NCBI GenBank assembly: GCA_000004985.1
Contig: GG738932.1
Origin: Naegleria gruberi
Lineage: Eukaryota
DNA length: 64,000 nucleotides
Reading direction: 5' to 3' (one strand)
The notes below the pieces were generated by a model. The model was not told the DNA's origin. It worked only from the letters and a program-made list of their open reading frames with translations, and did not search any database. The position numbers were made by a program, and so were the translations under genes. Numbering within the stretch: the stretch's first letter is position 1; each line of letters starts with the position of its first letter. This document shows, piece after piece, positions 1 through 64,000 of this stretch.

Positions 1-36
1 ACATTTTTAAAGATTTTCAATTTCCAAAATTAGTAA

Positions 37-437
37 TTATTTTTTCAAATACTTTTCCACAACTCTCGTTACACTCAATCCAACACAAGCAAGCAAACAA
101 GAATTAGTACAAATCTGGCACAATATAAATCCAGGCAATCTCTTCTCTGGATATCCATAACCATACCAAACTCTTCCAATTGCATACAGTAATCCAACTC
201 CTCCTCCCAAATAATCATTCTCCAACATTCCAGTGCACAACCACAAAGCTCCCAAAAAACTTGCAATATTCTCCACTCCATTCAATTGAACTCGGAGTGC
301 ATTCAAAAATCCTGGAGGACCTTCTGTGAGTGGTGGTTTAACATGAAATTCTTTTCTTGCCCTTCCGACCATGAAAGTTGCTTTCGATTGTGCCAAGATG
401 ACGAGAGATGAAGAGAGAGCAGTGAGTGGGTAATCAC
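37..437 (-). CDS. MAPEG-family microsomal glutathione S-transferase (MGST3-like), ~133 aa
   Basis: Translation contains ...GLLYAIGRVWYGYGYPEKR..., matching the conserved GRVLYAYGY motif of MGST3/MAPEG proteins. Size and hydrophobic helices fit. I place the start at the internal Met (MSLRDYPL..., ATG at 437..435) rather than the ORF-track start at 519, because the 24 N-terminal extra residues are basic and unconserved. Confidence 0.7.
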
Positions 438-538
438 GTAGAGACATTTTTTTTGGTTTTGTACACCTTTGTTGGACCAAAGATACTATCGTAGTATCAA
501 TTAATTGAGTATTTCGCATGAGAGGTATTTGTATTCAA

Positions 539-1147
539 TCAATTGAGAATTTCCTTGATTGAAATGCTAAATCTTGATGGAGGTTTTGAGTAAGAGGAAG
601 ATGTTGTTGTTGTGGAATGGTTAAAGTTGTGACAATTGGCATGTTCTTCAATGGCTGGTGGTGAGGGTATTGTTGTGAGTGTTGATGACTTGCCATTCGT
701 AGATGTGGTACTATCCTGTACTACAGATTCTGTCTTTTTTGATTTTCTTGTTGGAGTTTGTTTCGAAACCTTTCGTCTATGAGTTGAAGACCCTTCCATG
801 TCCATGCCTTTCATTAGTAAAACTCCTTCCATTGGAGTGGTATTTATCTTTTCAGAGTATTGAAAAACAGCAAACATTGAATTGTTGCATGTAGTTTCTA
901 ATACTTTCAAATTGGCATTTCCAATAAATTGGAATGAAGTCTTGTCTTGTTTTCTCTTTCCAATTCTTGTTGGCAGCATGGCAACGTTTGATGATGGAGG
1001 AGACCCTTGGTGACATGCTCTTTTAATCATGTTTTCTTGTGATCTTTCTCCAAATCTTGTTGTTGGCATTTGTTTTTGTTTATTGATTCGAATATCAATA
1101 AAACAGCATCCTTCAAAATCACACACAACATGTGAACAAGATAGCAT
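539..1147 (-). CDS. Low-complexity S/T-rich protein, member A of a 3-gene paralogous family (unknown function)
   Basis: 202-aa ORF. It shares ordered motifs with the ORFs at 1335..2816 and 7360..8112: CDFEGCCF vs FEGCNHF, and NNSMFAVF vs NNAMFGVFKKKP vs NNSIFGVMKKPK. The true start and possible introns are uncertain. Confidence 0.4.
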   Translation of the reverse strand: MLSCSHVVCDFEGCCFIDIRINKQKQMPTTRFGERSQENMIKRACHQGSPPSSNVAMLPTRIGKRKQDKTSFQFIGNANLKVLETTCNNSMFAVFQYSEKINTTPMEGVLLMKGMDMEGSSTHRRKVSKQTPTRKSKKTESVVQDSTTSTNGKSSTLTTIPSPPAIEEHANCHNFNHSTTTTSSSYSKPPSRFSISIKEILN

Positions 1148-1334
1148 TTGGAGAGGAAGCGTTAAAACTTTATGTCCTGTGTGTATTTTCGGTATTCCAC
1201 ATTACAATCCATGCATGCATGCGAGCACAATCTTGGAATAAATTGGTGCGAATTGTTCAAATATGTGAGAATTGAGCGACCTACCTCTGTTGGAAACTCA
1301 ACCCAAACTGAGATTTAGATAACAAGCAGAAACT

Positions 1335-2816
1335 TCATTTGAACAATTCCTTTATTGAAGGAATGATTGTTCTTGGTAATGAATGAGATGCAAGAGAATT
1401 ATTTTTCTTATCTAAATTCTGAACTGGTGTTGGTGTTGGAATTATGGGATGTTTAGATTGAGTCATCAATTCAGAAGATTCAATTGAATTACTATTATTA
1501 TTGGGATATGATACAAGATCTGTTGTTTGGTTGTTATTGACAGTTCCAGTTGTTGAGTCTTGTTTTGCAATTTGCTTTTCAGAAAAAAGCAGATCCGTGG
1601 CTGATGTGAAACTGACCGATCTTGAAATCGTACCATAATTCAGGTTTGCTAAATCTCGTTTTGGTTGACTACCAAAAGAAGGTCCAATAATGGGTTGTAA
1701 AGTTGTGTGACTTGGATCTGCAATTACATGATTCGAAGATGAGAAGTATTGCTGTTGTATACTCTCCTTTGGATTAGTTGTTGATTGGTTTACATTGTGT
1801 GAATTGTGTGAAAGAATGTTGTTAAATCCAATATTGGAAGCAACGGGATAGTTGTTCGACACTATTGGATTTGGAAATGTGCCTTGTTGGGAAATATTAG
1901 CACCAGTGCTAGAGGAATTGGAAGATGGATTATGAATGGGTGATGGAGTGGTGAGAGTTTGCGTTTCAGTTTGTGAATTGCTGCTTGATGCTTGTGGAGT
2001 TTTAAATTGATCACCACCATTATTCGTACTATTCGATGATGATGCTGAACCAGGATTGAAATTGAGCACTGTTTCGTAAGCTTGTTGAGTAGGTTTCTTC
2101 TTGAAAACTCCAAACATTGCATTATTATCAGTCATTGAGAGTAGATCAAAACTCGAAACCTGAACTTGTTTTCCACTCTTTCGTTTTTTAGAATTTTTCT
2201 CCACATGTATTTCCTCATTATCCTGATATTGATCCACAGAAGAAGATGATTGATTATTTGTAATTTTGAAATGATTGCATCCCTCGAAAACTTCCTTCTT
2301 CTTTCTCTTTCTCTTTTCCTTATTAATAACTGCTGTATGAAAAGTTAACGTATTTCCATTATCAACCATTGGAAGAATAGCATGTTGTTGTTGCTGCTGC
2401 TGCTGTTGAAAATGATTGTCAACCAGCACTGTGGTTGTTACTCTCGATTGATTTTTGCTAACCTGTTGTTCATAATTAATGAAATGATGATTCGAATAAT
2501 TTCTAACTTGTTGCTGATCATTCACCACCACAACACTCGCACTATTTATATTACTACTTCCTATTCTCATTTCATTATTCATCGCCACTATCATCCCATT
2601 ATTGTCATCATTCTGAGTCAAGTTCATTTGAGCGGCAACCTCCTTTTTCTTCTTTCTCAAATTCGCTTGTTGATTATTTTGATGCGTTCCTTGATATTGT
2701 TGTTGATGATGCTGATGATGAGAATTGGAATGACCAACATGTTGATTATTTTGATGGCCATCACGTATAGCCTTTGTTTGTTGGTGTAGTAAAGGTGGCG
2801 GGAGTTTTTCTGACAT
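1335..2816 (-). CDS. Poly-Q/H/N low-complexity nuclear-type protein, member B of the paralogous family (unknown function)
   Basis: 493-aa ORF with long Q/H/N runs from CAG/CAA/CAT-rich DNA at 2390..2760. It has a basic KEKRKRKKK tract followed by FEGCNHF, and a C-proximal NNAMFGVFKKKPTQQAYETVLNF shared with the paralogues. Confidence 0.55.
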   Translation of the reverse strand: MSEKLPPPLLHQQTKAIRDGHQNNQHVGHSNSHHQHHQQQYQGTHQNNQQANLRKKKKEVAAQMNLTQNDDNNGMIVAMNNEMRIGSSNINSASVVVVNDQQQVRNYSNHHFINYEQQVSKNQSRVTTTVLVDNHFQQQQQQQQHAILPMVDNGNTLTFHTAVINKEKRKRKKKEVFEGCNHFKITNNQSSSSVDQYQDNEEIHVEKNSKKRKSGKQVQVSSFDLLSMTDNNAMFGVFKKKPTQQAYETVLNFNPGSASSSNSTNNGGDQFKTPQASSSNSQTETQTLTTPSPIHNPSSNSSSTGANISQQGTFPNPIVSNNYPVASNIGFNNILSHNSHNVNQSTTNPKESIQQQYFSSSNHVIADPSHTTLQPIIGPSFGSQPKRDLANLNYGTISRSVSFTSATDLLFSEKQIAKQDSTTGTVNNNQTTDLVSYPNNNSNSIESSELMTQSKHPIIPTPTPVQNLDKKNNSLASHSLPRTIIPSIKELFK

Positions 2817-2859
2817 TTTTTTTGAGAGGCGATTTTTGGAAAGTTTGAAACCCTAAATT

Positions 2860-3000
2860 ATGTTGATGCGGGATTGCTTACGAATATTATTTTTTTAATG
2901 GAAAGAGATGGGATTGTTGATAGTGTTGGATTGGCTCTTTCAATGTGACAAGTGGCGTGAATTGACAGAGTTTCGAATAGATAAACTTTTGAGTAATTGG
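2860..3000. repeat. Copy 1 of a duplicated ~130-bp noncoding element (second copy at 6600..6735)
   Basis: ...gaatattatttttttaatggaaagag...gtgacaagtggcgtgaattgacagagtttcgaatagataaacttttgag... is near-identical to 6620..6735. It lies directly upstream of the start codon at 2816 of the minus-strand gene. Confidence 0.6.
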
Positions 3001-3289
3001 GAAGCATTTAGAGAAGTTTGAATGATTACAAGTTTGTTGACAAACTATTAATTCTCTATAATAATTCACAGTCTTACTGAGAGTGCTCTCAAGTACAATA
3101 TGATGTATTCTATTATTTGAGAAACTTTGATAATTCTCAAACAAATTCATCCTTCACTGAAATGTTTCACCACATTTCGTCTATCATTTAAATATTAAGA
3201 ATGATTTGAAGAGTAGTTCAACAATCGAAAAGTGAAGATTCAAGTGGATTCTAGTTTAGTGCTGAACAACACTAAAATATATTAAATTT

Positions 3290-3470
3290 CACTATTATCA
3301 AATTTATTTCCACAAATATTACTGTTATAATGATGATAAATAACAATGATGATAGTAGTTGTTCCGATGATGGTGTATTACCAACTTGAATTTTTCCAAA
3401 TCATATGTGAAGAATTAAATTCCAAAAATTACTATTATTTAAAATGATGTGGTGAAATTCTTGGGTTTAT
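3290..3470. repeat. Short array of a TGATGA / AAAATTACTA-containing repeat family (larger array at 45360..46250)
   Basis: Units such as aaaaattactattatttaaaatgatgtggtgaaattcttgg recur with variation at 45930..46230. There is no ORF. Confidence 0.4.
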
Positions 3471-3524
3471 AGATGTGAAATTACTCCAAGAATCAACACA
3501 GAGCATTTTCCAATATTTTTTTCT

Positions 3525-3615
3525 AGAAATTGTTCCAATGAAAATTCGAACTTTAAAAATTCTGTTGACTGACCTTCACAATAGGAAGTTCGAATTTTCA
3601 TTGGAACAATTTCTA
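3525..3615. repeat. Perfect 27-bp inverted repeat (hairpin) with 37-nt spacer
   Basis: gaaattgttccaatgaaaattcgaact (3525..3551) and its exact reverse complement agttcgaattttcattggaacaatttc (3589..3615). The spacer itself contains the partial inverted repeat actgacctt/aaggtcagt. Confidence 0.6.
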
Positions 3616-3745
3616 AGGTCAGTTAGCAGTATTTTTAAAATATGATGATGATGATCATCGGGTTACACTTCTTCTCGATCACGATATTATCCACTCTTCT
3701 GTCCAGATAATTACAAATCCACACAACAGAAATAAACTCTGTCTG

Positions 3746-4256
3746 ATGTATATTCCGATTATTGAGTGGTTTCCTTTGGACATGCTTGCCGGATGGAGTG
3801 ATAAACCCTATCTTTATGCATCCCAATTGACAGCCATCATGAGATACACACTTGAAAGAGATTGTCAACCATTGAGTGAAATTTTGATCGAACATTTCAA
3901 TTATTAATCATTCCATCACGAGTTAAAGCAAATCCTTTTGATTTATTTCTTGAAATTGTTTCGAATATTAGAATGGTAAAACTCTTCAATATGCTTCTGA
4001 TAGATTGAAGAAGGACAGGAATATTGCCTTGAAAGCTGTAAAATCCTCAATTGAGGCATTGGAGTATGTTGGAATTTCATTAAGAAATGCTGAATTTATT
4101 TGTTATTGTTTAGAGGAAAGAGCACTTTCTACCAAAACTCAAACTATTCGAATGGATGTTGACAAGTTGTGTGAACCTAGCGACTCTTTATATTGTATAA
4201 TAGTGGCATTTGTTTTGAAAAGTAAAATTTACATTTATGGAAAGTCTTCAAAATAA
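3746..4256 (+). pseudogene. Degenerate truncated copy of the downstream DUF4116 gene (N-terminal plus C-terminal fragments, middle deleted)
   Basis: 3746..3907 encodes MYIPIIEWFPLDMLAGWSDKPYLYASQLTAIMRYTLERDCQPLSEIL*, which parallels residues ~55-100 of the 4300..6450 protein (PILDWFPLQMIG...SQFTAIIKHRIEQ). 3972..4256 in another frame encodes NGKTLQYASDRLKKDRNIALKAVKSSIEALEYVGISLRNAEFICYCLEE..., near-identical at DNA level to 6236..6400, the last repeat and C-terminus of the full gene. A stop lies between the fragments and there is no in-frame ATG. Confidence 0.5.
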
Positions 4257-4299
4257 TTTAAATAGAAATTACTTGACATTCATTAATTTACTATAAAAA

Positions 4300-6450
4300 A
4301 TGATTAGTCAAGTTTCGGCTGTTACGTCTGTACCATTCGAACAGAAGAGTAAAATACCAACACCTAAATACAATTATGTTAATATCATTCTAGACGAAAC
4401 AATTCAATCAGATTTATTAATCAAAAAGTTAAAATACCAAACCACAGAATTACAGCTCTTTCTAATACATTATCCTATTCTCGATTGGTTTCCTCTACAA
4501 ATGATAGGAACAAACACCAAACCTGGCCTTGATCGTTCCCAATTCACAGCCATTATCAAACATAGAATTGAACAGAACCACCAACTTATATCCAACATTA
4601 TTGGTTTGTGTGATTGTGACGACAAGTACAATTCATTCACTTCCATCCTGAAAATGCCAGATTTTAATGTGGATTGTAATTTGGAAGAGTTTGAAGAGCA
4701 AGCTAGAAAGCAACGTGTTAAAATGTTCTTGGCAGGGTTGTTGGAAGATAGGGATATTGCTTGGATAGCACTTGGTAGTAATTTTAAGTTTAGGCATATT
4801 TCGGATAGATTTAAGGAAGATTATCAAGTTGTTTTACAAGCTGTAAAATATGATACTAAAGCTTTTGAATTGGTTTCTGATAGATTTAAAGATGATGAGA
4901 GAATAGTTTTCGAAGCTGTTAGAAACTGTGGCAGCAATCTCAAATTTGCATCTGAAAGATTGAAAGACAATAACCAGATTATTCTAAAAGCCATCAAGAA
5001 GAATACATCAGCAATTATGTATGCCTCAAAGAGATTCAAAGATTACTTTGGCGAATTACTTTCTGATAGTGAGCTACTCCAATTAGAAAGATTTGAAAAA
5101 GATTCGTCTGATTTATTCTTCAACGAAGGGTTTGACAATGAACTGCTCATGTTAGAATTTGTCAAGTTAAATACAAGGTCTCTCAGAAAGGCATCCGATC
5201 GATTGAGGGATAATCAAACAATTGTGTTGGAAGCTATCAGGAGAAATGCCATGTCGTTGTGTTATGCATCTGACAGATTGAGAGATACTGAGATGGTTGT
5301 GATGGAAGCAGTTACACAAGAACCTCAAATGATGAAGTATGCTTCCAATAGATTGAAAGATAATAAGCAGTTTGTGTTGAAGATCATGAAATCATTGGGA
5401 TACTCGTATGATCTTTCTTTGGTTCAGTATTTATCGAAACTATTGCAAGATGATGAGCAAATTATTATAGAAGAAATCAAGAGAGACCAATCACCACTCT
5501 TTTTTGCATCTGAAAGGTTGCAAGACAATGAAGAAATTGTAATGAAAGCAGTCAACCAAAATGGAATGTCACTTTATTGTGCTTCCGAGAGATTGAAGGA
5601 TAATGAAAAGATTGTTTTGGAAGCGGTTCGAAATACTAGTGAAGCCCTTACTTATGCATCCAATAGATTGAAAGATAGTGAACTAGTTCTGATGGCAGCC
5701 ATTTGTCATGGTCGTTTGTGCAAGGCTCTTTCGTATGCTTCTGAAAGATTGCAAGATAACGAATTGATTGTTTTGGAATCTGTCAAGAAGAATGGGTCTA
5801 TGCTTGGATATGCATCTGATCGATTGAAATATCATGAACAAATTGTTTTGGAAGCAATTAAACAGGAACGATCATCAATAGAAAATATCACTTCTGCAAG
5901 ATTGAAAGATACTGAAACGATTATATTGGAATTGGTTAAGGATTCTACCATGAAACATGTACATAATCTGGAAATTGATGAATATGAGTTTCATTCCTCA
6001 GGCAGTGAAGTACGTTCTGATTTATTTAATGAATATTGTTCTGAAAGATTGAAAAACGATTCACAATTCATGTTAAAAGTATTGGCAAGCAAGTGGAGAG
6101 GTGGAATCGCACATGGACTTTCAGATAACAAGCAATTTATGCTTGAGGCAATTAAGCTCAATTGTTGGGCAATTGATTCAGCTTCCGAACAATTAAGAGA
6201 CGATGAAGAGGTTGTAAAGGCAGCTATTTCTCAAAATGGTAAAACTCTTCAATATGTTTCTGATAGATTGAAGAATGACATAACTATAGTCTCAAGTGCA
6301 GTGAAATCCTCAGTTGCCTCCTTAAAGTACATTGGTGAAAAGTTCAGAAATGTTGAATTTATTTGTTATTGCTTGGAGAATCAATTGATTTCTTCCAAAC
6401 CTTCAAATGTTGTTAAGGAAATACCATTCTTTGGAAATTTACATTTCTAA
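4300..6450 (+). CDS. DUF4116-repeat protein (~14 tandem ~36-aa repeats of the type ...IVLEAVKqNgxaLxYASeRLKDNe...)
   Basis: 716-aa intron-less ORF with highly periodic repeats carrying YAS.RLKD and IVLEAV signatures, which I recognise as the DUF4116 repeat family. The ATG at 4300 is preceded by an A/T-rich leader. Confidence 0.75.
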   Translation: MISQVSAVTSVPFEQKSKIPTPKYNYVNIILDETIQSDLLIKKLKYQTTELQLFLIHYPILDWFPLQMIGTNTKPGLDRSQFTAIIKHRIEQNHQLISNIIGLCDCDDKYNSFTSILKMPDFNVDCNLEEFEEQARKQRVKMFLAGLLEDRDIAWIALGSNFKFRHISDRFKEDYQVVLQAVKYDTKAFELVSDRFKDDERIVFEAVRNCGSNLKFASERLKDNNQIILKAIKKNTSAIMYASKRFKDYFGELLSDSELLQLERFEKDSSDLFFNEGFDNELLMLEFVKLNTRSLRKASDRLRDNQTIVLEAIRRNAMSLCYASDRLRDTEMVVMEAVTQEPQMMKYASNRLKDNKQFVLKIMKSLGYSYDLSLVQYLSKLLQDDEQIIIEEIKRDQSPLFFASERLQDNEEIVMKAVNQNGMSLYCASERLKDNEKIVLEAVRNTSEALTYASNRLKDSELVLMAAICHGRLCKALSYASERLQDNELIVLESVKKNGSMLGYASDRLKYHEQIVLEAIKQERSSIENITSARLKDTETIILELVKDSTMKHVHNLEIDEYEFHSSGSEVRSDLFNEYCSERLKNDSQFMLKVLASKWRGGIAHGLSDNKQFMLEAIKLNCWAIDSASEQLRDDEEVVKAAISQNGKTLQYVSDRLKNDITIVSSAVKSSVASLKYIGEKFRNVEFICYCLENQLISSKPSNVVKEIPFFGNLHF

Positions 6451-6599
6451 TCATCCATTAGAAACACATCATCAACAAGAATATTAAGAAACAACAATTA
6501 ATTCCTTATTAAATTATTTGGAATTTCTATTTAAACTTCCCTTTATTCACATGTTATCCCGAATGCCCAAGCTCACATGTTGTTTCCTCCAAGAATGGC

Positions 6600-6735
6600 T
6601 GACACAATCTATTATGCATGTGAGATTGTTGAATATTTTTTTAATGGAAAGAGGAATTGCTGATTGTGTTGGAATACTATGACAAGTGGCGTGAATTGAT
6701 AGTGTTTCGAATAGATAAACTTTTGAATTGGAAAC
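6600..6735. repeat. Copy 2 of the duplicated ~130-bp noncoding element (see 2860..3000)
   Basis: gaatatttttttaatggaaagaggaattgctgattgtgttgg...gacaagtggcgtgaattgatagtgtttcgaatagataaacttttgaattgg. It is in the same orientation as copy 1. Confidence 0.6.
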
Positions 6736-6868
6736 GGTTGAGCTTTTATCAAAGAAAAAGGAATATTTAAAGTGAAAGAAAGCCGGTTAGTTTTTGGGGG
6801 TCGGTTGCCTAGCGAAACTTTTTCATAAAAATCATCTCAATGTGAAGGGAGTGTCCTTATCCACCGCA

Positions 6869-6924
6869 TTTATATTTCACAATTGTTGAATGAGCTCTAT
6901 CCTTTCAACAATTGTGAAATATTA
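6869..6924. repeat. Perfect 19-bp inverted repeat (hairpin) with 18-nt loop
   Basis: atatttcacaattgttgaa ... ttcaacaattgtgaaatat. It lies in the intergenic region downstream of the DUF4116 gene. Confidence 0.5.
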
Positions 6925-7359
6925 GATCACTTTAACAGATCTTGACGAAACTTTGAATTTTTATTCGAAATATTGTTTAAATCTGAAGATGGCAAAATCC
7001 TTGTTGTTTATTTCTCAGAGTTTCTAACAAAATAAATATTGAGGGAAATGTGGTGCGTTGAGAATATGCAAGGAGAGCTTTCGAATATGGTAATTAAGAG
7101 ACCAAAACTTGCTCTTGTTATAATATTGCCAAATTAGAATTTTGGAAAGCATGTCAACACACACATGATATCAAGTAAACAATGCATTATCATATTCTAA
7201 ACCTTTCTAATAATCATTTTGCAACTAAACAAAGAGGAAGGTCTTTCTGAAAATGCAAATTGAAAGATAACAAGGAGACCACTAAAAACGGACTGTGTCC
7301 ACCCTCAAAACAACCTTGTGAGGTAGTTTCCAATAGAGGCACATGTGAAAAAGGTCTAA

Positions 7360-8112
7360 TTATGGCTTTTTTCGTTTCTTCTTGTTTGTTGATTGGATTT
7401 GAGATTCTTGGTGTGGACTCCAAGAACGAGTTGTTGTTGTTGGTGGCGTTTTCACACGTTGATTTGAATTGCTACTAGAAGTATCTGAAAGGTTTAGAAT
7501 AGTTTCGTATGAAGCCATATTCGCATGTTTTGGTTTTTTCATCACTCCAAAAATTGAATTATTTCCTGTATATTCCAATTGAAAATCTCTTGTATTGTTG
7601 ATTAGAGGAGAGCTTGGTTCATTTCGGCTCTTTCTCTTCTTGATGGTATTGTTATTAGAAAGAGGTGTTGAAGAATTATTCGAAAGTAAAGATGTCTTTT
7701 CACTATTTGAATGTATTATTTTCTTTGTGTTTTCCACATGATTGTAATCATGATTCAATAATATTGGCGGCAATTGAGAAGCATGTTTAGAGTTTAGTCT
7801 ATCAATATCTGAAAAGATAACAGACGAAAGTGAAGGAAGGATTGTTCTTGTTGGTGAGTTTCCAATACTTGCTCCATGAATGCTTGTTGGAAGAGTATGT
7901 CCACTCTGAACAGGATTAATTGTTGAAAAGGTTGAAGTACTATTGGAAATGTTATTAGAATCTTTTGGAGGTGATTCAATAATCTTGTAATGTTCCATGA
8001 GAGTTTTCTTCCTTCTGGTTTTCTTGATAGGTTTAATTGCTGGACTCTTCGCCAAATCTTCTGAGTCGGTGACTGAATGTTCTTGATTCTGTTGGAAACT
8101 GGACGAATTCAT
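7360..8112 (-). CDS. S/N/T-rich low-complexity protein, member C of the paralogous family (unknown function)
   Basis: 250-aa ORF with a basic KKTRRKKTLMEHYKII tract (cf. KRKRKKKEVFEGCNHFKIT in member B) and NNSIFGVMKKPKHANMASYETILNLS (cf. NNAMFGVFKKKPTQQAYETVLNF). Confidence 0.5.
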   Translation of the reverse strand: MNSSSFQQNQEHSVTDSEDLAKSPAIKPIKKTRRKKTLMEHYKIIESPPKDSNNISNSTSTFSTINPVQSGHTLPTSIHGASIGNSPTRTILPSLSSVIFSDIDRLNSKHASQLPPILLNHDYNHVENTKKIIHSNSEKTSLLSNNSSTPLSNNNTIKKRKSRNEPSSPLINNTRDFQLEYTGNNSIFGVMKKPKHANMASYETILNLSDTSSSNSNQRVKTPPTTTTRSWSPHQESQIQSTNKKKRKKP

Positions 8113-8752
8113 TCACTTGTGTTTCGAATAGGTTTGAAGATGTTTTTTTCAAAGGTGCCAAGCACACAGTGTTGTGATTTCAATTTTTCATTCGACAAAA
8201 CAAAAACATGAAGGTGTGCAATTGGCCCCTTCTCTTTTAACATAACTGCGATTGATTAAAAAAGGTAATTGCAAATTTGGAGCAACACCATATTAGCTCG
8301 AGCTAGATGATTTTCATGACTTGCTCAAATTTGAGTACTAAGGCCCTCCTGTATGTAGTTATACCTTCTCCATTCAAGAAAGAGATGATGTTCAATATTT
8401 GGAAAGTTTTTGACATTTGGCAGTTGCTTTGTGGAAAGAGGAATAGGATTGTTAGGAATGCTATTCATGGTTGTTTTCATTATTTATCGGTTATATCTTC
8501 CACATTCAGTGTTTATTAACGTTGAATGAGAATGTTGATGTGGTTGTATCAGAATTGATATTCTAAACTGATTACCATCTGTAATATCAATAATTTTGCA
8601 ATAATTTACAAAAGGATGGGAAGAAGAGAATAGATAGTGAGCCACTTCAGCTACGCACCTCCTCAATTCTATTGTTTTTCTATTGATTGCTTTATTCAAT
8701 TGACCAAAAGGAAAAACAGATCACAAAAAAGGCCAATGAACCAATATCGAGA

Positions 8753-8767
8753 TTTTGGCGCCAAAAA
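8753..8767. promoter_or_regulatory. Palindromic TTTTGGCGCCAAAAA element (E2F/DP-type consensus TTTSGCGC) in a divergent promoter region
   Basis: The GC-rich palindrome ggcgcc flanked by T/A runs recurs four times in the window, always intergenic: 8753, 24556, 40066 and 42965. Confidence 0.35.
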
Positions 8768-9127
8768 TCAAAGTTCTTTGGAACCAAGAAAAAATATTGA
8801 GTTTGGGTGCGATGATAATGATCGTAATTATTAGAGGAGGAAATCAATGGTTACACAATCAAACAATCAAACCCTTGAGAAGTCATCAATTCTGCTAATG
8901 TATTAATTAATAATTCAATGAGTGGTTAATTATCAGCCTGAACCCCAAGCAGGATACATTAAAAATTGAACGAATTGCAAATATCACCCTTAATCATCAC
9001 CTTGCTTACTTTTTTTCCATTCTTCCTGGAAATATGAAACATTCAATAGTCGCAAAGCCCCAATCAGAGATGTTACACTTCATAATCATCAACATCACAC
9101 ATTACAGTATGTGAAACTAACCAATCA

Positions 9128-10642
9128 ATGAGCCTAAAATCCAACATTTCAAAAAAAAAAGCAAAAAAGTCTCCGCTCATCACATCTCTCTCTTCATTGA
9201 TTTTTTTTAAATTATTGAAAATTCTAATGATGAAGAACCTCGGACTAGTAAAGATCATTATGATCGTCATGATGATGTTGGTATTTGTGAGTACAGTTGA
9301 TGCTGCTGCTGCTTCAAATGTTCCATCACAAGTTCACTTGGCATTGACAAGAAATAGTAGAGAAATGATTGTTTCATTCCATACTGAAGGTTATGATAAG
9401 GATGTTTTGGGAAAGGCTCAAGTAATGTATAGTACGAATGAAAATTTCCAAGATTATCAAGTAGCTCATCTTGGAAGTGTCAGTACAACTTATGGAGAAT
9501 CTGCCAAGACTGGTTATGAACATCATGTCTTGTTGGTTGATTTGGAATACTCGACCAAGTATTATTACAAGTGTGGATTTACCAAATCTACCGATATTCA
9601 ATCTGAAGTTTATTATTTCCACACAAGAACTGATCCAAAACAATCTGAAAGTAAGCAAGTGTCAGTATTAATGTATGGAGATCAAGGAACAACCAACAGT
9701 GCATATGTCATTGCTAGAAGCAAGCATTTTGTTAATTCATTCTATGACAAATCTGATAGCAAACACAAGAACATGTTTGTTTATCATTTGGGAGATATTG
9801 GTTACGCTAACGACTTTGCAGGAGCTCAATATCAATTTATTTGGACCAAGTACATGAAAATGTTGTCTGATTTCATGCCATATGCTCCATATATGGTTTG
9901 TGTTGGTAATCATGAAAAGGGACCAAAGAATCATCCATATGATGAATTTGAAATTCCATTCAAAGCTTACAATTCTCGTTTTTACATGCCAGGTAGAAAT
10001 GAATCTGCAATTGGACATAATATGTGGCACGTTTTCGAATATGGTCCAATTACATTTGTTGCTGTTGATACTGAAACTAATTTCCCAGGAGCTCACTTTG
10101 GAAAGTATGATGATCATTTCCATGGAGAGCAATTAAAGTGGTTGGATGAAACATTATCACAAGTTGATAGAAAGAAGACCCCATGGTTGGTAGTTGTGGG
10201 CCATCGACCAATTTACAGCTCAACTAAAGAATTCTCAAATGAACATGGTGATCCAATTGGAGATTCCAAAGTTTTACAAGATGCTTTTGAGGAAGTTATG
10301 TACAAGTACAAGACTGATATTTTCATGGTTGGTCACGTTCATAGTTATGAAAGAACATATCCAGTTTATAAAACCAAAGTGGAAACCAAATCAAATTATC
10401 ATAATTTGAGATCACCTATTCATATTGTCAATGGTGGTGGAGGAAACATTGAAGGACAAACTAAGGCTGAATCATTCCATAATCATGATTGGAGTGCTGA
10501 CATTTTCTATAAGGATGAAGGATATGGTATTTTACATACCAATTATGATGAAAAGACCAAGGTTTACTCCCTAAAGTTCAATTATCATGAATCCAAGACT
10601 GGATCTGTAGTAGATACTATTACTATCTCCAAAGATCAATAA
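9128..10642 (+). CDS. Purple acid phosphatase (binuclear metallophosphoesterase), secreted
   Basis: All five PAP metal-ligand blocks are present in order: GDIGYANDF (GDxG/GDxxY), GNHE, VVGHRPIY, GHVHSYER. The probable true start is ATG 9227 (MMKNLGLVKIIMIVMMMLVFVSTVDA), giving a signal peptide. The track ORF start at 9128 adds an unlikely basic extension. Confidence 0.85.
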   Translation: MSLKSNISKKKAKKSPLITSLSSLIFFKLLKILMMKNLGLVKIIMIVMMMLVFVSTVDAAAASNVPSQVHLALTRNSREMIVSFHTEGYDKDVLGKAQVMYSTNENFQDYQVAHLGSVSTTYGESAKTGYEHHVLLVDLEYSTKYYYKCGFTKSTDIQSEVYYFHTRTDPKQSESKQVSVLMYGDQGTTNSAYVIARSKHFVNSFYDKSDSKHKNMFVYHLGDIGYANDFAGAQYQFIWTKYMKMLSDFMPYAPYMVCVGNHEKGPKNHPYDEFEIPFKAYNSRFYMPGRNESAIGHNMWHVFEYGPITFVAVDTETNFPGAHFGKYDDHFHGEQLKWLDETLSQVDRKKTPWLVVVGHRPIYSSTKEFSNEHGDPIGDSKVLQDAFEEVMYKYKTDIFMVGHVHSYERTYPVYKTKVETKSNYHNLRSPIHIVNGGGGNIEGQTKAESFHNHDWSADIFYKDEGYGILHTNYDEKTKVYSLKFNYHESKTGSVVDTITISKDQ

Positions 10643-10743
10643 AATGTCAATTTAGTTACAGACAAGATATTGGAATTAAACTGTTTTGAATTCTGTATTC
10701 TCAATATTACTTCAAAGCTAAAAAATTTGAAGATAAAATTATC

Positions 10744-10816
10744 TGCTGACGGACGGGATCGAACCGGCGACCAATGGCTTATTAGACCAACGCTCTACCG
10801 ACTGAGCTACGCCAGC
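10744..10816 (-). tRNA. tRNA-Ile (anticodon AAT), 73 nt
   Basis: Reverse complement is GCTGGCGTAGCTCAGTCGGTAGAGCGTTGGTCTAATAAGCCATTGGTCGCCGGTTCGATCCCGTCCGTCAGCA. It folds as a cloverleaf with anticodon loop CTAATAA and T-loop TTCGATC, and resembles eukaryotic tRNA-Ile(AAT). Positions 27:43 (T.T) and 50:64 (C.T) are mismatched by my hand fold. A TTTT terminator lies 6 nt downstream. Confidence 0.6.
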
Positions 10817-11032
10817 TTCATGTTTTAGTTATAATATATTCTTCATATATTTATCATTTAAATATAATCATATGGAATTTCAATATTGTGTTGATGATGA
10901 TTATTTATAAATTCGCTCACTTTTGATTTAACTGGTTATTGTACTTGTTACCAGTATGTGGCAATATGTTTGTATCTTGCTTGTGTGAAGTATTATTAAT
11001 AATTATTAATCAATTCACAAAAAAATCTTTTA

Positions 11033-13192
11033 ATGCCTAACCTTGAGACTCTGAAGGAGACAGCAAGATCGGAGCTTTGCGATATTCTTGATTCGGTTTG
11101 TTATCATCACATTTATTATAATAACACAAGCAATCGAACAATATTTGTTTATCAATCATCTCATCTTCAATTAAATAATATATTATTATTAATTAATTCA
11201 TCAACATTAACAACAAAATAATAGATAAACGGAGACAAGATTCTTGTCCTTGATGAACAATTAATTGGACCTCTTGGATTAGTTGCCCCTCTGGCACTTT
11301 TAAAAGAACTTGGAGTTAAAAAACTATTTAAATTGAATGATAGAACATTTGATACCAATTTTGCAAATATTGTCTATATTGTGAGACCAAAGATGCACTT
11401 GATGAAGTGGGTTGCTAATCAAGTATCCTACTGGGTCAAACAAAAAGAAGATTTAGATCGAATGATGTCGGAAAAGCTGAAGGAAAAGAAGAACACAAAA
11501 AACAAAAAGCAACAACCTGAAGAAACCAATGAAGAAACATATACACCACCAACCAATTTCCACCTCTATTTATTACCTAAAACATCATTAATTTGTGTTG
11601 ATATCTTGAAGGATTTGGGTGTTTATCCACATTTAAGAATTTCCGAATATCCTTTGGATTTAATTGTCTTTGATAATTATTTAATGTCTTTGGAACTTCC
11701 TTCATCATTCAAGGAATGCGAATTGGATGGTGATTTTTCATCACTGTATTATGTAGCACGATCTATTATGAAGTTACAATCCTATTTTGGTTTGATACCA
11801 AATGTTAAATTTATTGGATCGGGTGCAACACATGTCTCTGAAATGATCATGAGAATGAGAAAGGAAGTTGGTTCACAAGCTTTTGCTTCTGTTCCAGAAA
11901 TTAACACATTAATTTTGATTGATAGAAATGTAGATTTAATTACTCCAATGTTAAATCAATTTACTTATGAAGGAATGATTGATGAACTTTTGGGAGGTAT
12001 TACAAATACCTTGTTTACAACTCAACGTGTACCTGAAGCTGCTACTATTGCTAAAAAGATTGCCCTCAATTCTTCTGATAATGTTTTTAATCGTTTGAGA
12101 CATCTCAATCACAATAGAGCTGGTATTGCAATCAATGAAATGGCTATTGAATTTAAATCCAGAGAAGATAAGGCAAGAGAAATCAAAACATCAGATTCTA
12201 AAGTTTCCATTGAAAAGATCAAGGAAGTTACTAAAATGTTACCACAAATTCAAGAAGACAAAAAGTATTTGGAACTTCGTAAGTTTTAAATTTCATGCAA
12301 TTCGTTACTAACACACATCCAAGACACCAAAATGATGCTTGAAATTAGATCAATTATTGGAAAGGTTCCTTTCAGAAGATTAATTCAAACACAGAAGAAT
12401 GTTCTTGATGGTGAGGATGAAAAGGAAATTATCGAATATATTGAAGAAACAATTGACAAGCAATTACCACTTACCAACGTTCTGCGTGTCATTTGTCTCT
12501 ATTCACTAATTAATGGAGGTATTAAGAATAAGGTTTTTGAAAAATTGAGAAGAGAAATTATACAAAGTTATGGACTTCAAGCATTGCCAACTCTCAACAA
12601 TTTGGAAAAGATTGGCATGCTCAGAAAGCAAGACTCCAAGTCTGTCAGTAATTGGAATTTACTGAAAAAGACATTTAATCTTGTAGATGAAGCTGCAATG
12701 GAAAGAACCAACGAGGAAGATGGTCAATATGATCCTCACTTGGTTTACAATGTCTATTGTCCAATAACTGTTGCTCTTGTCGAACATGCCATGACTGAAG
12801 AAAAGGGATGGAGAAGAGTTGAACCTGTTTTGAGTAAGCTTGCTCCAGGCCTTTATGGAGAATTATCTCAAACAGGTTCCCAAGATACTCAACTCGGAAA
12901 GAAGGTTGTCTTGGTTTACTTTATTGGAGGTGTTACTTTTGCTGAAATCAGTGCCATTACCTACTTGAATGAAAGAAGTAACGATTGTGAATACATTATA
13001 GCAACAACCAAGCTCACTAATGGATCCACATTTTTGGAAAATCTTGTTGAGGAAATTCCTGAAGATAGACAATCATTCAAAAAGAAAGCAAGCAGCGATT
13101 CCTATGCCCTTTTCTACGAAGAGCCACCAAAGGAAGGTGCTGATGCTTCATCATCTTCTGGAACAGCCAAAAACGGTCAACAAGATGTGTAA
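11033..13192 (+). CDS. vps33: Vps33 (Sec1/Munc18-family HOPS/CORVET subunit), 3 exons, ~662 aa
   Basis: Exons 11033..11095, 11225..12278 and 12324..13192 are joined in frame. Intron 1 is gtttgt...aatag. Intron 2 is gtaagttttaaatttcatgcaattcgTTACTAACacacatccaag. The product (MPNLETLKETARSELCDILDS|INGDKILVLDEQLIGPLGLVAPLALLKELGV...) aligns along its length to human VPS33A: IDRNVDLITPMLNQFTYEGMIDE vs [23 protein letters not shown], and VVLVYFIGGVTFAEISAITYL...IATTKLTNGSTFLENL vs LIFFLGGVTFAEIAALRFL...IATTKLMNGTSWIEAL. The TTG start at 11333 in the ORF track is an artefact. Confidence 0.8.
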
Positions 13193-13638
13193 ATTATATT
13201 AAATAATACAACCACCACAATTAATTCCATACTATTAATACAATAATATTAGAATCCCAATATATTTATTAAGAATTTAAACTCACAATATTTGATGATG
13301 CCTAAAGTCATAAAAAGTGTAACAAATCATCTCCTCCATAAATGTTGTTTTTGTTTACCCTTTGTAACCGAATCTAACCTAATGTTTCATTGACAACTTA
13401 ATAGGAACGCAGTACTGAGCCATCTCTCTAGAATTTAAGGATATTGTCAAGAAGTGTCAAAAAGCATCACTACAAACGCTCAGTCTCTACTAGGATAATC
13501 GAACACCTGGCTCGTTGATCAATTTTATCTTGCCACTCATTCAGGCGTTTTTATTTCTCAAAACGAACAAATATGCAAAATGATGGGTATGGTTGGTTGT
13601 AGAGGAAACAACATCACCAAAAAACAAACATCAAGAAA

Positions 13639-16600
13639 ATGAAACAACAGCTACACGTTAATGGCCGCTTGCTGATTATTTCAGTTGTGCTGGCATTATT
13701 TCTAGTAATGACAGGTTGTGTTGCAGATATTGTGCAAGTGACACCTCAGAATCCACTGCTTGATATGATTAGTTGGAATGATAAGGATGAAATATGGTTT
13801 GCCCAATCGTGTCCTCTCACTGGATCCAACAGTCGGTAAGTTTCGAATATATTTTCTTTCCTGACTAATGGAAATAGTCTTGGAATTGAAATGAGAAATG
13901 GCATCCTTGCTGCATTCCATGAAATCAACTCTATTGGGGGTGTTTGGGGCTCAAAGAAACTCAAATTGCTCTCACTCGATGATAATTATGATCCAGTGAG
14001 CACTTTACAAAATACAAATTACTTTCTTTACAATATTACTCCACCAAATACTTCACTGAATTATGCAAATGTGTTTTCAAGTGGTAAATATGAAGATAGA
14101 AATGTCAATGATGTGAAAGTTTTTGGATTGTTAGGATATGTCGGCACGCCAACTGTCCAAGCAGTTTATTCTGATGTTGTGGCAAAGAATGTACCACTTG
14201 TAGCTTCTTTTACAGGAGTTGGTTGGTTGAGATATTCTCCATTCTATTCAAATGTCATTAATCTTAGAGCTTCCTATGATGATGAGACAGCTGCCATGAT
14301 TGACTATCTCATTAACGAAAAACTAATTAGAAGAATCTCTGTATTCTACCAAAATGACAGTTTTGGACTTGCTGGATTGAGCGGAGTCCAACGTTCCCTA
14401 GTCAACTATCTCAATATCCCTATTCGTTCCACATCTTACTATACAAGAGGAACACTAAATGTGGAAAATGCATTTCAGGAAATTGGAGCGGGAAAACCAG
14501 CTGCAATTATTTGCATTGGAACTTTTGCTCCCATTGCCAAGTTTATCAAGATGGTAAAAGATTTGGCCTTCAATTCAACTGCCAATCAATACGGTTATGA
14601 GAAACCGAGCGAAATTATTTTCATGACTTTGAGTTTCGTCAGCTCAGGAGCTCTCATTGAAAGATTAAACTCCTTCAGTTTACCTTCGAATAACTATGGC
14701 AATTCGTATTACATTGACAATGTAGTCATCACACAAGTCGTCCCCAGCCCTTTCAATCTCTCAATTCCAATAGTGAGATCCTATCAGAATGCAAGAAGAT
14801 CCTATCTACTAGCCAACGATCCATCCTCTTACAATTCCTTCACTCCCTCCTTTATAGAATTGGAAGGATACATGGCGGGAAGATTGGTTTTTTCGATATT
14901 TCAGAAAATGGTTGGAAATTTAACGAGATCCAACTTTATTGCAACGAATTATTTTGGAGGGAATAGGTTGGGAACTGATATTGGGGATTCGTCATCGACT
15001 GGTGACAGTTCAGGAGGTGTTTCACTTGTGGATGGGATTAGGGTAGGTCCGTATCGTTGGTGTGAAAGTGTCAATGTCATGGATTTGAATTTACCATATG
15101 CGGATAAGATTTCATTGAATGTTTCGGCACTTTCGAATACTACTTGTTCTAATTTTAATTGTAATCAAGGTTTGAAAGTTGTTTACAAAAGTTCAGCTCA
15201 AATTGAAAACTCTAAAATTTCATTTTCTATTTTAGGGAATAGTTTTTCATGGTATGATTACAAGGGAGGTATTTATTGCATTTCAGATCCTTCACTTGTT
15301 AAGAAACCTCTCATTTTCGGTCAATCAATCTATTCGAATAAGGACTATACTGAAGAACTAATGCTGAGAAAAGGAATTTTAATGGCCTTTACCATATATA
15401 ACCAAGGATTGTCAAGTTCTGATTCCAAATTAGAACTTTTAACACAATATCACTCAAATAAGGATGAATTAATTTCGAATACAAAGGAATTCATTGAAAC
15501 TCATGATGCACTTGCTCTGGTTGGCTATTCGACAGATCACTTTTCGTTGGTAGAAAGTAGTGGAAAGATCAATATTGCAACTAATCCACAATTTGCAAAC
15601 ATTTCCTTGATTGGAGGTGCTTCAACTATTAATTCAATGAAATTAAGAAATCCATTCACAAGGAATATCATTCACGCACATTCGTCCATTTTCGAACAAT
15701 TGGCAACGATTGTGGAATATTCAATGAATCAAGAAGCATCTTCAAGGTTTTCAATTATTTACAGTAAGAGAAATGAAGATTCATTTGCAGCTTTTGGATT
15801 ACTCAATCAAATATTGACTGCTTTGGGTTTAGTTTTAGATTCTTCTGCATGTATTGATGGTTCGAATAGTTATTCATATGCCAGTATAGATTCAATTGTT
15901 GATAGTTTGAGATATAATGGTTCTAATCCTCAAGTTGTTATATTTGCATTCCCATCAAATGTCGATGTAGTTTCGTCCTTGATTGGAGCTTTCCAAACTA
16001 CTTATCAGAATTCACCAAAATTTGGTCGAAACTTGGATATTGTTTTGATGAATTCCTTCTTTTCCCTTAATGCAGAATACGAAATGAAAGATTGGCTCGC
16101 TCAAAATTACAAGAGTTTCTTCAAAGTTTCGTTTGTTTCTCATTTAGATTCGGTTTATTCATCCTCACAACTTTCCATCGTCAAATTCATTCAAACCATG
16201 AAGAATTTCTTCCCAAACGATTATTCCAACTCAACTACCCTCTATCACAACAAAGTTTTGGAAGGATTTTATATTGGAAACTTGATTACCTCTATTCTAA
16301 TCAATATTGATTCAGGTTTGACTTCAAAGGAAGTATTGCAAACTATTTATGATGTCAAGAGTTTCATTTCTCAGCAAACGACATATGGTCCCTTCAGTGA
16401 AGATGGTTGCAATGTTGGTATTCGTCAAAATTATGTTTTCACATTCGTTTCGAATAGTTTCTCCAAAGTTTATACGAAAAGTTATGATTCAGGTTGTGGA
16501 TTATTGGCAAGCTCTGTTGAGACAGCCATCAAATCATACATTAACACGCCATTACTATTTGGATATCTAGCTCCCTATAGAAAAATTGGAAATTCTCAAA

Positions 16601-19332
16601 TTGAAAGACAATTAGACTTGTTGAGCCAGGTTTCAGATTTGGACACTTCTGGTCATACTCAATTTTCTAAGGGTCTATCCACCTATTTTAAAAAAATTAC
16701 TCAGAAATTCAATAATGGATATTCCTCTAAAAATATTCAACTTGTTATTGAATATTATAGTACTGATGAGGAGAAATTCAATCTTCCAAATAAGGTAAAT
16801 TCCTTGATTGACAAAAATAGAGTTTTTGCAATTATTGGATCAGAATTTATTTTTACTTCATCTGATATCAGTAGAGAATTTGATTCTATCAGATCCACCC
16901 TCGAAACAAAACAAATTCCTTGGATTAACAGCTATTCAGGTTCCATGGAATTGAGAAAACCGTACACTCCTTATTTTGTCAATGTTGGACCATCTGTCGT
17001 TGATCAAGCCATTTCATTCTTTAATTATTTCAAACAGAATGGAACTGTCAACTTGGCTCTTGTTTATGAAAATGATCCATTTTATACTAATATGGCAATT
17101 AGTGAAATTGTTGAATATTGTAGAATTGAATCCATTCCAATAAGTTTCACTCAGGGAGTTTATAATACATCGATAGCTGATCAAATTATTTCATTGTTTT
17201 CGAATGCAAGAATTGAGAAGGATGTGGCAATTATGGTTTTGGCAAGAGATTCGAATAGTGCTTCGATTATTAAGCATTCAATTCTTGCTGCTCAGAAATT
17301 GAACATTGATAAGAAACTCTATTTTGGTATTTTGATTGAAAATAGTGGAAGGATATTCGAACAATCTCTTGTTTCCACTTCTGACCTTTCATATTGGATT
17401 AGTTCAATTTCAGGTTCTTCCCTTTCAACTTTGTCCCAATCTGTTTTAAATGGAGTGAAAGAAGGTAAGCTAGTAATGGCTAGCTCAATGGATTCTCCAT
17501 TCCATGACTTTTCTGGTTCAGATAGCGCCTCTTTCGTCCAATTATTCAAAACCGAAACTATTTCATACTTTGATTCCAATATTAATCATTTAACATTTGA
17601 AGGTTACTCGCTTGGCCACTTTATCGATATTCTCATCACCTCCATTGAACAAGCAAAGAGTATTTCAGGTCAAACCTCAAACATTACCCCTTCAGATTTA
17701 TTGAACTCCATTTATAGTAATACCGTCTTTGATTTGAACATGAAAAAAGTTGGCCCAGTTGGATATGCCTGCTCCAATACCACAACAGCAAGTACAACTT
17801 GTGATTCTTCCACTTCCTTGGGCTGTTCCTGTAATGAAGGAGCTAAAAAAGTTGTCTTATCAACTCTAACAAGTCAACCAACTGTGAATTCTTCCGCTCT
17901 CTTCAAATATTCCAATACTATCTCAACCAATACCTTTGGAACATGTGGTTTGGTTGCTGTTGTTCCTTCTCTGTCTGTTGTTGCCATTGTCATGATTGTC
18001 CTTTCAGGTATTGCCTTCCTCCTTCTCATAACAATCATTCCAATACTTTCGTATAGATATTATGTAGCAAGAAATGCCATCAAACACGCTCCTAAATCAA
18101 AGAATGGTAAATTAGCTTGTTGCTTTACCGATATCCAAAACTCGACTGTCTTGTGGCAATCCAATGAGAAAGCCATGAGAGAAGCTTTGATCATTCACAA
18201 CCAAATTATGAGAAAGAATCTCGATCTATGTAATGGATTTGAAGTCAAGACACAGGGTGATTCATTCTTTGTGGTTTTCAAGAATCCAACTGATGCCTTA
18301 GATTGGTGTGTCTCTGTCCAACATGATTTGTTGACAGCCAAGTGGCCATCTGATTTATTGGGATTGTGGGATTGTAGACCGGAGTGGGATAATGCAACTA
18401 AGGAAATAATTTGGTCAGGAGTGAGAGTTAGAATGGGACTTCATTATGGAGCTGCGGAATATGTCTTTGATAAGGTTGTGAAAAGACCGGACTATTTCGG
18501 AACTTGTGTAAATACCTCCGCAAGAGTTGAGAGTGTGGCTATTGGTGGACAAATATTGGTTTCTGAGGATTTCTTATTGGAAACATGGAAAACAAACAAG
18601 TGCCGATTGTATTCCTTTATCAAATTCCTTCAGGGAAATAACAACTCGTACGTGAGTGAAATCATGACTGGATTGACCTTACAGGAGGAACAGAATGATA
18701 AGGACATTGTCTCAGTTGGAGGATCCAGTCATAAGAGTTCTGAATTATCGAGAAATTCCATCTCATCCAGGAATTCCTCAGTTAGCTCAGCACAAGCTTA
18801 CGATCTTTCAGATCCAAATCAAGTTACAAAGAGGAAGCGAACAAGACATGCACGTGGTTGGAGATATTTAGCTGAAGACATGGGAGAATTCACATTGAAA
18901 GGTTTGGAAGGAACAACAAGACTTTTCCAAATCAAGTCAACCATCATGGCCAAGAGAAATTATCCAGCATTGAAGAGTGTGACTGTAGCTTCATCATCTA
19001 AACCATTGTTGCTATCTCAACAAAGTGCTGCAGTTTTTGGTTTGAATGGTCAATCATCTAGCAATAGCGTGACTCAGGATAGTAAGGCATTTAGAACACT
19101 CATGACAAGAACGAATACTCAATCTTTTAGAACAGTTCCAGATCAACAGATTTATCAGAGTTATCAGGAAGATGGTATGGAGAAGGGACCACAATCAATT
19201 CCACCACAGTCTACTGTTGCAAATCCAGAAATTCCAATGGATTCAGATTTTGAAGTGTCCAGATTTAAAAAGAATAGAATTGTACCAGTAATTACAACAA
19301 CAAGTGAGAATGAGACAAATGAGGAGGAATAA
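13639..19332 (+). CDS. Receptor-type class III nucleotidyl cyclase: signal peptide, two PBP1/ANF-receptor-like ligand-binding domains, one TM helix, cyclase homology domain, Ser-rich tail (~1,880 aa, 2 exons)
   Basis: Exon 1 (13639..13835) encodes the signal peptide MKQQLHVNGRLLIISVVLALFLVMTGCVA.... A 42-nt intron gtaagt...ctgactaatggaaatag spans 13836..13877. Exon 2 (13878..19332) follows in frame. Ectodomain motifs LGIEMRNGILAAFHEINSIGGVWGSKKLKLLSLDDNYDP and a second LRKGILMAFTIYN... unit are typical of Leu/Ile/Val-binding (PBP1/ANF receptor) folds. The TM helix is LVAVVPSLSVVAIVMIVLSGIAFLLLITIIPIL. The cyclase domain immediately follows the TM and carries CCFTDIQNSTVLW, KTQGDSF, VRMGLHYGAAE, YFGTCVNTSARVES and GGQILVSE. 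There is no kinase-homology domain. Confidence 0.8.
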
Positions 19333-19377
19333 AGGTTATGAAAATTAAAAAAGAAATACCATGATTTAAAAGGAAAC

Positions 19378-19449
19378 GGGGACCAGTGGGAATCGAACCC
19401 ACGGCCTCTCGCACCCAAAGCGAGAATCATACCACTAGACCATGGTCCC
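19378..19449 (-). tRNA. tRNA-Pro (anticodon TGG), 72 nt
   Basis: Reverse complement is GGGACCATGGTCTAGTGGTATGATTCTCGCTTTGGGTGCGAGAGGCCGTGGGTTCGATTCCCACTGGTCCCC. It is near-identical in its core to canonical eukaryotic tRNA-Pro(UGG), with anticodon loop TTTGGGT. A T-rich terminator (tttccttttaaa) lies immediately downstream. Confidence 0.8.
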
Positions 19450-19829
19450 TTACATATCATATACAAAATATAATGTTTTTAGATGGTTCATATATGTTAC
19501 GTATGCTGAAGAAAGAGAGGCAGTGCTCTGGGCTGCGAGTTTGCTGGTACAACCAGTAGATGTTATTGTGGATTAATAGTCATGTTACTGGTTAGAAGCC
19601 AATTTCTGTCTTGTAAAAGACTGCTCCAAAACATCAATAAAAGAATAATAATCCGATGTTTACATCTACTATCATTATTTGATCATCACCAACCTTCTAC
19701 TCACACATCAACTTCTCATGAAGGAAGGGAAAAGGAAATTAATCATTCTTGGATTGTCTTATTTTTTTTAAAATAGAAAATAATTTTATTAAAAATTATT
19801 TATTAATCCAACGGTAACTAACAACTAAA

Positions 19830-22800
19830 TTAGAAGGCAGCAGAAACCAATACAATAATCACCATCAAGAGCATATTCATTCCAATAGAACAAGCACCAG
19901 AAACAATAGAACTTCTTGGAATGACAGTATTATTACTTGCTGAAGGTGAAATTGGAGTAGTTGAAGTGCCTGGTTCTGGAACAGTATCTTGTCCTGATCT
20001 TACTTCATTGGTTACATCAAAGAATAGAGAGGCCATCTTCAATGGATCAACATCTGGATTAGCAGAAACACCACAAGATGAAACAGAATCCCAGGTCTTA
20101 ATTTCACTTGAAGTGATATATCTGGATGTCTCTTCAGTGCCTTGATCTCCAACGAAACGAATATTATCGAGGATCATTTCTCTGTATTGTCCATTGTTGT
20201 TTAAGGAGAAGGCAAATCTACTGAATGGTTGAACTCCTTGGAATCCCAAATCAGTGAGAGGATATCTAACTCTGGTAACACGAGTGTCATCAATCTTGTA
20301 GTGTTGAATGTAGGTTGCATTGGTTGTAATACCTCTACCAATGGTAATGAAAGCCTTGGATGTAGTATTGTACCAAGCAAAGGCCAAGTTCAAATCAATG
20401 GATCCAGAGCTATTGGTTCCCTTAATGAAGAATTCAAAGTATTTGAAAATACTGGTATCCACATTGACAACTGAACCTCTGTAAAGTTGGAAACCTCCCT
20501 TCTTGAGTCCAAAGTAATAAGAAGAATTACCACAAATTGGATTGAATGGATAGGTAATGTTGGCAACGTAGTAATCAGGACTAGCTCCAGCATATGGACC
20601 ATTGGTGAATCCAGTTGACTTGAAAGTAGCTCCTTCATCATACAATGTAATAACTTCAGAAGCATTCTTGACAGTACATGGAGAAGTGATTGGAACTGCT
20701 GGTGGCAAATTACATTTACCACTACAGTACAATTGAGCTCTCAAGTGACCTGTTGGATTTTCAATACTGGAAACCTTTACGAAAATTCTTCCCTTCAACA
20801 AGTCAACCCATTCTCCATAAGACAATTGCAAACCAAATCTACTTTGAGAATATGGAGATGGAACATAGTTATAGTGATCATTCTTTCAACAGAACCAGGA
20901 GCACCGACACCAACTTCAACCAAAGTAGCCCTATTATTCATATTGTGATGGAGAACAATATCCAATAATCTGTCATTATAATTGAGGAAGGCAAAAACTG
21001 AACCAACAGCTTGGGAAGAACCAGAAGCCAATGGAGAAACAGCAGCTTGTTGACACATTTCCAAACGACCTACAAATCTATCTTCCTTCATGTAAACTCT
21101 ATAAGTTTCTCTTGGATTTGATGGAAGACTTTGGGTGGCTCCACAATAATCATTTGGACAAGTGGCTGTAACATTGATTGCAGCTGAACTACCATAATTA
21201 CCATAATCAACAAAGCCATACCATTCCTTCTTACCACTCTTGGAGTTGGTATTCTTCAACTTGATATAAAAGTGACCAGTTGTGGCATTGAAATAATAAC
21301 ATTGTGTTGGGAAGTTAATGACATCTTCCAGAGAGTCACATAAATTGAGAGTTTTTGGATCGTTACTACTTGTTACACTGAATGTAGTACCAAGTGGATA
21401 TTGAGCAACAAAAACAGCCCAATCACCAGCACCAGATGATTGCATATTCAAATTCATTGGATTTGGAGGTGGAAGATCCCAGTTAAACTTGATAGAATAG
21501 AAACCACGAGCTGGAATGTTTGCCTGCATGGCAAAGTCGCCTCCACTGGATTGGACACCTGACACTGTACCTTGAATACCTCTCAAGAGATCAGTGAGTA
21601 TTAATCTCGGAACTCTCTTTGAATTATCCTTAAAATCAGGATGTGAAACACCATTTGGATCGATAATTACTGAAGAAGAAATGTTATAATTAGTTACTCT
21701 TAATTGGAAGTATGATTCTCCCATCAATGGACAAACTGAAGCATTATTCCAGTCATATCTTGTGATACAACCTTCAAAGTTTTGAATTGGGTCAGTACCA
21801 CTAATCCAAGCACCAGCTTCTACACCAGTGATTGAACCATCGATATCCATGAGAGCAGCACCCTTGTGATTTTCATAAGTGACAGTATCCAAGAATACTC
21901 TTTGGGGCGAGTTTTCAAACTTTAAATCACAATATCTATTTCTAGTATGGAGTCTGAAGAAGTTATCAAGGACTGACAAACAACCAGCTCTCTTATACTT
22001 GTCAGTGACAAAGTTTCTGAAAGTGACATTTCTCAATAATTCAGCACCACCATTATCATAAGTTTCATAACCCTTAATAACAGTAGTGGTTGAGTAGTAA
22101 GCATTTGGTCTTGTTCTATTACCAATATCAACAGATGGTCTCAAAGTATAATCACCAACATTCTCAGATTCAGCAATCATGATAGAATCAGTAATGTATG
22201 AAGTACCAGGTGGAGAGTTCATTTGTCTCATATTATCAGTCAAGTACAAGTTTTTGAAAACAATATTACCACAACGAGCCCAAATACCATAACCTCTCAT
22301 TTTGTAAGCAGTAAAGTTATCAATTAGTGCTTCAATAGCTGGATAATAACCTGCCAATTCAGTTGTACCATCAGATTTTTCCATATCGTCAATGAATAGA
22401 CCATTTTGACCACTGTGAGCTACATTTCCTGAAAATGGCTTTGGAGGAGCAGTTCTAGGATTGATAGAACCTGGAGCATACAGGGAGGCACTTGCACCTG
22501 TTGGGAATGTTGGCATTCTAAAGTAAAATTTAAACATTAACTATGAACAAATTGTAATAACTTACGTAAACCAAAAAGAATGCTTTCCACCCATTGCATG
22601 GTTATCAACGAATGTATTGTTTGGATTAGTAATCCAAAAAACAGCAACATCACTGTCAGATGGAATTAAACGATATGCCAAATCATAAACTGGCTTTGGA
22701 CGAATTCCCAAATTATGTTTGAAAACATTTCCGACTTCAGAACCATCTTCCAAAAAGTAACAGTGACCATTGGCATTGAAGCAGACATTATCTTGAAGCA

Positions 22801-23857
22801 AGAAATAATTGGTATCGTGAACAACGTAACATCTTTGGAAAGAGTCATGAACTGAACATCCCTTGATATAATATTGAGTACCCAAAGCAGTACCTTGAGC
22901 AGTATTTTCCAAAAGGTGAAGATGGAATGAGTATCTTCCCATCAAACCATATTGACCAAACTTTCTAATTTCAATACCTTCAACTTGGAATTGAGTAACC
23001 AAACGAACCATGAAATGACCACCGAATTGAGAAGCATCAGATGAATTGTCACCTTGGAAGACAATTCTTCTAGACAATAAACCAACTTCTGGCTTGATCT
23101 TGTTACCATCGCTGTAGTGAGTGTAATTGAGTGGAGCATCCAAGACAATAGTCTTTCCGCCATCTAAAACTTGAGTAATAATACGCTCTTCATTTTGATC
23201 TGGGAATTTAACACCTCTAGCCCAACCAATTAATGAAGAAGTTACTTTGGTATAGTCAAGTAATTCACCATAATCTGAGGTAGCAATAACAATAGAATCA
23301 CCAACTCTCCAAGAAACACTTTCGCTCAACTTGATTTGATTAGAACCCTTGACAGCAGTAACAGCCAGATCAGTAAATGTTGGATAATCAACTTGACCAA
23401 AGATTTGTACCTTTGATCCAGAGAGGAAACCAATACCCTTTGAGCCCATGTTAACGTTATCAAATGGATCTGTTCCAATATCATTCTCAGTAGTACGAGC
23501 GCCATAGAATGTCAACACAATTTTGCTAGTAATTGGACATGTGGCACTTCCCATGATCCAGCTAGCGCCTGATTCCACTCTAATAAAATCAACATTCAAA
23601 GTCAAGTTGGTATTATCGAAAATTAGAGAACCACCATTCAAAACGGTTATGGAACGAAGCTTGTTTGGTGGAGATTTGTCAACCTTGACAGCTGTGCTAA
23701 TAGTAATTTGACTATCAGCAACAGAGAATCCAGTAACACTGGAAAACAATGTTAAACCTTGTGCATCTTGTGGACAATTGGTTTGACAATTTACCAAACC
23801 AACTACCAACAGGATAAAGAATACTAAACCTGTCAGTACTCGCTGCTTGTTGGACAT
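19830..23857 (-). CDS. Large secreted G8-domain plus right-handed beta-helix protein (CEMIP/TMEM2/fibrocystin-like) with Ser/Thr-rich stalk and GPI-anchor-like hydrophobic C-terminus; ~1,340 aa
   Basis: Three track ORFs belong to one gene. Exon 1 is 23857..22566 (signal peptide MSNKQRVLTGLVFFILLVVGLVNC, then a G8-like Gly-spaced block LNGGSLIF...VESGASWIMGSATCPITSKIVLTFYG, then GRYSFHLHL as in G8/PbH1 proteins). An intron at 22565..22518 (gtaagttattac...ttttactttag) splices in frame onto exon 2 starting at 22517 (...HSFWFT|MPTFPTGAS...). A +1 frame change falls somewhere in 20795..20890 before the last ~340 codons, which end SIVSGACSIGMNMLLMVIIVLVSAAF* (GPI-signal-like). Confidence 0.7.
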
Positions 23858-24555
23858 TTTTTTGTTGATGATGTGAGAGAATAACGTTGTTGAGCGACTT
23901 TTTGCCGTGTTGAGTCTGCACTACAATGTTGATTGGCGAAGTGAAACAATTGGTCCTTTGACATTAGCGAATGACATTTGGCATGGAAGTTGAAAATTTA
24001 AGCAAAAATATGCCAGCTTGTATGTTGTTGGAACCGAAATTGATGAGCGATATTGATGGATTGTAACTCGAAAAGCCCTTAAAGTAGTTCGTATTGTAAT
24101 CTTAGTGGAATGACTTGCCTAAATCTAATGTGAGTGAGGTGGTATGTCACAATGAAAGAGAACACGAATCATTGTATTATTGTTACTAGTATACAGATGC
24201 AACGTTGTGTTCTCATCTTGTTCAAATGTTTTCAACAATTTGAAGGATGCATTCTTACCAGCAACAGATCCAATAATAAGAATATGGATAACAACTCAAT
24301 CTTATTAAGGTTGTTAGTATCGGGGATACATCATCGTTTGCACTACGAAGTGCAATAAATCAAGACAACGGAATCGTCCTCTAATTTCAACCATTAATTT
24401 TATGGCCTTATAGGTAAGGAGCAGAAGAATATTATAGAGGGTTGATTTGATCATTAATTTCCCTACACAAACATTCAAAAGAATAAATTATTTTTCATCG
24501 GGATGATAAATTGCTCCTGCATCTATCAACATTTTTTAAAAGTCGAAAAAAATAT

Positions 24556-24570
24556 ATTTTTGGCGCCATT
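24556..24570. promoter_or_regulatory. ATTTTTGGCGCCATT element (E2F-like palindromic core)
   Basis: Second instance of the TTGGCGCCA motif. It lies in the 1.4-kb intergenic region between the G8 gene start and the 25255 gene. Confidence 0.3.
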
Positions 24571-25254
24571 ACCGTTACTTTTAATAAATTTTTTATCAAA
24601 AAATCATCACCATCTTTGATGATTTTCAAAGGCAATTCTTCATCACGGTGAAAAATATTTTCAGGCAATATAGGATAGGATAGGATTATATGGAATGTGT
24701 ACAAGTTGATTTTATTGGATTTGAATATGAATTATAAAAAAGCAATGATTAAATTAATGGAAAATTTTGTTGGATTGGATGATTCAAAAACCACATCATT
24801 TACATCTATTCAACATTAATACAGATTATTTTCATCAACTTAAATTTAATTTTAAACATTACAATTGAAGGTAAGCAATAATTATGCAAACAATAAGAAC
24901 ATATCGATATTCATATTCAAGAAATGTCAAATCTTGTTCAATTTCAACATTAGGAATAAGATTTGTTATCGTACGATATATCATATGGGTACTTTCTTAC
25001 AACTGTTTGCAAAGATTGGCAAGAATTGAATTCAATTGAACATGATTCCTAACCTTATTCATCATCTACTTGATCAATCTTCAGTAAGCCAATCTAGGAT
25101 TATTTATCAAATATAATTATTATTTTAGCCTAAGCCTCTCCAAATCACGTTTCTATTAGAAGCAAAAGATGTGCACTCTGAACAAAACGTGATTTGTGTC
25201 AATTTCGTTTAAAGAAACCAAATCACGGATAATCTACCAACAATTTAAAAGAAA

Positions 25255-25866
25255 ATGACTGTCTATACCTTTGATGCAAACGGCCTTGCTATTCTATTGC
25301 TTGATATTGTTGAATTGTACAAAACCACAGAATCCATTCGTGACGGTTCCAAAACATATCGTTTCTTATCCATTTCGAATAGAACTAGATACATTCTGGC
25401 ATGGCTCAATATCCTTTTCACTCCTATTTTAACAATGATCTATGCAGCAGTTTCTCTACCAGTTTGCTTTTCATTACCTGCTTGTAAATCATCGACTGAA
25501 TCTGTCTCGTGCAGTGTTCGTCTTGGTTGTGCAATTGCTGGTTTTATTTGCCTGATTGCTGGCTCAACTATGTTAATCATACTTTCAGTTTATATTTTAA
25601 AACAGAATTGTGGAAATTCGTATGCTTATACAGATTTAGATTTTGTTGGAAATGTTGCAAAGATCATTACCATTTATGATGCATGTTGTTATGGAATGGT
25701 TATTTTATTTATCTTGACTTTTTTGGGGATGGTTATTGGTGGAGCTGTTGGAAATATTAACCTTTTGATTGCACTTGGTATGGCCTTATTGATTCCAATG
25801 GCATTTATTTTCTTGTATGTTGTGTGCAGAACATTGAGAAGAGCTTTATTACTTGAAAAGGAATAA
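25255..25866 (+). CDS. Small polytopic membrane protein (about 4 predicted TM helices), unknown function
   Basis: 203-aa ORF with four long hydrophobic segments and several Cys-rich loops. I recognise no family. Confidence 0.45.
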   Translation: MTVYTFDANGLAILLLDIVELYKTTESIRDGSKTYRFLSISNRTRYILAWLNILFTPILTMIYAAVSLPVCFSLPACKSSTESVSCSVRLGCAIAGFICLIAGSTMLIILSVYILKQNCGNSYAYTDLDFVGNVAKIITIYDACCYGMVILFILTFLGMVIGGAVGNINLLIALGMALLIPMAFIFLYVVCRTLRRALLLEKE

Positions 25867-25950
25867 TCTCATTACAATTTGATTTTTGACTGAAATCATA
25901 ATGAGCTAGTCTTTGAAATAACAAGTACTCTTGTAATAAATAATTGTAAA

Positions 25951-27087
25951 TCATTTAAAAGTGTAAGAATCAGCTCTGGAAATCTCAGAAACAGTATAGC
26001 TAGTACGATCAAAGTATGGATCCATCACTGAGAAGGTCTTGCTTACCGGATCGTAACCTGTGGCCAAAACGAAATGCTCTGATTTCTTTCCAGGTGGTTT
26101 TATCAGTTTCAGAATGACCAACTTTCCTTCACATAAATTTCTTGTGGCCACCACAAGAATATCAGTTGTTCTTCCATAATATTTAACTCCAAACTTGGAA
26201 GTAATTGCTGCCCAAACGTACAAGTTCTTGTTTTGGAAACCACCATTGGTCTTCAACCATTCATTGAATTCATAGGGATTCATTTTGGTTTTTCCAATTC
26301 CATTCAATCCTGAAATAATGGATGTGATCAAACAACCTGCCTTACAAATAGTTTCACTAGAGGTTCCCAATTTGAAAGATCCCCAAGTAGAATCACATTG
26401 TTTCAATAACGGGAATTGAGATGGAATATATCCTGGTGAGCAAATATTTGGTGGAATAATTGGTGATGGTTCTGGAATAGGAGTTGGTTTTGGAGGAGGT
26501 GGAATAGGAATAATTGGAGATGGCTCTGGTTTCGGTGGAATAGGAGATGGATCAGGTGAGGGTGGAATAGGAGAGGGTTGTGGCAAAGGTGGAATAGGTG
26601 ATGGTTTTGGTTTTGGCACAATAATGACCTCACGTCTTCTTCTTCTTCCTCTTGGTATCTCCAATTCCAAATTAATATTCACACTTCCACCAGGATTGTT
26701 AGTTGTAGCAGAGGAAGATGCTGAGGAAGCAGCTCTACTTGCCTGTTGAAGAACAATAGTTTGTGGAGTTTGAGGAATTGGCACTGGAACATTCACAACT
26801 AGTTCTCTACCTGGGAAGTAACATTTACGTGAAGTTTTCTTCTTCTTTTTCCCAATAACCTTGATGATAATTTCCTTATCGTTCTTTGTTTTTTTCTTGA
26901 TAGTTTGTTTTCTTCTTCTTCTTGATGAACTTTTAAATGACCTGGCAGAGGTCAATGTAATGATCTGAACATTACTGTCTGATCTTTTTGATGATTTCGC
27001 AGCAGTAATAGCAACTACACCAAACAAACAAACCAACAAGATTCCAATAAGAAAGTTAGTTGGTTTCAGAGCAGCTGATTTGTACAT
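25951..27087 (-). CDS. Type-II-anchored or secreted protein: N-terminal TM/signal anchor, basic region, (P-S/E-P-I-P-P)n proline-rich stalk, C-terminal papain-fold Cys/His domain resembling bacterial Peptidase_C39-like (C39_2) domains
   Basis: The N-terminus is MYKSAALKPTNFLIGILLVCLFGVVAITAA. The stalk PKPKPSPIPPLPQPSPIPPSPDPSPIPPKPEPSPIIPIPPPPKPTPIPEPSPIIPP is encoded by tandem ggtggaataggagatgg-type DNA repeats at 26440..26640. The C-terminal domain has Q...C(K)AGC...TSII followed by EHFVLATGYDPVSKTFSVMDPYF, which matches the His-block H-x-V-V-x-G-Y-D...DP of C39-like peptidases. Confidence 0.55.
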   Translation of the reverse strand: MYKSAALKPTNFLIGILLVCLFGVVAITAAKSSKRSDSNVQIITLTSARSFKSSSRRRRKQTIKKKTKNDKEIIIKVIGKKKKKTSRKCYFPGRELVVNVPVPIPQTPQTIVLQQASRAASSASSSATTNNPGGSVNINLELEIPRGRRRRREVIIVPKPKPSPIPPLPQPSPIPPSPDPSPIPPKPEPSPIIPIPPPPKPTPIPEPSPIIPPNICSPGYIPSQFPLLKQCDSTWGSFKLGTSSETICKAGCLITSIISGLNGIGKTKMNPYEFNEWLKTNGGFQNKNLYVWAAITSKFGVKYYGRTTDILVVATRNLCEGKLVILKLIKPPGKKSEHFVLATGYDPVSKTFSVMDPYFDRTSYTVSEISRADSYTFK

Positions 27088-27201
27088 TTTTTTGAAGGAT
27101 AACGTGACACGGTAGGGTAAATTGATCCAAAAAAGTAAGCTTTGTCCAATCGTAAATACGCATGGTCATGGCACAAGCAATCAGGATTACCAAGGATCCA
27201 A

Positions 27202-29715
27202 TTATTTCTCATTTGTTTCCTGTTTCAATAAAGGAACAGATTTCTGTTCAAAATATAAACTTCTGTGCACTTGTACAAGATACTGAGATGGAATGGAAGT
27301 ATCAATTATTAAAGATTCTCCACTCCTATGGATAATCAATTCTTCTCCAAAGTTCTTTTTACACTTGATAGTGAACTTGTTGATAGCTCTTGATTTGGTA
27401 CTCAATCCTCTCTTACAAATCTTTTTGAGTTTTTCAATCTTCTGTAAATAGCCAGGGGACCCTTCCACATTATCGAATAAATCAAAAGCTGTTTTACCTT
27501 GACTATTTCTAACAATGTCGAATTTCAAACCCCTTTTAATGAGTGCACTGCAAGTTAGAAAATCATCATGAATAAAGGTTTGTGCCCAATGCATGTAAGC
27601 TCTGACAATAAAGTGAGATATATCATCTCCATCTACACAGCCAAAACAATTAACATTTCGTAACTGTTGGAGTGGAGATCTTTCTAATGAAAAGTGACAA
27701 CGATTTCCGTCATAGTGGAAGAAGAGTGAGACTAATTGAGGTTGACCCTCCACATAATCAAATGCAAGAGAATTGCACTCCTGAATACTGTAATTATATA
27801 ATCTATCAATTATTTGAAACATTATTCTATACATTCCACAATCGTCCGAATATCCAACAAAATTAAATTTAGGAAAATCTTCTATTGAAGTCAATTTGTC
27901 TAATAGACTGTAGTATCCTAGTGAGGTGGTTTGTATTGGCATATTTCCATTTCTATCTTTGCATAAAACAATTTCCCTTAAACTAATGTTTAAACTAGAA
28001 AGGAAACAATTTCCAAAATAATGCACCAAATGTTTCCCATTCATATCTCTATAATTGATATCATTGAACTCTTGGTAATCATAATGTTCTGGCATTCGAT
28101 TAATAGTTGCAAATAGAATTCGCATATCTATCAGTAATCCATCTAACAAGATTACTTTTGAATAAACTTCTCCACATACTTTCTTAAACGCTTCATAATT
28201 AAAAACTTTTGAGAAATTTCCTATTATCATTTTAGTGTAACGGCTGAACGCAACCTCTTTAGGTGTAATTCCATAATTATTTGGCTCCTCACTAAGGCGA
28301 TCTATTTCAGTATCTGATAATTTTGCCAGAAATGATATTTTCTTGTAAGTGGTCGCAGTTGAAAATAAATAATAACAATGTAAAATATTATTTCCAAAGT
28401 TATCTTTGGAACTGGGATCAAAATTGTTCGTAACATGATATCTCATCATACATGGATTAATTCCAAACACGTCTCTACTATTTGGGTCCAGTTTTATCTT
28501 GCTAAATTGAAAACAATCCGAAACTAAACTAGCTGCTGATAATTGGTACTTTCCCAAATGTGACAGATCTATATTATATTCACTGCAGAAAGATATTATT
28601 TCCTCCTTATCAATAGTATTATTTAGAAATTCCTTGGTAATGTTTCTTTCAACCTTAATCTTCACAAATGGATATTTTAGAATAATATTCAAACATTGAA
28701 TAGAGTAAATAGGAATTTTGAAAATTCTGAATGTTGGATATTTCGCATGTATCTGTTGCAATAAATTCATGACCTGCTCCAAGTTTTCCTCTTTTTCTAA
28801 ATAATTCCAATTTGTAAATTCGATCTGCAAAATAAATGTAAAATATTCAATGTCAAGTTTGAAATTTTCAATTAGATAATTTGCATCTTCAAATTGCAAA
28901 CAAATAATACAGTAAAACACAAGGTTTTCTACTTTTTGAAAAGTTTTTGGGATAATATTGGCAAATTCTGTAGTTGGTATGATTTCATACTCCTGTGTGA
29001 ACCTATAGCTACGATAGCAATTACCACTCCTGTACAATCTAGGTTGTAAAACTCCATAAACAGGTAGAGTATAAACAGATACATCACTACTTTCAGGCTT
29101 AAAATCTGAATTGAAATTCAAAAAGTAATGCTTCACACTCGGCATTAATTTCATAAAATCTACTCCAAAATTTCTTACACTCGAGACATTGAAATAATTC
29201 TTTCCCATTACTGAATGAAACGAAACATATTCCACCTGACGAAGAGGTTGCTTTCCATGACAAATCTTTTTCAATTTCCACATGAATTTGGAAAACACTT
29301 GCATCCACGATTCCCTCTCATATTGTCGCAACAAATCTACAATTTTAACACATGGATGCCTCTTGAGATGTTGCACATAAACCTCATCAAGAAAATAGTT
29401 ACGTTTAATCTTGGGCGTATCAAAGATTGTAATATTCAAACTTTTCGGAAGGAAAGTCTTGATGGATTTTAAAATTGATTTACAAACTAGAAAGAGACCA
29501 ATACTTTCATGGCAAGGAGGTTTCTCCTCAAAAGCAATGAAATCATCAGAGCATAAGATTTGATCAAATTCTTCAAGAGTTTCGGGAAAGTTGATTTTTG
29601 GTACAAAGAGAAGTGGATGAGCACAAATATCACGAATGTAATCGAGGTAGGAGAAAATTTCATGATGAATTTCGGAGGGAAGATTTGAGAGTGAGGGTTT
29701 GCCTTCTTCATGCAT
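27202..29715 (-). CDS. Large F-box-like protein (837 aa), otherwise unknown
   Basis: The N-terminus LSNLPSEIHHEIFSYLDYIRDI fits the F-box consensus LPxEIlxxIfsyLd. The rest has no motif I recognise and has low-moderate complexity. Confidence 0.5.
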   Translation of the reverse strand: MHEEGKPSLSNLPSEIHHEIFSYLDYIRDICAHPLLFVPKINFPETLEEFDQILCSDDFIAFEEKPPCHESIGLFLVCKSILKSIKTFLPKSLNITIFDTPKIKRNYFLDEVYVQHLKRHPCVKIVDLLRQYERESWMQVFSKFMWKLKKICHGKQPLRQVEYVSFHSVMGKNYFNVSSVRNFGVDFMKLMPSVKHYFLNFNSDFKPESSDVSVYTLPVYGVLQPRLYRSGNCYRSYRFTQEYEIIPTTEFANIIPKTFQKVENLVFYCIICLQFEDANYLIENFKLDIEYFTFILQIEFTNWNYLEKEENLEQVMNLLQQIHAKYPTFRIFKIPIYSIQCLNIILKYPFVKIKVERNITKEFLNNTIDKEEIISFCSEYNIDLSHLGKYQLSAASLVSDCFQFSKIKLDPNSRDVFGINPCMMRYHVTNNFDPSSKDNFGNNILHCYYLFSTATTYKKISFLAKLSDTEIDRLSEEPNNYGITPKEVAFSRYTKMIIGNFSKVFNYEAFKKVCGEVYSKVILLDGLLIDMRILFATINRMPEHYDYQEFNDINYRDMNGKHLVHYFGNCFLSSLNISLREIVLCKDRNGNMPIQTTSLGYYSLLDKLTSIEDFPKFNFVGYSDDCGMYRIMFQIIDRLYNYSIQECNSLAFDYVEGQPQLVSLFFHYDGNRCHFSLERSPLQQLRNVNCFGCVDGDDISHFIVRAYMHWAQTFIHDDFLTCSALIKRGLKFDIVRNSQGKTAFDLFDNVEGSPGYLQKIEKLKKICKRGLSTKSRAINKFTIKCKKNFGEELIIHRSGESLIIDTSIPSQYLVQVHRSLYFEQKSVPLLKQETNEK

Positions 29716-29771
29716 TTTTTTTTAAATATTTAATTATTTAAATATATTATTTAATTGTTTACAATGTCTTG

Positions 29772-30797
29772 TTATGGAAGAGTAGATTCAAATTTAAAGA
29801 CAAGATCAGAATATGGCGAATTTGGAGAAAGTAAATGTTCAATATTGTGAACTTTCTTACTCCAATTGACAAAGATGTGAATCATGTGATTTCCAAAATC
29901 AGCAACAAAGAGTTCTCCCAACCCATATGAGATTGCCAATCCTACAGGTCTCATGAATGCTAAATCATCATTTTTCACTTTGAAACTCTTAACAAATGCC
30001 TTTTTGTGATCGAATAATTGAATTCGATTATTCATTGTATCTGAAACAAGGATCATGTTGGTTTTCTTATCATAGGCAATTCCTTTCGGTGATTCAAAAC
30101 AACCATTTTCTTTCCCCTGTTTCCCAATTGAGTATAAGAAAGTGCCATCCTTCTTGAAAGCTTGAATTCGATGATTTCCAGAATCACAGACAATAATATT
30201 TTCCTCCAAATCCAAAGTTAAATCATGAGGGAATAATAATTGACCTTCTTTTCTTCCCCTCTCAGAAATTACTGACAATACTTCTCCACTCCTCTTACTC
30301 AAAACCTTAATTGAATTCGTTTTTTTACAAGTCACATAAATTTGGTCGCTTGAACATGAAACTCCATTAGCTCCAGGTATTTCAGTAGTCCAATTAATCT
30401 TTCCATTCTCCATATTAATACATTGTACAATTCCTCGATCAGTACTCAACACAAATTTATCATCAAAATAATCAAAATAACTTGGAAGACCATCCACCAA
30501 CATTCTCTTCAAAACTTGTCGTGTATCTAAATCCAAAATATAGATAAATCCCTCACTCACATCTGTAAAATACAATCGTCTCTCCTTTTCATTCACTCTC
30601 ACTTGATACGGTTCAAATAACATTAAATAATTAATATTTTCATCGGAGGATTTTACAACATTTGATCCACCAGAATCCAACTGTAATCGAGCAAGTTTGG
30701 ACTCACTCAACATTCGATCGGAGGGATAGATGGCTTCAATAGCCTTCGCTGACGTTAATTCTACACTCACGGGAGCACACAATGCACGTGGTAGCAT
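29772..30797 (-). CDS. NHL-repeat (six-bladed beta-propeller) protein, 341 aa
   Basis: Repeated NHL signatures: LLFPHDLTLDLEENIIVCDSGNHRIQAFKKDG, FESPKGIAYDKKTNMILVSDTMNNRIQLFD and PVGLAISYGLGELFVADFGNHMIHIF. Confidence 0.75.
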   Translation of the reverse strand: MLPRALCAPVSVELTSAKAIEAIYPSDRMLSESKLARLQLDSGGSNVVKSSDENINYLMLFEPYQVRVNEKERRLYFTDVSEGFIYILDLDTRQVLKRMLVDGLPSYFDYFDDKFVLSTDRGIVQCINMENGKINWTTEIPGANGVSCSSDQIYVTCKKTNSIKVLSKRSGEVLSVISERGRKEGQLLFPHDLTLDLEENIIVCDSGNHRIQAFKKDGTFLYSIGKQGKENGCFESPKGIAYDKKTNMILVSDTMNNRIQLFDHKKAFVKSFKVKNDDLAFMRPVGLAISYGLGELFVADFGNHMIHIFVNWSKKVHNIEHLLSPNSPYSDLVFKFESTLP

Positions 30798-30999
30798 TTT
30801 TTAATTTGTGCTTTATCAATTCTGGCATTTACAATTGTTTACAAGATTCCCTGTTGAATATTGATATAACTTTACAGTTTACCTGGTTTTTTCCGGTTTA
30901 CACTTGAATTTGGTCGAGACACTTTAACTTTTATATAAGATGGATACCATAAGATAGAACCTTAGATAGTCGTTGTGTATTTTATGATACATATGTATT

Positions 31000-31083
31000 C
31001 CGGTGATAGCTCAGCTGGTAGAGCATGGTACTGTAGTTGTAACAGTTCTCCCGTGGTCGGCGGTTCGAGTCCGTCTCGTCGGA
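31000..31083 (+). tRNA. tRNA-Tyr (anticodon GTA) with an ~11-nt intron 3' of the anticodon
   Basis: The 5' half CCGGTGATAGCTCAGCTGGTAGAGC..ACTGTAG matches the canonical eukaryotic tRNA-Tyr 5' half, which is CCTTCGATAGCTCAGCTGGTAGAGC in human. The T-arm is GGCGGTTCGAGTCCGTC and the acceptor is CCGGTGA/TCGTCGG+A. An inserted ttgtaacagtt (about 31037..31047) pairs with the anticodon loop (CTGT/ACAG), as pre-tRNA-Tyr introns do. A TTATTTTGGCTATTTTGG Pol III terminator follows directly. The anticodon stem has one mismatch in my hand fold. Confidence 0.6.
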
Positions 31084-32453
31084 TTATTTTGGCTATTTTG
31101 GTCAAATTGAGTTAAAAATATTAAGGATGGTTCAACACATATTTCAATCCAATTGCTGAAAATTATCCAACTTCCATCCTTATTTTTGTAAACTTTATTT
31201 AATGATAAGAAAAGGATGAAGAAGTTTATCATTATCTATGGCAATTCCTTTTATTGATTCTCCGAGAAGGAATATTCCAAAACAACAGCATATCTCAATT
31301 TCATGTATTTTTCAGATTCGAATCTTTGTATACAAAGATTTCATTCCAAATCACCGGTGATGAGATTTTTTCGAACCACTACAGTTTTATTGTAATCACA
31401 GTAGATCAAAACTGTAGATCAAGTTTAGGTGATTGTATAATTTGATCAGAGTCAATTTAGGAAAACTTGTAATATGAATAAGAAGAAATTAAACGAATGG
31501 TGGCGAAACATACTTTTAAGAACCTGTAAGGCCTCCATATGGTTAGATCATCTAACTTGTAGATTTTGCTTCCTGTTGTTTCGAATCGTCCAATGTAATT
31601 CGTTCAGAATAGTCTAAAACAAATTCTAAATTGGTAATATTCCACATCCGAAGATTTTACATAGAATGGAACAATATCACAACAATCAACTCATCTTGAA
31701 GTAATTTACCCTTTTCGATCAATCGTTACATTTTCGAATAGTGCCATTGCTGTTTCTAATAGTTTAATTTCATGTACTTCTATGTATTTTTTAATCGGTC
31801 AAGGAATACATTTCACGATCATCCTCAATCTCCAAATTTCATCAATTCTGTACATTGTCCTTTCCAACAAAGTTTCGAATGGCATTATCGAACGAAAGAA
31901 AAAATTTTGAAATCTCCATTGAAATCCTGAAAGAGAAACTTTCTACATTCGAAAAGTTGCCACCTCACACTTCTATCCTCAAATCATGTATTCAAAATTG
32001 CATCCTTTTCATTAAATTCTAAACCAGACGAAACCATTCCCTCAAATCCTACTCAATTATACAAAACGAAATCGTTTCAGTCAACCAACTCTACTCTCCT
32101 TTTCAAGATCTTTCCAATTCTCCAAAACCAGCATCACAGGTTCATTTCAATTTTGTTCATTTTACAATTTATCAAATTTTCCCAAAAACCTTCCAGTCAG
32201 GCCTCTAAATAGTTGAAAACATTTTTCTGCATCTAGCTGTATCCACTTCCAATCTCGTCCAATCGCTCCTTTTTCATCCAAGAGTCCAAACATTACTGTC
32301 GCACTGGTTTTTTTCGTTACACCGCTTTTTATTTGTACTATGGTGATTCTCGAATATACTAGCTGATTCTCCATAACATTCATGAACAATGACATGAATA
32401 TACGAGCTAGAGTAGTGAGGGAATGGAGGAATGCATAAGAAGACAACAACACC

Positions 32454-33587
32454 ATGTCCCAATTCAGCAGAATATTCAAAAAAAAAGAAACAACAACACC
32501 CACACAATTTCTTCTTTTTGATTTTACAAAACTAATTTATATGATAATCGATATGAATCCTAATTCATTCTCGTCAAGAATTGTTACTGTTTCCTCCTCC
32601 TCATCGTGCAATAGTAATAATACTTCAACTATTGCTCGTACATCCAATAATGGTGGATCGATTAGTAGTAACAGATCAACTGATTTGAATCAAGATCAAA
32701 TTTTTGCACCCAATGCTTGGTGGAGAAGTTTTGGTAGTTCTGCTCAACAAGAACAATATGATAATTTGATTTCAATGCCATCATCAGGAAATGTCATTCA
32801 AGAAGTGAGTGGTGACAGCTGCAGTGCTATTGACTGGGAGAGTTTCTTTGCTCCTTCTTCATGTCATTACGAACCTAAGGTAACAGCAATTCCAACTTCC
32901 CGTGAACAAGTTTCCTGTAAAATTACAATCAACCCTAACTGTACCGAAAATAGTTTCAATAATTATTCAACAACAACGACAACAAACACAACAAATACAA
33001 CTAACAACGCCTCTAGTCTTGATGGAATGATTACCATGCTGAATAGAATATTAATAATGAATGGTGTCAATCCAGAGTCTAATCAATGCCAAATGCCTTC
33101 TGTTTCTTACCAACATTCTAATTTGGAAACGATTCCTTCCACATATGTTAACCAAACTGCCCATTTTACTTATAATCCAATTCAATCCATTGCTGAAGTG
33201 CATCATCAGAATTACAATACTTTGCCAAGTCAATCCCAACTCAATACTTCACTTTCTTCTTCATCCGATAGTGATAGCACAGGTAGTCAACATTCGAGTA
33301 ATTCTATCGGAAAGGACAGATGCAAAATCTCAAAGAAGAGAACCACAAGACCTAGGCTCAAATTCCAAAAGGAAACTGACAAGTCAATCAAGTTTAATCT
33401 AGTAACAAGTGAAGAATTGGCTGCCAGTTTACAATTTCATGAAACTTCGGCGCCAACTAGTGGAAAGAGAAATAGAGGAAGACCAAAGAAATCGGATTCA
33501 TCTCCTCAAAAACCTAAAGCTGATCAGTCGACAACCATTGAATTTATGGTCAATTGTTATGATCAATGCAGTAAAATTTTCAAATAA
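32454..33587 (+). CDS. N/S/T-rich low-complexity protein with C-terminal AT-hook (GKRNRGRPKK); probable chromatin/DNA-binding protein
   Basis: 377-aa ORF with an AT-hook core RGRP flanked by basic residues and a KKRTTRPRLKF basic tract. The start may instead be the Met at about 32540 (MIIDMNPNSF). A long CT/A-rich leader-like region lies at 31850..32450. Confidence 0.5.
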   Translation: MSQFSRIFKKKETTTPTQFLLFDFTKLIYMIIDMNPNSFSSRIVTVSSSSSCNSNNTSTIARTSNNGGSISSNRSTDLNQDQIFAPNAWWRSFGSSAQQEQYDNLISMPSSGNVIQEVSGDSCSAIDWESFFAPSSCHYEPKVTAIPTSREQVSCKITINPNCTENSFNNYSTTTTTNTTNTTNNASSLDGMITMLNRILIMNGVNPESNQCQMPSVSYQHSNLETIPSTYVNQTAHFTYNPIQSIAEVHHQNYNTLPSQSQLNTSLSSSSDSDSTGSQHSSNSIGKDRCKISKKRTTRPRLKFQKETDKSIKFNLVTSEELAASLQFHETSAPTSGKRNRGRPKKSDSSPQKPKADQSTTIEFMVNCYDQCSKIFK

Positions 33588-33723
33588 TTATAAAAACAAT
33601 TTTTCAATAATTCTTCTAATTATTTCACAATTTTAACGAATGTCATCTCTCACATATTGTTTCAATGTTGAAAAATAGAAAAATTGTGAAAAGTTCTATT
33701 CCAATAAGAATCACCATAACCTT

Positions 33724-35646
33724 TTATTGTTTGACCTTCTTTTGGGATGGTTCATATTTGGAATTATTGGTTGGATTATCCTCTCGTTTCAATCTCTTTT
33801 GAATTTCATTCTTGGTTGATTCCATCTTTAAGAGTTGTTTCAAAAGGAAAGATCCTTCACAATATTCAGCATAACGTGAATCTACAAGTTCAATAATCTT
33901 GTATCTACCATCTAGAGGATGGAAGTATGCCTTGGCAATTTGCTCATTCCTATTTCTAATTGAACTCAAATCGATGGTATTAACAAAATTAGCATCAACA
34001 TCAACTTCCATACAATGAACTCTCCAAATATCACCTTCATCACCCTTAATACAGAATTGAAGTGAGAGTTTTTGTGCAACGTGTTGCAGTCTGAAATAAG
34101 CAACTTGATTCATTCTAATGACTCTTTCTCTGTATAGTTCTGTAAATGTGCCTCTTGATTGGACATATTTATGGTAGTTATCAGAGTTGGAATTTGGGCT
34201 AATGTAATGTTTCAAATCATCAATGGTGATATTTTCAATCATATTCTCAACAGTATTGGCAACAGTTTTAAAGGCATTTGGTGAAGTCTTATCTTCACGA
34301 ATGAGAAGGAAATACCATCCACTTTTAGTCGAGTCGAATCCCATTTCAACAATTAATCCAGTTCCCTTTTGAAGATCCAAGAATTTAGCCAAAATATGTG
34401 GACTAATATCCTTCACTTGAACAGTATCGAAAAAGTGACTAATCTTTGAAAATTGGAAATATACATGGAATAAATTGTCATTGGCACCTTCTGCATGTTC
34501 TTTCAAACTTGAATTTTCATCTGGTGAAACTAGGAAATCACAGGTTAGTTTGTTTGGCCATTTCCACTTTAACAGGTAGTTATTAGCACCTGGTTTGAAA
34601 GCACTCAGGACTGCATCCTTTGGAGTGAAAACCAATCCATCATTCTTATTGTAATTTTTGTACAAGTATTCACCAGTTTCTGGATCCTCCTTAATGCATT
34701 CCATTACTTCCATCAATTTAGACTTTTCATAGAAATGTTTACGGATGAGTTTTAAACATTTTGGTGGATCTCTCTTTAAAATGATTTTATAATAGTGATA
34801 ATGTGGATCGGTAATGTATTTTTCTATGAATTCATATCGGTTGTTCATAGATTCTGCTCTTGCTGAAATTACCTTTTCTTTGCAAAATGTAATTAGGTCA
34901 TAAATTGAATAATTATTTCGTTGTTCTTTCAAGTTAAAGACTATTTCACCATCCAAGATTACAATATCTTGATAGCGACATTCCTCGAGTGTTTTAGTTT
35001 TTCTATTAATATTATCTCTTGATGGAAATGCAATTTCCTCAATACTAAGATAAAATTCAAAAGTTCTATCAAAAAAGAATGAAAAGGACCATCCTTTCAA
35101 TCTTTTCAACTTGATTGAAGAGTTTGTTACTGTATCAATCAGCAGTACTGTATTGGTTCTACTTAAATATTGTAAATTTGTATTTTCCATACAAGTTACT
35201 TTTAAAGTAGTGTCCTTTCCAGCTTGTTTAGCATGATGATAAATACATTCAATAGCACAATTATTCTTCAAATCAAATTGTTGAGTATTATCCGAATCAT
35301 GAACCCATCTAGGAAATTCCTTGCTTCTCAACATTAAACACATGGCACGAATACCATCTGATTTTTCTGTAATATAATAATCGTGCTCACTCAATAGATG
35401 AAGGGAAGTCCTGGAAAGCTGTACAGCCATTGGTCCTGGGAATATTCCTTCCTGATAAGAGTCTCCAAGGTTCTTACGAATAATATTTCTCAAGAAATTG
35501 GTTCCTTCCTGTCGATCAAATTGAACAGAAGGATCCATCATGTCTGTTAAAGCAAGATAGGCTTCATAATATGAATTTGATGATAAAGTACTATGTATAA
35601 AGGAACTAGAAATACGACAAAATTGGTTTGGATTTAATGTATCCAT
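33724..35646 (-). CDS. mRNA capping enzyme, stand-alone GTP:mRNA guanylyltransferase (Ceg1/PBCV-1 type), 640 aa
   Basis: All covalent nucleotidyltransferase motifs are present in order: I YYITEKSDGIRAM (KxDGxR), III ILDGEIVFN, IV NDGLVFTP, V LLKWKWPNKLTCDF, VI LLIREDKTSPNAF, plus ENMIENITIDDL (cf. Chlorella virus GTase EENITIDEL). FPGPMAVQL is N-terminal of motif I, as in the FPGSQPVS of capping enzymes. There is no triphosphatase domain. About 90 extra residues sit between motifs I and III, and there is a C-terminal K/E-rich extension. Confidence 0.75.
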   Translation of the reverse strand: MDTLNPNQFCRISSSFIHSTLSSNSYYEAYLALTDMMDPSVQFDRQEGTNFLRNIIRKNLGDSYQEGIFPGPMAVQLSRTSLHLLSEHDYYITEKSDGIRAMCLMLRSKEFPRWVHDSDNTQQFDLKNNCAIECIYHHAKQAGKDTTLKVTCMENTNLQYLSRTNTVLLIDTVTNSSIKLKRLKGWSFSFFFDRTFEFYLSIEEIAFPSRDNINRKTKTLEECRYQDIVILDGEIVFNLKEQRNNYSIYDLITFCKEKVISARAESMNNRYEFIEKYITDPHYHYYKIILKRDPPKCLKLIRKHFYEKSKLMEVMECIKEDPETGEYLYKNYNKNDGLVFTPKDAVLSAFKPGANNYLLKWKWPNKLTCDFLVSPDENSSLKEHAEGANDNLFHVYFQFSKISHFFDTVQVKDISPHILAKFLDLQKGTGLIVEMGFDSTKSGWYFLLIREDKTSPNAFKTVANTVENMIENITIDDLKHYISPNSNSDNYHKYVQSRGTFTELYRERVIRMNQVAYFRLQHVAQKLSLQFCIKGDEGDIWRVHCMEVDVDANFVNTIDLSSIRNRNEQIAKAYFHPLDGRYKIIELVDSRYAEYCEGSFLLKQLLKMESTKNEIQKRLKREDNPTNNSKYEPSQKKVKQ

Positions 35647-36564
35647 TCTTTGTATTGTTGATGATGATGAAACTCTATATGGGATGACTACTAGTTCCCT
35701 CTATATTGAAAGATGAGTAGATATCTATTTAAATCGGGATGGATAATGACTTGTTGTTGCTCCAGAGAGAGATGTATTCAGGTAAGTCACTTTATTCGGG
35801 TGTGTTTGTTGTTCTATGAATAAAATTATTTTTTTTTGAAGTGAATTTGTTGAAGTTTGCTGAGAAGTTTTCTTTTTTTTGAATATTTTTCAAAGTTATT
35901 TTTGGATCGTGTTGAAGAATGCATTCTTGATTTCAATGTACAATTTTATTTGTTGGTGAAGCTAATAAAAGAATTGATGAAGAGAATTCCCTTTAGATAG
36001 AAGATATTGGAATTAGTGTTGGAATGCTGATTGATGAATTTGTATTATCCAAAGATTAAATCTTGTTTTGCCACAAGTTACCGTTGCATAATTTCTTTTT
36101 GCAAATTAAAAAAAAATTACAGCAAGCCATCACACAGCAAAGAATATTTCATCCACATCCAATGGATTCTTAATTCTGTTCTTGTTAAAAGGTCAAAACA
36201 ATCTTTTACGCAAGCTAAAGCACAACATTTTTACTGGGTAACATGGCCTCCATTGCATCATCAACAATGTTCATCAAAGCCACATGTCGTATCAAAAGGT
36301 TCAACTTGTGGTCGTTCTCGTCCTCCAGTAATATCAAAAAGGAAGAGCAGTAGAAAAGACAGTCAATGTTTCGGGAGATGATAATAGTGGTCGTTTCAAT
36401 CTTCTGCTCCTCTTGAGGTTCTAATCAAATTCCATCTTGTAAATCTTAAAAATAATTTATTAAAAAAAAATTGAACAGATCATCACACAACTATTGTGAT
36501 TTTTATCATCAGTTTTAAATAATAATAATAGAAAAATACTTTTTAAAAATCATCACAGTACAGG

Positions 36565-37206
36565 ATGGGCTTGATGGATATATTTCATAAAAAGACTCCG
36601 GAAGAGTTGGCTAAAGAATGGAAGAAGGGATTAAAATCGGAAGTGAGAAATATGGATAGAGGTATTAGAAAGATTGAAATGGAGGAAATAAAGGTAAAGA
36701 ATAATATTAAAATGATGGTCAAGAAGGGACAAGAAGATAATGCTAAAATTGTTGCCAGAGAATTAATTAAAACTAGAAAGGCAAAGGAAAGGCTGATCAG
36801 AACAAAAGCTCAAATGAATTCCGTTATTTTACAATTGGATCAACAAGTGCAACAACTCAGAGTGATGGGAGCTTTACAGAAGAGTGCCGATGTAATGAAA
36901 TGTATGAATGAAATGATGAAATTACCAGATTTACAAGCAACGATGAGAAACATGTCCAAGGAAATGGAAAAGGCAGGTTTAATAGAGGAAATGGTTGATG
37001 ATATGATGGAAGATGTTTTTGAAGATGAGGATGTTGAAGAAGCTGCTGATGAGGAAGTTTCTGAAGTATTGAATGAAATTTTGGAAAATGTCAAATCAAC
37101 AAGAGTTGGATCATCAAAACTTCCACAAAAACAAGTTGAAGAAGAAGAGGAAGAGGATGAATCAGAATTGGAACTTCAAAAGAGATTATCATCTCTTAGA
37201 AATTAG
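36565..37206 (+). CDS. vps24: ESCRT-III subunit Vps24/CHMP3 (Snf7 family), 213 aa
   Basis: Collinear with human CHMP3. MGLMDIFHKKTPEELAKEWKKGLKSEVRNMDRGIRKIEMEE...KKGQEDNAKIVARELIKTRKA...AQMNSVILQL...LRVMGALQKSADVMKCMNEMMKLPDLQATMRNMSKEMEKAGLIEEM aligns to MGLFGKTQEKPPKELVNEWS...KKGQKDVCIVLAKEMIRSRKA...AHMNSVLMGM...LRVAGSLQKSTEVMKAM...IQATMRELSKEMMKAGIIEEM. It has an acidic C-terminal tail. Confidence 0.85.
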   Translation: MGLMDIFHKKTPEELAKEWKKGLKSEVRNMDRGIRKIEMEEIKVKNNIKMMVKKGQEDNAKIVARELIKTRKAKERLIRTKAQMNSVILQLDQQVQQLRVMGALQKSADVMKCMNEMMKLPDLQATMRNMSKEMEKAGLIEEMVDDMMEDVFEDEDVEEAADEEVSEVLNEILENVKSTRVGSSKLPQKQVEEEEEEDESELELQKRLSSLRN

Positions 37207-37448
37207 ATATTTCGAACAAAAAACAATTATTTATTATAATATCTAGAGTTTAATAGTCTTCGTCCTGATTGCCAATGATCTGGACAGTTTGTAAAATATA
37301 AATTTGTAAATTTTGTTTTTTTAACAATTATAACTTACAGGAAGTGAATTATCACCAGTCGAATAACCTTTATATTCATCATTTCTTTGTTCTACACTAG
37401 AATAATGAGGCTTCACTATTAAAGTTCTTAATGTCAAGTTGTTGAAAG

Positions 37449-39857
37449 CTACTTACTAGGAGCTAGAGCCTCCAAAATCCACTCATGACGGAATGCTTCT
37501 TCTGGAGTCATTCTTTCAACTGGATCCCATCTCAAACAAGCTTCCATAAAGGAAACAAATTTTCTGTCTGGACAGTCAAGAGCTTGCTGGAGTGTGACAC
37601 TTCCTGGAATTCTCTTCTTGCCAGTTTTCTTGTTAATCACTAACCTAGGTTGACCATTAGAGTCGAAGAATTTCTTTCTTCTTGTACTGATCTGAATTAA
37701 TTTCTTGGAAGGCATTCCCATAACTTCCATAATATAACACAATTGTTCCAATTCGTTTCTTCCTGGGAATAGAGGATATCCTGTATATAATTCAGCAAGA
37801 ATACATCCAAAACTCCACATATCAATTGAACGACCATAAGAAATACCTAGAATAATTTCTGGAGATCTGTAAAATCTTGACTGAATATATGTATAGATTC
37901 TTTCATTTTCAAAACATGAACTACCAAAGTCAATCATCTTGATATCTGATTTTGTGGAAGATACCAACAAGATGTTTTCAGGTTTGAGATCGCAGTGAAT
38001 TATCTTTTCTTGACTCAAATATTGTAAAGAATTCAATATTTGCAAGGCGAATTTTCTGATTAGAGCCAAACTTAATCCTCTAAAATTGTTATTCTTAATG
38101 AACTCATAAAGGTTAATACTCAGTAATTCAAAAGCAATACATAAATGTTGTCTGAAAGTAAAGTAAGCAACCATTTCTATACAGTGGTGCTTTCCTTCCT
38201 TATCGTTATCTTTAAGATGTTTCAATATTTTAACTTCAACAAGAGCTTGGGCGTGGAATCTCTTTCTATTCCTAATCACTTTGAGAGCTACAAATTTGTT
38301 TTCCTTAACATCGTGGGCCTTGACTACTTGACCAAAACTTCCCTTTCCCAAAAATCCAACAACTTCATATCTGTAACCTATATGATCATTCAAAACAAGT
38401 TTGTAATCACCCCTTTCATCGTCATAACCAAAGTTCATCTCCTCGTTGGCATTTACTGTTCCCTTAATCTTTCTCGCTGTGCTACCTATACAGTACACTT
38501 TGTGGAAATCGAAAATTTCAGATTGCTCGTAATCTGTCAAGTAATCACTATACATTTTTATGGCAGCAGCTGGAGTGATTGGATCATGGAATTTAAGATT
38601 CACATTTCCACCTGTATTAGAACTAGAAGTTCTAATAGACCTCACAGAGGAAGACCTAGAACTTGGATTTGATTGTTGATTACTAGTTGTTGTACTTGTT
38701 GATGAGGCAACATCGAACACTGTTGTTTTATCTTCCGACGTATATTTGAAAGGAAGATTTTGGAATGAAGTGGTTTCTGCATTGGCAGCTCTTGCACTCA
38801 TTGGCATTGATGGCTGTTGTTTGGCTGTGGTATTTCTAGCAGTCTTGACAGTTTCTGGAACTCCTGACCCAAATCCTTCAAATTCCACATCTTTCATATA
38901 GTTGGCTGTTTGCAAATTCAAATTGAGTTTAAGGGTTGGAGGTTGAGCAGATGCTCCACTAGTTGGAGGATGTGGAACCAAATTACTTTGTGAGGAAGGA
39001 TTGGCAAAGTTATATCTTCTGGCACTATTAGGTGCTGTCGTTTGAGAGTGACCACTGCTGACTGTGCTTGGTTCTTCTGTTGCATAGCTCTGTGAAGAAA
39101 TGACAGCAACATTTGAAACTGAGGGTTTTCTTGGCACTGGAGGTCTTGGAGTGAGATAGGAAGCAGCTCCAATATTAGCAGTGATGATTGTTTCCTTTTT
39201 TGTTCCAGATGATGATGTTATTGATTTTGTCGAGTTGGTTTTGGAGACTGTTCCTATTCGTTTTGTGGTTCCTTTAGTGTAGCCTACCGTGTTTTGCTTA
39301 GTGTTTGGACTGATATTCCTTGGAGTGTTCATTGTGCTTTTTTGATTTGTTATTGAAGATGAAACTAGCCCTCCGATTTGAGGTTGGGAAGGATAGTATT
39401 GATATCGTGGAGTGTTATTTGTACTAGCTACATTGTGAGATGGTGGTGTTTTGTACATTTGTCGAGCAGAATTATATCCTCCTACCGAACCTCTATTTGT
39501 GGAACCTCTACTTGAAGGGGGTCCTCCAGTAGGTGTCTTTTTCGAGTTCTGTAATCCATTCAGATTCAAACTCAAACTTGGTGGTTGTTTTTTTGGAGCT
39601 GTGTCTGAAGAAAAAGGATTCAATTCATCCGAACTAATCAGAGCATTTAAGATTGATGTTGTCGAGTTTAGTTGATCGATTTCCAGAGGAGGAACGCCAG
39701 ATTTATATTTTCTTCCTGGACTTTGGTAAGAAGGGACCGGGTTATTGGTATTGGTATTATTAGATGGAGGACTTGGCATCATGATGTACGTTCCTCGCTT
39801 ATCGGCTCCATTTCTAACCAGCATTACTCCACCACTTGATGAGTCCTTATTATTCAT
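37449..39857 (-). CDS. DYRK-family dual-specificity protein kinase (DYRK2/Pom1-like) with long S/T/N/P-rich N-terminal region, 802 aa
   Basis: It has a DH-box-like GYDDERGDYKL. The kinase domain has GKGSFGQVVKA, VALKVIRN, HCDLKPENILL, DFGSS, the activation-loop YTYIQSRFYRSPE (the DYRK YxY motif), and DMWSFGCILAEL. Confidence 0.85.
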   Translation of the reverse strand: MNNKDSSSGGVMLVRNGADKRGTYIMMPSPPSNNTNTNNPVPSYQSPGRKYKSGVPPLEIDQLNSTTSILNALISSDELNPFSSDTAPKKQPPSLSLNLNGLQNSKKTPTGGPPSSRGSTNRGSVGGYNSARQMYKTPPSHNVASTNNTPRYQYYPSQPQIGGLVSSSITNQKSTMNTPRNISPNTKQNTVGYTKGTTKRIGTVSKTNSTKSITSSSGTKKETIITANIGAASYLTPRPPVPRKPSVSNVAVISSQSYATEEPSTVSSGHSQTTAPNSARRYNFANPSSQSNLVPHPPTSGASAQPPTLKLNLNLQTANYMKDVEFEGFGSGVPETVKTARNTTAKQQPSMPMSARAANAETTSFQNLPFKYTSEDKTTVFDVASSTSTTTSNQQSNPSSRSSSVRSIRTSSSNTGGNVNLKFHDPITPAAAIKMYSDYLTDYEQSEIFDFHKVYCIGSTARKIKGTVNANEEMNFGYDDERGDYKLVLNDHIGYRYEVVGFLGKGSFGQVVKAHDVKENKFVALKVIRNRKRFHAQALVEVKILKHLKDNDKEGKHHCIEMVAYFTFRQHLCIAFELLSINLYEFIKNNNFRGLSLALIRKFALQILNSLQYLSQEKIIHCDLKPENILLVSSTKSDIKMIDFGSSCFENERIYTYIQSRFYRSPEIILGISYGRSIDMWSFGCILAELYTGYPLFPGRNELEQLCYIMEVMGMPSKKLIQISTRRKKFFDSNGQPRLVINKKTGKKRIPGSVTLQQALDCPDRKFVSFMEACLRWDPVERMTPEEAFRHEWILEALAPSK

Positions 39858-40065
39858 GATTTGAGCTATTATTCTCTCGAGGTGATGTATTTTTCTTATT
39901 AAATCCTCAAGTTATTATCGTCGACAAGTGAGAATAACTACTGATGATGACGTAAACAGGAGAGAGTAATCTTCTTTTCAATTAGAGATTATATCCACCA
40001 CACTATTTTCCTCAATCAATTCCTGAGAGATAGAACAGCTAATTTTTTTTTTGGGTTTTTTCAAG

Positions 40066-40081
40066 AATTGGCGCCAAATTT
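40066..40081. promoter_or_regulatory. AATTGGCGCCAAATTTTT element (E2F-like palindrome), ~210 bp upstream of DYRK start
   Basis: Third instance of the TTGGCGCCAA motif. Confidence 0.3.
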
Positions 40082-40749
40082 TTGCTGTAGATGCATCTAA
40101 GCGTTATTGTTGTTGAAAATGTAGATTTGTTGATCCAAAATATATAACTATGATGTAATTATTGTCTTGTTGTTATTGTTCAAGGGACAAATTACCATTG
40201 AAACTGCCTCACGAACGAACTGTTTTCAACCTTTTACCACCACTGTGTGTTTATTTTAAACGCAACAATTACCTCAAACCCTCAACAATGTAATAAACAA
40301 GGAAATTCGTATGGAGAATTGTTCCTGTCCAATAGATATGATGATTCTTAATTGTTGATTATATGCTAATTTTCATCCATTGAGAAGGATGCATGCTCTA
40401 CTCCAATATAAAATGAAAGGAAGTAACAAGTTTTGGAAAATGTACAACAAGTTTCATAATCCATCGATTCAACAACTGTACGACCCTCAACAGAACCAAC
40501 CTCTCTTCTAACTGAACAACGATCGTAAATTACAATTTATATTATCTTCTTGTGATGATGGGAAGTGATGATTCTTTAATAACACTACCTTTCAAAAAAT
40601 CAAAAAACAAAAACTTGATACATTCTTTCTTGTCATTATTCCTCATCACAATAAATTCATCATCATCAAGTTTATTATAATTTTTTTAAAACAATTTCAT
40701 AACGGAACTATTTGGAGCCTTAAAATTATTCCTTACATTTTTTAAAAAA

Positions 40750-42441
40750 ATGCTTAAAAACAGTTTTAATTCAACCTCAATGATGAGAAAGAAAATTTCC
40801 TCCAAGCTGGAAAATAGAGAGGAATTCGGAGCGAAGGAAATAATTACGAGGAATGATAAGGTGGAATATACAATTATGAATATTCATGATAGGAGGGCTG
40901 ATGAGGACAATTTAAAAAAGAATCAACGACAATTGAATGAAATTCTTACAAGAACTTTATATGAGGCACAACGTAATTTGAGTGATTTGTCTAGTTTGAC
41001 AAAGAAAAAGTTGGGTCCGAAGGCATTACTCTATCAACAACAATCACTGGTGGATGATACTGATCCATTATCTGCCTTGGGTGATGTTGGAAACTTTGAT
41101 TCAGTTAGTGAGGAAGATGGAATCAAGACAGATAAGCTTGATGAACTCGGCTCGACAACAATGTCATCGAGCATCATGAAGAAGGCCAGTAATAACAAGT
41201 TGAATGCCATGACCGAGAATCTCATGTTGAATCAATTAATTGATCTTGTCGATCAGAAGAAGAGAGAAAAACAACAGGAAGGTATCTTTGATAATTCTTT
41301 GAGGGAAATCTTTTTGAGAACAAGAGGTCTCATTGAAAACTTGTGGGATGAAATGAACATTGAAGACTCTGAGAGAAGAGATTTCTCCAGAAGATTCTTC
41401 TACCCTGAAACGCTAATTAACTATGTTTCCATCTTTAGAGAAATTACGCGATTGACTGGAGTAAGATCCATTCAACACGATGTCTTAACGAGTTTGGAAC
41501 AAAGAGAAGTCTACATTAAGAGACTGAAAGAAATTGCAATGCAATTCAACGGATATAGGGCTGGGGCATCTTCACTCATGGGTAGATTGCAAGATCCTAT
41601 GGTAAAGAATGAAATTCCGACCATTGTCTCCAATTTGAGAAATGTAACAATAGAACTTGTGGAATCTATTCTATTGTGGAGAAGTCAACTTACGAAGAAA
41701 ACTGTATTTTTATATAACGGAGAGAATTACATGCTCAAGATGAGAAATGATGTTGACTTTTTGAAACTTACAGAACTGGCTCCATTATTTGAAATTGTTG
41801 GAATTACAATTGATTCCAATCCATTACTATTACCTGATGATGTAAGAGGAAATAACAATATTTCATTCGATGAATATGTGAATGAAATCTTGAATGAAGG
41901 TGATGAGAATATCAATAAGAGCCAAACCGCATTGACTCTTGTGGAACACTATCAATCTAAGAGAGATCACGACAAGAAACAAGCCAATAGATTTAATGAA
42001 GACCAAAATCTTCAAAACATTCCTCGTGTTCTCAAAATCAACTTGCCTTTCGCTTACATGGAAAGATTGAGAAGATCAGACAAGTTCATCTTCCAAGAAG
42101 AATTGTACATTAAACTATTAGAAGATAGAGCAATGAGAGATCAAGCAGCTACAAAAATTCAAAGCCAGTGGAGAAGCTTCCTTGCCAGAAGATACATGAA
42201 GAGATTGAAAATGGAAACCAAGAAGGCTGCAGCTTACACGAATTCGAATAACTTCCTCAATCAACAAAAGAAACAAACTTTGAGAAATGAGGCAGTCATC
42301 CGTAATCTTCCAAAGAAAATTGAAGCACTAACAACAAAGGATTTGATTGAGGAATTGGAAAAGAATAGAAAGGCCGATGTTTTCCTTGATTCTCTCAATA
42401 TTTCAGGACGTTATTCAACTTCCATTTTCGATTTTGAGTAG
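40750..42441 (+). CDS. Coiled-coil protein with C-terminal IQ motif (AATKIQSQWRSFLARRYMKRLK); family not recognised
   Basis: 563-aa intron-less ORF predicted to be mostly helical, with a conserved-looking central block FYPETLINYVSIFREITRLTG...ILLWRSQLTKKTVFLYNGENYMLKMRNDVDFL. Confidence 0.5.
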   Translation: MLKNSFNSTSMMRKKISSKLENREEFGAKEIITRNDKVEYTIMNIHDRRADEDNLKKNQRQLNEILTRTLYEAQRNLSDLSSLTKKKLGPKALLYQQQSLVDDTDPLSALGDVGNFDSVSEEDGIKTDKLDELGSTTMSSSIMKKASNNKLNAMTENLMLNQLIDLVDQKKREKQQEGIFDNSLREIFLRTRGLIENLWDEMNIEDSERRDFSRRFFYPETLINYVSIFREITRLTGVRSIQHDVLTSLEQREVYIKRLKEIAMQFNGYRAGASSLMGRLQDPMVKNEIPTIVSNLRNVTIELVESILLWRSQLTKKTVFLYNGENYMLKMRNDVDFLKLTELAPLFEIVGITIDSNPLLLPDDVRGNNNISFDEYVNEILNEGDENINKSQTALTLVEHYQSKRDHDKKQANRFNEDQNLQNIPRVLKINLPFAYMERLRRSDKFIFQEELYIKLLEDRAMRDQAATKIQSQWRSFLARRYMKRLKMETKKAAAYTNSNNFLNQQKKQTLRNEAVIRNLPKKIEALTTKDLIEELEKNRKADVFLDSLNISGRYSTSIFDFE

Positions 42442-42467
42442 TAATTCAATAAATAATTTATGTACAA

Positions 42468-42938
42468 TTATTGTTCTAGAAGTTTGGGTAATTTTTCCTT
42501 CGCCATATCTTTGATTTCCTGTTTGATTTGTGACTCTGATTTTCCTTCTCTATTCTTCATAATTTCTGGTCTTATTTTCTCGATGTGTTCCTTTAATAAT
42601 TTACTGTATGGATTATTTTCCAAATTTTTCGAATGTTTTGGATTATTTCTAATAAGATACATGGCAATCCAATTAATCGGATCGATCTTTGAGTAGATAG
42701 TACTCTTTAATTTTTCATATTCTTGTTCCTCTTCCGATTTCGGATCAACTGTTGAATACTCCTTTAATAAGGATTGAAAAGCAGGAATCAGCACTCCCAA
42801 AATATTTTCCTCCAAATAAAACGACAGCTCATCGCCACCCTCCCGAGCCAATCTAATGGTTGTTTCATCCTCTCCGAGCGATTCCTCAACATGAAAATTG
42901 TATTCGTGATGAAGAGGCGAAGCAAAGTGCTTTTTCAT
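42468..42938 (-). CDS. Small acidic protein with a possible Dpy-30-like motif (DPINWIAMYLIRNNP), 156 aa
   Basis: FYLEENILGVLIPAFQSLLKEY...DPINWIAMYLIRNNPK resembles the Dpy-30/RIIa-like dimerisation motif (YL..xV.P.L..GL..L...RP.DPI.FLA.YLL.NNP), but is interrupted by an insert. Its stop lies only 26 bp from the stop of the convergent 40750..42441 gene. Confidence 0.4.
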   Translation of the reverse strand: MKKHFASPLHHEYNFHVEESLGEDETTIRLAREGGDELSFYLEENILGVLIPAFQSLLKEYSTVDPKSEEEQEYEKLKSTIYSKIDPINWIAMYLIRNNPKHSKNLENNPYSKLLKEHIEKIRPEIMKNREGKSESQIKQEIKDMAKEKLPKLLEQ

Positions 42939-42964
42939 TTTTTTAAAGAATTTTTATCGTAGTT

Positions 42965-42980
42965 ATTTTTGGCGCCATTT
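42965..42980. promoter_or_regulatory. ATTTTTGGCGCCATTTT element (E2F-like palindrome) in the 160-bp divergent promoter between 42938(-) and 43098(+)
   Basis: Fourth instance of the TTGGCGCCA motif. Confidence 0.3.
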
Positions 42981-43097
42981 TAGTCAATCTGAATGGTAAT
43001 TAGTTTAAGATCATAAAATATTAGAATTCAAAGAAGTAAGCGAGCGAGTGATAAATATTTTCATTTTGTTTGCCCACTAAATAATTAACCAAAAAAA

Positions 43098-44705
43098 ATG
43101 ACTCTACACGAAAGTACTCTTATTCGAAACAATAGTTTATTTCCCGATGATGTTTGTTTCGAAATTATCGATTACTTTGATTCTCCATTTATCATCAAAA
43201 CGTGTTCTTTAATTTCACATCAATTTTTACGTGTCATAAAATTATATTCGAATCTTGTGGTCAATTTCCTAATGATTACTTCAGAACAAATTAATCAATT
43301 TTCAAAAAGTCAATTTTTAGGAAATATAAGAAAGGTTAGAATAGCAAGTCATCAAATTGAAGGAGAAATAGGTGTTAAATTATTGGAAACTTTATCAGAA
43401 ATGAAAAATTTAACCTATTTGAATATTGATTGGAATAAAATTTCAGAAAAGTCTAAAATTATTCTTTCTGGAATGAAACACTTGAAAATACTTGCTGCTA
43501 GCGGATCTGAAATTGATAAATTTAGTCGATTGGATCAATTGACTGAACTAAATGTCAATTGGAATCGTTTAAAAGATGAAGATGTAAAATCTATTGGAAA
43601 TTTGAAAAATTTAACTTTATTAGAATTGAGTGGAAATGAAATTTCTAAAAATTCAATGAAATTTATTAGTCAGCTCTCAGAATTAACAAAACTTTCTGTG
43701 GGATTGAATTCAATTGAAAATGAAGGAATCAATTCAATAATCAATCTTTCAAAATTGACTTGTCTAAACATTATTAATGCAAATATTACTTCAGAAGGTG
43801 TCAAATTAATTGGAAAACTATCAAACTTAACCATTCTCGATATTAGTGGAAATTTAATTGGAGCTGAAGGAGGTCAATACATTGGAGAATTGAATAATCT
43901 CAAAATACTTGTGGCAAGTGATAATGAACTTGGAGTGTTTGGAGCAAAGAGCATTGGAGAAATGAATCAATTAACTTCACTTTGTTTGATAGGCAATTCT
44001 ATTGGAAATGAAGGAGCCAAGTATATTTCTCAATTAACCCAATTGACTGATCTTGATTTGGGAAGAAATGAAATAGGTAATGAAGGATTTAAACTACTAA
44101 CAAAACTTGAAAAGTTGACAAATTTAGATATGGTTTCTAATAACATTTCTGATTTGAGTTCGATTGGTCAATTGGGTTTATTAAACTGCCTTGATGTCAG
44201 AAAAAACAAAATAGAGGACACGGGCATAAGAAATATTTGTCAATTGGGTGGATTGAATGCACTTCGTCTTTGCGGAAATCCAATCACTTCAGAAGGAGCC
44301 AAAATATTATCAGAAATGGTTCAATTGACCAATTTATCAATAAGTGAGACCCATATTGATGACGAAGGAGCCAAATTTATAGCACAATTGACAACTCTGA
44401 AATATCTTGATATAAGTACTAAAAGAATAACCGCGAATGGTGTCAAATTTATTTGCCAATTATCAAAACTAATCTCACTCGATATTAATTGGAATAATAT
44501 TGGAGACGAGGGAGTGTTATATATTAGCAGAATGCAACAATTAGAAACACTAAATGCTGTTTATTGTAATATTGGATTGGAAGGCGCAAAACTCTTGAGT
44601 GAAATGGAACAATTGACCGTACTTGATGTGAAAATTAAAAGGATACCTGGAGAGGGAATTCAATTATTAGAAAATATTGCACGATTTAAATCATTAGTTG
44701 TGTAA
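43098..44705 (+). CDS. Leucine-rich repeat protein of ribonuclease-inhibitor/NLR type (about 18 LRRs of 24-28 aa), 535 aa
   Basis: Regular repeats LxxLxxLDISGNxIGxEGAKYISQL.., with a recurring N-I-G-N/D-E-G-A-K signature typical of RNI-like LRRs. Confidence 0.75.
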   Translation: MTLHESTLIRNNSLFPDDVCFEIIDYFDSPFIIKTCSLISHQFLRVIKLYSNLVVNFLMITSEQINQFSKSQFLGNIRKVRIASHQIEGEIGVKLLETLSEMKNLTYLNIDWNKISEKSKIILSGMKHLKILAASGSEIDKFSRLDQLTELNVNWNRLKDEDVKSIGNLKNLTLLELSGNEISKNSMKFISQLSELTKLSVGLNSIENEGINSIINLSKLTCLNIINANITSEGVKLIGKLSNLTILDISGNLIGAEGGQYIGELNNLKILVASDNELGVFGAKSIGEMNQLTSLCLIGNSIGNEGAKYISQLTQLTDLDLGRNEIGNEGFKLLTKLEKLTNLDMVSNNISDLSSIGQLGLLNCLDVRKNKIEDTGIRNICQLGGLNALRLCGNPITSEGAKILSEMVQLTNLSISETHIDDEGAKFIAQLTTLKYLDISTKRITANGVKFICQLSKLISLDINWNNIGDEGVLYISRMQQLETLNAVYCNIGLEGAKLLSEMEQLTVLDVKIKRIPGEGIQLLENIARFKSLVV

Positions 44706-44818
44706 AATTCAATTAAACAATTCCCTTTCCTGGATCAATGAAGATCAAGTTTTACGTCTCTTCCACCCATTTGTTGTTTTGTTTACAACTCAAAGTTCCC
44801 CGCCTTATTGATTTCATC

Positions 44819-45127
44819 TTAGTAATGATCAACCACTTTCATTTTTTTCCTCAGTTCCTTGATTATTCTATCCGAAATATCATCACCAATATAAAGTTTC
44901 CTCAGCATTCCACTAATTGCCTCGAGTCCTTCATTTCCAATTTTATTTCCCGAAAGGTTTAGTTTGGTTAAATTTTCCATCCCACTTAATGATTTTGCTC
45001 CCTCAATTCCAATAGTACTGTCATAGATACGGAGATTAGTCAATTGATTTAGTTCACTTATTATTTTAGCTCCTGAATCTCCAATTTGATTATCACTAAT
45101 TAAAAGTCTCGTTAATTGTTTCAGTTA
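44819..45127 (-). CDS. 3' part of a second RNI-type LRR gene (convergent with the previous one), truncated by the 50-N assembly gap at 45128
   Basis: The minus-strand frame encodes ...LTNLRIYDSTIGIEGAKSLSGMENLTKLNLSGNKIGNEGLEAISGM.... The frame stays open up to the gap. Confidence 0.5.
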
Positions 45128-45359
45128 NNNNNNNNNNNNNNNNNNNNNNNNNNNNNNNNNNNNNNNNNNNNNNNNNNGATCACATCAACTTTTTATGACC
45201 CAGTGAATTTGTCAATTGGGCACAAATTCGTGGAGCTGTCCAAACAGAAACTAAAGAAACAGCAAAGCCTATTCCAGTTGTGTGATCTTTCCACATGATC
45301 TCAGTTCATAATAGACACAAGAAAACACAATGCTAATAATAAAAATATAATTTTATTTA

Positions 45360-46250
45360 ATTATTGAAATATGTGGAAAGATTTCCAACCTTGAAATTTA
45401 CCTAGTTGGAAAATTTACCATTAGTGAATTTTATTGATGGTGTGATGATGATGACCATTAAGATATTTACCTTAATGATCGGACTTGCTGATGATATTGA
45501 TGATAAAAGATATGATGAAGTGAAAATTCCACAACTCGATGAATACTAAGTGGAAAATTCAAACTCTCTTGATGGTGATATTAGACATCCCTACTAATGA
45601 TACTACGTTGTTGAAATTCAATCATCATGATGAAAATATATGGTGAATGATGAATACACCACCAACAAGGTGAAAACTCCAAATATCCAAAAACTATTAT
45701 TCGGAGTGTTGTTGATGATGTATTTGAATGGTACTATTCGAAGAAAGTTTGGTTGATGATGAAGTACATGTTGAAATATGGTCCATGTAATATTTTGAAT
45801 ATATGCATGTACCTATCTTGATGAAAACAAAATTCCAATCTATGAAATTCGAATATGTATTGCTTTATACTATTACAAATAATCCCACATATGAATTTCT
45901 GATGATGATTCACCAACTTTAATTTTTCCAATAACAAAATTACTATCTAATTCCATAACAATAAACTTCCACATAAAATTACTATTATTACTATTATATT
46001 GATGATGTATAGATGATGAGGTTCAATTCTTGGAGTGGGAAGATGAAGAACCACTCTGAAAATAAACTACTCATAAAATTGATATTTTTTATGAATGCTA
46101 GATACGTCTTTATTGAGTTTGCTGTATGATGAAAGTATAATAAAAATTACTACTGTAACTACTATTTAAATGATGTTGAGATGATGATGTGAAAGTTTGG
46201 TAGCTTACAGATATGAAACCACTCAAAGAATCATCAAGTCATTGACTTTA
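45360..46250. repeat. Array of degenerate short repeats (unit ~60-130 bp) rich in (T)GATGATG, AAAATTACTA(T/C)T and GAAA(T/G)TTTGG motifs; noncoding
   Basis: GATGATG-containing blocks recur roughly every 40-60 nt. Units such as aaaaattactactgtaactactatttaaatgatgttgagatgatgatgtgaaagtttgg match the 3290..3470 array. No ORF exceeds 70 aa. The array lies next to both assembly gaps. Confidence 0.45.
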
Positions 46251-46342
46251 TTTTTAGGTCTTCATTAAGTTGATCAGGTGAAACGGTTTCAAGATGCTTT
46301 CTTCTCTCACCCAAAGAAGTGATGGTGTTGAAAATAGCATCA

Positions 46343-49300
46343 NNNNNNNNNNNNNNNNNNNNNNNNNNNNNNNNNNNNNNNNNNNNNNNNNNNNNNNNNN
46401 NNNNNNNNNNNNNNNNNNNNNNNNNNNNNNNNNNNNNNNNNNNNNNNNNNNNNNNNNNNNNNNNNNNNNNNNNNNNNNNNNNNNNNNNNNNNNNNNNNNN
46501 NNNNNNNNNNNNNNNNNNNNNNNNNNNNNNNNNNNNNNNNNNNNNNNNNNNNNNNNNNNNNNNNNNNNNNNNNNNNNNNNNNNNNNNNNNNNNNNNNNNN
46601 NNNNNNNNNNNNNNNNNNNNNNNNNNNNNNNNNNNNNNNNNNNNNNNNNNNNNNNNNNNNNNNNNNNNNNNNNNNNNNNNNNNNNNNNNNNNNNNNNNNN
46701 NNNNNNNNNNNNNNNNNNNNNNNNNNNNNNNNNNNNNNNNNNNNNNNNNNNNNNNNNNNNNNNNNNNNNNNNNNNNNNNNNNNNNNNNNNNNNNNNNNNN
46801 NNNNNNNNNNNNNNNNNNNNNNNNNNNNNNNNNNNNNNNNNNNNNNNNNNNNNNNNNNNNNNNNNNNNNNNNNNNNNNNNNNNNNNNNNNNNNNNNNNNN
46901 NNNNNNNNNNNNNNNNNNNNNNNNNNNNNNNNNNNNNNNNNNNNNNNNNNNNNNNNNNNNNNNNNNNNNNNNNNNNNNNNNNNNNNNNNNNNNNNNNNNN
47001 NNNNNNNNNNNNNNNNNNNNNNNNNNNNNNNNNNNNNNNNNNNNNNNNNNNNNNNNNNNNNNNNNNNNNNNNNNNNNNNNNNNNNNNNNNNNNNNNNNNN
47101 NNNNNNNNNNNNNNNNNNNNNNNNNNNNNNNNNNNNNNNNNNNNNNNNNNNNNNNNNNNNNNNNNNNNNNNNNNNNNNNNNNNNNNNNNNNNNNNNNNNN
47201 NNNNNNNNNNNNNNNNNNNNNNNNNNNNNNNNNNNNNNNNNNNNNNNNNNNNNNNNNNNNNNNNNNNNNNNNNNNNNNNNNNNNNNNNNNNNNNNNNNNN
47301 NNNNNNNNNNNNNNNNNNNNNNNNNNNNNNNNNNNNNNNNNNNNNNNNNNNNNNNNNNNNNNNNNNNNNNNNNNNNNNNNNNNNNNNNNNNNNNNNNNNN
47401 NNNNNNNNNNNNNNNNNNNNNNNNNNNNNNNNNNNNNNNNNNNNNNNNNNNNNNNNNNNNNNNNNNNNNNNNNNNNNNNNNNNNNNNNNNNNNNNNNNNN
47501 NNNNNNNNNNNNNNNNNNNNNNNNNNNNNNNNNNNNNNNNNNNNNNNNNNNNNNNNNNNNNNNNNNNNNNNNNNNNNNNNNNNNNNNNNNNNNNNNNNNN
47601 NNNNNNNNNNNNNNNNNNNNNNNNNNNNNNNNNNNNNNNNNNNNNNNNNNNNNNNNNNNNNNNNNNNNNNNNNNNNNNNNNNNNNNNNNNNNNNNNNNNN
47701 NNNNNNNNNNNNNNNNNNNNNNNNNNNNNNNNNNNNNNNNNNNNNNNNNNNNNNNNNNNNNNNNNNNNNNNNNNNNNNNNNNNNNNNNNNNNNNNNNNNN
47801 NNNNNNNNNNNNNNNNNNNNNNNNNNNNNNNNNNNNNNNNNNNNNNNNNNNNNNNNNNNNNNNNNNNNNNNNNNNNNNNNNNNNNNNNNNNNNNNNNNNN
47901 NNNNNNNNNNNNNNNNNNNNNNNNNNNNNNNNNNNNNNNNNNNNNNNNNNNNNNNNNNNNNNNNNNNNNNNNNNNNNNNNNNNNNNNNNNNNNNNNNNNN
48001 NNNNNNNNNNNNNNNNNNNNNNNNNNNNNNNNNNNNNNNNNNNNNNNNNNNNNNNNNNNNNNNNNNNNNNNNNNNNNNNNNNNNNNNNNNNNNNNNNNNN
48101 NNNNNNNNNNNNNNNNNNNNNNNNNNNNNNNNNNNNNNNNNNNNNNNNNNNNNNNNNNNNNNNNNNNNNNNNNNNNNNNNNNNNNNNNNNNNNNNNNNNN
48201 NNNNNNNNNNNNNNNNNNNNNNNNNNNNNNNNNNNNNNNNNNNNNNNNNNNNNNNNNNNNNNNNNNNNNNNNNNNNNNNNNNNNNNNNNNNNNNNNNNNN
48301 NNNNNNNNNNNNNNNNNNNNNNNNNNNNNNNNNNNNNNNNNNNNNNNNNNNNNNNNNNNNNNNNNNNNNNNNNNNNNNNNNNNNNNNNNNNNNNNNNNNN
48401 NNNNNNNNNNNNNNNNNNNNNNNNNNNNNNNNNNNNNNNNNNNNNNNNNNNNNNNNNNNNNNNNNNNNNNNNNNNNNNNNNNNNNNNNNNNNNNNNNNNN
48501 NNNNNNNNNNNNNNNNNNNNNNNNNNNNNNNNNNNNNNNNNNNNNNNNNNNNNNNNNNNNNNNNNNNNNNNNNNNNNNNNNNNNNNNNNNNNNNNNNNNN
48601 NNNNNNNNNNNNNNNNNNNNNNNNNNNNNNNNNNNNNNNNNNNNNNNNNNNNNNNNNNNNNNNNNNNNNNNNNNNNNNNNNNNNNNNNNNNNNNNNNNNN
48701 NNNNNNNNNNNNNNNNNNNNNNNNNNNNNNNNNNNNNNNNNNNNNNNNNNNNNNNNNNNNNNNNNNNNNNNNNNNNNNNNNNNNNNNNNNNNNNNNNNNN
48801 NNNNNNNNNNNNNNNNNNNNNNNNNNNNNNNNNNNNNNNNNNNNNNNNNNNNNNNNNNNNNNNNNNNNNNNNNNNNNNNNNNNNNNNNNNNNNNNNNNNN
48901 NNNNNNNNNNNNNNNNNNNNNNNNNNNNNNNNNNNNNNNNNNNNNNNNNNNNNNNNNNNNNNNNNNNNNNNNNNNNNNNNNNNNNNNNNNNNNNNNNNNN
49001 NNNNNNNNNNNNNNNNNNNNNNNNNNNNNNNNNNNNNNNNNNNNNNNNNNNNNNNNNNNNNNNNNNNNNNNNNNNNNNNNNNNNNNNNNNNNNNNNNNNN
49101 NNNNNNNNNNNNNNNNNNNNNNNNNNNNNNNNNNNNNNNNNNNNNNNNNNNNNNNNNNNNNNNNNNNNNNNNNNNNNNNNNNNNNNNNNNNNNNNNNNNN
49201 NNNNNNNNNNNNNNNNNNNNNNNNNNNNNNNNNNNNNNNNNNNNNNNNNNNNNNNNNNNNNNNNNNNNNNNNNNNNNNNNNNNNNNNNNNNNNNNNNNNN

Positions 49301-52300
49301 NNNNNNNNNNNNNNNNNNNNNNNNNNNNNNNNNNNNNNNNNNNNNNNNNNNNNNNNNNNNNNNNNNNNNNNNNNNNNNNNNNNNNNNNNNNNNNNNNNNN
49401 NNNNNNNNNNNNNNNNNNNNNNNNNNNNNNNNNNNNNNNNNNNNNNNNNNNNNNNNNNNNNNNNNNNNNNNNNNNNNNNNNNNNNNNNNNNNNNNNNNNN
49501 NNNNNNNNNNNNNNNNNNNNNNNNNNNNNNNNNNNNNNNNNNNNNNNNNNNNNNNNNNNNNNNNNNNNNNNNNNNNNNNNNNNNNNNNNNNNNNNNNNNN
49601 NNNNNNNNNNNNNNNNNNNNNNNNNNNNNNNNNNNNNNNNNNNNNNNNNNNNNNNNNNNNNNNNNNNNNNNNNNNNNNNNNNNNNNNNNNNNNNNNNNNN
49701 NNNNNNNNNNNNNNNNNNNNNNNNNNNNNNNNNNNNNNNNNNNNNNNNNNNNNNNNNNNNNNNNNNNNNNNNNNNNNNNNNNNNNNNNNNNNNNNNNNNN
49801 NNNNNNNNNNNNNNNNNNNNNNNNNNNNNNNNNNNNNNNNNNNNNNNNNNNNNNNNNNNNNNNNNNNNNNNNNNNNNNNNNNNNNNNNNNNNNNNNNNNN
49901 NNNNNNNNNNNNNNNNNNNNNNNNNNNNNNNNNNNNNNNNNNNNNNNNNNNNNNNNNNNNNNNNNNNNNNNNNNNNNNNNNNNNNNNNNNNNNNNNNNNN
50001 NNNNNNNNNNNNNNNNNNNNNNNNNNNNNNNNNNNNNNNNNNNNNNNNNNNNNNNNNNNNNNNNNNNNNNNNNNNNNNNNNNNNNNNNNNNNNNNNNNNN
50101 NNNNNNNNNNNNNNNNNNNNNNNNNNNNNNNNNNNNNNNNNNNNNNNNNNNNNNNNNNNNNNNNNNNNNNNNNNNNNNNNNNNNNNNNNNNNNNNNNNNN
50201 NNNNNNNNNNNNNNNNNNNNNNNNNNNNNNNNNNNNNNNNNNNNNNNNNNNNNNNNNNNNNNNNNNNNNNNNNNNNNNNNNNNNNNNNNNNNNNNNNNNN
50301 NNNNNNNNNNNNNNNNNNNNNNNNNNNNNNNNNNNNNNNNNNNNNNNNNNNNNNNNNNNNNNNNNNNNNNNNNNNNNNNNNNNNNNNNNNNNNNNNNNNN
50401 NNNNNNNNNNNNNNNNNNNNNNNNNNNNNNNNNNNNNNNNNNNNNNNNNNNNNNNNNNNNNNNNNNNNNNNNNNNNNNNNNNNNNNNNNNNNNNNNNNNN
50501 NNNNNNNNNNNNNNNNNNNNNNNNNNNNNNNNNNNNNNNNNNNNNNNNNNNNNNNNNNNNNNNNNNNNNNNNNNNNNNNNNNNNNNNNNNNNNNNNNNNN
50601 NNNNNNNNNNNNNNNNNNNNNNNNNNNNNNNNNNNNNNNNNNNNNNNNNNNNNNNNNNNNNNNNNNNNNNNNNNNNNNNNNNNNNNNNNNNNNNNNNNNN
50701 NNNNNNNNNNNNNNNNNNNNNNNNNNNNNNNNNNNNNNNNNNNNNNNNNNNNNNNNNNNNNNNNNNNNNNNNNNNNNNNNNNNNNNNNNNNNNNNNNNNN
50801 NNNNNNNNNNNNNNNNNNNNNNNNNNNNNNNNNNNNNNNNNNNNNNNNNNNNNNNNNNNNNNNNNNNNNNNNNNNNNNNNNNNNNNNNNNNNNNNNNNNN
50901 NNNNNNNNNNNNNNNNNNNNNNNNNNNNNNNNNNNNNNNNNNNNNNNNNNNNNNNNNNNNNNNNNNNNNNNNNNNNNNNNNNNNNNNNNNNNNNNNNNNN
51001 NNNNNNNNNNNNNNNNNNNNNNNNNNNNNNNNNNNNNNNNNNNNNNNNNNNNNNNNNNNNNNNNNNNNNNNNNNNNNNNNNNNNNNNNNNNNNNNNNNNN
51101 NNNNNNNNNNNNNNNNNNNNNNNNNNNNNNNNNNNNNNNNNNNNNNNNNNNNNNNNNNNNNNNNNNNNNNNNNNNNNNNNNNNNNNNNNNNNNNNNNNNN
51201 NNNNNNNNNNNNNNNNNNNNNNNNNNNNNNNNNNNNNNNNNNNNNNNNNNNNNNNNNNNNNNNNNNNNNNNNNNNNNNNNNNNNNNNNNNNNNNNNNNNN
51301 NNNNNNNNNNNNNNNNNNNNNNNNNNNNNNNNNNNNNNNNNNNNNNNNNNNNNNNNNNNNNNNNNNNNNNNNNNNNNNNNNNNNNNNNNNNNNNNNNNNN
51401 NNNNNNNNNNNNNNNNNNNNNNNNNNNNNNNNNNNNNNNNNNNNNNNNNNNNNNNNNNNNNNNNNNNNNNNNNNNNNNNNNNNNNNNNNNNNNNNNNNNN
51501 NNNNNNNNNNNNNNNNNNNNNNNNNNNNNNNNNNNNNNNNNNNNNNNNNNNNNNNNNNNNNNNNNNNNNNNNNNNNNNNNNNNNNNNNNNNNNNNNNNNN
51601 NNNNNNNNNNNNNNNNNNNNNNNNNNNNNNNNNNNNNNNNNNNNNNNNNNNNNNNNNNNNNNNNNNNNNNNNNNNNNNNNNNNNNNNNNNNNNNNNNNNN
51701 NNNNNNNNNNNNNNNNNNNNNNNNNNNNNNNNNNNNNNNNNNNNNNNNNNNNNNNNNNNNNNNNNNNNNNNNNNNNNNNNNNNNNNNNNNNNNNNNNNNN
51801 NNNNNNNNNNNNNNNNNNNNNNNNNNNNNNNNNNNNNNNNNNNNNNNNNNNNNNNNNNNNNNNNNNNNNNNNNNNNNNNNNNNNNNNNNNNNNNNNNNNN
51901 NNNNNNNNNNNNNNNNNNNNNNNNNNNNNNNNNNNNNNNNNNNNNNNNNNNNNNNNNNNNNNNNNNNNNNNNNNNNNNNNNNNNNNNNNNNNNNNNNNNN
52001 NNNNNNNNNNNNNNNNNNNNNNNNNNNNNNNNNNNNNNNNNNNNNNNNNNNNNNNNNNNNNNNNNNNNNNNNNNNNNNNNNNNNNNNNNNNNNNNNNNNN
52101 NNNNNNNNNNNNNNNNNNNNNNNNNNNNNNNNNNNNNNNNNNNNNNNNNNNNNNNNNNNNNNNNNNNNNNNNNNNNNNNNNNNNNNNNNNNNNNNNNNNN
52201 NNNNNNNNNNNNNNNNNNNNNNNNNNNNNNNNNNNNNNNNNNNNNNNNNNNNNNNNNNNNNNNNNNNNNNNNNNNNNNNNNNNNNNNNNNNNNNNNNNNN

Positions 52301-55300
52301 NNNNNNNNNNNNNNNNNNNNNNNNNNNNNNNNNNNNNNNNNNNNNNNNNNNNNNNNNNNNNNNNNNNNNNNNNNNNNNNNNNNNNNNNNNNNNNNNNNNN
52401 NNNNNNNNNNNNNNNNNNNNNNNNNNNNNNNNNNNNNNNNNNNNNNNNNNNNNNNNNNNNNNNNNNNNNNNNNNNNNNNNNNNNNNNNNNNNNNNNNNNN
52501 NNNNNNNNNNNNNNNNNNNNNNNNNNNNNNNNNNNNNNNNNNNNNNNNNNNNNNNNNNNNNNNNNNNNNNNNNNNNNNNNNNNNNNNNNNNNNNNNNNNN
52601 NNNNNNNNNNNNNNNNNNNNNNNNNNNNNNNNNNNNNNNNNNNNNNNNNNNNNNNNNNNNNNNNNNNNNNNNNNNNNNNNNNNNNNNNNNNNNNNNNNNN
52701 NNNNNNNNNNNNNNNNNNNNNNNNNNNNNNNNNNNNNNNNNNNNNNNNNNNNNNNNNNNNNNNNNNNNNNNNNNNNNNNNNNNNNNNNNNNNNNNNNNNN
52801 NNNNNNNNNNNNNNNNNNNNNNNNNNNNNNNNNNNNNNNNNNNNNNNNNNNNNNNNNNNNNNNNNNNNNNNNNNNNNNNNNNNNNNNNNNNNNNNNNNNN
52901 NNNNNNNNNNNNNNNNNNNNNNNNNNNNNNNNNNNNNNNNNNNNNNNNNNNNNNNNNNNNNNNNNNNNNNNNNNNNNNNNNNNNNNNNNNNNNNNNNNNN
53001 NNNNNNNNNNNNNNNNNNNNNNNNNNNNNNNNNNNNNNNNNNNNNNNNNNNNNNNNNNNNNNNNNNNNNNNNNNNNNNNNNNNNNNNNNNNNNNNNNNNN
53101 NNNNNNNNNNNNNNNNNNNNNNNNNNNNNNNNNNNNNNNNNNNNNNNNNNNNNNNNNNNNNNNNNNNNNNNNNNNNNNNNNNNNNNNNNNNNNNNNNNNN
53201 NNNNNNNNNNNNNNNNNNNNNNNNNNNNNNNNNNNNNNNNNNNNNNNNNNNNNNNNNNNNNNNNNNNNNNNNNNNNNNNNNNNNNNNNNNNNNNNNNNNN
53301 NNNNNNNNNNNNNNNNNNNNNNNNNNNNNNNNNNNNNNNNNNNNNNNNNNNNNNNNNNNNNNNNNNNNNNNNNNNNNNNNNNNNNNNNNNNNNNNNNNNN
53401 NNNNNNNNNNNNNNNNNNNNNNNNNNNNNNNNNNNNNNNNNNNNNNNNNNNNNNNNNNNNNNNNNNNNNNNNNNNNNNNNNNNNNNNNNNNNNNNNNNNN
53501 NNNNNNNNNNNNNNNNNNNNNNNNNNNNNNNNNNNNNNNNNNNNNNNNNNNNNNNNNNNNNNNNNNNNNNNNNNNNNNNNNNNNNNNNNNNNNNNNNNNN
53601 NNNNNNNNNNNNNNNNNNNNNNNNNNNNNNNNNNNNNNNNNNNNNNNNNNNNNNNNNNNNNNNNNNNNNNNNNNNNNNNNNNNNNNNNNNNNNNNNNNNN
53701 NNNNNNNNNNNNNNNNNNNNNNNNNNNNNNNNNNNNNNNNNNNNNNNNNNNNNNNNNNNNNNNNNNNNNNNNNNNNNNNNNNNNNNNNNNNNNNNNNNNN
53801 NNNNNNNNNNNNNNNNNNNNNNNNNNNNNNNNNNNNNNNNNNNNNNNNNNNNNNNNNNNNNNNNNNNNNNNNNNNNNNNNNNNNNNNNNNNNNNNNNNNN
53901 NNNNNNNNNNNNNNNNNNNNNNNNNNNNNNNNNNNNNNNNNNNNNNNNNNNNNNNNNNNNNNNNNNNNNNNNNNNNNNNNNNNNNNNNNNNNNNNNNNNN
54001 NNNNNNNNNNNNNNNNNNNNNNNNNNNNNNNNNNNNNNNNNNNNNNNNNNNNNNNNNNNNNNNNNNNNNNNNNNNNNNNNNNNNNNNNNNNNNNNNNNNN
54101 NNNNNNNNNNNNNNNNNNNNNNNNNNNNNNNNNNNNNNNNNNNNNNNNNNNNNNNNNNNNNNNNNNNNNNNNNNNNNNNNNNNNNNNNNNNNNNNNNNNN
54201 NNNNNNNNNNNNNNNNNNNNNNNNNNNNNNNNNNNNNNNNNNNNNNNNNNNNNNNNNNNNNNNNNNNNNNNNNNNNNNNNNNNNNNNNNNNNNNNNNNNN
54301 NNNNNNNNNNNNNNNNNNNNNNNNNNNNNNNNNNNNNNNNNNNNNNNNNNNNNNNNNNNNNNNNNNNNNNNNNNNNNNNNNNNNNNNNNNNNNNNNNNNN
54401 NNNNNNNNNNNNNNNNNNNNNNNNNNNNNNNNNNNNNNNNNNNNNNNNNNNNNNNNNNNNNNNNNNNNNNNNNNNNNNNNNNNNNNNNNNNNNNNNNNNN
54501 NNNNNNNNNNNNNNNNNNNNNNNNNNNNNNNNNNNNNNNNNNNNNNNNNNNNNNNNNNNNNNNNNNNNNNNNNNNNNNNNNNNNNNNNNNNNNNNNNNNN
54601 NNNNNNNNNNNNNNNNNNNNNNNNNNNNNNNNNNNNNNNNNNNNNNNNNNNNNNNNNNNNNNNNNNNNNNNNNNNNNNNNNNNNNNNNNNNNNNNNNNNN
54701 NNNNNNNNNNNNNNNNNNNNNNNNNNNNNNNNNNNNNNNNNNNNNNNNNNNNNNNNNNNNNNNNNNNNNNNNNNNNNNNNNNNNNNNNNNNNNNNNNNNN
54801 NNNNNNNNNNNNNNNNNNNNNNNNNNNNNNNNNNNNNNNNNNNNNNNNNNNNNNNNNNNNNNNNNNNNNNNNNNNNNNNNNNNNNNNNNNNNNNNNNNNN
54901 NNNNNNNNNNNNNNNNNNNNNNNNNNNNNNNNNNNNNNNNNNNNNNNNNNNNNNNNNNNNNNNNNNNNNNNNNNNNNNNNNNNNNNNNNNNNNNNNNNNN
55001 NNNNNNNNNNNNNNNNNNNNNNNNNNNNNNNNNNNNNNNNNNNNNNNNNNNNNNNNNNNNNNNNNNNNNNNNNNNNNNNNNNNNNNNNNNNNNNNNNNNN
55101 NNNNNNNNNNNNNNNNNNNNNNNNNNNNNNNNNNNNNNNNNNNNNNNNNNNNNNNNNNNNNNNNNNNNNNNNNNNNNNNNNNNNNNNNNNNNNNNNNNNN
55201 NNNNNNNNNNNNNNNNNNNNNNNNNNNNNNNNNNNNNNNNNNNNNNNNNNNNNNNNNNNNNNNNNNNNNNNNNNNNNNNNNNNNNNNNNNNNNNNNNNNN

Positions 55301-58300
55301 NNNNNNNNNNNNNNNNNNNNNNNNNNNNNNNNNNNNNNNNNNNNNNNNNNNNNNNNNNNNNNNNNNNNNNNNNNNNNNNNNNNNNNNNNNNNNNNNNNNN
55401 NNNNNNNNNNNNNNNNNNNNNNNNNNNNNNNNNNNNNNNNNNNNNNNNNNNNNNNNNNNNNNNNNNNNNNNNNNNNNNNNNNNNNNNNNNNNNNNNNNNN
55501 NNNNNNNNNNNNNNNNNNNNNNNNNNNNNNNNNNNNNNNNNNNNNNNNNNNNNNNNNNNNNNNNNNNNNNNNNNNNNNNNNNNNNNNNNNNNNNNNNNNN
55601 NNNNNNNNNNNNNNNNNNNNNNNNNNNNNNNNNNNNNNNNNNNNNNNNNNNNNNNNNNNNNNNNNNNNNNNNNNNNNNNNNNNNNNNNNNNNNNNNNNNN
55701 NNNNNNNNNNNNNNNNNNNNNNNNNNNNNNNNNNNNNNNNNNNNNNNNNNNNNNNNNNNNNNNNNNNNNNNNNNNNNNNNNNNNNNNNNNNNNNNNNNNN
55801 NNNNNNNNNNNNNNNNNNNNNNNNNNNNNNNNNNNNNNNNNNNNNNNNNNNNNNNNNNNNNNNNNNNNNNNNNNNNNNNNNNNNNNNNNNNNNNNNNNNN
55901 NNNNNNNNNNNNNNNNNNNNNNNNNNNNNNNNNNNNNNNNNNNNNNNNNNNNNNNNNNNNNNNNNNNNNNNNNNNNNNNNNNNNNNNNNNNNNNNNNNNN
56001 NNNNNNNNNNNNNNNNNNNNNNNNNNNNNNNNNNNNNNNNNNNNNNNNNNNNNNNNNNNNNNNNNNNNNNNNNNNNNNNNNNNNNNNNNNNNNNNNNNNN
56101 NNNNNNNNNNNNNNNNNNNNNNNNNNNNNNNNNNNNNNNNNNNNNNNNNNNNNNNNNNNNNNNNNNNNNNNNNNNNNNNNNNNNNNNNNNNNNNNNNNNN
56201 NNNNNNNNNNNNNNNNNNNNNNNNNNNNNNNNNNNNNNNNNNNNNNNNNNNNNNNNNNNNNNNNNNNNNNNNNNNNNNNNNNNNNNNNNNNNNNNNNNNN
56301 NNNNNNNNNNNNNNNNNNNNNNNNNNNNNNNNNNNNNNNNNNNNNNNNNNNNNNNNNNNNNNNNNNNNNNNNNNNNNNNNNNNNNNNNNNNNNNNNNNNN
56401 NNNNNNNNNNNNNNNNNNNNNNNNNNNNNNNNNNNNNNNNNNNNNNNNNNNNNNNNNNNNNNNNNNNNNNNNNNNNNNNNNNNNNNNNNNNNNNNNNNNN
56501 NNNNNNNNNNNNNNNNNNNNNNNNNNNNNNNNNNNNNNNNNNNNNNNNNNNNNNNNNNNNNNNNNNNNNNNNNNNNNNNNNNNNNNNNNNNNNNNNNNNN
56601 NNNNNNNNNNNNNNNNNNNNNNNNNNNNNNNNNNNNNNNNNNNNNNNNNNNNNNNNNNNNNNNNNNNNNNNNNNNNNNNNNNNNNNNNNNNNNNNNNNNN
56701 NNNNNNNNNNNNNNNNNNNNNNNNNNNNNNNNNNNNNNNNNNNNNNNNNNNNNNNNNNNNNNNNNNNNNNNNNNNNNNNNNNNNNNNNNNNNNNNNNNNN
56801 NNNNNNNNNNNNNNNNNNNNNNNNNNNNNNNNNNNNNNNNNNNNNNNNNNNNNNNNNNNNNNNNNNNNNNNNNNNNNNNNNNNNNNNNNNNNNNNNNNNN
56901 NNNNNNNNNNNNNNNNNNNNNNNNNNNNNNNNNNNNNNNNNNNNNNNNNNNNNNNNNNNNNNNNNNNNNNNNNNNNNNNNNNNNNNNNNNNNNNNNNNNN
57001 NNNNNNNNNNNNNNNNNNNNNNNNNNNNNNNNNNNNNNNNNNNNNNNNNNNNNNNNNNNNNNNNNNNNNNNNNNNNNNNNNNNNNNNNNNNNNNNNNNNN
57101 NNNNNNNNNNNNNNNNNNNNNNNNNNNNNNNNNNNNNNNNNNNNNNNNNNNNNNNNNNNNNNNNNNNNNNNNNNNNNNNNNNNNNNNNNNNNNNNNNNNN
57201 NNNNNNNNNNNNNNNNNNNNNNNNNNNNNNNNNNNNNNNNNNNNNNNNNNNNNNNNNNNNNNNNNNNNNNNNNNNNNNNNNNNNNNNNNNNNNNNNNNNN
57301 NNNNNNNNNNNNNNNNNNNNNNNNNNNNNNNNNNNNNNNNNNNNNNNNNNNNNNNNNNNNNNNNNNNNNNNNNNNNNNNNNNNNNNNNNNNNNNNNNNNN
57401 NNNNNNNNNNNNNNNNNNNNNNNNNNNNNNNNNNNNNNNNNNNNNNNNNNNNNNNNNNNNNNNNNNNNNNNNNNNNNNNNNNNNNNNNNNNNNNNNNNNN
57501 NNNNNNNNNNNNNNNNNNNNNNNNNNNNNNNNNNNNNNNNNNNNNNNNNNNNNNNNNNNNNNNNNNNNNNNNNNNNNNNNNNNNNNNNNNNNNNNNNNNN
57601 NNNNNNNNNNNNNNNNNNNNNNNNNNNNNNNNNNNNNNNNNNNNNNNNNNNNNNNNNNNNNNNNNNNNNNNNNNNNNNNNNNNNNNNNNNNNNNNNNNNN
57701 NNNNNNNNNNNNNNNNNNNNNNNNNNNNNNNNNNNNNNNNNNNNNNNNNNNNNNNNNNNNNNNNNNNNNNNNNNNNNNNNNNNNNNNNNNNNNNNNNNNN
57801 NNNNNNNNNNNNNNNNNNNNNNNNNNNNNNNNNNNNNNNNNNNNNNNNNNNNNNNNNNNNNNNNNNNNNNNNNNNNNNNNNNNNNNNNNNNNNNNNNNNN
57901 NNNNNNNNNNNNNNNNNNNNNNNNNNNNNNNNNNNNNNNNNNNNNNNNNNNNNNNNNNNNNNNNNNNNNNNNNNNNNNNNNNNNNNNNNNNNNNNNNNNN
58001 NNNNNNNNNNNNNNNNNNNNNNNNNNNNNNNNNNNNNNNNNNNNNNNNNNNNNNNNNNNNNNNNNNNNNNNNNNNNNNNNNNNNNNNNNNNNNNNNNNNN
58101 NNNNNNNNNNNNNNNNNNNNNNNNNNNNNNNNNNNNNNNNNNNNNNNNNNNNNNNNNNNNNNNNNNNNNNNNNNNNNNNNNNNNNNNNNNNNNNNNNNNN
58201 NNNNNNNNNNNNNNNNNNNNNNNNNNNNNNNNNNNNNNNNNNNNNNNNNNNNNNNNNNNNNNNNNNNNNNNNNNNNNNNNNNNNNNNNNNNNNNNNNNNN

Positions 58301-61300
58301 NNNNNNNNNNNNNNNNNNNNNNNNNNNNNNNNNNNNNNNNNNNNNNNNNNNNNNNNNNNNNNNNNNNNNNNNNNNNNNNNNNNNNNNNNNNNNNNNNNNN
58401 NNNNNNNNNNNNNNNNNNNNNNNNNNNNNNNNNNNNNNNNNNNNNNNNNNNNNNNNNNNNNNNNNNNNNNNNNNNNNNNNNNNNNNNNNNNNNNNNNNNN
58501 NNNNNNNNNNNNNNNNNNNNNNNNNNNNNNNNNNNNNNNNNNNNNNNNNNNNNNNNNNNNNNNNNNNNNNNNNNNNNNNNNNNNNNNNNNNNNNNNNNNN
58601 NNNNNNNNNNNNNNNNNNNNNNNNNNNNNNNNNNNNNNNNNNNNNNNNNNNNNNNNNNNNNNNNNNNNNNNNNNNNNNNNNNNNNNNNNNNNNNNNNNNN
58701 NNNNNNNNNNNNNNNNNNNNNNNNNNNNNNNNNNNNNNNNNNNNNNNNNNNNNNNNNNNNNNNNNNNNNNNNNNNNNNNNNNNNNNNNNNNNNNNNNNNN
58801 NNNNNNNNNNNNNNNNNNNNNNNNNNNNNNNNNNNNNNNNNNNNNNNNNNNNNNNNNNNNNNNNNNNNNNNNNNNNNNNNNNNNNNNNNNNNNNNNNNNN
58901 NNNNNNNNNNNNNNNNNNNNNNNNNNNNNNNNNNNNNNNNNNNNNNNNNNNNNNNNNNNNNNNNNNNNNNNNNNNNNNNNNNNNNNNNNNNNNNNNNNNN
59001 NNNNNNNNNNNNNNNNNNNNNNNNNNNNNNNNNNNNNNNNNNNNNNNNNNNNNNNNNNNNNNNNNNNNNNNNNNNNNNNNNNNNNNNNNNNNNNNNNNNN
59101 NNNNNNNNNNNNNNNNNNNNNNNNNNNNNNNNNNNNNNNNNNNNNNNNNNNNNNNNNNNNNNNNNNNNNNNNNNNNNNNNNNNNNNNNNNNNNNNNNNNN
59201 NNNNNNNNNNNNNNNNNNNNNNNNNNNNNNNNNNNNNNNNNNNNNNNNNNNNNNNNNNNNNNNNNNNNNNNNNNNNNNNNNNNNNNNNNNNNNNNNNNNN
59301 NNNNNNNNNNNNNNNNNNNNNNNNNNNNNNNNNNNNNNNNNNNNNNNNNNNNNNNNNNNNNNNNNNNNNNNNNNNNNNNNNNNNNNNNNNNNNNNNNNNN
59401 NNNNNNNNNNNNNNNNNNNNNNNNNNNNNNNNNNNNNNNNNNNNNNNNNNNNNNNNNNNNNNNNNNNNNNNNNNNNNNNNNNNNNNNNNNNNNNNNNNNN
59501 NNNNNNNNNNNNNNNNNNNNNNNNNNNNNNNNNNNNNNNNNNNNNNNNNNNNNNNNNNNNNNNNNNNNNNNNNNNNNNNNNNNNNNNNNNNNNNNNNNNN
59601 NNNNNNNNNNNNNNNNNNNNNNNNNNNNNNNNNNNNNNNNNNNNNNNNNNNNNNNNNNNNNNNNNNNNNNNNNNNNNNNNNNNNNNNNNNNNNNNNNNNN
59701 NNNNNNNNNNNNNNNNNNNNNNNNNNNNNNNNNNNNNNNNNNNNNNNNNNNNNNNNNNNNNNNNNNNNNNNNNNNNNNNNNNNNNNNNNNNNNNNNNNNN
59801 NNNNNNNNNNNNNNNNNNNNNNNNNNNNNNNNNNNNNNNNNNNNNNNNNNNNNNNNNNNNNNNNNNNNNNNNNNNNNNNNNNNNNNNNNNNNNNNNNNNN
59901 NNNNNNNNNNNNNNNNNNNNNNNNNNNNNNNNNNNNNNNNNNNNNNNNNNNNNNNNNNNNNNNNNNNNNNNNNNNNNNNNNNNNNNNNNNNNNNNNNNNN
60001 NNNNNNNNNNNNNNNNNNNNNNNNNNNNNNNNNNNNNNNNNNNNNNNNNNNNNNNNNNNNNNNNNNNNNNNNNNNNNNNNNNNNNNNNNNNNNNNNNNNN
60101 NNNNNNNNNNNNNNNNNNNNNNNNNNNNNNNNNNNNNNNNNNNNNNNNNNNNNNNNNNNNNNNNNNNNNNNNNNNNNNNNNNNNNNNNNNNNNNNNNNNN
60201 NNNNNNNNNNNNNNNNNNNNNNNNNNNNNNNNNNNNNNNNNNNNNNNNNNNNNNNNNNNNNNNNNNNNNNNNNNNNNNNNNNNNNNNNNNNNNNNNNNNN
60301 NNNNNNNNNNNNNNNNNNNNNNNNNNNNNNNNNNNNNNNNNNNNNNNNNNNNNNNNNNNNNNNNNNNNNNNNNNNNNNNNNNNNNNNNNNNNNNNNNNNN
60401 NNNNNNNNNNNNNNNNNNNNNNNNNNNNNNNNNNNNNNNNNNNNNNNNNNNNNNNNNNNNNNNNNNNNNNNNNNNNNNNNNNNNNNNNNNNNNNNNNNNN
60501 NNNNNNNNNNNNNNNNNNNNNNNNNNNNNNNNNNNNNNNNNNNNNNNNNNNNNNNNNNNNNNNNNNNNNNNNNNNNNNNNNNNNNNNNNNNNNNNNNNNN
60601 NNNNNNNNNNNNNNNNNNNNNNNNNNNNNNNNNNNNNNNNNNNNNNNNNNNNNNNNNNNNNNNNNNNNNNNNNNNNNNNNNNNNNNNNNNNNNNNNNNNN
60701 NNNNNNNNNNNNNNNNNNNNNNNNNNNNNNNNNNNNNNNNNNNNNNNNNNNNNNNNNNNNNNNNNNNNNNNNNNNNNNNNNNNNNNNNNNNNNNNNNNNN
60801 NNNNNNNNNNNNNNNNNNNNNNNNNNNNNNNNNNNNNNNNNNNNNNNNNNNNNNNNNNNNNNNNNNNNNNNNNNNNNNNNNNNNNNNNNNNNNNNNNNNN
60901 NNNNNNNNNNNNNNNNNNNNNNNNNNNNNNNNNNNNNNNNNNNNNNNNNNNNNNNNNNNNNNNNNNNNNNNNNNNNNNNNNNNNNNNNNNNNNNNNNNNN
61001 NNNNNNNNNNNNNNNNNNNNNNNNNNNNNNNNNNNNNNNNNNNNNNNNNNNNNNNNNNNNNNNNNNNNNNNNNNNNNNNNNNNNNNNNNNNNNNNNNNNN
61101 NNNNNNNNNNNNNNNNNNNNNNNNNNNNNNNNNNNNNNNNNNNNNNNNNNNNNNNNNNNNNNNNNNNNNNNNNNNNNNNNNNNNNNNNNNNNNNNNNNNN
61201 NNNNNNNNNNNNNNNNNNNNNNNNNNNNNNNNNNNNNNNNNNNNNNNNNNNNNNNNNNNNNNNNNNNNNNNNNNNNNNNNNNNNNNNNNNNNNNNNNNNN

Positions 61301-64000
61301 NNNNNNNNNNNNNNNNNNNNNNNNNNNNNNNNNNNNNNNNNNNNNNNNNNNNNNNNNNNNNNNNNNNNNNNNNNNNNNNNNNNNNNNNNNNNNNNNNNNN
61401 NNNNNNNNNNNNNNNNNNNNNNNNNNNNNNNNNNNNNNNNNNNNNNNNNNNNNNNNNNNNNNNNNNNNNNNNNNNNNNNNNNNNNNNNNNNNNNNNNNNN
61501 NNNNNNNNNNNNNNNNNNNNNNNNNNNNNNNNNNNNNNNNNNNNNNNNNNNNNNNNNNNNNNNNNNNNNNNNNNNNNNNNNNNNNNNNNNNNNNNNNNNN
61601 NNNNNNNNNNNNNNNNNNNNNNNNNNNNNNNNNNNNNNNNNNNNNNNNNNNNNNNNNNNNNNNNNNNNNNNNNNNNNNNNNNNNNNNNNNNNNNNNNNNN
61701 NNNNNNNNNNNNNNNNNNNNNNNNNNNNNNNNNNNNNNNNNNNNNNNNNNNNNNNNNNNNNNNNNNNNNNNNNNNNNNNNNNNNNNNNNNNNNNNNNNNN
61801 NNNNNNNNNNNNNNNNNNNNNNNNNNNNNNNNNNNNNNNNNNNNNNNNNNNNNNNNNNNNNNNNNNNNNNNNNNNNNNNNNNNNNNNNNNNNNNNNNNNN
61901 NNNNNNNNNNNNNNNNNNNNNNNNNNNNNNNNNNNNNNNNNNNNNNNNNNNNNNNNNNNNNNNNNNNNNNNNNNNNNNNNNNNNNNNNNNNNNNNNNNNN
62001 NNNNNNNNNNNNNNNNNNNNNNNNNNNNNNNNNNNNNNNNNNNNNNNNNNNNNNNNNNNNNNNNNNNNNNNNNNNNNNNNNNNNNNNNNNNNNNNNNNNN
62101 NNNNNNNNNNNNNNNNNNNNNNNNNNNNNNNNNNNNNNNNNNNNNNNNNNNNNNNNNNNNNNNNNNNNNNNNNNNNNNNNNNNNNNNNNNNNNNNNNNNN
62201 NNNNNNNNNNNNNNNNNNNNNNNNNNNNNNNNNNNNNNNNNNNNNNNNNNNNNNNNNNNNNNNNNNNNNNNNNNNNNNNNNNNNNNNNNNNNNNNNNNNN
62301 NNNNNNNNNNNNNNNNNNNNNNNNNNNNNNNNNNNNNNNNNNNNNNNNNNNNNNNNNNNNNNNNNNNNNNNNNNNNNNNNNNNNNNNNNNNNNNNNNNNN
62401 NNNNNNNNNNNNNNNNNNNNNNNNNNNNNNNNNNNNNNNNNNNNNNNNNNNNNNNNNNNNNNNNNNNNNNNNNNNNNNNNNNNNNNNNNNNNNNNNNNNN
62501 NNNNNNNNNNNNNNNNNNNNNNNNNNNNNNNNNNNNNNNNNNNNNNNNNNNNNNNNNNNNNNNNNNNNNNNNNNNNNNNNNNNNNNNNNNNNNNNNNNNN
62601 NNNNNNNNNNNNNNNNNNNNNNNNNNNNNNNNNNNNNNNNNNNNNNNNNNNNNNNNNNNNNNNNNNNNNNNNNNNNNNNNNNNNNNNNNNNNNNNNNNNN
62701 NNNNNNNNNNNNNNNNNNNNNNNNNNNNNNNNNNNNNNNNNNNNNNNNNNNNNNNNNNNNNNNNNNNNNNNNNNNNNNNNNNNNNNNNNNNNNNNNNNNN
62801 NNNNNNNNNNNNNNNNNNNNNNNNNNNNNNNNNNNNNNNNNNNNNNNNNNNNNNNNNNNNNNNNNNNNNNNNNNNNNNNNNNNNNNNNNNNNNNNNNNNN
62901 NNNNNNNNNNNNNNNNNNNNNNNNNNNNNNNNNNNNNNNNNNNNNNNNNNNNNNNNNNNNNNNNNNNNNNNNNNNNNNNNNNNNNNNNNNNNNNNNNNNN
63001 NNNNNNNNNNNNNNNNNNNNNNNNNNNNNNNNNNNNNNNNNNNNNNNNNNNNNNNNNNNNNNNNNNNNNNNNNNNNNNNNNNNNNNNNNNNNNNNNNNNN
63101 NNNNNNNNNNNNNNNNNNNNNNNNNNNNNNNNNNNNNNNNNNNNNNNNNNNNNNNNNNNNNNNNNNNNNNNNNNNNNNNNNNNNNNNNNNNNNNNNNNNN
63201 NNNNNNNNNNNNNNNNNNNNNNNNNNNNNNNNNNNNNNNNNNNNNNNNNNNNNNNNNNNNNNNNNNNNNNNNNNNNNNNNNNNNNNNNNNNNNNNNNNNN
63301 NNNNNNNNNNNNNNNNNNNNNNNNNNNNNNNNNNNNNNNNNNNNNNNNNNNNNNNNNNNNNNNNNNNNNNNNNNNNNNNNNNNNNNNNNNNNNNNNNNNN
63401 NNNNNNNNNNNNNNNNNNNNNNNNNNNNNNNNNNNNNNNNNNNNNNNNNNNNNNNNNNNNNNNNNNNNNNNNNNNNNNNNNNNNNNNNNNNNNNNNNNNN
63501 NNNNNNNNNNNNNNNNNNNNNNNNNNNNNNNNNNNNNNNNNNNNNNNNNNNNNNNNNNNNNNNNNNNNNNNNNNNNNNNNNNNNNNNNNNNNNNNNNNNN
63601 NNNNNNNNNNNNNNNNNNNNNNNNNNNNNNNNNNNNNNNNNNNNNNNNNNNNNNNNNNNNNNNNNNNNNNNNNNNNNNNNNNNNNNNNNNNNNNNNNNNN
63701 NNNNNNNNNNNNNNNNNNNNNNNNNNNNNNNNNNNNNNNNNNNNNNNNNNNNNNNNNNNNNNNNNNNNNNNNNNNNNNNNNNNNNNNNNNNNNNNNNNNN
63801 NNNNNNNNNNNNNNNNNNNNNNNNNNNNNNNNNNNNNNNNNNNNNNNNNNNNNNNNNNNNNNNNNNNNNNNNNNNNNNNNNNNNNNNNNNNNNNNNNNNN
63901 NNNNNNNNNNNNNNNNNNNNNNNNNNNNNNNNNNNNNNNNNNNNNNNNNNNNNNNNNNNNNNNNNNNNNNNNNNNNNNNNNNNNNNNNNNNNNNNNNNNN
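46343..64000. other. Assembly gap (17,658 N); a second 50-N gap lies at 45128..45177
   Basis: Runs of n in the sequence, with no information content. Confidence 0.99.

What the first reader, a model, noticed from the sequence alone, without database searches (positions are those of the whole stretch)
539..8112. Three dispersed paralogues of an unrecognised low-complexity protein family sharing short conserved motifs
The ORFs at 539..1147, 1335..2816 and 7360..8112, all on the minus strand, are dominated by Q/N/H/S/T runs but share collinear islands. These are a basic K/R tract followed by FEGC(N/C)xF (or MEHYKII), then 40-90 aa later (S/D)Fx(L/F)...NN(A/S)(M/I)F(G/A)V(F/M)KK.P...AYETVLNF / SYETILNL. 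That pattern argues for a real, recently expanded, probably lineage-specific family, possibly nuclear regulators given the basic tracts, and not for chance ORFs in AT-rich DNA. I do not recognise it as any named domain.
Basis: seen in the sequence. Interest (0 to 1): 0.5.

Follow-up and report, generated by a model that had tools for sequence, protein, structure and literature searches.

The report
Small Naegleria-only disordered protein family
Three neighbouring genes of the amoeba Naegleria gruberi encode related, largely unstructured proteins that share one short conserved motif and match no known domain; the family is real but is an ordinary lineage-restricted "orphan" family of unknown function.

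Summary
The window is a Naegleria gruberi scaffold end. All three ORFs are already annotated as "predicted protein": XP_002669098 (ORF1, from Met40), XP_002669099 (ORF2) and XP_002669100 (ORF3).

The shared core, L-x-x-T-x-N-N-x-x-F-G-V ... Y-E-T-x-L-N ... K-T-P, is real. In leave-one-out HMM searches the omitted ORF was always the best other hit among 955 six-frame segments (E 7e-5 to 5e-10). Codon-position identity runs 2>1>3, so conservation acts on the protein.

A full HMMER scan of 1.84 billion representatives found only these genes, a near-identical strain copy, and one 186-aa metagenomic relative. Pfam, NCBIfam, PDB, viral contigs and JGI metagenomes gave nothing.

AlphaFold predicts disorder (mean pLDDT 42-44), apart from a short helix at the tail.

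In a related strain (about 3-4% DNA divergence) ORF3 carries 4 synonymous and 0 nonsynonymous changes. ORF1 carries a 1-nt deletion.

The genes are clustered, not dispersed, and the duplication is old, not recent. A nuclear role rests only on NLS-like tracts in ORF2 and ORF3 and is untested.

The parts
1335..2816 (-). ORF2, 493 aa = XP_002669099.1 / EFC36355 (NAEGRDRAFT_54441), 'predicted protein'. It is the longest family member and has the core, the C-terminal tail and two NLS-like basic runs.
   Evidence: Exact match in the protein collection. AlphaFold mean pLDDT 42.3, with 421 of 493 residues below 50. Basic runs at residues 53-59 and 166-175.
7360..8112 (-). ORF3, 250 aa = XP_002669100.1 / EFC36356 (NAEGRDRAFT_54443). 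It has the core and three NLS-like basic runs but no terminal tail; it ends in NKKKRKKP.
   Evidence: AlphaFold mean pLDDT 43.9 with no secondary structure. Against strain contig L004: 4 synonymous, 0 nonsynonymous changes and no indels over 753 nt.
539..1147 (-). ORF1, 202 aa from the first ATG. It is annotated from Met40 (window 539..1030) as XP_002669098.1 / EFC36354 (NAEGRDRAFT_75983), 163 aa. The core is degenerate and the tail is intact. It may be decaying.
   Evidence: Against strain contig L001: 4 nonsynonymous and 4 synonymous changes, two 3-nt indels, and a 1-nt deletion at window 908.
1983..2195 (-). Core block of ORF2 (aa 208-278): NSKKRKS...SSFDLLSMTDNNAMFGVFKKKPTQQAYETVLNF...FKTPQASS
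   Evidence: Alignments A2 and A5. Leave-one-out HMM E=1.5e-5.
7432..7647 (-). Core block of ORF3 (aa 156-227): TIKKRKS...RDFQLEYTGNNSIFGVMKKPKHANMASYETILNL...VKTPPTTT
   Evidence: Leave-one-out HMM E=4.8e-10.
740..967 (-). Core block of ORF1 (aa 61-136): RIGKRKQ...LKVLETTCNNSMFAVFQYSEKINTTPMEGVLLM...KQTPTRKS
   Evidence: Leave-one-out HMM E=7.4e-5.
1338..1385 (-). C-terminal tail of ORF2: HSLPRTIIPSIKELFK-stop. The final residues are predicted as a short helix.
   Evidence: Motif unique to the ends of ORF1 and ORF2. AlphaFold helix at 488-492; pLDDT 74-80 over the last 20 residues.
542..586 (-). C-terminal tail of ORF1: KPPSRFSISIKEILN-stop
7804..7860 (-). Internal segment of ORF3 (NSPTRTILPSLSSVIFSDI) that resembles ORF2's tail (LPRTIIPSI) but lies N-terminal to the core, so it is not collinear. 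Relationship uncertain.
   Evidence: blastn: 20 nt at 95% identity, E=2.6e-4 for the pair. See also repeat D6.
2873..2992 (-). Element X, just upstream of ORF2. It translates to ...HATCHIERANPTLSTIPSLSIKKIIF... This may be the relic of another family member's tail module; the evidence is suggestive only.
   Evidence: 81% identical to 6634-6726 over 105 nt. Weak match to the C-terminal module of ORF1: tblastn E=0.14; HMM E=0.94, rank 4 of 955.
6619..6726 (-). Element X', downstream of ORF3. It translates to ...HATCHSIPTQSAIPLSIKKIFNN... It is the second copy of X and is likewise a possible tail relic.
   Evidence: Best non-training hit of the C-terminal-module HMM, but E=0.11, not significant. 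tblastn with the ORF1 C-terminus E=0.077.

Best explanation
These are three linked paralogues of a small protein family. The family is known only from Naegleria gruberi-like amoebae and one uncultured relative.

The proteins are almost wholly intrinsically disordered and of low complexity. What selection preserves is a set of short linear elements:
- a core of about 45 residues with three hydrophobic patches (F-x-L-L/L-E; N-N-x-M/I-F-G-V-F/M; Y-E-T-V/I-L-N-F/L), preceded by a KKRK tract and followed by K-T-P;
- in three of the four known members, a helical hydrophobic tail at the extreme C-terminus (S-I/L-K/H-E-L/I-L/F).

Most likely mechanism (inferred, not shown): the conserved elements are docking motifs that fold only when they bind a structured partner. 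ORF2 and ORF3, which carry several classical-NLS-like basic runs, would do this in the nucleus as adaptors or cofactors.

The cluster arose by old local duplication. ORF3 is under purifying selection. ORF1 is the most degenerate copy and may be losing function.

Shown: homology, protein-level conservation, restricted distribution, predicted disorder. Inferred: docking function and nuclear location.
For: - Organism and annotation.
- Core homology: BLASTP and leave-one-out HMMs, E 7e-5 to 5e-10 against a next-best of 0.26-2.
- Independent homologue P0004/P0005, from a metagenome contig with no DNA similarity to the window. It carries both the core (38.7 bits, E=7.7e-5 against 1.84e9 proteins) and the terminal tail.
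- Protein-level conservation: codon-position identity runs 2>1>3.
- Coding-like codon usage in frame.
- ORF3: 4 synonymous and 0 nonsynonymous changes and no indels against strain contig L004, while its 3' flank carries many substitutions and indels. P=0.002.
- Disorder: AlphaFold mean pLDDT 43.9 (ORF3) and 42.3 (ORF2). The only confident local elements in ORF2 are a helix at 43-64 and the tail helix at 488-492.
- The tail motif is unique to ORF1 and ORF2 in the six-frame window. The P0005 tail ranks ORF1 and ORF2 second and third of 421 ORF ends.
- NLS-like runs: 5 in 743 aa of ORF2+ORF3 against 0.49 per 1000 aa in controls.
- No known domain: Pfam at E<=1, NCBIfam, PDB sequences.
Against: - There are no expression or localisation data. 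Paper and supplement searches for the accessions found nothing.
- NLS-like tracts are absent from ORF1 and P0005, so nuclear targeting is not a family-wide feature.
- The family has only four or five known sequences, so covariation and conservation statistics are thin.
- No partner is known. 'Docking motif' is the generic reading of conserved islands in a disordered protein.
- The 1-nt deletion in the strain copy of ORF1 means at least one member may be dispensable.
- I did not check whether N. fowleri and N. lovaniensis proteomes are in the searched library, so 'restricted to N. gruberi-like lineages' could partly reflect rapid divergence or sampling.
Confidence: 0.6

Rival explanations
1. 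Only ORF2 and ORF3 are functional genes. ORF1 is a truncated, decaying tandem duplicate (a pseudogene or nearly so) that still has an open frame in the reference strain.
For: - ORF1's core has lost the most conserved residues: G->A, KK->QY, YET->MEG.
- It lacks the long N-terminal region.
- Its stop lies 19 nt upstream of the first ATG of the MAPEG ORF and 91 nt upstream of the annotated MAPEG start.
- The related strain has a 1-nt deletion at window 908 plus two 3-nt indels, with 4 nonsynonymous and 4 synonymous changes. dN/dS is about 0.28, not significantly below 1 (P=0.076).
- Its codon-usage score is the lowest of the three, 0.16 bits per codon.
Against: - The 220-codon open frame is far longer than expected by chance at 35% GC.
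- The C-terminal tail is intact.
- In the strain with the deletion, an alternative ATG keeps the core and tail in one 158-aa ORF, P0003.
- The deletion comes from a single short metagenome contig and could be an assembly error.
- The environmental homologue P0005 is equally short, 186 aa.
Confidence: 0.3
2. The family is real, but its members are not nuclear docking proteins. They would be fast-evolving disordered proteins with another role, for example cytoplasmic scaffolds, phase-separating proteins or substrates of proline-directed kinases. On this reading the basic runs are incidental.
For: - Two of the four members have no strong basic run.
- A T-P site follows the core in three members, and ORF1's TPTRK fits the S/T-P-x-K/R CDK consensus recalled from general knowledge.
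- Q/N/S/T-rich composition.
Against: - ORF2 and ORF3 carry 2 and 3 runs of at least 5 K/R in 6 residues. One is an SV40-like KKKRKK. This is about 14-fold above the window's other proteins.
- There is no signal peptide or hydrophobic segment. The fraction of large hydrophobic residues (F, W, Y, I, L, V, M) is only 22-25%.
Confidence: 0.25
3. The shared islands are chance similarities between low-complexity ORFs in AT-rich DNA, or they reflect a repeated DNA element and not protein homology.
For: - The FEGC island is indeed at chance level, p=0.2.
- The X/X' matches to the tail module are not significant, E 0.1-0.9.
Against: - Leave-one-out HMM E-values.
- An independent environmental homologue with both core and tail.
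- Identity at codon position 3 is at random level while position 2 is conserved. This is the opposite of what a DNA repeat would give.
- All substitutions in ORF3 between strains are synonymous.
Confidence: 0.02
4. The genes derive from a virus or mobile element integrated in the Naegleria genome. The neighbouring DUF4116-repeat gene belongs to a family that, from memory, is common in giant viruses.
For: - The cluster is interleaved with a duplicated DUF4116 gene and flanked by 105-nt direct repeats X/X'.
Against: - No relative was found in 2.9 million viral contigs.
- GC content and codon usage match the host genes.
- The surrounding genes are ordinary cellular genes: MAPEG, purple acid phosphatase, Sec1, capping enzyme, Snf7.
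Confidence: 0.03

Closest known systems
Taxonomically restricted ('orphan') intrinsically disordered protein families of protists, such as the species-specific genes of unknown function reported for the Naegleria pangenome (PMC9928731)
   Same: - No homologue outside a narrow lineage.
- Low-complexity Q/N/S/T-rich sequence.
- Conservation confined to short linear motifs.
- Local tandem duplication.
- Annotated only as 'predicted protein'.
- The pangenome paper reports that the Naegleria core genome is only 25% of the pangenome and that many genes are of unknown function.
   Different: I found nothing specific: no paper mentions these accessions or motifs. These genes stand out from a generic orphan only in having a definable core-plus-tail signature and one environmental relative.
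C/EBP-type bZIP basic region (PDB 1nwq, 8k8c)
   Same: The weak best PDB sequence match aligns RIKKRKS...LKVLETTSNN with the C/EBP-alpha basic region [29 protein letters not shown].
   Different: - E=0.37-0.41 in a search of 177,635 sequences, which is chance level.
- No Pfam bZIP hit at E<=1.
- AlphaFold predicts no helix in this region.
C2H2 zinc-finger knuckle (C-x-F-E-G-C-x-x-F, as in TFIIIA/GLI/KLF-type fingers; recalled from general knowledge)
   Same: ORF1 reads C-D-F-E-G-C-C-F and ORF2 reads V-F-E-G-C-N-H-F.
   Different: - ORF2 lacks the first cysteine.
- ORF1 has no histidine pair downstream; the next His is 32 residues after the second Cys.
- The motif lies upstream of ORF1's annotated start.
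- No Pfam zf-C2H2 hit.
- The island is not significant.
PP2C phosphatase motif 1 (..FGVFDGHGG..)
   Same: The string N-Q-A-M-F-G-V-F also occurs in metagenomic sequences that continue with DGHGG, which I recognise from general knowledge as the PP2C motif (L005, L009, L024).
   Different: The family continues with K-K/R-K, not D-G-H-G-G. There is no Pfam PP2C hit and no folded domain is predicted.

Membership tests
Any Pfam-A / NCBIfam family | Profile match at or near the curated threshold | tested here: not met
   No Pfam families at E<=1 for any of the three ORFs. In NCBIfam there is only a meaningless 11-bit hit to GltC for ORF1.
Any protein with a solved structure | Sequence-profile match to a PDB chain | tested here: not met
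   The best hits of the 4-sequence core profile have E=0.11-1.6 (gamma-tubulin, C/EBP-alpha, WDR48), all at chance level. No fold search was run because both models are low-confidence (mean pLDDT about 42-44).
C2H2 zinc finger | C-x2-4-C ... H-x3-5-H ligand set | tested here: not met
   Read directly from the sequence. ORF1 has C-x4-C but no His pair. ORF2 lacks the first Cys. ORF3 has neither.
bZIP transcription factor | Basic region followed by a heptad leucine-zipper helix | tested here: not met
   PDB hit at E=0.37 only. No Pfam bZIP hit. No helix predicted after the KKRK tract.
PCNA-interacting PIP box (Q-x-x-[ILM]-x-x-[FY]-[FY]; consensus recalled from general knowledge) | Gln at position 1 and two aromatic residues at positions 7-8 | tested here: not met
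   The core reads N-N-A-M-F-G-V-F, N-N-S-I-F-G-V-M and N-N-S-M-F-A-V-F. Position 1 is Asn, position 7 is Val, and ORF3 has Met at position 8.
Intrinsically disordered protein | No stable predicted fold; low-complexity, polar-rich composition | tested here: met
   pLDDT is below 50 for 203 of 250 residues (ORF3) and 421 of 493 (ORF2). Q/N/H/S/T make up 38-48% and large hydrophobic residues (F, W, Y, I, L, V, M) 22-25%. This is prediction only.
Proteins with a classical monopartite NLS | K-K/R-x-K/R cluster; nuclear import shown experimentally | tested here: inconclusive
   The pattern is present in ORF2 (KRKRKKK, KKRK, RKKKK) and ORF3 (KKTRRKK, KKRKSR, KKKRKK). It is absent from ORF1 and P0005. 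Import cannot be tested here.
Taxonomically restricted gene family | No detectable homologue outside a narrow clade in an exhaustive search | tested here: met
   - HMMER profile against 1.84e9 representatives gave 4 hits, all N. gruberi, a near-identical strain, or one unassigned metagenome relative.
- No relatives were found in viral contigs or JGI metagenomes.
- Caveat: I did not verify that other Naegleria proteomes are in the library.

The most novel reading that the evidence does not exclude
The core and the helical C-terminal tail are the two docking sites of a Naegleria-specific family of nuclear adaptors. These adaptors would recruit a conserved chromatin or transcription factor, for example during the amoeba-to-flagellate switch. 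ORF3 would be a rearranged member: it has a tail-like segment N-terminal to the core. X/X' would be relics of further copies, giving a small, actively remodelled regulatory gene cluster.
Probability: 0.1. Interest if true: 0.45.

Novelty: new member of a known kind. Interest (0 to 1): 0.22.

Why it matters
The practical value is small. It links three adjacent "predicted proteins" of the N. gruberi reference genome into one family with a definable signature (core plus C-terminal tail). It gives a profile for finding relatives in other heteroloboseans, and it flags ORF1 as a possibly decaying copy.

Conserved linear motifs in otherwise disordered, lineage-specific proteins are often the handles of lineage-specific regulation, so the family is a reasonable candidate for interaction screening. 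Nothing here is surprising to a specialist, because orphan disordered families are common in Naegleria and other protists.

Tried and rejected
1. The search for homologous proteins with full-length ORF2 returned only itself; the candidate list was saturated at 8000. With the core alignment it returned nothing, not even the query genes, so I treat that negative as uninformative. With P0005 it returned only its own cluster.

2. The look-up of encoding contigs for ORF2 found no record.

3. A JGI metagenome scan with the core alignment gave 119 pattern matches, none confirmed. A second scan with the DNA pattern for N-[NQHK]-[AS]-M-F-G-V-F gave 45 loci. None has the downstream Y-E-x-x-L, and several are PP2C genes.

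4. The viral contig scan found nothing.

5. Zinc-finger, bZIP, PIP-box and PP2C readings were all rejected (see the membership test).

6. The FEGC/MEHYKII island was rejected as unsupported.

7. Expression evidence: searches for the accessions in papers and in the supplements of three Naegleria 'omics papers found nothing. Searches for the motif strings and for the metagenome project id also found nothing.

8. No fold search was run. Both AlphaFold models are disordered, so any match would be meaningless.

9. X/X' as relics of a fourth copy: HMM E=0.11 and 0.94, tblastn E=0.08-0.14. This is kept only as a lead.

10. L002 turned out to be a palindromic chimera of L003, so it is not an extra homologue.

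Full report
**What the window is.** Only positions 1-46342 are sequence. A 50-N gap lies at 45128-45177 and the rest is N padding. GC content is 31-38%.

Exact look-ups identify the organism as Naegleria gruberi:
- ORF2 (1335..2816, minus) is XP_002669099.1 / EFC36355.
- ORF3 (7360..8112, minus) is XP_002669100.1 / EFC36356.
- ORF1 is annotated from its 40th codon (539..1030) as XP_002669098.1 / EFC36354.
- The MAPEG gene next to ORF1 (37..447) is EFC36353.

All are called "predicted protein". The rest of the window holds ordinary cellular genes: a purple acid phosphatase, Sec1, a receptor-type cyclase, CEMIP/G8, the mRNA capping enzyme, Snf7, a kinase and an LRR protein.

**Checking the observation.**
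- Pairwise BLASTP finds one shared region: ORF2-ORF3 E=2e-6, ORF1-ORF3 E=1e-4, ORF1-ORF2 E=0.014.
- I built a 78-column core alignment and ran leave-one-out HMMs against all 955 stop-to-stop segments of the six-frame translation.
- Each omitted ORF was the best non-training hit (E 7.4e-5, 1.5e-5, 4.8e-10). The next best hits had E 0.26-2.
- There is no fourth core in the window.

Within the two ungapped blocks of the core, nucleotide identity is highest at codon position 2 and at random level at position 3. For ORF2-ORF3 the counts are 14/22, 19/22 and 8/22. The conservation therefore acts on the protein, not on a DNA repeat, and the duplication is old. blastn finds only 20-32 nt patches between the paralogues.

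- The FEGC / MEHYKII island does not exceed chance. The local alignment scores 28 against a shuffle mean of 24.5 +/- 4.1, p=0.2.
- In ORF1 that island lies upstream of the annotated start.
- The spacing to the core is 77, 54 and 145 aa, not 40-90.
- The genes are not dispersed. ORF2 and ORF1 are tandem, 187 nt apart, and ORF3 lies 4.5 kb away on the same strand.
The pattern [ST][ILMV][KHRQ]E[LI][LFI][NKQ]-stop occurs nowhere else in the six-frame translation.

**Relatives elsewhere.** A full HMMER scan of 1.84 billion representative proteins with the core profile returned four proteins: ORF3, ORF2, P0003 and P0004.

P0003 comes from a 923-nt metagenome contig, L001. L001 is 96.9% identical to window 443-1367 and is therefore a related N. 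gruberi-like strain.

P0004 and its longer cluster-mate P0005 (186 aa) come from contigs with no DNA similarity to the window and 34-35% GC. P0005 carries both FTSNQAMFGVFRKSRKVQLQSYEKCLDF and the terminal RVSMLSLHELLN-stop. Its tail ranks ORF1 and ORF2 second and third among 421 ORF ends. An independent organism therefore keeps the same two elements in the same order, which is the strongest evidence that this is a real family.

Other searches found nothing: Pfam, NCBIfam, PDB sequences, viral contigs and JGI metagenomes. The word-index protein search was uninformative.

**Selection.** The same metagenome also yielded contig L004, which covers ORF3.
- ORF3: over 753 nt there are four substitutions, all synonymous, and no indels. 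Its 3' flank carries many substitutions and indels. With 21.7% synonymous sites, four of four synonymous has P=0.002 under neutrality.
- ORF1: against L001 there are 4 nonsynonymous and 4 synonymous changes, two 3-nt indels, and a 1-nt deletion at window 908, just upstream of the core. dN/dS is about 0.28, P=0.076.
- In that strain an alternative ATG in another frame still yields a 158-aa ORF with core and tail (P0003). The deletion is therefore suggestive of decay, not proof of it.
- Codon-usage log-odds are positive in frame for all three ORFs (0.16-0.24 bits per codon). They are negative for the small ORFs between them.

**Structure.** AlphaFold2 with the 4-sequence alignments gives a mean pLDDT of 43.9 for ORF3, with no secondary structure. 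For ORF2 the mean is 42.3. The only confident pieces in ORF2 are a helix at residues 43-64 and the last ~20 residues (pLDDT 74-80), with a short helix at 488-492, which is the tail. The core reaches only about 50-55. I ran no fold search because matches to such models are meaningless.

**How it most likely works.** What is shown is a disordered protein whose only conserved parts are the core and the tail.
- The core has three hydrophobic patches, is preceded by KKRK and is followed by K-T-P.
- The tail is helical, with hydrophobic residues at positions 1, 4 and 5 (I-K-E-L-F, I-K-E-I-L, L-H-E-L-L).

The generic and most probable reading is that these are docking motifs that fold on a partner. 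ORF2 and ORF3 have 2 and 3 runs of at least 5 K/R in 6 residues, one of them KKKRKK. The window's 20 other proteins average 0.49 such runs per 1000 aa. Nuclear import of those two is therefore plausible. ORF1 and P0005 have none, so nuclear location is not a family-wide feature. All of this paragraph beyond the sequence features is inference.

**Comparison with known families.** Nothing known fits.
- C/EBP basic region: the match is at chance level (E=0.37).
- C2H2 zinc finger: the 'FEGC' knuckle lacks its ligands.
- PIP box: the required Gln and aromatic residues are missing.
- PP2C: M-F-G-V-F also occurs in PP2C motif 1, but there it continues with D-G-H-G-G.

The honest classification is a lineage-restricted disordered orphan family. 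Such families are common in Naegleria, where the genus core genome is only 25% of the pangenome and many genes are of unknown function (PMC9928731).

**A lead not proven.** A 105-nt repeat occurs at X (2888-2992) and X' (6634-6726), 81% identical overall with a 47-nt stretch at 96%. Both copies sit on the family's strand. X lies just upstream of ORF2 and X' lies about 630 nt downstream of ORF3.
- They translate to ...HATCH...IPSLSIKKIIF / ...HATCHSIPTQSAIPLSIKKIF. This resembles ORF1's ...HANCH...SISIKEILN and P0005's ...LHESCGFVIPTQ...
- The scores are not significant: tblastn E 0.08-0.24, HMM E 0.11 and 0.94.
- ORF3 also has an internal PTRTILPSL segment similar to ORF2's tail (LPRTIIPSI). 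The DNA match is 20 nt at 95%, E=2.6e-4, but the segment lies N-terminal to the core.
- Together these hints suggest past rearrangement and loss of further copies around a duplicated DUF4116 gene. They do not establish it.

**Verdict.** The core observation is real, and the family is genuine, lineage-restricted and without a named domain. It is not recent and not dispersed. The nuclear-regulator idea is plausible for two members but untested. Interest is low.

Noticed in passing
window 4300-6450 (+) and 3715-4256 (+): A 716-aa ORF made of 12 DUF4116 repeats (Pfam E=3.6e-109) lies between ORF2 and ORF3. Its exact product is not in the protein collection, and the GenBank accessions of ORF2 and ORF3 are consecutive, so it may be unannotated in the reference record. 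A degenerate, internally deleted partial copy lies just upstream: 3972-4115 matches 6235-6378 at 77%, 3715-3775 matches 4432-4494, and 4005-4256 has a Pfam DUF4116 hit.
   Followed up: partly
window-wide, e.g. 8121-8131(-), 2970-2980(-), 6704-6714(-), 16447-16457(-), 1087-1094(-), 4145-4152(+), 31578-31882(-): The 8-mer TATTCGAA occurs 28 times against 4-5 expected from order-2/3 Markov models. CTATTCGAAAC with at most 1 mismatch occurs 16 times (4 exact), 15 of them on the minus strand. A sense-oriented copy lies 10, 155 and 56 nt upstream of the starts of ORF3, ORF2 and annotated ORF1, and 148 nt upstream of the DUF4116 gene. Eight copies lie inside the cyclase gene, 6 of them antisense. It could be a promoter-proximal element or a genome-wide k-mer bias. 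One paper search combining this string with promoter terms found nothing relevant.
   Followed up: partly
window 1148-1367 and 8113-8338 compared with L001 and L004: The 5' flanks of ORF1 (220 nt) and ORF3 (226 nt) are 100% identical between the reference and the metagenome strain. The 3' flank of ORF3 and the leader of the MAPEG gene carry many substitutions and indels.
   Followed up: no
window 448-519 (-): The first 24 codons of the 160-aa MAPEG ORF are probably not coding. The related strain has a 2-nt deletion, a 1-nt insertion and many substitutions there, and GenBank starts the protein at Met25 (window 37..447).
   Followed up: yes
window 3524-3553 / 3586-3615: A perfect 30-nt inverted repeat with a 32-nt spacer lies in the ORF2-DUF4116 intergenic region. 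The arms contain TTCGAA.
   Followed up: no
window 2888-2992 and 6634-6726: A 105-nt direct repeat (81% identity, with a 47-nt stretch at 96%) brackets the DUF4116 gene pair. It may mark a segmental insertion or duplication, or it may be the relic of a family tail module.
   Followed up: partly
L002 vs L003: Metagenome contig L002 (599 nt) is a palindromic chimera. Its first 177 nt are the reverse complement of the 3' flank of L003, so the 133-aa product P0004 is a truncated call of the 186-aa P0005.
   Followed up: yes
window 11333-12289 and 12332-13192 (+): A Sec1-family gene is split into two ORFs 42 nt apart, covering Pfam profile positions 38-323 and 330-574. This is presumably a short intron.
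   Followed up: no
window 46343-64000 and 45128-45177: The last 17.6 kb of the window are N padding, so the window sits at a scaffold end. There is also a 50-N assembly gap. Chance expectations that tools derive by shuffling the whole 64-kb source are therefore somewhat too low.
   Followed up: yes

Follow-up and report, generated by a model that had tools for sequence, protein, structure and literature searches.

The genes for atypical E2F factors in animals and plants (mammalian E2F7 and E2F8, the plant DEL genes) are themselves E2F targets and form a negative feedback loop. Naegleria gruberi is free-living, is related to the brain-eating N. fowleri and represents the deeply branching Discoba; to our knowledge almost nothing is known of promoter elements in Naegleria. 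The E2F/DP site of animals and plants follows the consensus TTTSSCGC / GCGSSAAA (as quoted in PMC4862756), with the palindromic TTTGGCGCCAAA as its high-affinity form. In Dictyostelium, expression analysis of an rblA mutant has delimited an S-phase and mitotic regulon repressed by RblA/E2F (PMC3386910). For heteroloboseans, no description of the cis-elements of the E2F pathway was found in the literature searched.

The factors themselves are encoded in Naegleria, and sequences of NgruE2F, NgruDP, NgruDEL and NgruRB are available (PMC4862756, supplementary files 4 and 6). Pfam identifies the E2F_TDP domain in NgruE2F, NgruDP and NgruDEL, with E2F_CC-MB and DP domains also found, and NgruDEL, the E2F7/8-like protein, carries two E2F_TDP domains. 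The recognition motif RRXYD is present as RRIYD in NgruE2F and NgruDEL and as RRVYD in NgruDP. The DNA-binding domain of NgruE2F matches human E2F4 in the structure 1CF7 with E = 7e-25, and a stretch of 24 residues covering the recognition helix is identical.

The window, by which we mean the whole 64,000-nucleotide stretch of N. gruberi DNA analysed, contains 46,342 real bases; it has a gap of 50 Ns at 45128-45177 and consists of N padding from 46343 on. Scanning it placed TTGGCGCCA at 8755, 24560, 40068 and 42969. The sites and the two genes most relevant to them are as follows.

8753..8766, strand not assigned: site 1, TTTTGGCGCCAAAA, a perfect 14-nt palindrome with two overlapping TTTGGCGC half-sites, between the divergent S/N-rich paralogue NAEGRDRAFT_54443 (ATG 8112, minus) and a purple acid phosphatase gene (ORF start 9128, plus)
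24557..24570, plus strand: site 2, TTTTTGGCGCCATT, whose plus strand carries one perfect TTTGGCGC half-site; it lies in the 1.4 kb that separate the divergent G8/CEMIP-like gene (ATG 23857, minus) and small membrane-protein gene NAEGRDRAFT_75990 (ATG 25255, plus)
40066..40079, minus strand: site 3, ATTTGGCGCCAATT on the minus strand, 213 nt ahead of the DYRK start codon (ATG 39857), in the promoter region that DYRK shares with the divergent IQ-protein gene
42966..42981, plus strand: site 4, TTTTTGGCGCCATTTT, between the Dpy-30-like gene (ATG 42938, minus, 33 nt off) and an LRR gene (ATG 43098, plus, 127 nt off)
37449..39857, minus strand: DYRK2/Pom1-type kinase gene NAEGRDRAFT_82249
42468..42938, minus strand: Dpy-30-motif protein gene NAEGRDRAFT_75998

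A sequence-only reading of this DNA had reported GGCGCC four times, always in promoter-side intergenic positions. Its four positions are confirmed, all in divergent 5'-5' regions and beside the genes it had named (S/N-rich paralogue, PAP, G8, DYRK, Dpy-30-like, LRR). The full count is five, as another copy lies within a coding region at 33449-33454 (ORF 32454-33587, context cttcGGCGCCaact) and lacks the motif flanks. The extended pattern TTTTGGCGCCA(A/T)(A/T)T, given for every copy, is exact at 42967 and off by one base at each of the other three sites. That reading had also allowed that further coding copies might return the count to chance level; the single one found fits chance, and the intergenic excess remains above it. 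Sites 1 and 2 lie about 370-700 nt from the closest ATG, site 2 being 705 nt upstream of that of the G8/CEMIP-like gene, and no plausible hidden ORF was found near site 2.

The four TTTGGCGCC(A) copies between divergent genes are real and far beyond chance. The pattern WTTGGCGCCAWW is matched by all four, against about 0.1 expected and 0.00 in shuffled sequence. Markov estimates over the 46,342 bases give 0.07-0.12 expected copies of TGGCGCCA (four observed) and 0.25-1.1 of GGCGCC (five observed), and the motif excess in the window is 30- to 50-fold. GGCGCC is the commonest of all all-G/C hexamers in the window, where CpG observed/expected is 0.49, and an unbiased 8-mer scan of the intergenic DNA ranked GGCGCCAA, TGGCGCCA and GCGCCAAA top among non-microsatellite words. 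Placement is skewed too: all four sites are intergenic where intergenic DNA makes up 27% of the window (P = 0.0055), and all four fall in the divergent 5'-5' regions that cover about 16% of it by hand tally from the ORF map. The E2F consensus TTTSSCGC itself has six matches in the window against 0.79 expected. Across 170 kb of heterolobosean-type sequence, 12 of its 16 sites are intergenic (intergenic share 22%; binomial 1e-5), a small sample of partly orthologous sites in which orthology inflates the significance. Both sites on one contig, L010, were counted as genic solely from a doubtful 108-aa ORF with no Pfam hit, so that 14 of 16 is arguable.

The octamer TTTGGCGC, which lies within all four sites and on both strands in site 1, equals the consensus TTTSSCGC and contains the central GCGC core. 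We consider the four elements candidate sites at which the winged-helix heterodimer of Naegleria E2F and DP, and probably DEL as well, would bind, with a probability of roughly 0.78; each is best read as a known kind of site that is new for N. gruberi. By analogy with the human E2F4-DP2-DNA complex in 1CF7, the RRXYD recognition helices of E2F and DP would contact the central GCGC. The N-terminal arm of E2F reportedly reads the T run, according to the 1CF7 study. A TTTGGCGCCAAA-like site, consisting of two overlapping half-sites, would be the high-affinity version, and each site, placed in a shared 5' region, could act on either or both of the genes that diverge from it. In cells that are differentiating or not cycling, the RB homologue would keep these promoters off until CDK phosphorylation released them, with DEL as the source of negative feedback. 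We infer that the factors bind, in which direction they regulate, and on which of the flanking genes they act. In common with the canonical animal and plant sites, those of Naegleria have the identical core in T/A-rich flanks, lie close to promoters (in tandem in the DEL promoter), vary at the S-S positions among orthologues and have a cognate factor with an identical recognition helix. They differ in that their host is a heterolobosean amoeba, their neighbours are not replication genes, and they are candidates known from sequence alone. Dictyostelium, likewise a protist, has one RB, one E2F and one DP that control a cell-cycle and developmental gene set (PMC3386910), whereas the Naegleria evidence consists of cis-elements in a tiny gene sample.

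Comparison with related species identified which part of the element is under constraint. Over 12 sites in six related genomes the invariant unit is TTTGGCGC, followed by C, T or A; it is this asymmetric octamer, not the palindrome, that is conserved. At the DYRK promoter, site 3 is kept as ATTTGGCGCCAA, with 12 invariant bases, at -206 in N. lovaniensis and -217 in N. fowleri. Outside ATTTGGCGCCAA the DYRK promoters of N. gruberi, N. lovaniensis and N. fowleri are unalignable, and its distance from the ATG is alike in all three. The flanks are diverged enough that MAFFT on the whole IQ/DYRK intergenic region misses the N. gruberi site, and the 300 nt next to the ATG were used instead. In assembly GCA_016850925.1, whose DYRK is only 48% identical, the promoter has TTTGGCGCT at -236, containing TTTGGCGC; the chance of finding TTTGGCGC within +/-30 nt in a DYRK promoter is at most 0.001 per species. 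Near-consensus variants at -61 in Willaertia and -91 in ENA contig L009 match the relaxed consensus only. An E2F-type site is thus present at DYRK in all six heterolobosean-type loci sampled, in two of them at the relaxed consensus. DYRK is most likely the gene to assign to site 3 and its best candidate target, because in GCA_016850925.1 the motif stays with DYRK and the IQ gene is not a neighbour.

At the Dpy-30-like promoter, the orthologues carry the E2F-type variants TTCGCGCC and TTTGGCGGG, with GTTCGCGCCAG at -68 in N. lovaniensis and TCCCGCCAAATTTT at -75 in N. fowleri, and the Dpy-30-like gene is likely the best candidate for regulation through site 4. The relaxed consensus TTSSCGS matches only the DYRK and Dpy-30-like promoter sites in the 22.5-kb N. 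fowleri locus, and these make up two of its three matches in the N. lovaniensis locus. Replacements at orthologous sites are S-S variants (TTCGCGCC, TTTGGCGGG, TTTGGCGG and TCCCGCC), which is the degeneracy that defines the E2F consensus GCGSSAAA. Constraint with turnover among consensus variants is seen at the DYRK, Dpy-30-like and DEL sites.

In three Naegleria genomes, the roughly 250 nt ahead of the DEL start codon contain two conserved E2F-type sites. The proximal TTTGGCGC is at -46 in the N. gruberi-like contig L005, -88 in N. lovaniensis and -74 in N. fowleri, and the distal site is TCCCGCC or CGCGCCAAAA. A fourth and more distant contig, L010 from ENA, likewise has two sites upstream of DEL, the proximal TTTGGCGC at 589 ahead of an exon called from 763. 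Neither the 22.5-kb N. lovaniensis locus nor the 2.9-kb L010 contig has any further strict match. A conserved TTCCCTC box, for which there is no known counterpart, adjoins the proximal site. The arrangement resembles the control of E2F7/E2F8 and plant DEL in having E2F-type sites near the start of the gene, and differs in that regulation in Naegleria is deduced from the DNA alone. The E2F-type sites at the Naegleria DEL gene suggest that the feedback loop from E2F to atypical E2F may have existed before Discoba diverged from animals and plants. For the typical E2F gene, no E2F-like site was found in its promoter in GCA_016850925.1 (contig L025, from the same assembly as L008); L025 was the only relevant match of a metagenome scan with NgruE2F, the rest being E2F genes of many unrelated eukaryotes.

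The invariant TTTGGCGC, the S-S variants in orthologues, the encoded E2F, DP, DEL and RB proteins and the DEL-gene sites together support the E2F/DP-type site that had been proposed from the window. Another, possibly lineage-specific, homodimeric factor could instead read the palindrome TGGCGCCA, in which case the likeness to E2F would be coincidental. Full GGCGCC is indeed present in all five N. gruberi-type sites and in the DYRK sites of N. lovaniensis and N. fowleri, sites 2 and 4 have the 16-nt TATTTTTGGCGCCATT in common, and the flanking genes (acid phosphatase, G8, DYRK, IQ, Dpy-30-like, LRR) are not classical E2F targets. However, distant orthologues keep TTTGGCGC only, with the palindrome broken to GGCGCT or GGCGCA, and the replacements CCCGCC and CGCGCC are acceptable to E2F and not expected for a reader of GGCGCC. 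Together with the identity of the recognition helix to that of human E2F4, this makes such a factor unlikely, and we know of no other factor family with the specificity of these sites.

The core bound by atypical E2Fs is the same, flanked by A/T runs, and sites with two half-sites are preferred. The sites could accordingly be bound mainly by DEL, acting with two DNA-binding domains and no DP as a dedicated repressor, in which case they would not serve E2F/DP as activator sites; the two E2F_TDP domains of NgruDEL and the two-half-site form of all four window sites fit this. The second DEL domain is degenerate, however, with RRLND in place of RRXYD, and we regard predominant DEL occupancy as quite improbable. 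Sequence does not distinguish it from E2F/DP occupancy, and it is a sub-case of the E2F/DP reading. Chance clustering, the relic of a repeat or mobile element, and a DNA or RNA hairpin signal such as a terminator are effectively refuted and very improbable. In their favour are the short hairpin into which the palindrome could in principle fold and the 16 nt common to sites 2 and 4. Against them stand the excess over expectation, the lack of flank homology beyond those 16 nt, stems of 4-7 bp with no loop, the position of all sites between 5' ends and none at 3' ends, and the constant distance from the start codon at which the site is kept in related species, as at DYRK.

If the sites are read by E2F/DP, their neighbours raise the possibility, which we rate as improbable, that the Naegleria RB-E2F regulon differs from the classical replication set and includes a DYRK2/Pom1-type kinase, a Dpy-30-motif protein and secreted or membrane proteins. 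Such a regulon might be tied to cell-cycle exit in the amoeba-to-flagellate switch. In vertebrate multiciliated cells, E2F4/5 with Multicilin drive centriole amplification, which would be echoed if the Naegleria RB-E2F regulon serves that switch. Naegleria is without RFX, FoxJ1 and XAP5, and which factors regulate its ciliogenesis is not known (PMC12183034). The conserved and recognisable site offers a starting point for predicting the RB-E2F regulon of these amoebae, and its deep conservation upstream of the DYRK kinase gene makes that gene a concrete new candidate target. These results extend a well-known system to a new lineage and do not overturn its current understanding.

For the IQ protein and the other neighbours, PDB and relaxed Pfam searches showed nothing beyond an IQ motif and, weakly, a Dpy-30 motif; they gave no support to the IQ protein as a relative of PRC1/MAP65, and the identifiers of the flanking genes had no match in the literature searched. 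A CDE/CHR arrangement of the DREAM type was sought at the four window sites, and none has TTTGAA or TTCGAA 4 nt downstream of a GC-rich CDE. The element TTCGAATA was considered as a CHR-like partner and rejected, as it is over-represented in intergenic DNA but equally common within coding regions; a degenerate fifth site at 35873-35905 was likewise rejected. Two CCAAT boxes, at 8733 and 8741, stand beside site 1.

The N. gruberi window is gene-dense, with ~34% G+C; N padding begins after 46,342 real bases, and there is a single 50-N gap at 45128-45177. No other all-G/C hexamer is as frequent in it as GGCGCC. The product of ORF 37449-39857 (-), the DYRK gene, is 100% identical to a protein of N. 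gruberi at NCBI; several adjoining ORFs are also exact N. gruberi matches. CpG is strongly depleted (observed/expected 0.49), and GGCGCC was found five times (8757, 24562, 33449, 40070 and 42971) against 0.25-1.1 expected (Markov order 0-2, real bases). The sequence-only reading had claimed four copies, more than expected by chance; its four positions stand, as does the excess with the coding copy included, but the count overlooked a fifth. This copy (33449-33454) lies within ORF 32454-33587, in codons S-A-P-T and the context cttcGGCGCCaact, without T/A flanks; its reverse strand reads TTGGCGCC, with two T's only, and it is probably a chance occurrence. The other four belong to the following elements.

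8753-8766: site 1, between the genes for an S/N-rich protein and a purple acid phosphatase
24557-24570: site 2, between a G8/CEMIP-like gene and the gene for a small membrane protein
40066-40079: site 3, between the DYRK gene (DYRK2/Pom1-type kinase) and an IQ-motif gene
42966-42981: site 4, between a Dpy-30-motif (Dpy-30-like) gene and an LRR gene

None of these neighbours is a classical E2F target. All four sites satisfy the pattern WTTGGCGCCAWW, whereas the extended pattern originally ascribed to all of them, taken literally as TTTTGGCGCCAWWT, is exact only at 42967 and has one mismatch in each of the other three. TGGCGCCA was observed four times against 0.07-0.12 expected (Markov order 0-2, real bases), and an unbiased ranking of every 8-mer in the window's 12.6 kb of intergenic DNA places GGCGCCAA, TGGCGCCA and GCGCCAAA next below CAT/GAT microsatellite words. 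The top over-represented 8-mers in DNA classed as intergenic, CATCATCA / GATGATGA words such as those at 35660-35672, suggest microsatellites or unannotated low-complexity coding ends.

The promoter-side placement proposed earlier was borne out: sites 1-4 are all intergenic in a window that is 27% intergenic (P = 0.0055), and all four fall in divergent 5'-5' regions, which make up ~16% of it. Seven such regions were tallied by hand on the window ORF map, four of them carrying a site. Hidden ORFs were looked for near sites 1 and 2, and none was found. The sites are not copies of a repeat, since apart from 16 nt common to sites 2 and 4 (TATTTTTGGCGCCATT) their flanks lack homology. Sequence match, statistics and position make sites 1 and 2 candidate E2F sites. 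Two CCAAT boxes lie at 8733-8745, 12-24 nt upstream of site 1.

DYRK loci were compared from N. lovaniensis (L001), N. fowleri (L002), Willaertia magna (L004), GCA_016850925.1 (L008) and an ENA metagenome contig (L009). The element ATTTGGCGCCAA lies 206 nt upstream of the DYRK ATG in N. lovaniensis and 217 nt upstream in N. fowleri, the N. gruberi site being at 213 nt, and provides the only strict matches (TTTSSCGC) in the two 22.5-kb loci. These promoters are otherwise unalignable; when anchored on the ATG, the 12-nt block of the element is the sole long invariant stretch. TTTGGCGC would turn up by chance inside +/-30 nt of a set position with a probability of no more than 0.001 per species. 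In L008, where DYRK is 48% identical, TTTGGCGCT is found at -236 and the IQ gene does not adjoin DYRK, indicating that the element follows DYRK. In Willaertia TTGGCGCAAAA (reverse strand) lies at -61 and is one of two relaxed matches (TTSSCGS) in that locus; L009 carries TTTGGCGG at -91 plus TTGCCGCC at -332, with no further relaxed matches. DYRK is, on this comparative evidence, the best-supported putative target at site 3, and the deep conservation of an E2F-type site next to a kinase gene of the DYRK2/Pom1 type is worth following. A CCAAT overlapping the site 3 element (GGCGCCAAT) is confined to N. gruberi.

On its upstream side the Dpy-30-like gene adjoins another gene in N. lovaniensis and N. 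fowleri than in N. gruberi, yet GTTCGCGCCAG and TCCCGCCAAATTTT lie within 70-120 nt before its ATG in these species; it is the best-supported candidate target at site 4. The relaxed 7-mer occurs at two sites in 22.5 kb of N. fowleri and three of N. lovaniensis, both sets including the DYRK and Dpy-30-like promoters. Orthologous sites vary between GG, CG and CC ahead of CGC, a degeneracy by which the E2F consensus is defined. Strict matches number 16 in the pooled 170 kb of these genomes (22% intergenic), 12 of them intergenic (binomial 1e-5), although the sites are partly orthologous and not independent, and 14/16 is arguable, both sites of the DEL contig L010 being counted as genic solely through a doubtful small ORF. 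An additional palindromic site of N. fowleri, ATGGCGCCAAAA (L007 21630-21645), precedes by 173 nt an uncharacterised gene starting at 21811. A second N. gruberi scaffold (P0089) carries a partial paralogue (111 aa) of the Dpy-30-motif protein (42468-42938), with an identity of at least 90%.

Atypical E2F genes in animals and plants are themselves E2F targets. Homology search with NgruDEL, the E2F7/8-like atypical E2F, gave four DEL loci.

DEL promoters, with the span of the TTCCCTC box plus proximal site
L005, N. gruberi-like ENA contig: DEL ATG 3771 (tblastn); proximal TTTGGCGC at -46; distal TCCCGCC; span 3700-3732
L006, N. lovaniensis: DEL ATG 10001; proximal TTTGGCGC at -88; distal TCCCGCC; span 9890-9920
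L007, N. fowleri: DEL ATG 10001; proximal TTTGGCGC at -74; distal TCCCGCC; span 9905-9934
L010, ENA contig, ~40% identical: first DEL exon called from 763; proximal TTTGGCGC at 589, upstream of the exon; distal CGCGCCAAAA; span 565-596

The two DEL sites are the only strict matches in L006 (22.5 kb), and likewise in the L010 contig. An unknown factor that reads GGCGCC might be proposed instead of E2F, but the palindrome of the proximal DEL site is intact in only one of the four species, the other three reading GGCGCA or GGCGCT, whereas TTTGGCGC does not vary among them, and it is this result that most clearly separates the two explanations. All four DEL promoters keep a TTCCCTC box 5-9 nt ahead of the proximal TTTGGCGC; we know of no counterpart. 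The region upstream of the typical E2F gene in GCA_016850925.1 is without an E2F-like site. The apparent antiquity of an E2F to atypical-E2F loop is worth following.

NgruE2F, NgruDP, NgruDEL and NgruRB are present in the supplementary FASTA files of Medina et al. (PMC4862756). Pfam domains are E2F_TDP and E2F_CC-MB in NgruE2F, E2F_TDP and DP in NgruDP, and two E2F_TDP in NgruDEL. The NgruE2F DNA-binding domain aligns with human E2F4 of the E2F4-DP2-DNA crystal structure 1CF7 (E = 7e-25), a 24-residue stretch being identical. PMC4862756 gives the consensus as GCGSSAAA and assigns contact with the GCGC core to the RRXYD motif. Together these data make an altered DNA specificity of Naegleria E2F unlikely. 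The S-S degeneracy in orthologues, the stretch identical to E2F4 and the conserved DEL sites thus favour the E2F/DP-type assignment first suggested for the sites. To judge from sequence, this is a putative E2F element of the standard kind in a lineage for which we found no earlier description of it within the searchable literature; passages of a 2026 preprint report hundreds of JASPAR motifs enriched in heterolobosean intergenic regions, none of them named there.

Beyond sequence, position, conservation and the presence of the factors, we infer that E2F/DP would be bound to the central GCGC via the RRXYD helices, and DEL may bind the sites too. The promoters would be repressed by RB outside the proliferative state, with CDK activity lifting the repression, and one site at a divergent promoter may serve one or both genes.

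Dinucleotide bias is strong across the whole window, TpA standing at 0.62 observed/expected alongside the CpG depletion. Cytosine-methylation and TET enzymes are present in Naegleria and the element contains a CpG, so the CpG bias may be relevant. The S/N/T/Q-rich paralogues at 539-1147, 1335-2816 and 7360-8112 (all -), one of which flanks site 1, have in common the short motif NN(A/S)(M/I)F(G/A)V, and a Pfam match for the family was not found. A 47-nt intergenic sequence (TGACAAGTGGCGTGAATTGAYAGWGTTTCGAATAGATAAACTTTTGA) occurs twice, at 2946-2992 and 6680-6726, with 96% identity. DNA at 3972-4148, upstream of the annotated start (4300) of a 25-residue-repeat gene, resembles that gene's 3' end (6235-6411; 74-78% identity) and includes one extra repeat unit; it may represent a gene fragment or an upstream exon missing from the annotation. 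Three tRNA genes were also found.

10744-10816 (-): tRNA Ile-AAT, among protein genes
19378-19449 (-): tRNA Pro-TGG, among protein genes
30999-31084 (+): tRNA Tyr-GTA, 86 nt, long enough for an intron

What the first reader, a model, noticed from the sequence alone, without database searches (positions are those of the whole stretch)
13639..19332. Receptor-type nucleotidyl cyclase with a double PBP1/ANF-receptor ectodomain fused directly to a class III cyclase domain
Architecture: signal-peptide exon, a ~1,300-aa ectodomain with two periplasmic-binding-protein type-1 modules, a single TM helix, a cyclase catalytic domain directly after the TM with no kinase-homology domain, and a long Ser-rich tail. 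This matches neither metazoan receptor guanylyl cyclases (which have a KHD) nor the 12-TM adenylyl cyclases. The Lys in VKTQGDSF sits where adenylyl cyclases carry the purine-specifying Lys (guanylyl cyclases have Glu), so cAMP synthesis is suggested. A ligand-gated cAMP or cGMP sensor with an amino-acid-type binding fold would be a novel signalling receptor worth characterising.
Basis: partly seen in the sequence, partly recalled or inferred. Interest (0 to 1): 0.6.

Follow-up and report, generated by a model that had tools for sequence, protein, structure and literature searches.

The report
Naegleria triple-flytrap receptor adenylate cyclase
This is a real Naegleria gruberi gene for a single-pass membrane receptor with three bacterial-type ligand-binding "Venus flytrap" modules outside the cell and an intact cAMP-making enzyme inside; it belongs to the receptor-type adenylate cyclase family already known from trypanosomes, so it is an uncharacterised variant of a known receptor, not a new kind.

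Summary
The gene is real and sits at the stated coordinates. Exon 1 is 13639-13835, a 42-nt GTAAGT..TAG intron follows (13836-13877), and exon 2 is 13878-19332, giving 1,883 aa. The window is Naegleria gruberi.

Confirmed:
- a signal peptide;
- one TM helix;
- a class III cyclase domain 18 residues after the TM, with no kinase-homology domain;
- all six catalytic residues, with the Lys/Asp (ATP) pair.

Corrected:
- The ectodomain holds three PBP1/Venus-flytrap modules, not two.
- The Ser-rich stretch is mainly a roughly 85-aa insertion inside the cyclase domain; the last two catalytic strands follow it.

The novelty claim fails. Two-flytrap/TM/cyclase receptors without a kinase-homology domain are the well-known trypanosomatid receptor-type adenylate cyclases (ESAG4/GRESAG4). 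The best PDB matches of this catalytic domain, by sequence and by fold, are GRESAG4.3 and GRESAG4.1.

Most likely function: a dimerisation-activated, homodimeric adenylate cyclase controlled by its ectodomain. The strongly conserved distal flytrap is the probable ligand site; the ligand is unknown.

Verdict: an uncharacterised heterolobosean variant of a known family. Interest is modest.

The parts
13639..13835 (+). Exon 1: start codon, signal peptide (aa 1-28 = 13639-13722) and the first residues of flytrap module 1. It ends after 2 nt of codon 66.
   Evidence: The hydrophobic core is aa ~10-26. The exon is conserved in L001. It is absent from the deposited model, which starts at M71.
13836..13877 (+). 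Intron, 42 nt, GTAAGT...TAG.
   Evidence: Among the frame-restoring GT..AG combinations, this is the one whose product aligns without gaps to homologs. The splice sites are conserved and the interior has diverged in L001.
13878..19332 (+). Exon 2, running to the TAA stop (19330-19332).
   Evidence: The ORF from 13891 is identical to N. gruberi XP_002669075.1.
13789..15060 (+). Flytrap module 1 (VFT1/M1, aa 51-460; spans the intron). It is membrane-distal and the best conserved module.
   Evidence: Peripla_BP_6 1.5e-20 and ANF_receptor 2.5e-6. PDB 4kv7 at E 2.3e-34. 54-57% identity to Naegleria homologs. dN/dS 0.079 against L001.
15061..15297 (+). Cys-containing CNQG element and linker after module 1 (aa 461-539).
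   Evidence: A CNxG motif follows every module here (aa 494, 910, 1384) and in the two-module euglenozoan-type cyclase P0019. C461, C494, N495, G497 and C533 are invariant.
15298..16500 (+). Flytrap module 2 (VFT2/M2, aa 540-940, including its CNVG beta-hairpin).
   Evidence: No Pfam hit reaches threshold. Even so, hhalign to M1 gives E 1e-38. The AF2 model has pLDDT 80 and pTM 0.84, and its top Foldseek hits are LIVBP-type binding proteins and class C GPCR flytraps.
16537..17946 (+). Flytrap module 3 (VFT3/M3, aa 953-1422, including CSCNEG and the conserved TCG before the membrane).
   Evidence: The best ANF_receptor stretch lies here. hhalign gives M2~M3 8e-30 and M1~M3 3e-17. It is collinear with the second module + TM + cyclase of P0019 (BLASTP 2.5e-31).
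17977..18054 (+). Transmembrane helix (aa 1433-1458).
   Evidence: The only strongly hydrophobic stretch apart from the signal peptide: Kyte-Doolittle maximum 3.0, windows starting aa 1418-1445. Six Lys/Arg follow it within 18 residues (aa 1459-1476). The AF2 model shows a helix continuing to aa ~1466.
18055..18108 (+). Juxtamembrane linker of 18 aa with the conserved APK motif. No kinase-homology domain or coiled coil.
   Evidence: A1470 and P1471 are invariant in heterolobosean and euglenozoan-type sequences. Trypanosoma sequences carry the same APK spacing.
18109..18600 (+). Cyclase catalytic core (aa 1477-1640). Residues and codons: D1484 (18130-18132), K1523 (18247-18249), D1527 (18259-18261), D1604 (18490-18492), N1611 (18511-18513), R1615 (18523-18525). 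Also contains a shortened Delta-subdomain-like loop.
   Evidence: Guanylate_cyc 4.6e-17. 1fx4/1fx2 at E 2.6e-25 and 4.7e-24. All six residues are invariant. Codons verified. Foldseek top hits are 1fx4 and 1fx2.
18601..18852 (+). Heterolobosean-specific insertion inside the cyclase domain. It comprises a structured strand + helix (aa 1641-1679) and a disordered loop with 29% Ser that ends in a basic patch (aa 1680-1724).
   Evidence: Absent from trypanosomatid sequences and present in Naegleria/Willaertia homologs. In the AF2 model pLDDT is 82-94 for the first part and about 40 for the loop. Composition.
18853..18939 (+). Last two catalytic-domain strands, beta7/beta8 (aa 1725-1753), including the LKG motif (K1740).
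   Evidence: Aligns to the LRG...YQL region of GRESAG4.1/4.3. High pLDDT strands in the model. G1735 is invariant.
18940..19329 (+). C-terminal tail (aa 1754-1883) with the conserved KNRIVPVI motif (19270-19293).
   Evidence: Conservation is low except for the motif, which recurs near the C-terminus in the N. gruberi paralog P0002, N. lovaniensis and N. fowleri, and as NIVVPIV in Willaertia; L001 carries KNRIVPVM.

Best explanation
The gene encodes a type I membrane receptor-type adenylate cyclase of Naegleria gruberi. It belongs to the same family as the trypanosomatid receptor-type adenylate cyclases (ESAG4/GRESAG4).

Shown here:
- A cleavable-looking signal peptide.
- Three tandem PBP1/Venus-flytrap modules, each followed by a Cys-containing CNxG hairpin.
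- One TM helix, then an 18-residue linker with a conserved APK motif.
- A complete class III catalytic domain carrying all six catalytic residues in one chain: metal-binding D1484 and D1527, adenine-specifying K1523 and D1604, and transition-state N1611 and R1615.

Inferred from established class III cyclase mechanism and from trypanosomal enzymes:
- The enzyme is inactive as a monomer.
- It makes cAMP only when two chains form a head-to-tail catalytic dimer with two symmetric active sites. Each site uses the metal Asp residues of one chain and the Lys/Asp/Asn/Arg of the other.
- The ectodomain sets the proximity and orientation of the two TM helices, and so of the catalytic domains. The very short linker couples them directly.

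Inferred more weakly:
- The membrane-distal flytrap (module 1) is the ligand-binding site for a small, still unknown solute. It is far better conserved than modules 2 and 3 and close to a bacterial solute-binding protein.
- Modules 2 and 3 act mainly as relay or dimerisation modules.
- The Ser-rich disordered loop inserted in the catalytic domain and the C-tail are sites of cytosolic regulation, for example by phosphorylation.
For: - Gene model and identity.
- Purifying selection against a related Naegleria contig: dN/dS 0.16 overall; 0.08 (M1), 0.15 (M2), 0.22 (M3).
- Domains: Pfam. Three homologous modules by hhalign, E 1e-38 to 3e-17. The M2 model folds as a LIVBP-type flytrap. M1 matches PDB 4kv7 at E 2.3e-34.
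- Catalytic domain: best PDB sequence matches are T. brucei GRESAG4.3/4.1 at 2.6e-25 and 4.7e-24. They are also the best fold matches, E 4e-16, TM 0.78.
- The six catalytic residues are invariant across heterolobosean, euglenozoan-type and Trypanosoma sequences.
- Collinearity with a two-module euglenozoan-type cyclase, P0019 (PF25493 at 3.7e-43). M1 aligns to its first module (1.9e-35). The C-terminal half of M3 plus TM plus cyclase aligns to its second module plus TM plus cyclase (2.5e-31). CNxG follows every module in both proteins.
- Literature: trypanosomatid receptor cyclases have two VFT domains, one TM, a class III CHD and a variable C-tail. They are activated by CHD dimerisation, and forced dimerisation raises activity more than 20-fold (PMC6027212; PMC10470820).
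Against: - No enzymatic or expression data exist for this protein.
- No ligand is known for any member of the family, trypanosomal ones included (PMC6027212). In trypanosomes activation is seen with acid, osmotic or proteolytic stress rather than a defined ligand.
- Pfam's trypanosomatid-derived ectodomain model PF25493 scores below its threshold on this protein (23.5 against 27.2 bits).
- The Delta-subdomain is only about half the trypanosomal length.
- I could not retrieve a full-length trypanosomatid sequence, so ectodomain homology to trypanosomatids is shown only through P0019.
- The roughly 85-aa insertion in the catalytic domain might affect dimerisation in ways not seen in solved structures.
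- In a related Naegleria contig the cyclase core is missing. If that deletion is real, the cyclase is dispensable in that strain.
Confidence: 0.78

Rival explanations
1. Same enzyme, but not ligand-gated. The flytrap modules no longer bind a small molecule and serve as a structural or dimerisation scaffold. Activity is set by membrane, pH or osmotic stress, or by cytosolic phosphorylation of the Ser-rich loop and tail.
For: No ligand has been found for trypanosomatid receptor cyclases, and these respond to acid, hypotonic and proteolytic stress (PMC6027212). Modules 2 and 3 are too diverged to reach Pfam thresholds on their own and evolve faster (dN/dS 0.15 and 0.22). A disordered Ser-rich loop and a tail with a conserved motif exist on the cytosolic side.
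Against: Module 1 is under strong constraint: dN/dS 0.08, and 54-57% identity across paralogs and species against 27-36% for M2/M3. It keeps close similarity to a bacterial solute-binding protein (4kv7, E 2.3e-34), including the loop motifs GTPT, FTG and QNDSFG. That is what an intact binding cleft would predict.
Confidence: 0.25
2. It is a receptor guanylyl cyclase (makes cGMP) rather than an adenylate cyclase.
For: The Pfam family PF00211 covers both activities. Sources name a homolog 'guanylate cyclase domain-containing protein'. Specificity cannot be proven from sequence alone.
Against: The specificity positions are Lys1523 and Asp1604, the adenylate pair. Both are invariant with GRESAG4.1/4.3 and align to the K and D of Ma1120, whose K/D/A-to-E/G/Y mutant is the GTP-converting variant listed in the PDB. 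The closest solved relatives are all adenylate cyclases.
Confidence: 0.05
3. It is a pseudo-cyclase or decaying gene: a receptor-like protein whose cyclase domain no longer works.
For: A syntenic contig from a related Naegleria (L001) lacks the 766 nt that encode aa 1468-1723, with a frameshift. The catalytic domain is interrupted by a roughly 85-aa insertion.
Against: In the window the ORF is intact over 1,883 codons. All six catalytic residues and the beta7/beta8 strands are present and invariant. The catalytic model is confident (pLDDT 84) with the insertion looping out. The insertion is conserved in position in N. gruberi paralogs, N. lovaniensis, N. fowleri and Willaertia. In L001 the tail behind the deletion is still an intact, conserved ORF, which suggests a very recent event or an assembly artefact.
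Confidence: 0.04
4. One reading: a new class of ligand-gated cyclase receptor unrelated to any known receptor-cyclase family.
For: It lacks the kinase-homology domain of metazoan receptor guanylyl cyclases and the 12 TM helices of G-protein-regulated cyclases. No paper in the searchable library mentions this gene or links Naegleria to receptor-type adenylate cyclases.
Against: The same plan defines the trypanosomatid receptor-type adenylate cyclases (PMC6027212, PMC10470820). These are the closest solved relatives, and a euglenozoan-type member is collinear with this protein. Many public proteins share the plan.
Confidence: 0.03

Closest known systems
Trypanosomatid receptor-type adenylate cyclases (T. 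brucei ESAG4/GRESAG4.x, T. cruzi TcAC; catalytic domains PDB 1FX2/1FX4)
   Same: - Type I topology.
- Extracellular tandem PBP/Venus-flytrap modules, each followed by a CNxG element.
- Single TM.
- A short APK-containing linker leading straight into a class III catalytic domain.
- All six catalytic residues in one chain (homodimeric type), with a Lys/Asp pair.
- An extra loop at the Delta-subdomain position.
- A variable C-terminal tail of roughly 110-130 aa.
- Best sequence and fold match of the catalytic domain.
(PMC6027212.)
   Different: - Three flytrap modules instead of one or two.
- The Delta-subdomain loop is about 16-17 residues shorter than in T. brucei.
- A roughly 85-aa insertion (structured strand + helix, then a Ser-rich disordered loop) sits between helix alpha5 and strand beta7.
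- The distal module is strongly conserved, whereas trypanosomal ectodomains are described as highly variable (PMC6027212).
- The host is a free-living heterolobosean.
- Pfam PF25493 scores below threshold on this protein.
Metazoan receptor guanylyl cyclases (e.g. the ANP receptor NPR-A/GC-A)
   Same: Extracellular PBP1/ANF-type flytrap, single TM, C-terminal class III cyclase, dimer-dependent catalysis (PMC6027212).
   Different: - No kinase-homology domain or coiled-coil dimerisation segment; 18 residues separate the TM from beta1.
- Three flytraps instead of one.
- A Lys/Asp (ATP) pair instead of Glu/Cys (GTP) at the specificity positions.
Bacterial LIVBP-type periplasmic solute-binding proteins (Peripla_BP_6; e.g. 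PDB 4KV7 from Rhodopirellula baltica) and roughly 770-aa tandem versions in bacterial metagenomes
   Same: Each ectodomain module has this fold. Module 1 matches 4KV7 at E 2.3e-34 and the M2 model matches 4kv7/4m88/4n0q. Bacterial binding proteins of 767-783 aa, long enough for two modules, hit the family profile at about E 1e-140.
   Different: These are soluble or lipid-anchored transport components with no TM or cyclase. The ligand of 4KV7 is not given, so no ligand can be transferred.
Green-algal flytrap-kinase-cyclase receptors (e.g. Chloropicon primus 'guanylate cyclase', P0017)
   Same: PBP1 ectodomain plus a class III cyclase in one chain.
   Different: They carry a protein-kinase or kinase-homology domain between the membrane and the cyclase (PF07714/PF00069). 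This protein has none.
Dictyostelium adenylate cyclase G (ACG)
   Same: A membrane sensor cyclase with an extracellular sensor domain and one class III catalytic domain. It is described as structurally homologous to Trypanosoma receptor cyclases (statement in PMC9928731, citing Saran and Schaap 2004).
   Different: From my own knowledge, not tested here: its sensor is a CHASE domain and it acts as an osmosensor, not a PBP1 flytrap array.

Membership tests
Trypanosomatid-type (Discoba) receptor-type adenylate cyclase | N-terminal signal peptide and a large extracellular domain built of PBP/Venus-flytrap modules | tested here: met
   Signal sequence. Three modules. The literature describes one or two modules, so the count differs (PMC6027212, PMC10470820).
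Trypanosomatid-type (Discoba) receptor-type adenylate cyclase | Single transmembrane helix separating the ectodomain from the catalytic domain | tested here: met
   One hydrophobic stretch, core aa 1433-1458, followed by a basic juxtamembrane segment.
Trypanosomatid-type (Discoba) receptor-type adenylate cyclase | Class III catalytic domain directly behind the TM (short APK linker), with no kinase-homology domain | tested here: met
   18-residue linker. A1470 and P1471 are invariant and aligned with the APK of Trypanosoma sequences. No kinase Pfam hit.
Trypanosomatid-type (Discoba) receptor-type adenylate cyclase | Catalytic domain closest to GRESAG4.1/4.3 among solved structures | tested here: met
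   phmmer gives 1fx4 at 2.6e-25 and 1fx2 at 4.7e-24; the next hit is Ma1120 at 1.4e-10. Foldseek ranks 1fx4 and 1fx2 first.
Trypanosomatid-type (Discoba) receptor-type adenylate cyclase | All six canonical catalytic residues in one chain (homodimeric enzyme) with the Lys/Asp ATP-specifying pair | tested here: met
   D1484, K1523, D1527, D1604, N1611 and R1615 are invariant in alignments A1 and A3. Codons checked.
Trypanosomatid-type (Discoba) receptor-type adenylate cyclase | Delta-subdomain: a 36-residue two-helix insertion in the alpha3-beta4 loop | tested here: inconclusive
   An insertion is present at that position. It is about 18 residues longer than Ma1120 but about 16-17 shorter than T. 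brucei. The model shows short helices and a hairpin there. It may be a reduced version.
Trypanosomatid-type (Discoba) receptor-type adenylate cyclase | Ectodomain matches Pfam PF25493/PF25495 (adenylate-cyclase PBP-like domain) | tested here: inconclusive
   23.5 bits against the 27.2-bit cut-off on this protein. P0007 passes (36.5 bits). PF25493 is also among the precomputed Pfam hits listed for P0001, P0003 and P0008, whose scores and thresholds are not shown. The two-module P0019 scores 3.7e-43 and is collinear with this protein.
Trypanosomatid-type (Discoba) receptor-type adenylate cyclase | cAMP synthesis activated by dimerisation of the catalytic domains | not testable with these tools
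   Needs an enzyme assay. Inferred from residue conservation and PMC6027212.
Metazoan receptor guanylyl cyclase | Kinase-homology domain and coiled-coil segment between the TM and the cyclase | tested here: not met
   No Pkinase/PK_Tyr_Ser-Thr hit. Only 18 residues lie between the TM and beta1.
Metazoan receptor guanylyl cyclase | Glu/Cys GTP-specifying residues | tested here: not met
   Lys1523 and Asp1604 occupy those positions.
G-protein-regulated 12-TM adenylate cyclase | Two six-helix membrane cassettes and two complementary catalytic domains (C1/C2) | tested here: not met
   One TM besides the signal peptide. One Guanylate_cyc domain.
Periplasmic binding protein type 1 / LIVBP-like (Peripla_BP_6, ANF_receptor) | Bilobed alpha/beta flytrap fold with a significant profile match | tested here: met
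   M1: PF13458 at 1.5e-20 and 4kv7 at 2.3e-34. M2: hhalign 1e-38 to M1; the AF2 model hits LIVBP-type structures at E 2e-15 with TM 0.6-0.75. M3: best ANF_receptor stretch and hhalign 8e-30 to M2.
Periplasmic binding protein type 1 / LIVBP-like (Peripla_BP_6, ANF_receptor) | Binding of an amino acid or other defined solute in the cleft | not tested
   No coordinates are available for pocket analysis, and the closest structure (4KV7) has no stated ligand. The 'amino-acid-type' label refers to the fold only.

The most novel reading that the evidence does not exclude
Receptor-type adenylate cyclases are not a trypanosomatid peculiarity but an ancestral Discoba sensor. In the free-living Naegleria lineage the membrane-distal flytrap of this three-module version is a slowly evolving, genuinely ligand-binding sensor for a defined small solute, for example a nutrient or prey-derived compound. 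If so, this protein could be used to find the first ligand for a receptor family whose ligands in trypanosomes have stayed unknown for decades.
Probability: 0.25. Interest if true: 0.55.

Novelty: new variant of a known kind. Interest (0 to 1): 0.3.

Why it matters
- A review calls receptor-type adenylate cyclases 'a hallmark of trypanosomatids' (PMC6027212). A clear relative in Naegleria, with orthologs in N. fowleri, N. lovaniensis and Willaertia, shows the plan also occurs in the sister lineage Heterolobosea. It comes in one-, two- and three-flytrap versions.
- The ligands and the gating mechanism of the trypanosomal enzymes are unknown, and their ectodomains evolve fast. Here the distal flytrap is strongly conserved (dN/dS 0.08) and close to a bacterial solute-binding protein. 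That makes it a more tractable object for ligand screening.
- The deposited N. gruberi gene model lacks the signal-peptide exon, so automated topology predictions for this protein will be wrong until it is corrected.
- None of this overturns current understanding. The finding is an uncharacterised variant of a known family.

Tried and rejected
- **Full-length trypanosomatid sequence.** I searched with the GRESAG4.1 catalytic sequence. Only fragments of 305 aa or fewer came back, so the ectodomain comparison rests on P0019, a two-module protein with a strong PF25493 match.
- **Fold search against the AlphaFold database.** I wanted named trypanosomatid ectodomain matches for the M2 model, but that library is not installed.
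- **Literature.** Three searches found nothing: Naegleria + 'adenylate cyclase' + 'periplasmic binding', Naegleria + 'receptor-type adenylate cyclase', and the gene's accession numbers. The Naegleria pangenome paper only counts cyclases.
- **Acrasis hypothesis.** The short intron at the signal-peptide junction suggested the window might be Acrasis kona. This was rejected: four window ORFs are exact N. gruberi proteins.
- **N-glycosylation sequon density as topology evidence.** No enrichment in the ectodomain (1.15 against 1.42 per 100 aa), so it was not used.
- **Segment-wise Pfam scan.** It did not give a significant hit for module 2. hhalign and structure prediction were needed.
- **My first hand count of the intron.** It was off by one and suggested a frameshift. 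The script resolved it.
- **Rfam and tRNA scans.** They found only three tRNAs and nothing inside the gene.

Full report
**Observation.** The region holds one long + strand ORF (13891-19332, 1,813 aa), preceded by a 66-codon ORF from 13639. A script listed every GT..AG pair that joins the two frames without a stop. The pair 13836-13877 (42 nt, GTAAGT...TAG) gives a 1,883-aa product. Across the junction that product reads ...EIWFAQSCPLTGSNSR|LGIEMRNGILAAF... and aligns without gaps to homologs from N. gruberi, N. fowleri and Willaertia. A syntenic contig from a related Naegleria (L001, about 81% nucleotide identity) has the same start codon, hydrophobic leader, GTAAGT donor and TAG acceptor, and a diverged intron interior. 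The coordinates, the signal-peptide exon and the 42-nt intron are therefore confirmed as far as sequence can show.

**Source and database status.** The 1,813-aa ORF is identical to XP_002669075.1 / EFC36331.1, locus NAEGRDRAFT_75988, UniProt D2W3L8, a 'predicted protein' of Naegleria gruberi. Three other ORFs in the window are also exact N. gruberi proteins. The spliced 1,883-aa sequence is not in the collection. So the public model starts at Met71 and lacks the signal peptide. No paper in the searchable library mentions the gene.

**Anatomy.**
- Hydropathy shows a leader (aa ~10-26) and one further strongly hydrophobic stretch (windows starting aa 1418-1445). I place the TM core at aa 1433-1458. 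Six Lys/Arg follow it within 18 residues.
- Pfam gives Peripla_BP_6 (1.8e-21), ANF_receptor (4.3e-13) and Guanylate_cyc (4.6e-17), and no kinase domain.
- The ectodomain is about 1,400 aa, long enough for three PBP1 modules. I cut it at aa 29-480, 481-950 and 951-1422 and built profiles from the homolog alignment. The three parts are mutually homologous over 307-355 columns: M1~M2 E 1e-38, M2~M3 E 8e-30, M1~M3 E 3e-17.
- Module 2 fails Pfam thresholds on its own. I modelled it with AlphaFold2 (pLDDT 80, pTM 0.84). The model's best PDB matches are LIVBP-type binding proteins (4kv7, 4m88, 4n0q; E about 1e-15, TM 0.6-0.75), followed by mGluR, GABA-B and sweet-receptor flytraps.
- Each module is followed by a Cys-containing CNxG element (aa 494, 910, 1384).
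- The ectodomain is therefore a triple flytrap, not a double one.

**Catalytic domain.**
- The cytosolic part begins 18 residues after the TM with ...HAPKSKNGKLACCFTDI.
- Its best PDB sequence matches are the T. brucei receptor-type adenylate cyclases GRESAG4.3 (1fx4, 2.6e-25) and GRESAG4.1 (1fx2, 4.7e-24), well ahead of Mycobacterium Ma1120 (1.4e-10).
- Six residues are invariant in alignments with heterolobosean, euglenozoan-type and Trypanosoma sequences (codons checked). They are the metal-binding Asp (D1484, D1527), the purine-specifying Lys and Asp (K1523, D1604) and the transition-state Asn and Arg (N1611, R1615).
- After GGQILVSE the chain departs from the trypanosomal sequences for about 85 residues, then returns with ...RYLAEDMGEFTLKGLEGTTRLFQIKS. 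That segment aligns to the last two strands of GRESAG4.1/4.3.
- An AlphaFold2 model of aa 1455-1775 (pLDDT 84, pTM 0.80) shows the first 39 residues of the insertion as a confident strand plus helix. The next roughly 45 residues are disordered (pLDDT about 40, 29% Ser). Strands beta7/beta8 are confident. The model's top fold matches are again 1fx4 and 1fx2.
The real tail (aa 1754-1883) has ordinary Ser content, 14.6% against 13.1% overall, and carries a conserved KNRIVPV motif.
- At the Delta-subdomain position (36 extra residues in trypanosomes; PMC6027212) this protein has a loop of about half that length.

**Relatives.**
- Full-length homologs at 36-41% identity occur in N. gruberi (two paralogs), N. 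lovaniensis, N. fowleri and Willaertia magna.
- Willaertia also has 863- and 889-aa relatives carrying Peripla_BP_6 and the cyclase domain, short enough to hold only one flytrap.
- P0019, a 1,235-aa protein from a metagenome, has a strong match to Pfam's adenylate-cyclase PBP-like domain (PF25493, 3.7e-43). That domain also appears on partial Trypanosoma cyclases.
- P0019 is collinear with the window protein. Its first module matches M1 (BLASTP 1.9e-35). Its second module + TM + cyclase matches the C-terminal half of M3 + TM + cyclase (2.5e-31). CNxG follows each of its modules.
- An exhaustive HMMER search used aa 1176-1640, which spans the back half of module 3, the TM and the catalytic core. 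It found 453 clusters at E <= 1e-30. At least 15 of the best 150 align in one stretch across the membrane. Seven of them were checked by Pfam and all have PBP modules plus a cyclase, at lengths of 963-1,572 aa.
- The plan is therefore widespread in public data, mostly unnamed.

**Comparison with what is known.**
- Reviews describe the trypanosomatid receptor-type adenylate cyclases as follows. They have an extracellular domain of about 90 kDa with two Venus-flytrap/PBP domains, one TM helix, a class III catalytic domain with the Delta-subdomain, and a variable C-terminal region of about 110 residues. Their ligands are unknown. Activation requires dimerisation of the catalytic domains, and a leucine zipper raises activity more than 20-fold (PMC6027212; also PMC10470820).
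- The Naegleria protein differs in four ways. It has a third flytrap, a shortened Delta loop and an insertion in the catalytic domain. Its distal module is also strongly conserved: 54-57% identity between paralogs and species, against 27-36% for modules 2 and 3. dN/dS is 0.08, 0.15 and 0.22 for M1, M2 and M3.
- It is not a metazoan-type receptor guanylyl cyclase. It has no kinase-homology domain, and Lys/Asp replaces Glu/Cys.
- It is not a 12-TM cyclase.

**Mechanism.**
- Shown here: topology elements, three flytraps, a complete catalytic residue set, and the closest kinship to trypanosomal adenylate cyclases.
- Inferred from the established mechanism of homodimeric class III cyclases and from the trypanosomal enzymes: two chains must pair head to tail to form two active sites. 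Each site combines the metal-binding Asp residues of one chain with the Lys/Asp/Asn/Arg of the other. The ectodomain controls that pairing through the TM helix and the very short APK linker.
- Inferred more weakly: module 1 is the ligand site, given its conservation and its E 2.3e-34 match to the bacterial binding protein 4KV7, including the loop motifs. Modules 2 and 3 relay the signal or hold the dimer. The Ser-rich loop and the tail are cytosolic regulatory sites.
- The main rival is that no small ligand exists and that activity follows membrane, pH or osmotic stress, as observed for trypanosomal enzymes.

**Surroundings.**
- Upstream on the same strand is a Sec1-family gene in two ORFs (11333-13192).
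- Downstream on the opposite strand are a tRNA-Pro(TGG), 46 nt after the stop codon, and a G8/CEMIP-like gene (19830-23857).
- Nothing suggests a functional link. ORFs on the minus strand inside the gene are short (100 aa or fewer) and have no support.

**Verdict.** The finding is a real, intact and selectively constrained gene, and most of its domain reading was correct. It is an uncharacterised Naegleria variant of the receptor-type adenylate cyclases known from trypanosomatids, not a new class of receptor. New information from this analysis:
- the third flytrap module;
- the in-domain insertion;
- the missing signal-peptide exon in the public gene model;
- the strong conservation of the distal module.

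Interest is modest (0.3).

Noticed in passing
window 18083-18848; L001 5223-5226: A syntenic contig from a related Naegleria (Logan SRR25266747, about 81% nt identity) lacks exactly the 766 nt that encode aa 1468-1723, the whole cyclase core plus the Ser-rich insertion. This causes a frameshift. The junction shows only CA/TGCACG microhomology, and the tail behind it is still an intact, conserved ORF. It could be a recent deletion or allele, or an assembly artefact.
   Followed up: partly
window 13639-13890: The deposited N. gruberi model (XP_002669075.1, NAEGRDRAFT_75988, D2W3L8) starts at Met71 (13891). It omits the signal-peptide exon and the 42-nt intron, and the spliced 1,883-aa product is absent from the protein collection.
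   Followed up: yes
window 19270-19293: A short motif, KNRIVPV(I), lies about 15 residues from the C-terminus. It recurs near the C-terminus in the N. gruberi paralog P0002, N. lovaniensis and N. fowleri, and as NIVVPIV in Willaertia; L001 has KNRIVPVM. The tail is otherwise poorly conserved. It may be a targeting or interaction motif.
   Followed up: partly
window 19378-19449 (- strand): A tRNA-Pro(TGG) gene lies 46 nt downstream of the cyclase stop codon, convergent with it. It is 97.6% identical in L001, while the flanking DNA is about 80%.
   Followed up: no
window 10744-10816 (-) and 30999-31084 (+): A tRNA-Ile(AAT), and an 86-nt tRNA-Tyr(GTA) that is longer than usual and probably carries an intron.
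   Followed up: no
window 11333-12289 and 12332-13192 (+): Two adjacent ORFs match the front and back halves of the Sec1 family profile (1.2e-46 and 2.2e-40). This is probably one Sec1/Munc18-type gene split by a short intron.
   Followed up: no
window 19830-23857 (-): Three consecutive minus-strand ORFs carry G8, a CEMIP beta-helix, a weak CEMIP_X match and a C-terminal hydrophobic segment. They are probably one multi-exon gene for a secreted or membrane CEMIP-like protein.
   Followed up: no
window 4300-6450 (+): A 716-aa ORF made of nine DUF4116 repeats (E 3.6e-109).
   Followed up: no
proteins P0025-P0038: Bacterial and metagenomic 'ABC transporter substrate-binding proteins' of 767-783 aa, long enough for two PBP1 modules (one named Desulfobacterales), hit the receptor-cyclase profile at about E 1e-140. 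They could be a source or a parallel of the tandem-module arrangement.
   Followed up: no
proteins P0074-P0083: The top hits of the exhaustive search are proteins of 1,400-2,300 aa that match the query in three to five separate stretches. They may carry several cyclase domains; their architecture was not examined.
   Followed up: no
window 45128-45177 and 46343-64000: There is a 50-N gap, and from 46343 the window is only N. Just 46.3 kb of the window is real sequence.
   Followed up: yes

What the first reader, a model, noticed from the sequence alone, without database searches (positions are those of the whole stretch)
19830..23857. ~1,340-aa G8 plus beta-helix surface protein split into three ORFs by one real intron and one frame change (sequencing error or incipient pseudogene)
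The 431-, 580- and 333-aa ORFs are one gene. The first junction is a canonical 48-nt intron (gtaagt...tttag at 22565..22518) that restores the frame exactly. The second, somewhere in 20795..20890, has no plausible intron: the only GT...AG pairs are under 30 nt apart. The reading frame shifts by +1 there, and the downstream frame continues with protein-like sequence to a GPI-signal-like terminus. In a draft assembly with large N gaps an indel error is likely, but a true frameshift is possible. The architecture (G8 domain, then a PbH1 beta-helix with a GRYSFHLHL block) is that of CEMIP/TMEM2-type glycan hydrolases or binding proteins.
Basis: seen in the sequence. Interest (0 to 1): 0.5.

Follow-up and report, generated by a model that had tools for sequence, protein, structure and literature searches.

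The report
Naegleria G8 beta-helix gene, one-base gap
The three reading frames are one already-annotated Naegleria gruberi gene for a secreted CEMIP/TMEM2-like sugar-polymer-binding surface protein, split by one ordinary 48-base intron and by one missing base in the reference sequence, so the finding is correct but ordinary.

Summary
The window is the Naegleria gruberi NEG-M reference, because the neighbouring ORF is an exact match to NAEGRDRAFT_75988. The three minus-strand ORFs are one gene that is already public: NAEGRDRAFT_75989 / XP_002669101.1 / D2W3L9, a "G8 domain-containing protein".

- **Junction 1** is a real 48-nt GTAAGT...TTTAG intron at 22565..22518.
- **Junction 2** is a single missing C next to 20874. 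A 2,801-nt metagenome contig that is 99.5% identical reads ATCACCTATAAC where the window reads ATCACTATAAC, and it has an unbroken ORF.
- **With that base restored**, the protein is 1,326 aa and aligns without gaps to 20 homologues.
- **The public model** bridges the break with a 23-nt GT..AG "intron" (20864..20842). This removes the conserved PSPYSQS motif, and I judge it an annotation artefact.

Architecture, N- to C-terminus:
- signal peptide
- G8 domain
- CEMIP-type beta-helix
- domain X
- degenerate CHRD domain, which the frameshift hits
- CBM-like jelly roll
- Ser/Thr/Pro linker
- GPI-signal-like tail

It lacks the two lectin-like (GG) domains of CEMIP/TMEM2.

These tools cannot tell whether the missing base is a consensus error (my estimate about 60%) or a genuine recent NEG-M lesion (about 35%). 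Interest is low. The useful result is a corrected gene model.

The parts
22566..23857 (-). Coding exon 1 (1,292 nt; aa 1-430 plus the first two bases of codon 431). It encodes the signal peptide (aa 1-24), the G8 domain (aa 50-165 = 23710..23363) and the start of the CEMIP beta-helix (from aa 277 = 23029), including the GRYSFHLHL block.
   Evidence: ORF. Pfam G8 at 72.7 bits and CEMIP_beta-hel. The N-terminal hydrophobic region has mean Kyte-Doolittle hydropathy (KD) of 2.96. Identical to the public model P0105.
22518..22565 (-). Spliceosomal intron, 48 nt, GTAAGT...TTTAG. It sits after the second base of codon 431 and contains an in-frame TAA.
   Evidence: Sequence. Splicing makes the Pfam beta-helix match continuous, positions 1-211 of 212. 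The join is gap-free against 20 homologues and against TMEM2 8C6I. The public model uses the same junction. A probable 45-nt GTAAGT intron in the neighbouring Sec1 gene shows this size is normal here.
20875..22517 (-). Coding exon 2, the part upstream of the lesion (aa 431-978 plus the first base of codon 979). It holds the rest of the beta-helix (to aa 470 by Pfam, further by structure), domain X (weak Pfam match aa 775-860 = 21487..21230) and the first half of the CHRD-like domain (from aa 924 = 21040).
   Evidence: AlphaFold2 model of P0001 with Foldseek top hit TMEM2 8c6i_A, E 1.3e-22.
20874..20875 (-). Site of the frame break. The window reads ATCAC-TATAAC where the 99.5%-identical contig L001 reads ATCACCTATAAC, so one C is missing beside 20874 (a G on the plus strand). 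Restoring it gives codon 979 ACC (Thr) and the sequence ...SVERMITYNYVPSPYSQSRFGLQL...
   Evidence: Pairwise alignment of window 22572..19773 with L001 shows 12 substitutions and this single indel. The restored protein aligns gap-free with homologues.
20795..20797 (-). Premature stop (TGA) reached in the upstream frame 26 codons after the missing base. If the lesion is real, the product is truncated here.
20842..20864 (-). The 23-nt GT..AG stretch (GTTCCATCTCCATATTCTCAAAG) that the public gene model removes as an 'intron' to bridge the frameshift. I judge it to be coding sequence, not an intron.
   Evidence: P0105 reads ...MITITIRFGLQL..., 8 aa shorter than the restored protein. It has an 8-residue gap over the conserved (S)PYSQS motif in the alignment. 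In L001 these 23 nt lie inside an uninterrupted ORF, and removing them there would break the frame.
19833..20874 (-). Coding exon 2, the part downstream of the lesion (aa 979-1326). It holds the second half of the CHRD-like domain (to aa 1027 = 20730), a CBM-like beta-jelly-roll (aa 1029-1247 = 20726..20070), a Ser/Thr/Pro-rich linker and an 18-residue hydrophobic C-terminus (19886..19833).
   Evidence: The frame is open for 351 codons. It is 34-46% identical to the Naegleria and Willaertia homologues in this segment (29% to the most distant paralogue, P0012). The AlphaFold2 model has pLDDT 88.6 with Foldseek hits to CBM8, CBM11, CBM30 and CBM4 at probability 1.00. Hydropathy.
19830..19832 (-). 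Stop codon of the gene.

Best explanation
This is one protein-coding gene of Naegleria gruberi, the annotated NAEGRDRAFT_75989. It has two coding exons separated by a 48-nt spliceosomal intron.

The intact gene encodes a 1,326-aa secretory protein, in this order:
- signal peptide
- G8 domain that continues into a CEMIP/TMEM2-type right-handed beta-helix
- domain X beta-sandwich
- degenerate CHRD domain
- CBM-like jelly roll
- Ser/Thr/Pro linker
- C-terminal hydrophobic peptide of the kind that is exchanged for a GPI anchor

From the domain set I infer a cell-surface protein that binds an extracellular polysaccharide and probably cleaves it. [quoted passage not shown] The substrate is unknown.

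The second break between ORFs is not an intron. The reference sequence lacks one C beside 20874, inside the CHRD domain. I think this is most likely an error in the draft consensus (about 60%) rather than a real mutation of strain NEG-M. The 23-nt 'intron' in the public model is a repair made by the gene predictor.

Shown here: the gene structure, the position of the missing base, the domain content and the artefactual nature of the 23-nt intron. Inferred: error rather than mutation, the GPI anchoring and the enzymatic role.
For: - Identity of the locus: the neighbouring ORF is an exact match to NAEGRDRAFT_75988, and P0105 = NAEGRDRAFT_75989 shares a 90% cluster with P0001.
- Intron: canonical splice sites, an in-frame stop and exact restoration of the frame. 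The Pfam beta-helix match becomes complete and continuous, 165.6 to 197.1 bits. The join is gap-free with paralogues.
- Missing base: L001 (2,801 nt) differs from the window by 12 substitutions and one indel, the C at 20874/20875. L001 encodes an uninterrupted 895-aa ORF.
- Spacing: the restored protein has the same 14-residue spacing between the G-x-G-x-x-G motif and YSQSRF as P0002 and P0005.
- Selection: 8 of the 12 substitutions are synonymous, including both that lie downstream of the break when read in the downstream frame.
- Downstream frame: open for 351 codons, P about 1e-10. It folds confidently as a CBM-like domain.
- Alternatives: there is no slippery heptamer for ribosomal frameshifting. 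The real or probable introns seen here are 45-48 nt in this window and 72-109 nt in a N. lovaniensis paralogue, never 23 nt.
- Family: G8 and CEMIP_beta-hel score above threshold. TMEM2 8C6I is the only sequence match to a solved structure and the top fold match. The shared motifs GRYxxHxH, QRCxxxH, GHxYFLEDGxExxN and FWIxNPxN are all present.
- Secretory features.
- For consensus error rather than mutation: the assembly is a draft, with a 50-N gap and a 17.6-kb N run in the same window, and nothing else in the gene is damaged.
Against: - No reads or transcripts of strain NEG-M could be examined, so error and real lesion cannot be separated.
- The site is a CC dinucleotide, not a long homopolymer, so it is not a classic indel-error context.
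- L001 comes from a different lineage or allele (0.43% divergent). It shows what the intact gene looks like, not what NEG-M carries.
- At least four other family members occur in N. gruberi (P0003, P0005, P0011 and this gene), so loss of one copy could be tolerated.
- Naegleria is described as a mainly heterozygous diploid (PMC9928731), so the reference may have captured a null allele.
- On function: the purified human TMEM2 ectodomain showed no hyaluronidase activity and its active site could not be assigned (PMC10206443). Catalysis by this fold is therefore itself unproven.
- CHRD (13.7 bits) and CEMIP_X (17.7 bits) fall below Pfam's thresholds in this protein.
Confidence: 0.6

Rival explanations
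1. The missing C is real in strain NEG-M, either homozygous or as one allele of a heterozygous pair. The gene is then a very recent pseudogene or null allele. It would yield a roughly 1,004-aa secreted protein that keeps G8, the beta-helix and domain X but loses half of CHRD, the CBM-like module and the membrane anchor.
For: - The frameshift is in the public reference itself, since the annotators had to bridge it.
- The site is not a homopolymer run.
- Paralogues give redundancy.
- Naegleria is reported as a mainly heterozygous diploid (PMC9928731).
- From my own recollection, not checked here: NEG-M is a long-cultured axenic laboratory strain, in which a surface glycan-handling protein could be dispensable.
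Against: - Apart from the one base, the downstream 351 codons carry no stop. The only two substitutions there relative to L001 are synonymous. Any inactivation would therefore be extremely recent.
- The assembly is a draft with gaps.
- The frameshifted ORF products were not found as gene calls in any other assembly in the 15-billion-protein collection. Since no other N. gruberi assembly appears to be present there, this is weak evidence.
Confidence: 0.35
2. The public gene model is right. A 23-nt GT..AG spliceosomal intron (20864..20842) is removed, and the true protein is 1,318 aa.
For: GT and AG ends are present and removal restores the frame.
Against: - Removal deletes 8 residues including the (S)PYSQS motif, which is conserved in the Naegleria and Willaertia homologues and weaker in more distant ones. 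It leaves a gap in the alignment that no other homologue has.
- In the 99.5%-identical contig the same 23 nt lie inside an intact ORF, and removing them there would destroy the frame.
- The stretch has none of the GTAAGT 5' site seen in every real or probable intron examined.
- 23 nt is half the length of the shortest intron seen here.
- The N. lovaniensis paralogue has no intron in this region.
Confidence: 0.03
3. There are two separate genes. A G8/beta-helix gene ends at the 20795 stop, and an independent gene for the CBM-like protein starts downstream.
For: An in-frame stop exists at 20797..20795.
Against: - The break falls inside a single CHRD-like domain, aa 924-1027.
- All 20 homologues are colinear single proteins across it.
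- The downstream frame has no ATG near its start and no signal peptide.
- The two frames overlap, leaving no intergenic space.
Confidence: 0.01
4. Programmed -1 ribosomal frameshifting joins the two frames during translation.
For: The downstream frame is -1 relative to the upstream one, and the two overlap by about 90 nt.
Against: - There is no X XXY YYZ slippery heptamer in the overlap zone.
- The near-identical contig and all homologues encode the protein in a single frame.
Confidence: 0.01

Closest known systems
Public gene model NAEGRDRAFT_75989 (EFC36357.1 / XP_002669101.1 / UniProt D2W3L9), Naegleria gruberi 'G8 domain-containing protein', 1,318 aa
   Same: Same locus, same start, same 48-nt intron and same stop. 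Identical in sequence except around the frameshift.
   Different: The model removes 23 nt (20864..20842) as an intron and reads ...MITITIRFGLQL.... The restored sequence reads ...MITYNYVPSPYSQSRFGLQL... and is 8 aa longer.
Human TMEM2/CEMIP2 ectodomain (PDB 8C6I) and CEMIP (KIAA1199/HYBID)
   Same: - A G8 domain that merges into a right-handed beta-helix, followed by domain X.
- Pfam PF10162 and PF24606 score above threshold.
- phmmer E 1.8e-42 over query 167-717.
- Foldseek E 1.3e-22.
- The conserved motifs GRYxxHxH, QRCxxxH, GHxYFLEDGxE and FWIxNPxN are shared.
   Different: - No lectin-like (GG) domain 1. The sequence alignment skips about 177 residues of the TMEM2 chain between positions 152 and 329, against 13 residues here.
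- No lectin-like domain 2, and no Pfam GG/ILEI match down to E = 1.
- It has instead a CHRD-like domain, a CBM-like jelly roll and a GPI-signal-like tail.
- TMEM2 is a type II membrane protein, and CEMIP has an N-terminal secretion signal (PMC9704909).
- The animal proteins are linked to hyaluronan, and I know of no report of hyaluronan in Naegleria's habitat or prey (my own knowledge, not tested).
Heterolobosean and amoebozoan paralogues/orthologues (N. lovaniensis C9374_003197 = P0002, N. gruberi NAEGRDRAFT_46431 = P0003, Willaertia magna ABK040_007917 = P0006, Balamuthia mandrillaris 'hyaluronoglucosaminidase' = P0019)
   Same: Full-length colinearity at 32-51% identity. They share the order G8, beta-helix, X, CHRD, CBM-like domain, and many have hydrophobic C-termini.
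   Different: This copy has only one intron, at a position the N. lovaniensis paralogue does not share; that paralogue has 6 introns elsewhere. This copy alone carries a frame break.
Bacterial G8 domain proteins (for example Meiothermus and Deinococcus misasensis, about 850-930 aa; P0039, P0051, P0068)
   Same: G8 plus CEMIP_beta-hel core, 30-35% identity over about half of the query.
   Different: These matches cover only about half of the query (48-53%), and their precomputed Pfam hits list only G8 and CEMIP_beta-hel. I did not examine their C-terminal regions.
Beta-jelly-roll carbohydrate-binding modules (CBM8 of Dictyostelium discoideum 7T7Y; CBM11, CBM30, CBM4, CBM22)
   Same: The fold of residues 1029-1247. 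Foldseek probability is 1.00, and the target-normalised TM-score is 0.70 to 7T7Y.
   Different: Only 13-16% sequence identity to the best fold matches, and no Pfam CBM family matched. Ligand-binding residues were not compared, so this is fold resemblance, not family membership.

Membership tests
CEMIP/TMEM2-type G8 beta-helix proteins | G8 domain (Pfam PF10162) above the gathering score | tested here: met
   72.7 bits against a cut-off of 22.9, aa 50-165.
CEMIP/TMEM2-type G8 beta-helix proteins | CEMIP beta-helix (PF24606) at full length, with the conserved motifs GRYxxHxH, QRCxxxH, GHxYFLEDGxE and FWIxNPxN | tested here: met
   197.1 bits against a cut-off of 27.3, model positions 1-211 of 212, aa 277-470 across the splice junction. 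The motifs align to TMEM2 8C6I and are nearly invariant in the family alignment.
CEMIP/TMEM2-type G8 beta-helix proteins | Domain X beta-sandwich after the helix (PF24605) | tested here: inconclusive
   17.7 bits, below the 27.6 cut-off, aa 775-860. Several paralogues carry a precomputed PF24605 hit. The Foldseek alignment to 8c6i_A spans 687 columns, but domain X was not searched alone.
CEMIP/TMEM2-type G8 beta-helix proteins | Two lectin-like GG domains, including the Arg187 (CEMIP) / Arg265 (TMEM2) position whose mutation lowers hyaluronan degradation | tested here: not met
   No GG/ILEI-type Pfam match down to E = 1. The alignment to 8C6I skips chain residues of about 152-329, where lectin-like domain 1 is inserted (domain layout from PMC10206443). 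The C-terminal half holds CHRD and a CBM-like fold instead.
CEMIP/TMEM2-type G8 beta-helix proteins | Hyaluronan depolymerising activity | not testable with these tools
   This needs biochemistry. The activity is disputed even for the purified TMEM2 ectodomain (PMC10206443).
CHRD domain (PF07452) | Pfam match above the gathering score | tested here: inconclusive
   13.7 bits against a cut-off of 24.1, aa 924-1027, model positions 10-117 of 117. The homologues P0004, P0015, P0018 and P0022 carry precomputed PF07452 hits, and these four align colinearly with this protein across the region. The domain is seen only once the frameshift is repaired.
Carbohydrate-binding module (beta-jelly-roll CBM) | CBM fold, plus a sequence-family match or a conserved ligand site | tested here: inconclusive
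   The fold criterion is met: pLDDT 88.6, with top Foldseek hits to CBM8, CBM11, CBM30 and CBM4 at probability 1.00. There is no sequence-family match. The ligand site was not examined.
GPI-anchored surface protein | N-terminal signal peptide plus a C-terminal hydrophobic peptide preceded by small residues, with no cytoplasmic tail | tested here: inconclusive
   The only two hydrophobic segments are aa 4-29 and the last 18 residues (mean Kyte-Doolittle hydropathy 2.49). The latter is preceded by ...SSIVSGACS. No GPI predictor or experiment was available.
Spliceosomal intron (junction 1, 22565..22518) | GT..AG ends, interruption of the reading frame, exact restoration of a conserved protein on removal | tested here: met
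   Transcript evidence was not available.
Spliceosomal intron (public model's 23-nt junction 2, 20864..20842) | Removal restores a conserved protein, and the sequence is non-coding in close relatives | tested here: not met
   Removal deletes conserved residues. The same 23 nt are in-frame coding sequence in the 99.5%-identical contig. There is no GTAAGT, and the length is far below the 45-109 nt of the real or probable introns seen.

The most novel reading that the evidence does not exclude
The microbial members of this family may be true polysaccharide depolymerases. They would be G8/CEMIP beta-helix proteins with a CBM-like module and a surface anchor, expanded to several copies in bacterivorous amoebae such as Naegleria, Willaertia and Balamuthia, and their catalytic site would lie on the conserved beta-helix face.

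If so, they would be a simple, lectin-domain-free system for settling whether the CEMIP/TMEM2 fold is catalytic in itself. That question is open after the negative result with the purified TMEM2 ectodomain. A smaller variant of this reading is that the frameshift is a genuine loss in the axenically grown NEG-M strain.
Probability: 0.3. Interest if true: 0.4.

Novelty: already known. Interest (0 to 1): 0.15.

Why it matters
The practical value is a corrected gene model. The RefSeq/UniProt entry for NAEGRDRAFT_75989 carries an invented 23-nt intron that removes eight conserved residues of a CHRD-like domain. The true product is 1,326 aa, provided the missing C is restored.

It is also a clear example of gene predictors hiding frameshifts in draft assemblies behind implausibly short introns.

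Biologically, it documents an uncharacterised domain combination in heterolobosean and amoebozoan amoebae: G8/CEMIP beta-helix, domain X, CHRD, CBM-like module and a GPI-type tail. I found no paper that discusses it. Nothing here is surprising to a specialist, and nothing opens a long-standing question by itself.

Tried and rejected
- Provisional repair by adding an A to the AAA run at 20886. It gave a readable protein, but the L001 alignment superseded it by placing the missing base 11 nt downstream.
- Enumeration of all GT/GC..AG pairs that would fix the frame. Those lying inside the zone where both frames are open are 8-26 nt long, and all would delete conserved residues, so they were rejected.
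- Slippery-heptamer search for ribosomal frameshifting: none found.
- Pfam on the third ORF alone: no family. Its nature came only from structure prediction.
- Exact look-ups of the frameshifted ORF products and of the repaired 895-aa and 1,326-aa proteins in the 15-billion-protein collection: none present. There is therefore no independent assembly of the same strain.
- Pattern scan of JGI metagenome contigs for either allele (C or CC) around the site: no match.
- Literature search for the locus tag, the protein accessions and the metagenome project PRJEB11402 / ERR1078381, and for Naegleria plus 'G8 domain': nothing. The origin of the metagenome sample remains unknown.
- The N. gruberi genome paper (PMID 20211133) is not held, so sequencing depth, intron statistics and heterozygosity of NEG-M could not be quoted.
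- Genomic locus of the N. gruberi paralogue P0003: not on record.
- Conservation of the intron position, tested in the N. lovaniensis paralogue: not conserved. Intron 1 therefore rests on protein continuity, not on a shared position.


Full report
**What is in the sequence**

The minus strand between 23857 and 19830 carries three long ORFs:
- 23857..22562, 431 aa
- 22537..20795, 580 aa
- 20831..19830, 333 aa

The window is about 35% G+C. It ends in a 17.6-kb run of N and has a further 50-N gap.

Between ORF 1 and ORF 2 lies the 48-nt stretch 22565..22518, GTAAGTTATT...TTTTACTTTAG. Exon 1 ends in AC and exon 2 begins with A. An in-frame TAA follows the splice donor directly.

ORF 2 and ORF 3 overlap. 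The downstream frame opens after a TGA at 20888..20886, and the upstream frame closes at the TGA at 20797..20795. Any swap of frame must therefore occur within 20885..20797. The downstream frame is -1 (equivalently +2) relative to the upstream one, so the assembled sequence is one base short.

**Which organism and which gene**

An exact-sequence look-up showed that the convergent neighbouring ORF (13891..19329, 1,813 aa) is NAEGRDRAFT_75988 of Naegleria gruberi. It also showed that the gene under study is already in the public databases as NAEGRDRAFT_75989 (EFC36357.1, XP_002669101.1, UniProt D2W3L9), a 1,318-aa "G8 domain-containing protein" (P0105).

At the second junction it reads ...GSVERMITITIRFGLQLSYGEW.... 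This corresponds to removing the 23-nt GT..AG stretch 20864..20842. The frameshift is therefore a property of the public reference assembly, and the annotators patched it with a miniature intron.

**Junction 1 is a real intron**

- With ORF 1 alone, the Pfam CEMIP_beta-hel model is matched only over positions 1-172 of 212, at 165.6 bits.
- After splicing it is matched over 1-211 in one piece (aa 277-470), at 197.1 bits.
- The spliced sequence ...GGKHSFWFT|MPTFPTGASASLYAPGSINPR aligns without a gap to 20 homologues, several of which share FWFTMPTFPTG almost exactly, and to human TMEM2.
- A probable 45-nt GTAAGT...TACTAAC...AG intron interrupts the Sec1-family gene at 12279..12323 in the same window. 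Introns of this size and type are therefore normal here.
- The position is not shared by the closest N. lovaniensis homologue. That gene has six other introns of 72-109 nt, all starting GTAAGT.

**Junction 2 is a one-base gap, not an intron**

The homologue search returned P0001, an 895-aa protein from an ENA metagenome contig (ERZ929261, k127_434130; locus L001, 2,801 nt), 99% identical to the query. Aligned to window 22572..19773, L001 shows 12 substitutions and exactly one indel. L001 reads ATGATCACCTATAAC where the window reads ATGATCAC-TATAAC, so one C beside 20874 is missing.

L001 contains the same 48-nt intron and then one uninterrupted ORF to the same stop. With the C restored, the window encodes 1,326 aa. 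Its sequence ...VEVGVGAPGSVERMITYNYVPSPYSQSRFGLQLSYGEWVDLLKGRIFVKV... aligns gap-free with all homologues. The spacing to the conserved (S)PYSQSRF motif is the same as in P0002 and P0005. The public model instead has an eight-residue gap exactly over that motif.

Further points against any alternative to a simple missing base:
- In L001, removing the 23 nt would break the frame.
- The 23-nt stretch lacks the GTAAGT donor of every real or probable intron examined.
- The overlap zone contains no slippery heptamer.
- The N. lovaniensis paralogue has no intron in this region.

**Is the downstream part still a working coding sequence?**

- It is open for 351 codons. The probability from base composition is about 1.3e-10, and the other two frames have 12 and 34 stops.
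- It is 34-46% identical to the Naegleria and Willaertia homologues in this segment, and 29% to the most distant paralogue, P0012.
- Of the 12 substitutions against L001, eight are synonymous. These include both that lie downstream of the break when read in the downstream frame.

Apart from the one base, the gene therefore looks fully maintained. This fits either a consensus error or a very recent real mutation. Nothing available here can separate the two:
- No other assembly of the strain is in the protein collection.
- No JGI metagenome contig matches either allele.
- The genome paper is not held.

I put a consensus error at about 60% and a real NEG-M lesion or null allele at about 35%. For the error: the assembly is a gap-rich draft and the gene is otherwise intact. 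For a real lesion: the site is only a CC dinucleotide, paralogues provide redundancy, and Naegleria is described as a mainly heterozygous diploid (PMC9928731).

**What the protein is**

Pfam on the restored protein:

| Domain | Residues | Bits | Status |
|---|---|---|---|
| G8 | 50-165 | 72.7 | above threshold |
| CEMIP_beta-hel | 277-470 | 197.1 | above threshold |
| CEMIP_X | 775-860 | 17.7 | below threshold |
| CHRD | 924-1027 | 13.7 | below threshold |

The CHRD match covers nearly the whole model and straddles the frameshift at codon 979.

Structural evidence:
- The only sequence match to a solved structure is the human TMEM2 ectodomain 8C6I, E 1.8e-42, query 167-717.
- An AlphaFold2 model of P0001 (pLDDT 81.8) has 8c6i_A as its top Foldseek hit, E 1.3e-22, followed by carbohydrate-binding modules.
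- Modelling window 20726..20070 alone (aa 1029-1247, pLDDT 88.6) gives a beta-jelly-roll. Its best matches are CBM8 of Dictyostelium (7T7Y, target-normalised TM-score 0.70), CBM11, CBM30, CBM4 and CBM22.

Secretory features:
- The only hydrophobic segments are the N-terminal signal peptide and the last 18 residues, which have nothing after them.
- That tail is preceded by a Ser/Thr/Pro-rich stretch.
- There are 18 N-x-S/T sequons.
- This is the pattern of a secreted, probably GPI-anchored, glycoprotein, but it was judged by inspection only.

**Comparison with what is known**

In the TMEM2 crystal structure (PMC10206443):
[quoted passage not shown] - Domain X follows, then a second lectin-like domain.
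- The authors could not assign an active site.
- They found no hyaluronidase activity in the purified ectodomain.

The Naegleria protein shares the G8/beta-helix/domain X core and its conserved motifs. It lacks both lectin-like domains: the alignment skips the roughly 177 residues of TMEM2 where the first one sits, and no GG-type Pfam match appears. In their place it carries CHRD plus a CBM-like module and a lipid-anchor signal.

It is thus a member of the broad G8/CEMIP beta-helix family, but not of the CEMIP/TMEM2 subfamily as defined by the GG domains. Nothing supports calling it a hyaluronidase.

The same architecture recurs in several paralogues in N. gruberi and N. lovaniensis, and in Willaertia, Balamuthia, Physarum and Planoprotostelium. 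Shorter G8/beta-helix proteins occur in bacteria such as Meiothermus and Deinococcus.

My working inference is a surface protein that binds an extracellular polysaccharide and probably cleaves it. The CBM-like module would tether the polymer, and the concave face of the helix would act on it. The substrate is unknown.

**Verdict**

They are now sharpened to a single missing C at 20874 and a 1,326-aa product. The gene is already annotated and the family is already known. The new element is that the public gene model's 23-nt intron is an artefact. Interest is low.

Noticed in passing
window 19378..19449 (-): A tRNA-Pro(TGG) gene lies in the roughly 500-nt gap between the stop of this gene and the stop of the convergent cyclase gene. 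The 100-aa ORF listed at 19164..19466 is just its translation.
   Followed up: partly
window 13891..19332 (+): An intronless 1,813-aa ORF that is an exact match to NAEGRDRAFT_75988. It is a receptor-type nucleotide cyclase with two periplasmic-binding-protein/ANF-receptor-like ligand domains and a Guanylate_cyc catalytic domain.
   Followed up: partly
window 11333..13192 (+), intron about 12279..12323: A Sec1-family gene split into two ORFs by a probable 45-nt intron, GTAAGT...TACTAAC...AG. Pfam positions 38-323 and 330-574 lie on either side.
   Followed up: partly
window 30999..31084 (+) and 10744..10816 (-): A tRNA-Tyr(GTA) of 86 nt, long enough to contain a tRNA intron, and a tRNA-Ile(AAT).
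   Followed up: no
window 25951..30797 (-): Three consecutive same-strand ORFs: 378 aa with a Peptidase_C39-like domain, 837 aa with no Pfam match, and 341 aa with NHL repeats. Whether they are one split gene or several was not resolved, and the gaps between them do not show obvious GTAAGT introns.
   Followed up: partly
window 45128..45177 and 46343..64000: A 50-N scaffold gap, and a 17,658-base run of N that fills the rest of the window. Only about 46 kb of the window is real sequence.
   Followed up: no
P0002-P0005 and P0012 (N. lovaniensis and N. gruberi paralogue models): These five public models all end at ...DPDPLGIR(K/N)L, without the linker and hydrophobic tail that this gene and other paralogues (P0006, P0007, P0008, P0011) have. 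They could be genuinely secreted forms, or gene models truncated at an unrecognised last intron.
   Followed up: no
L001 (ENA ERZ929261, run ERR1078381, project PRJEB11402): A metagenome contains a Naegleria gruberi-like organism only 0.43% divergent from NEG-M at this locus. The nature of the sample could not be found in the literature held.
   Followed up: partly
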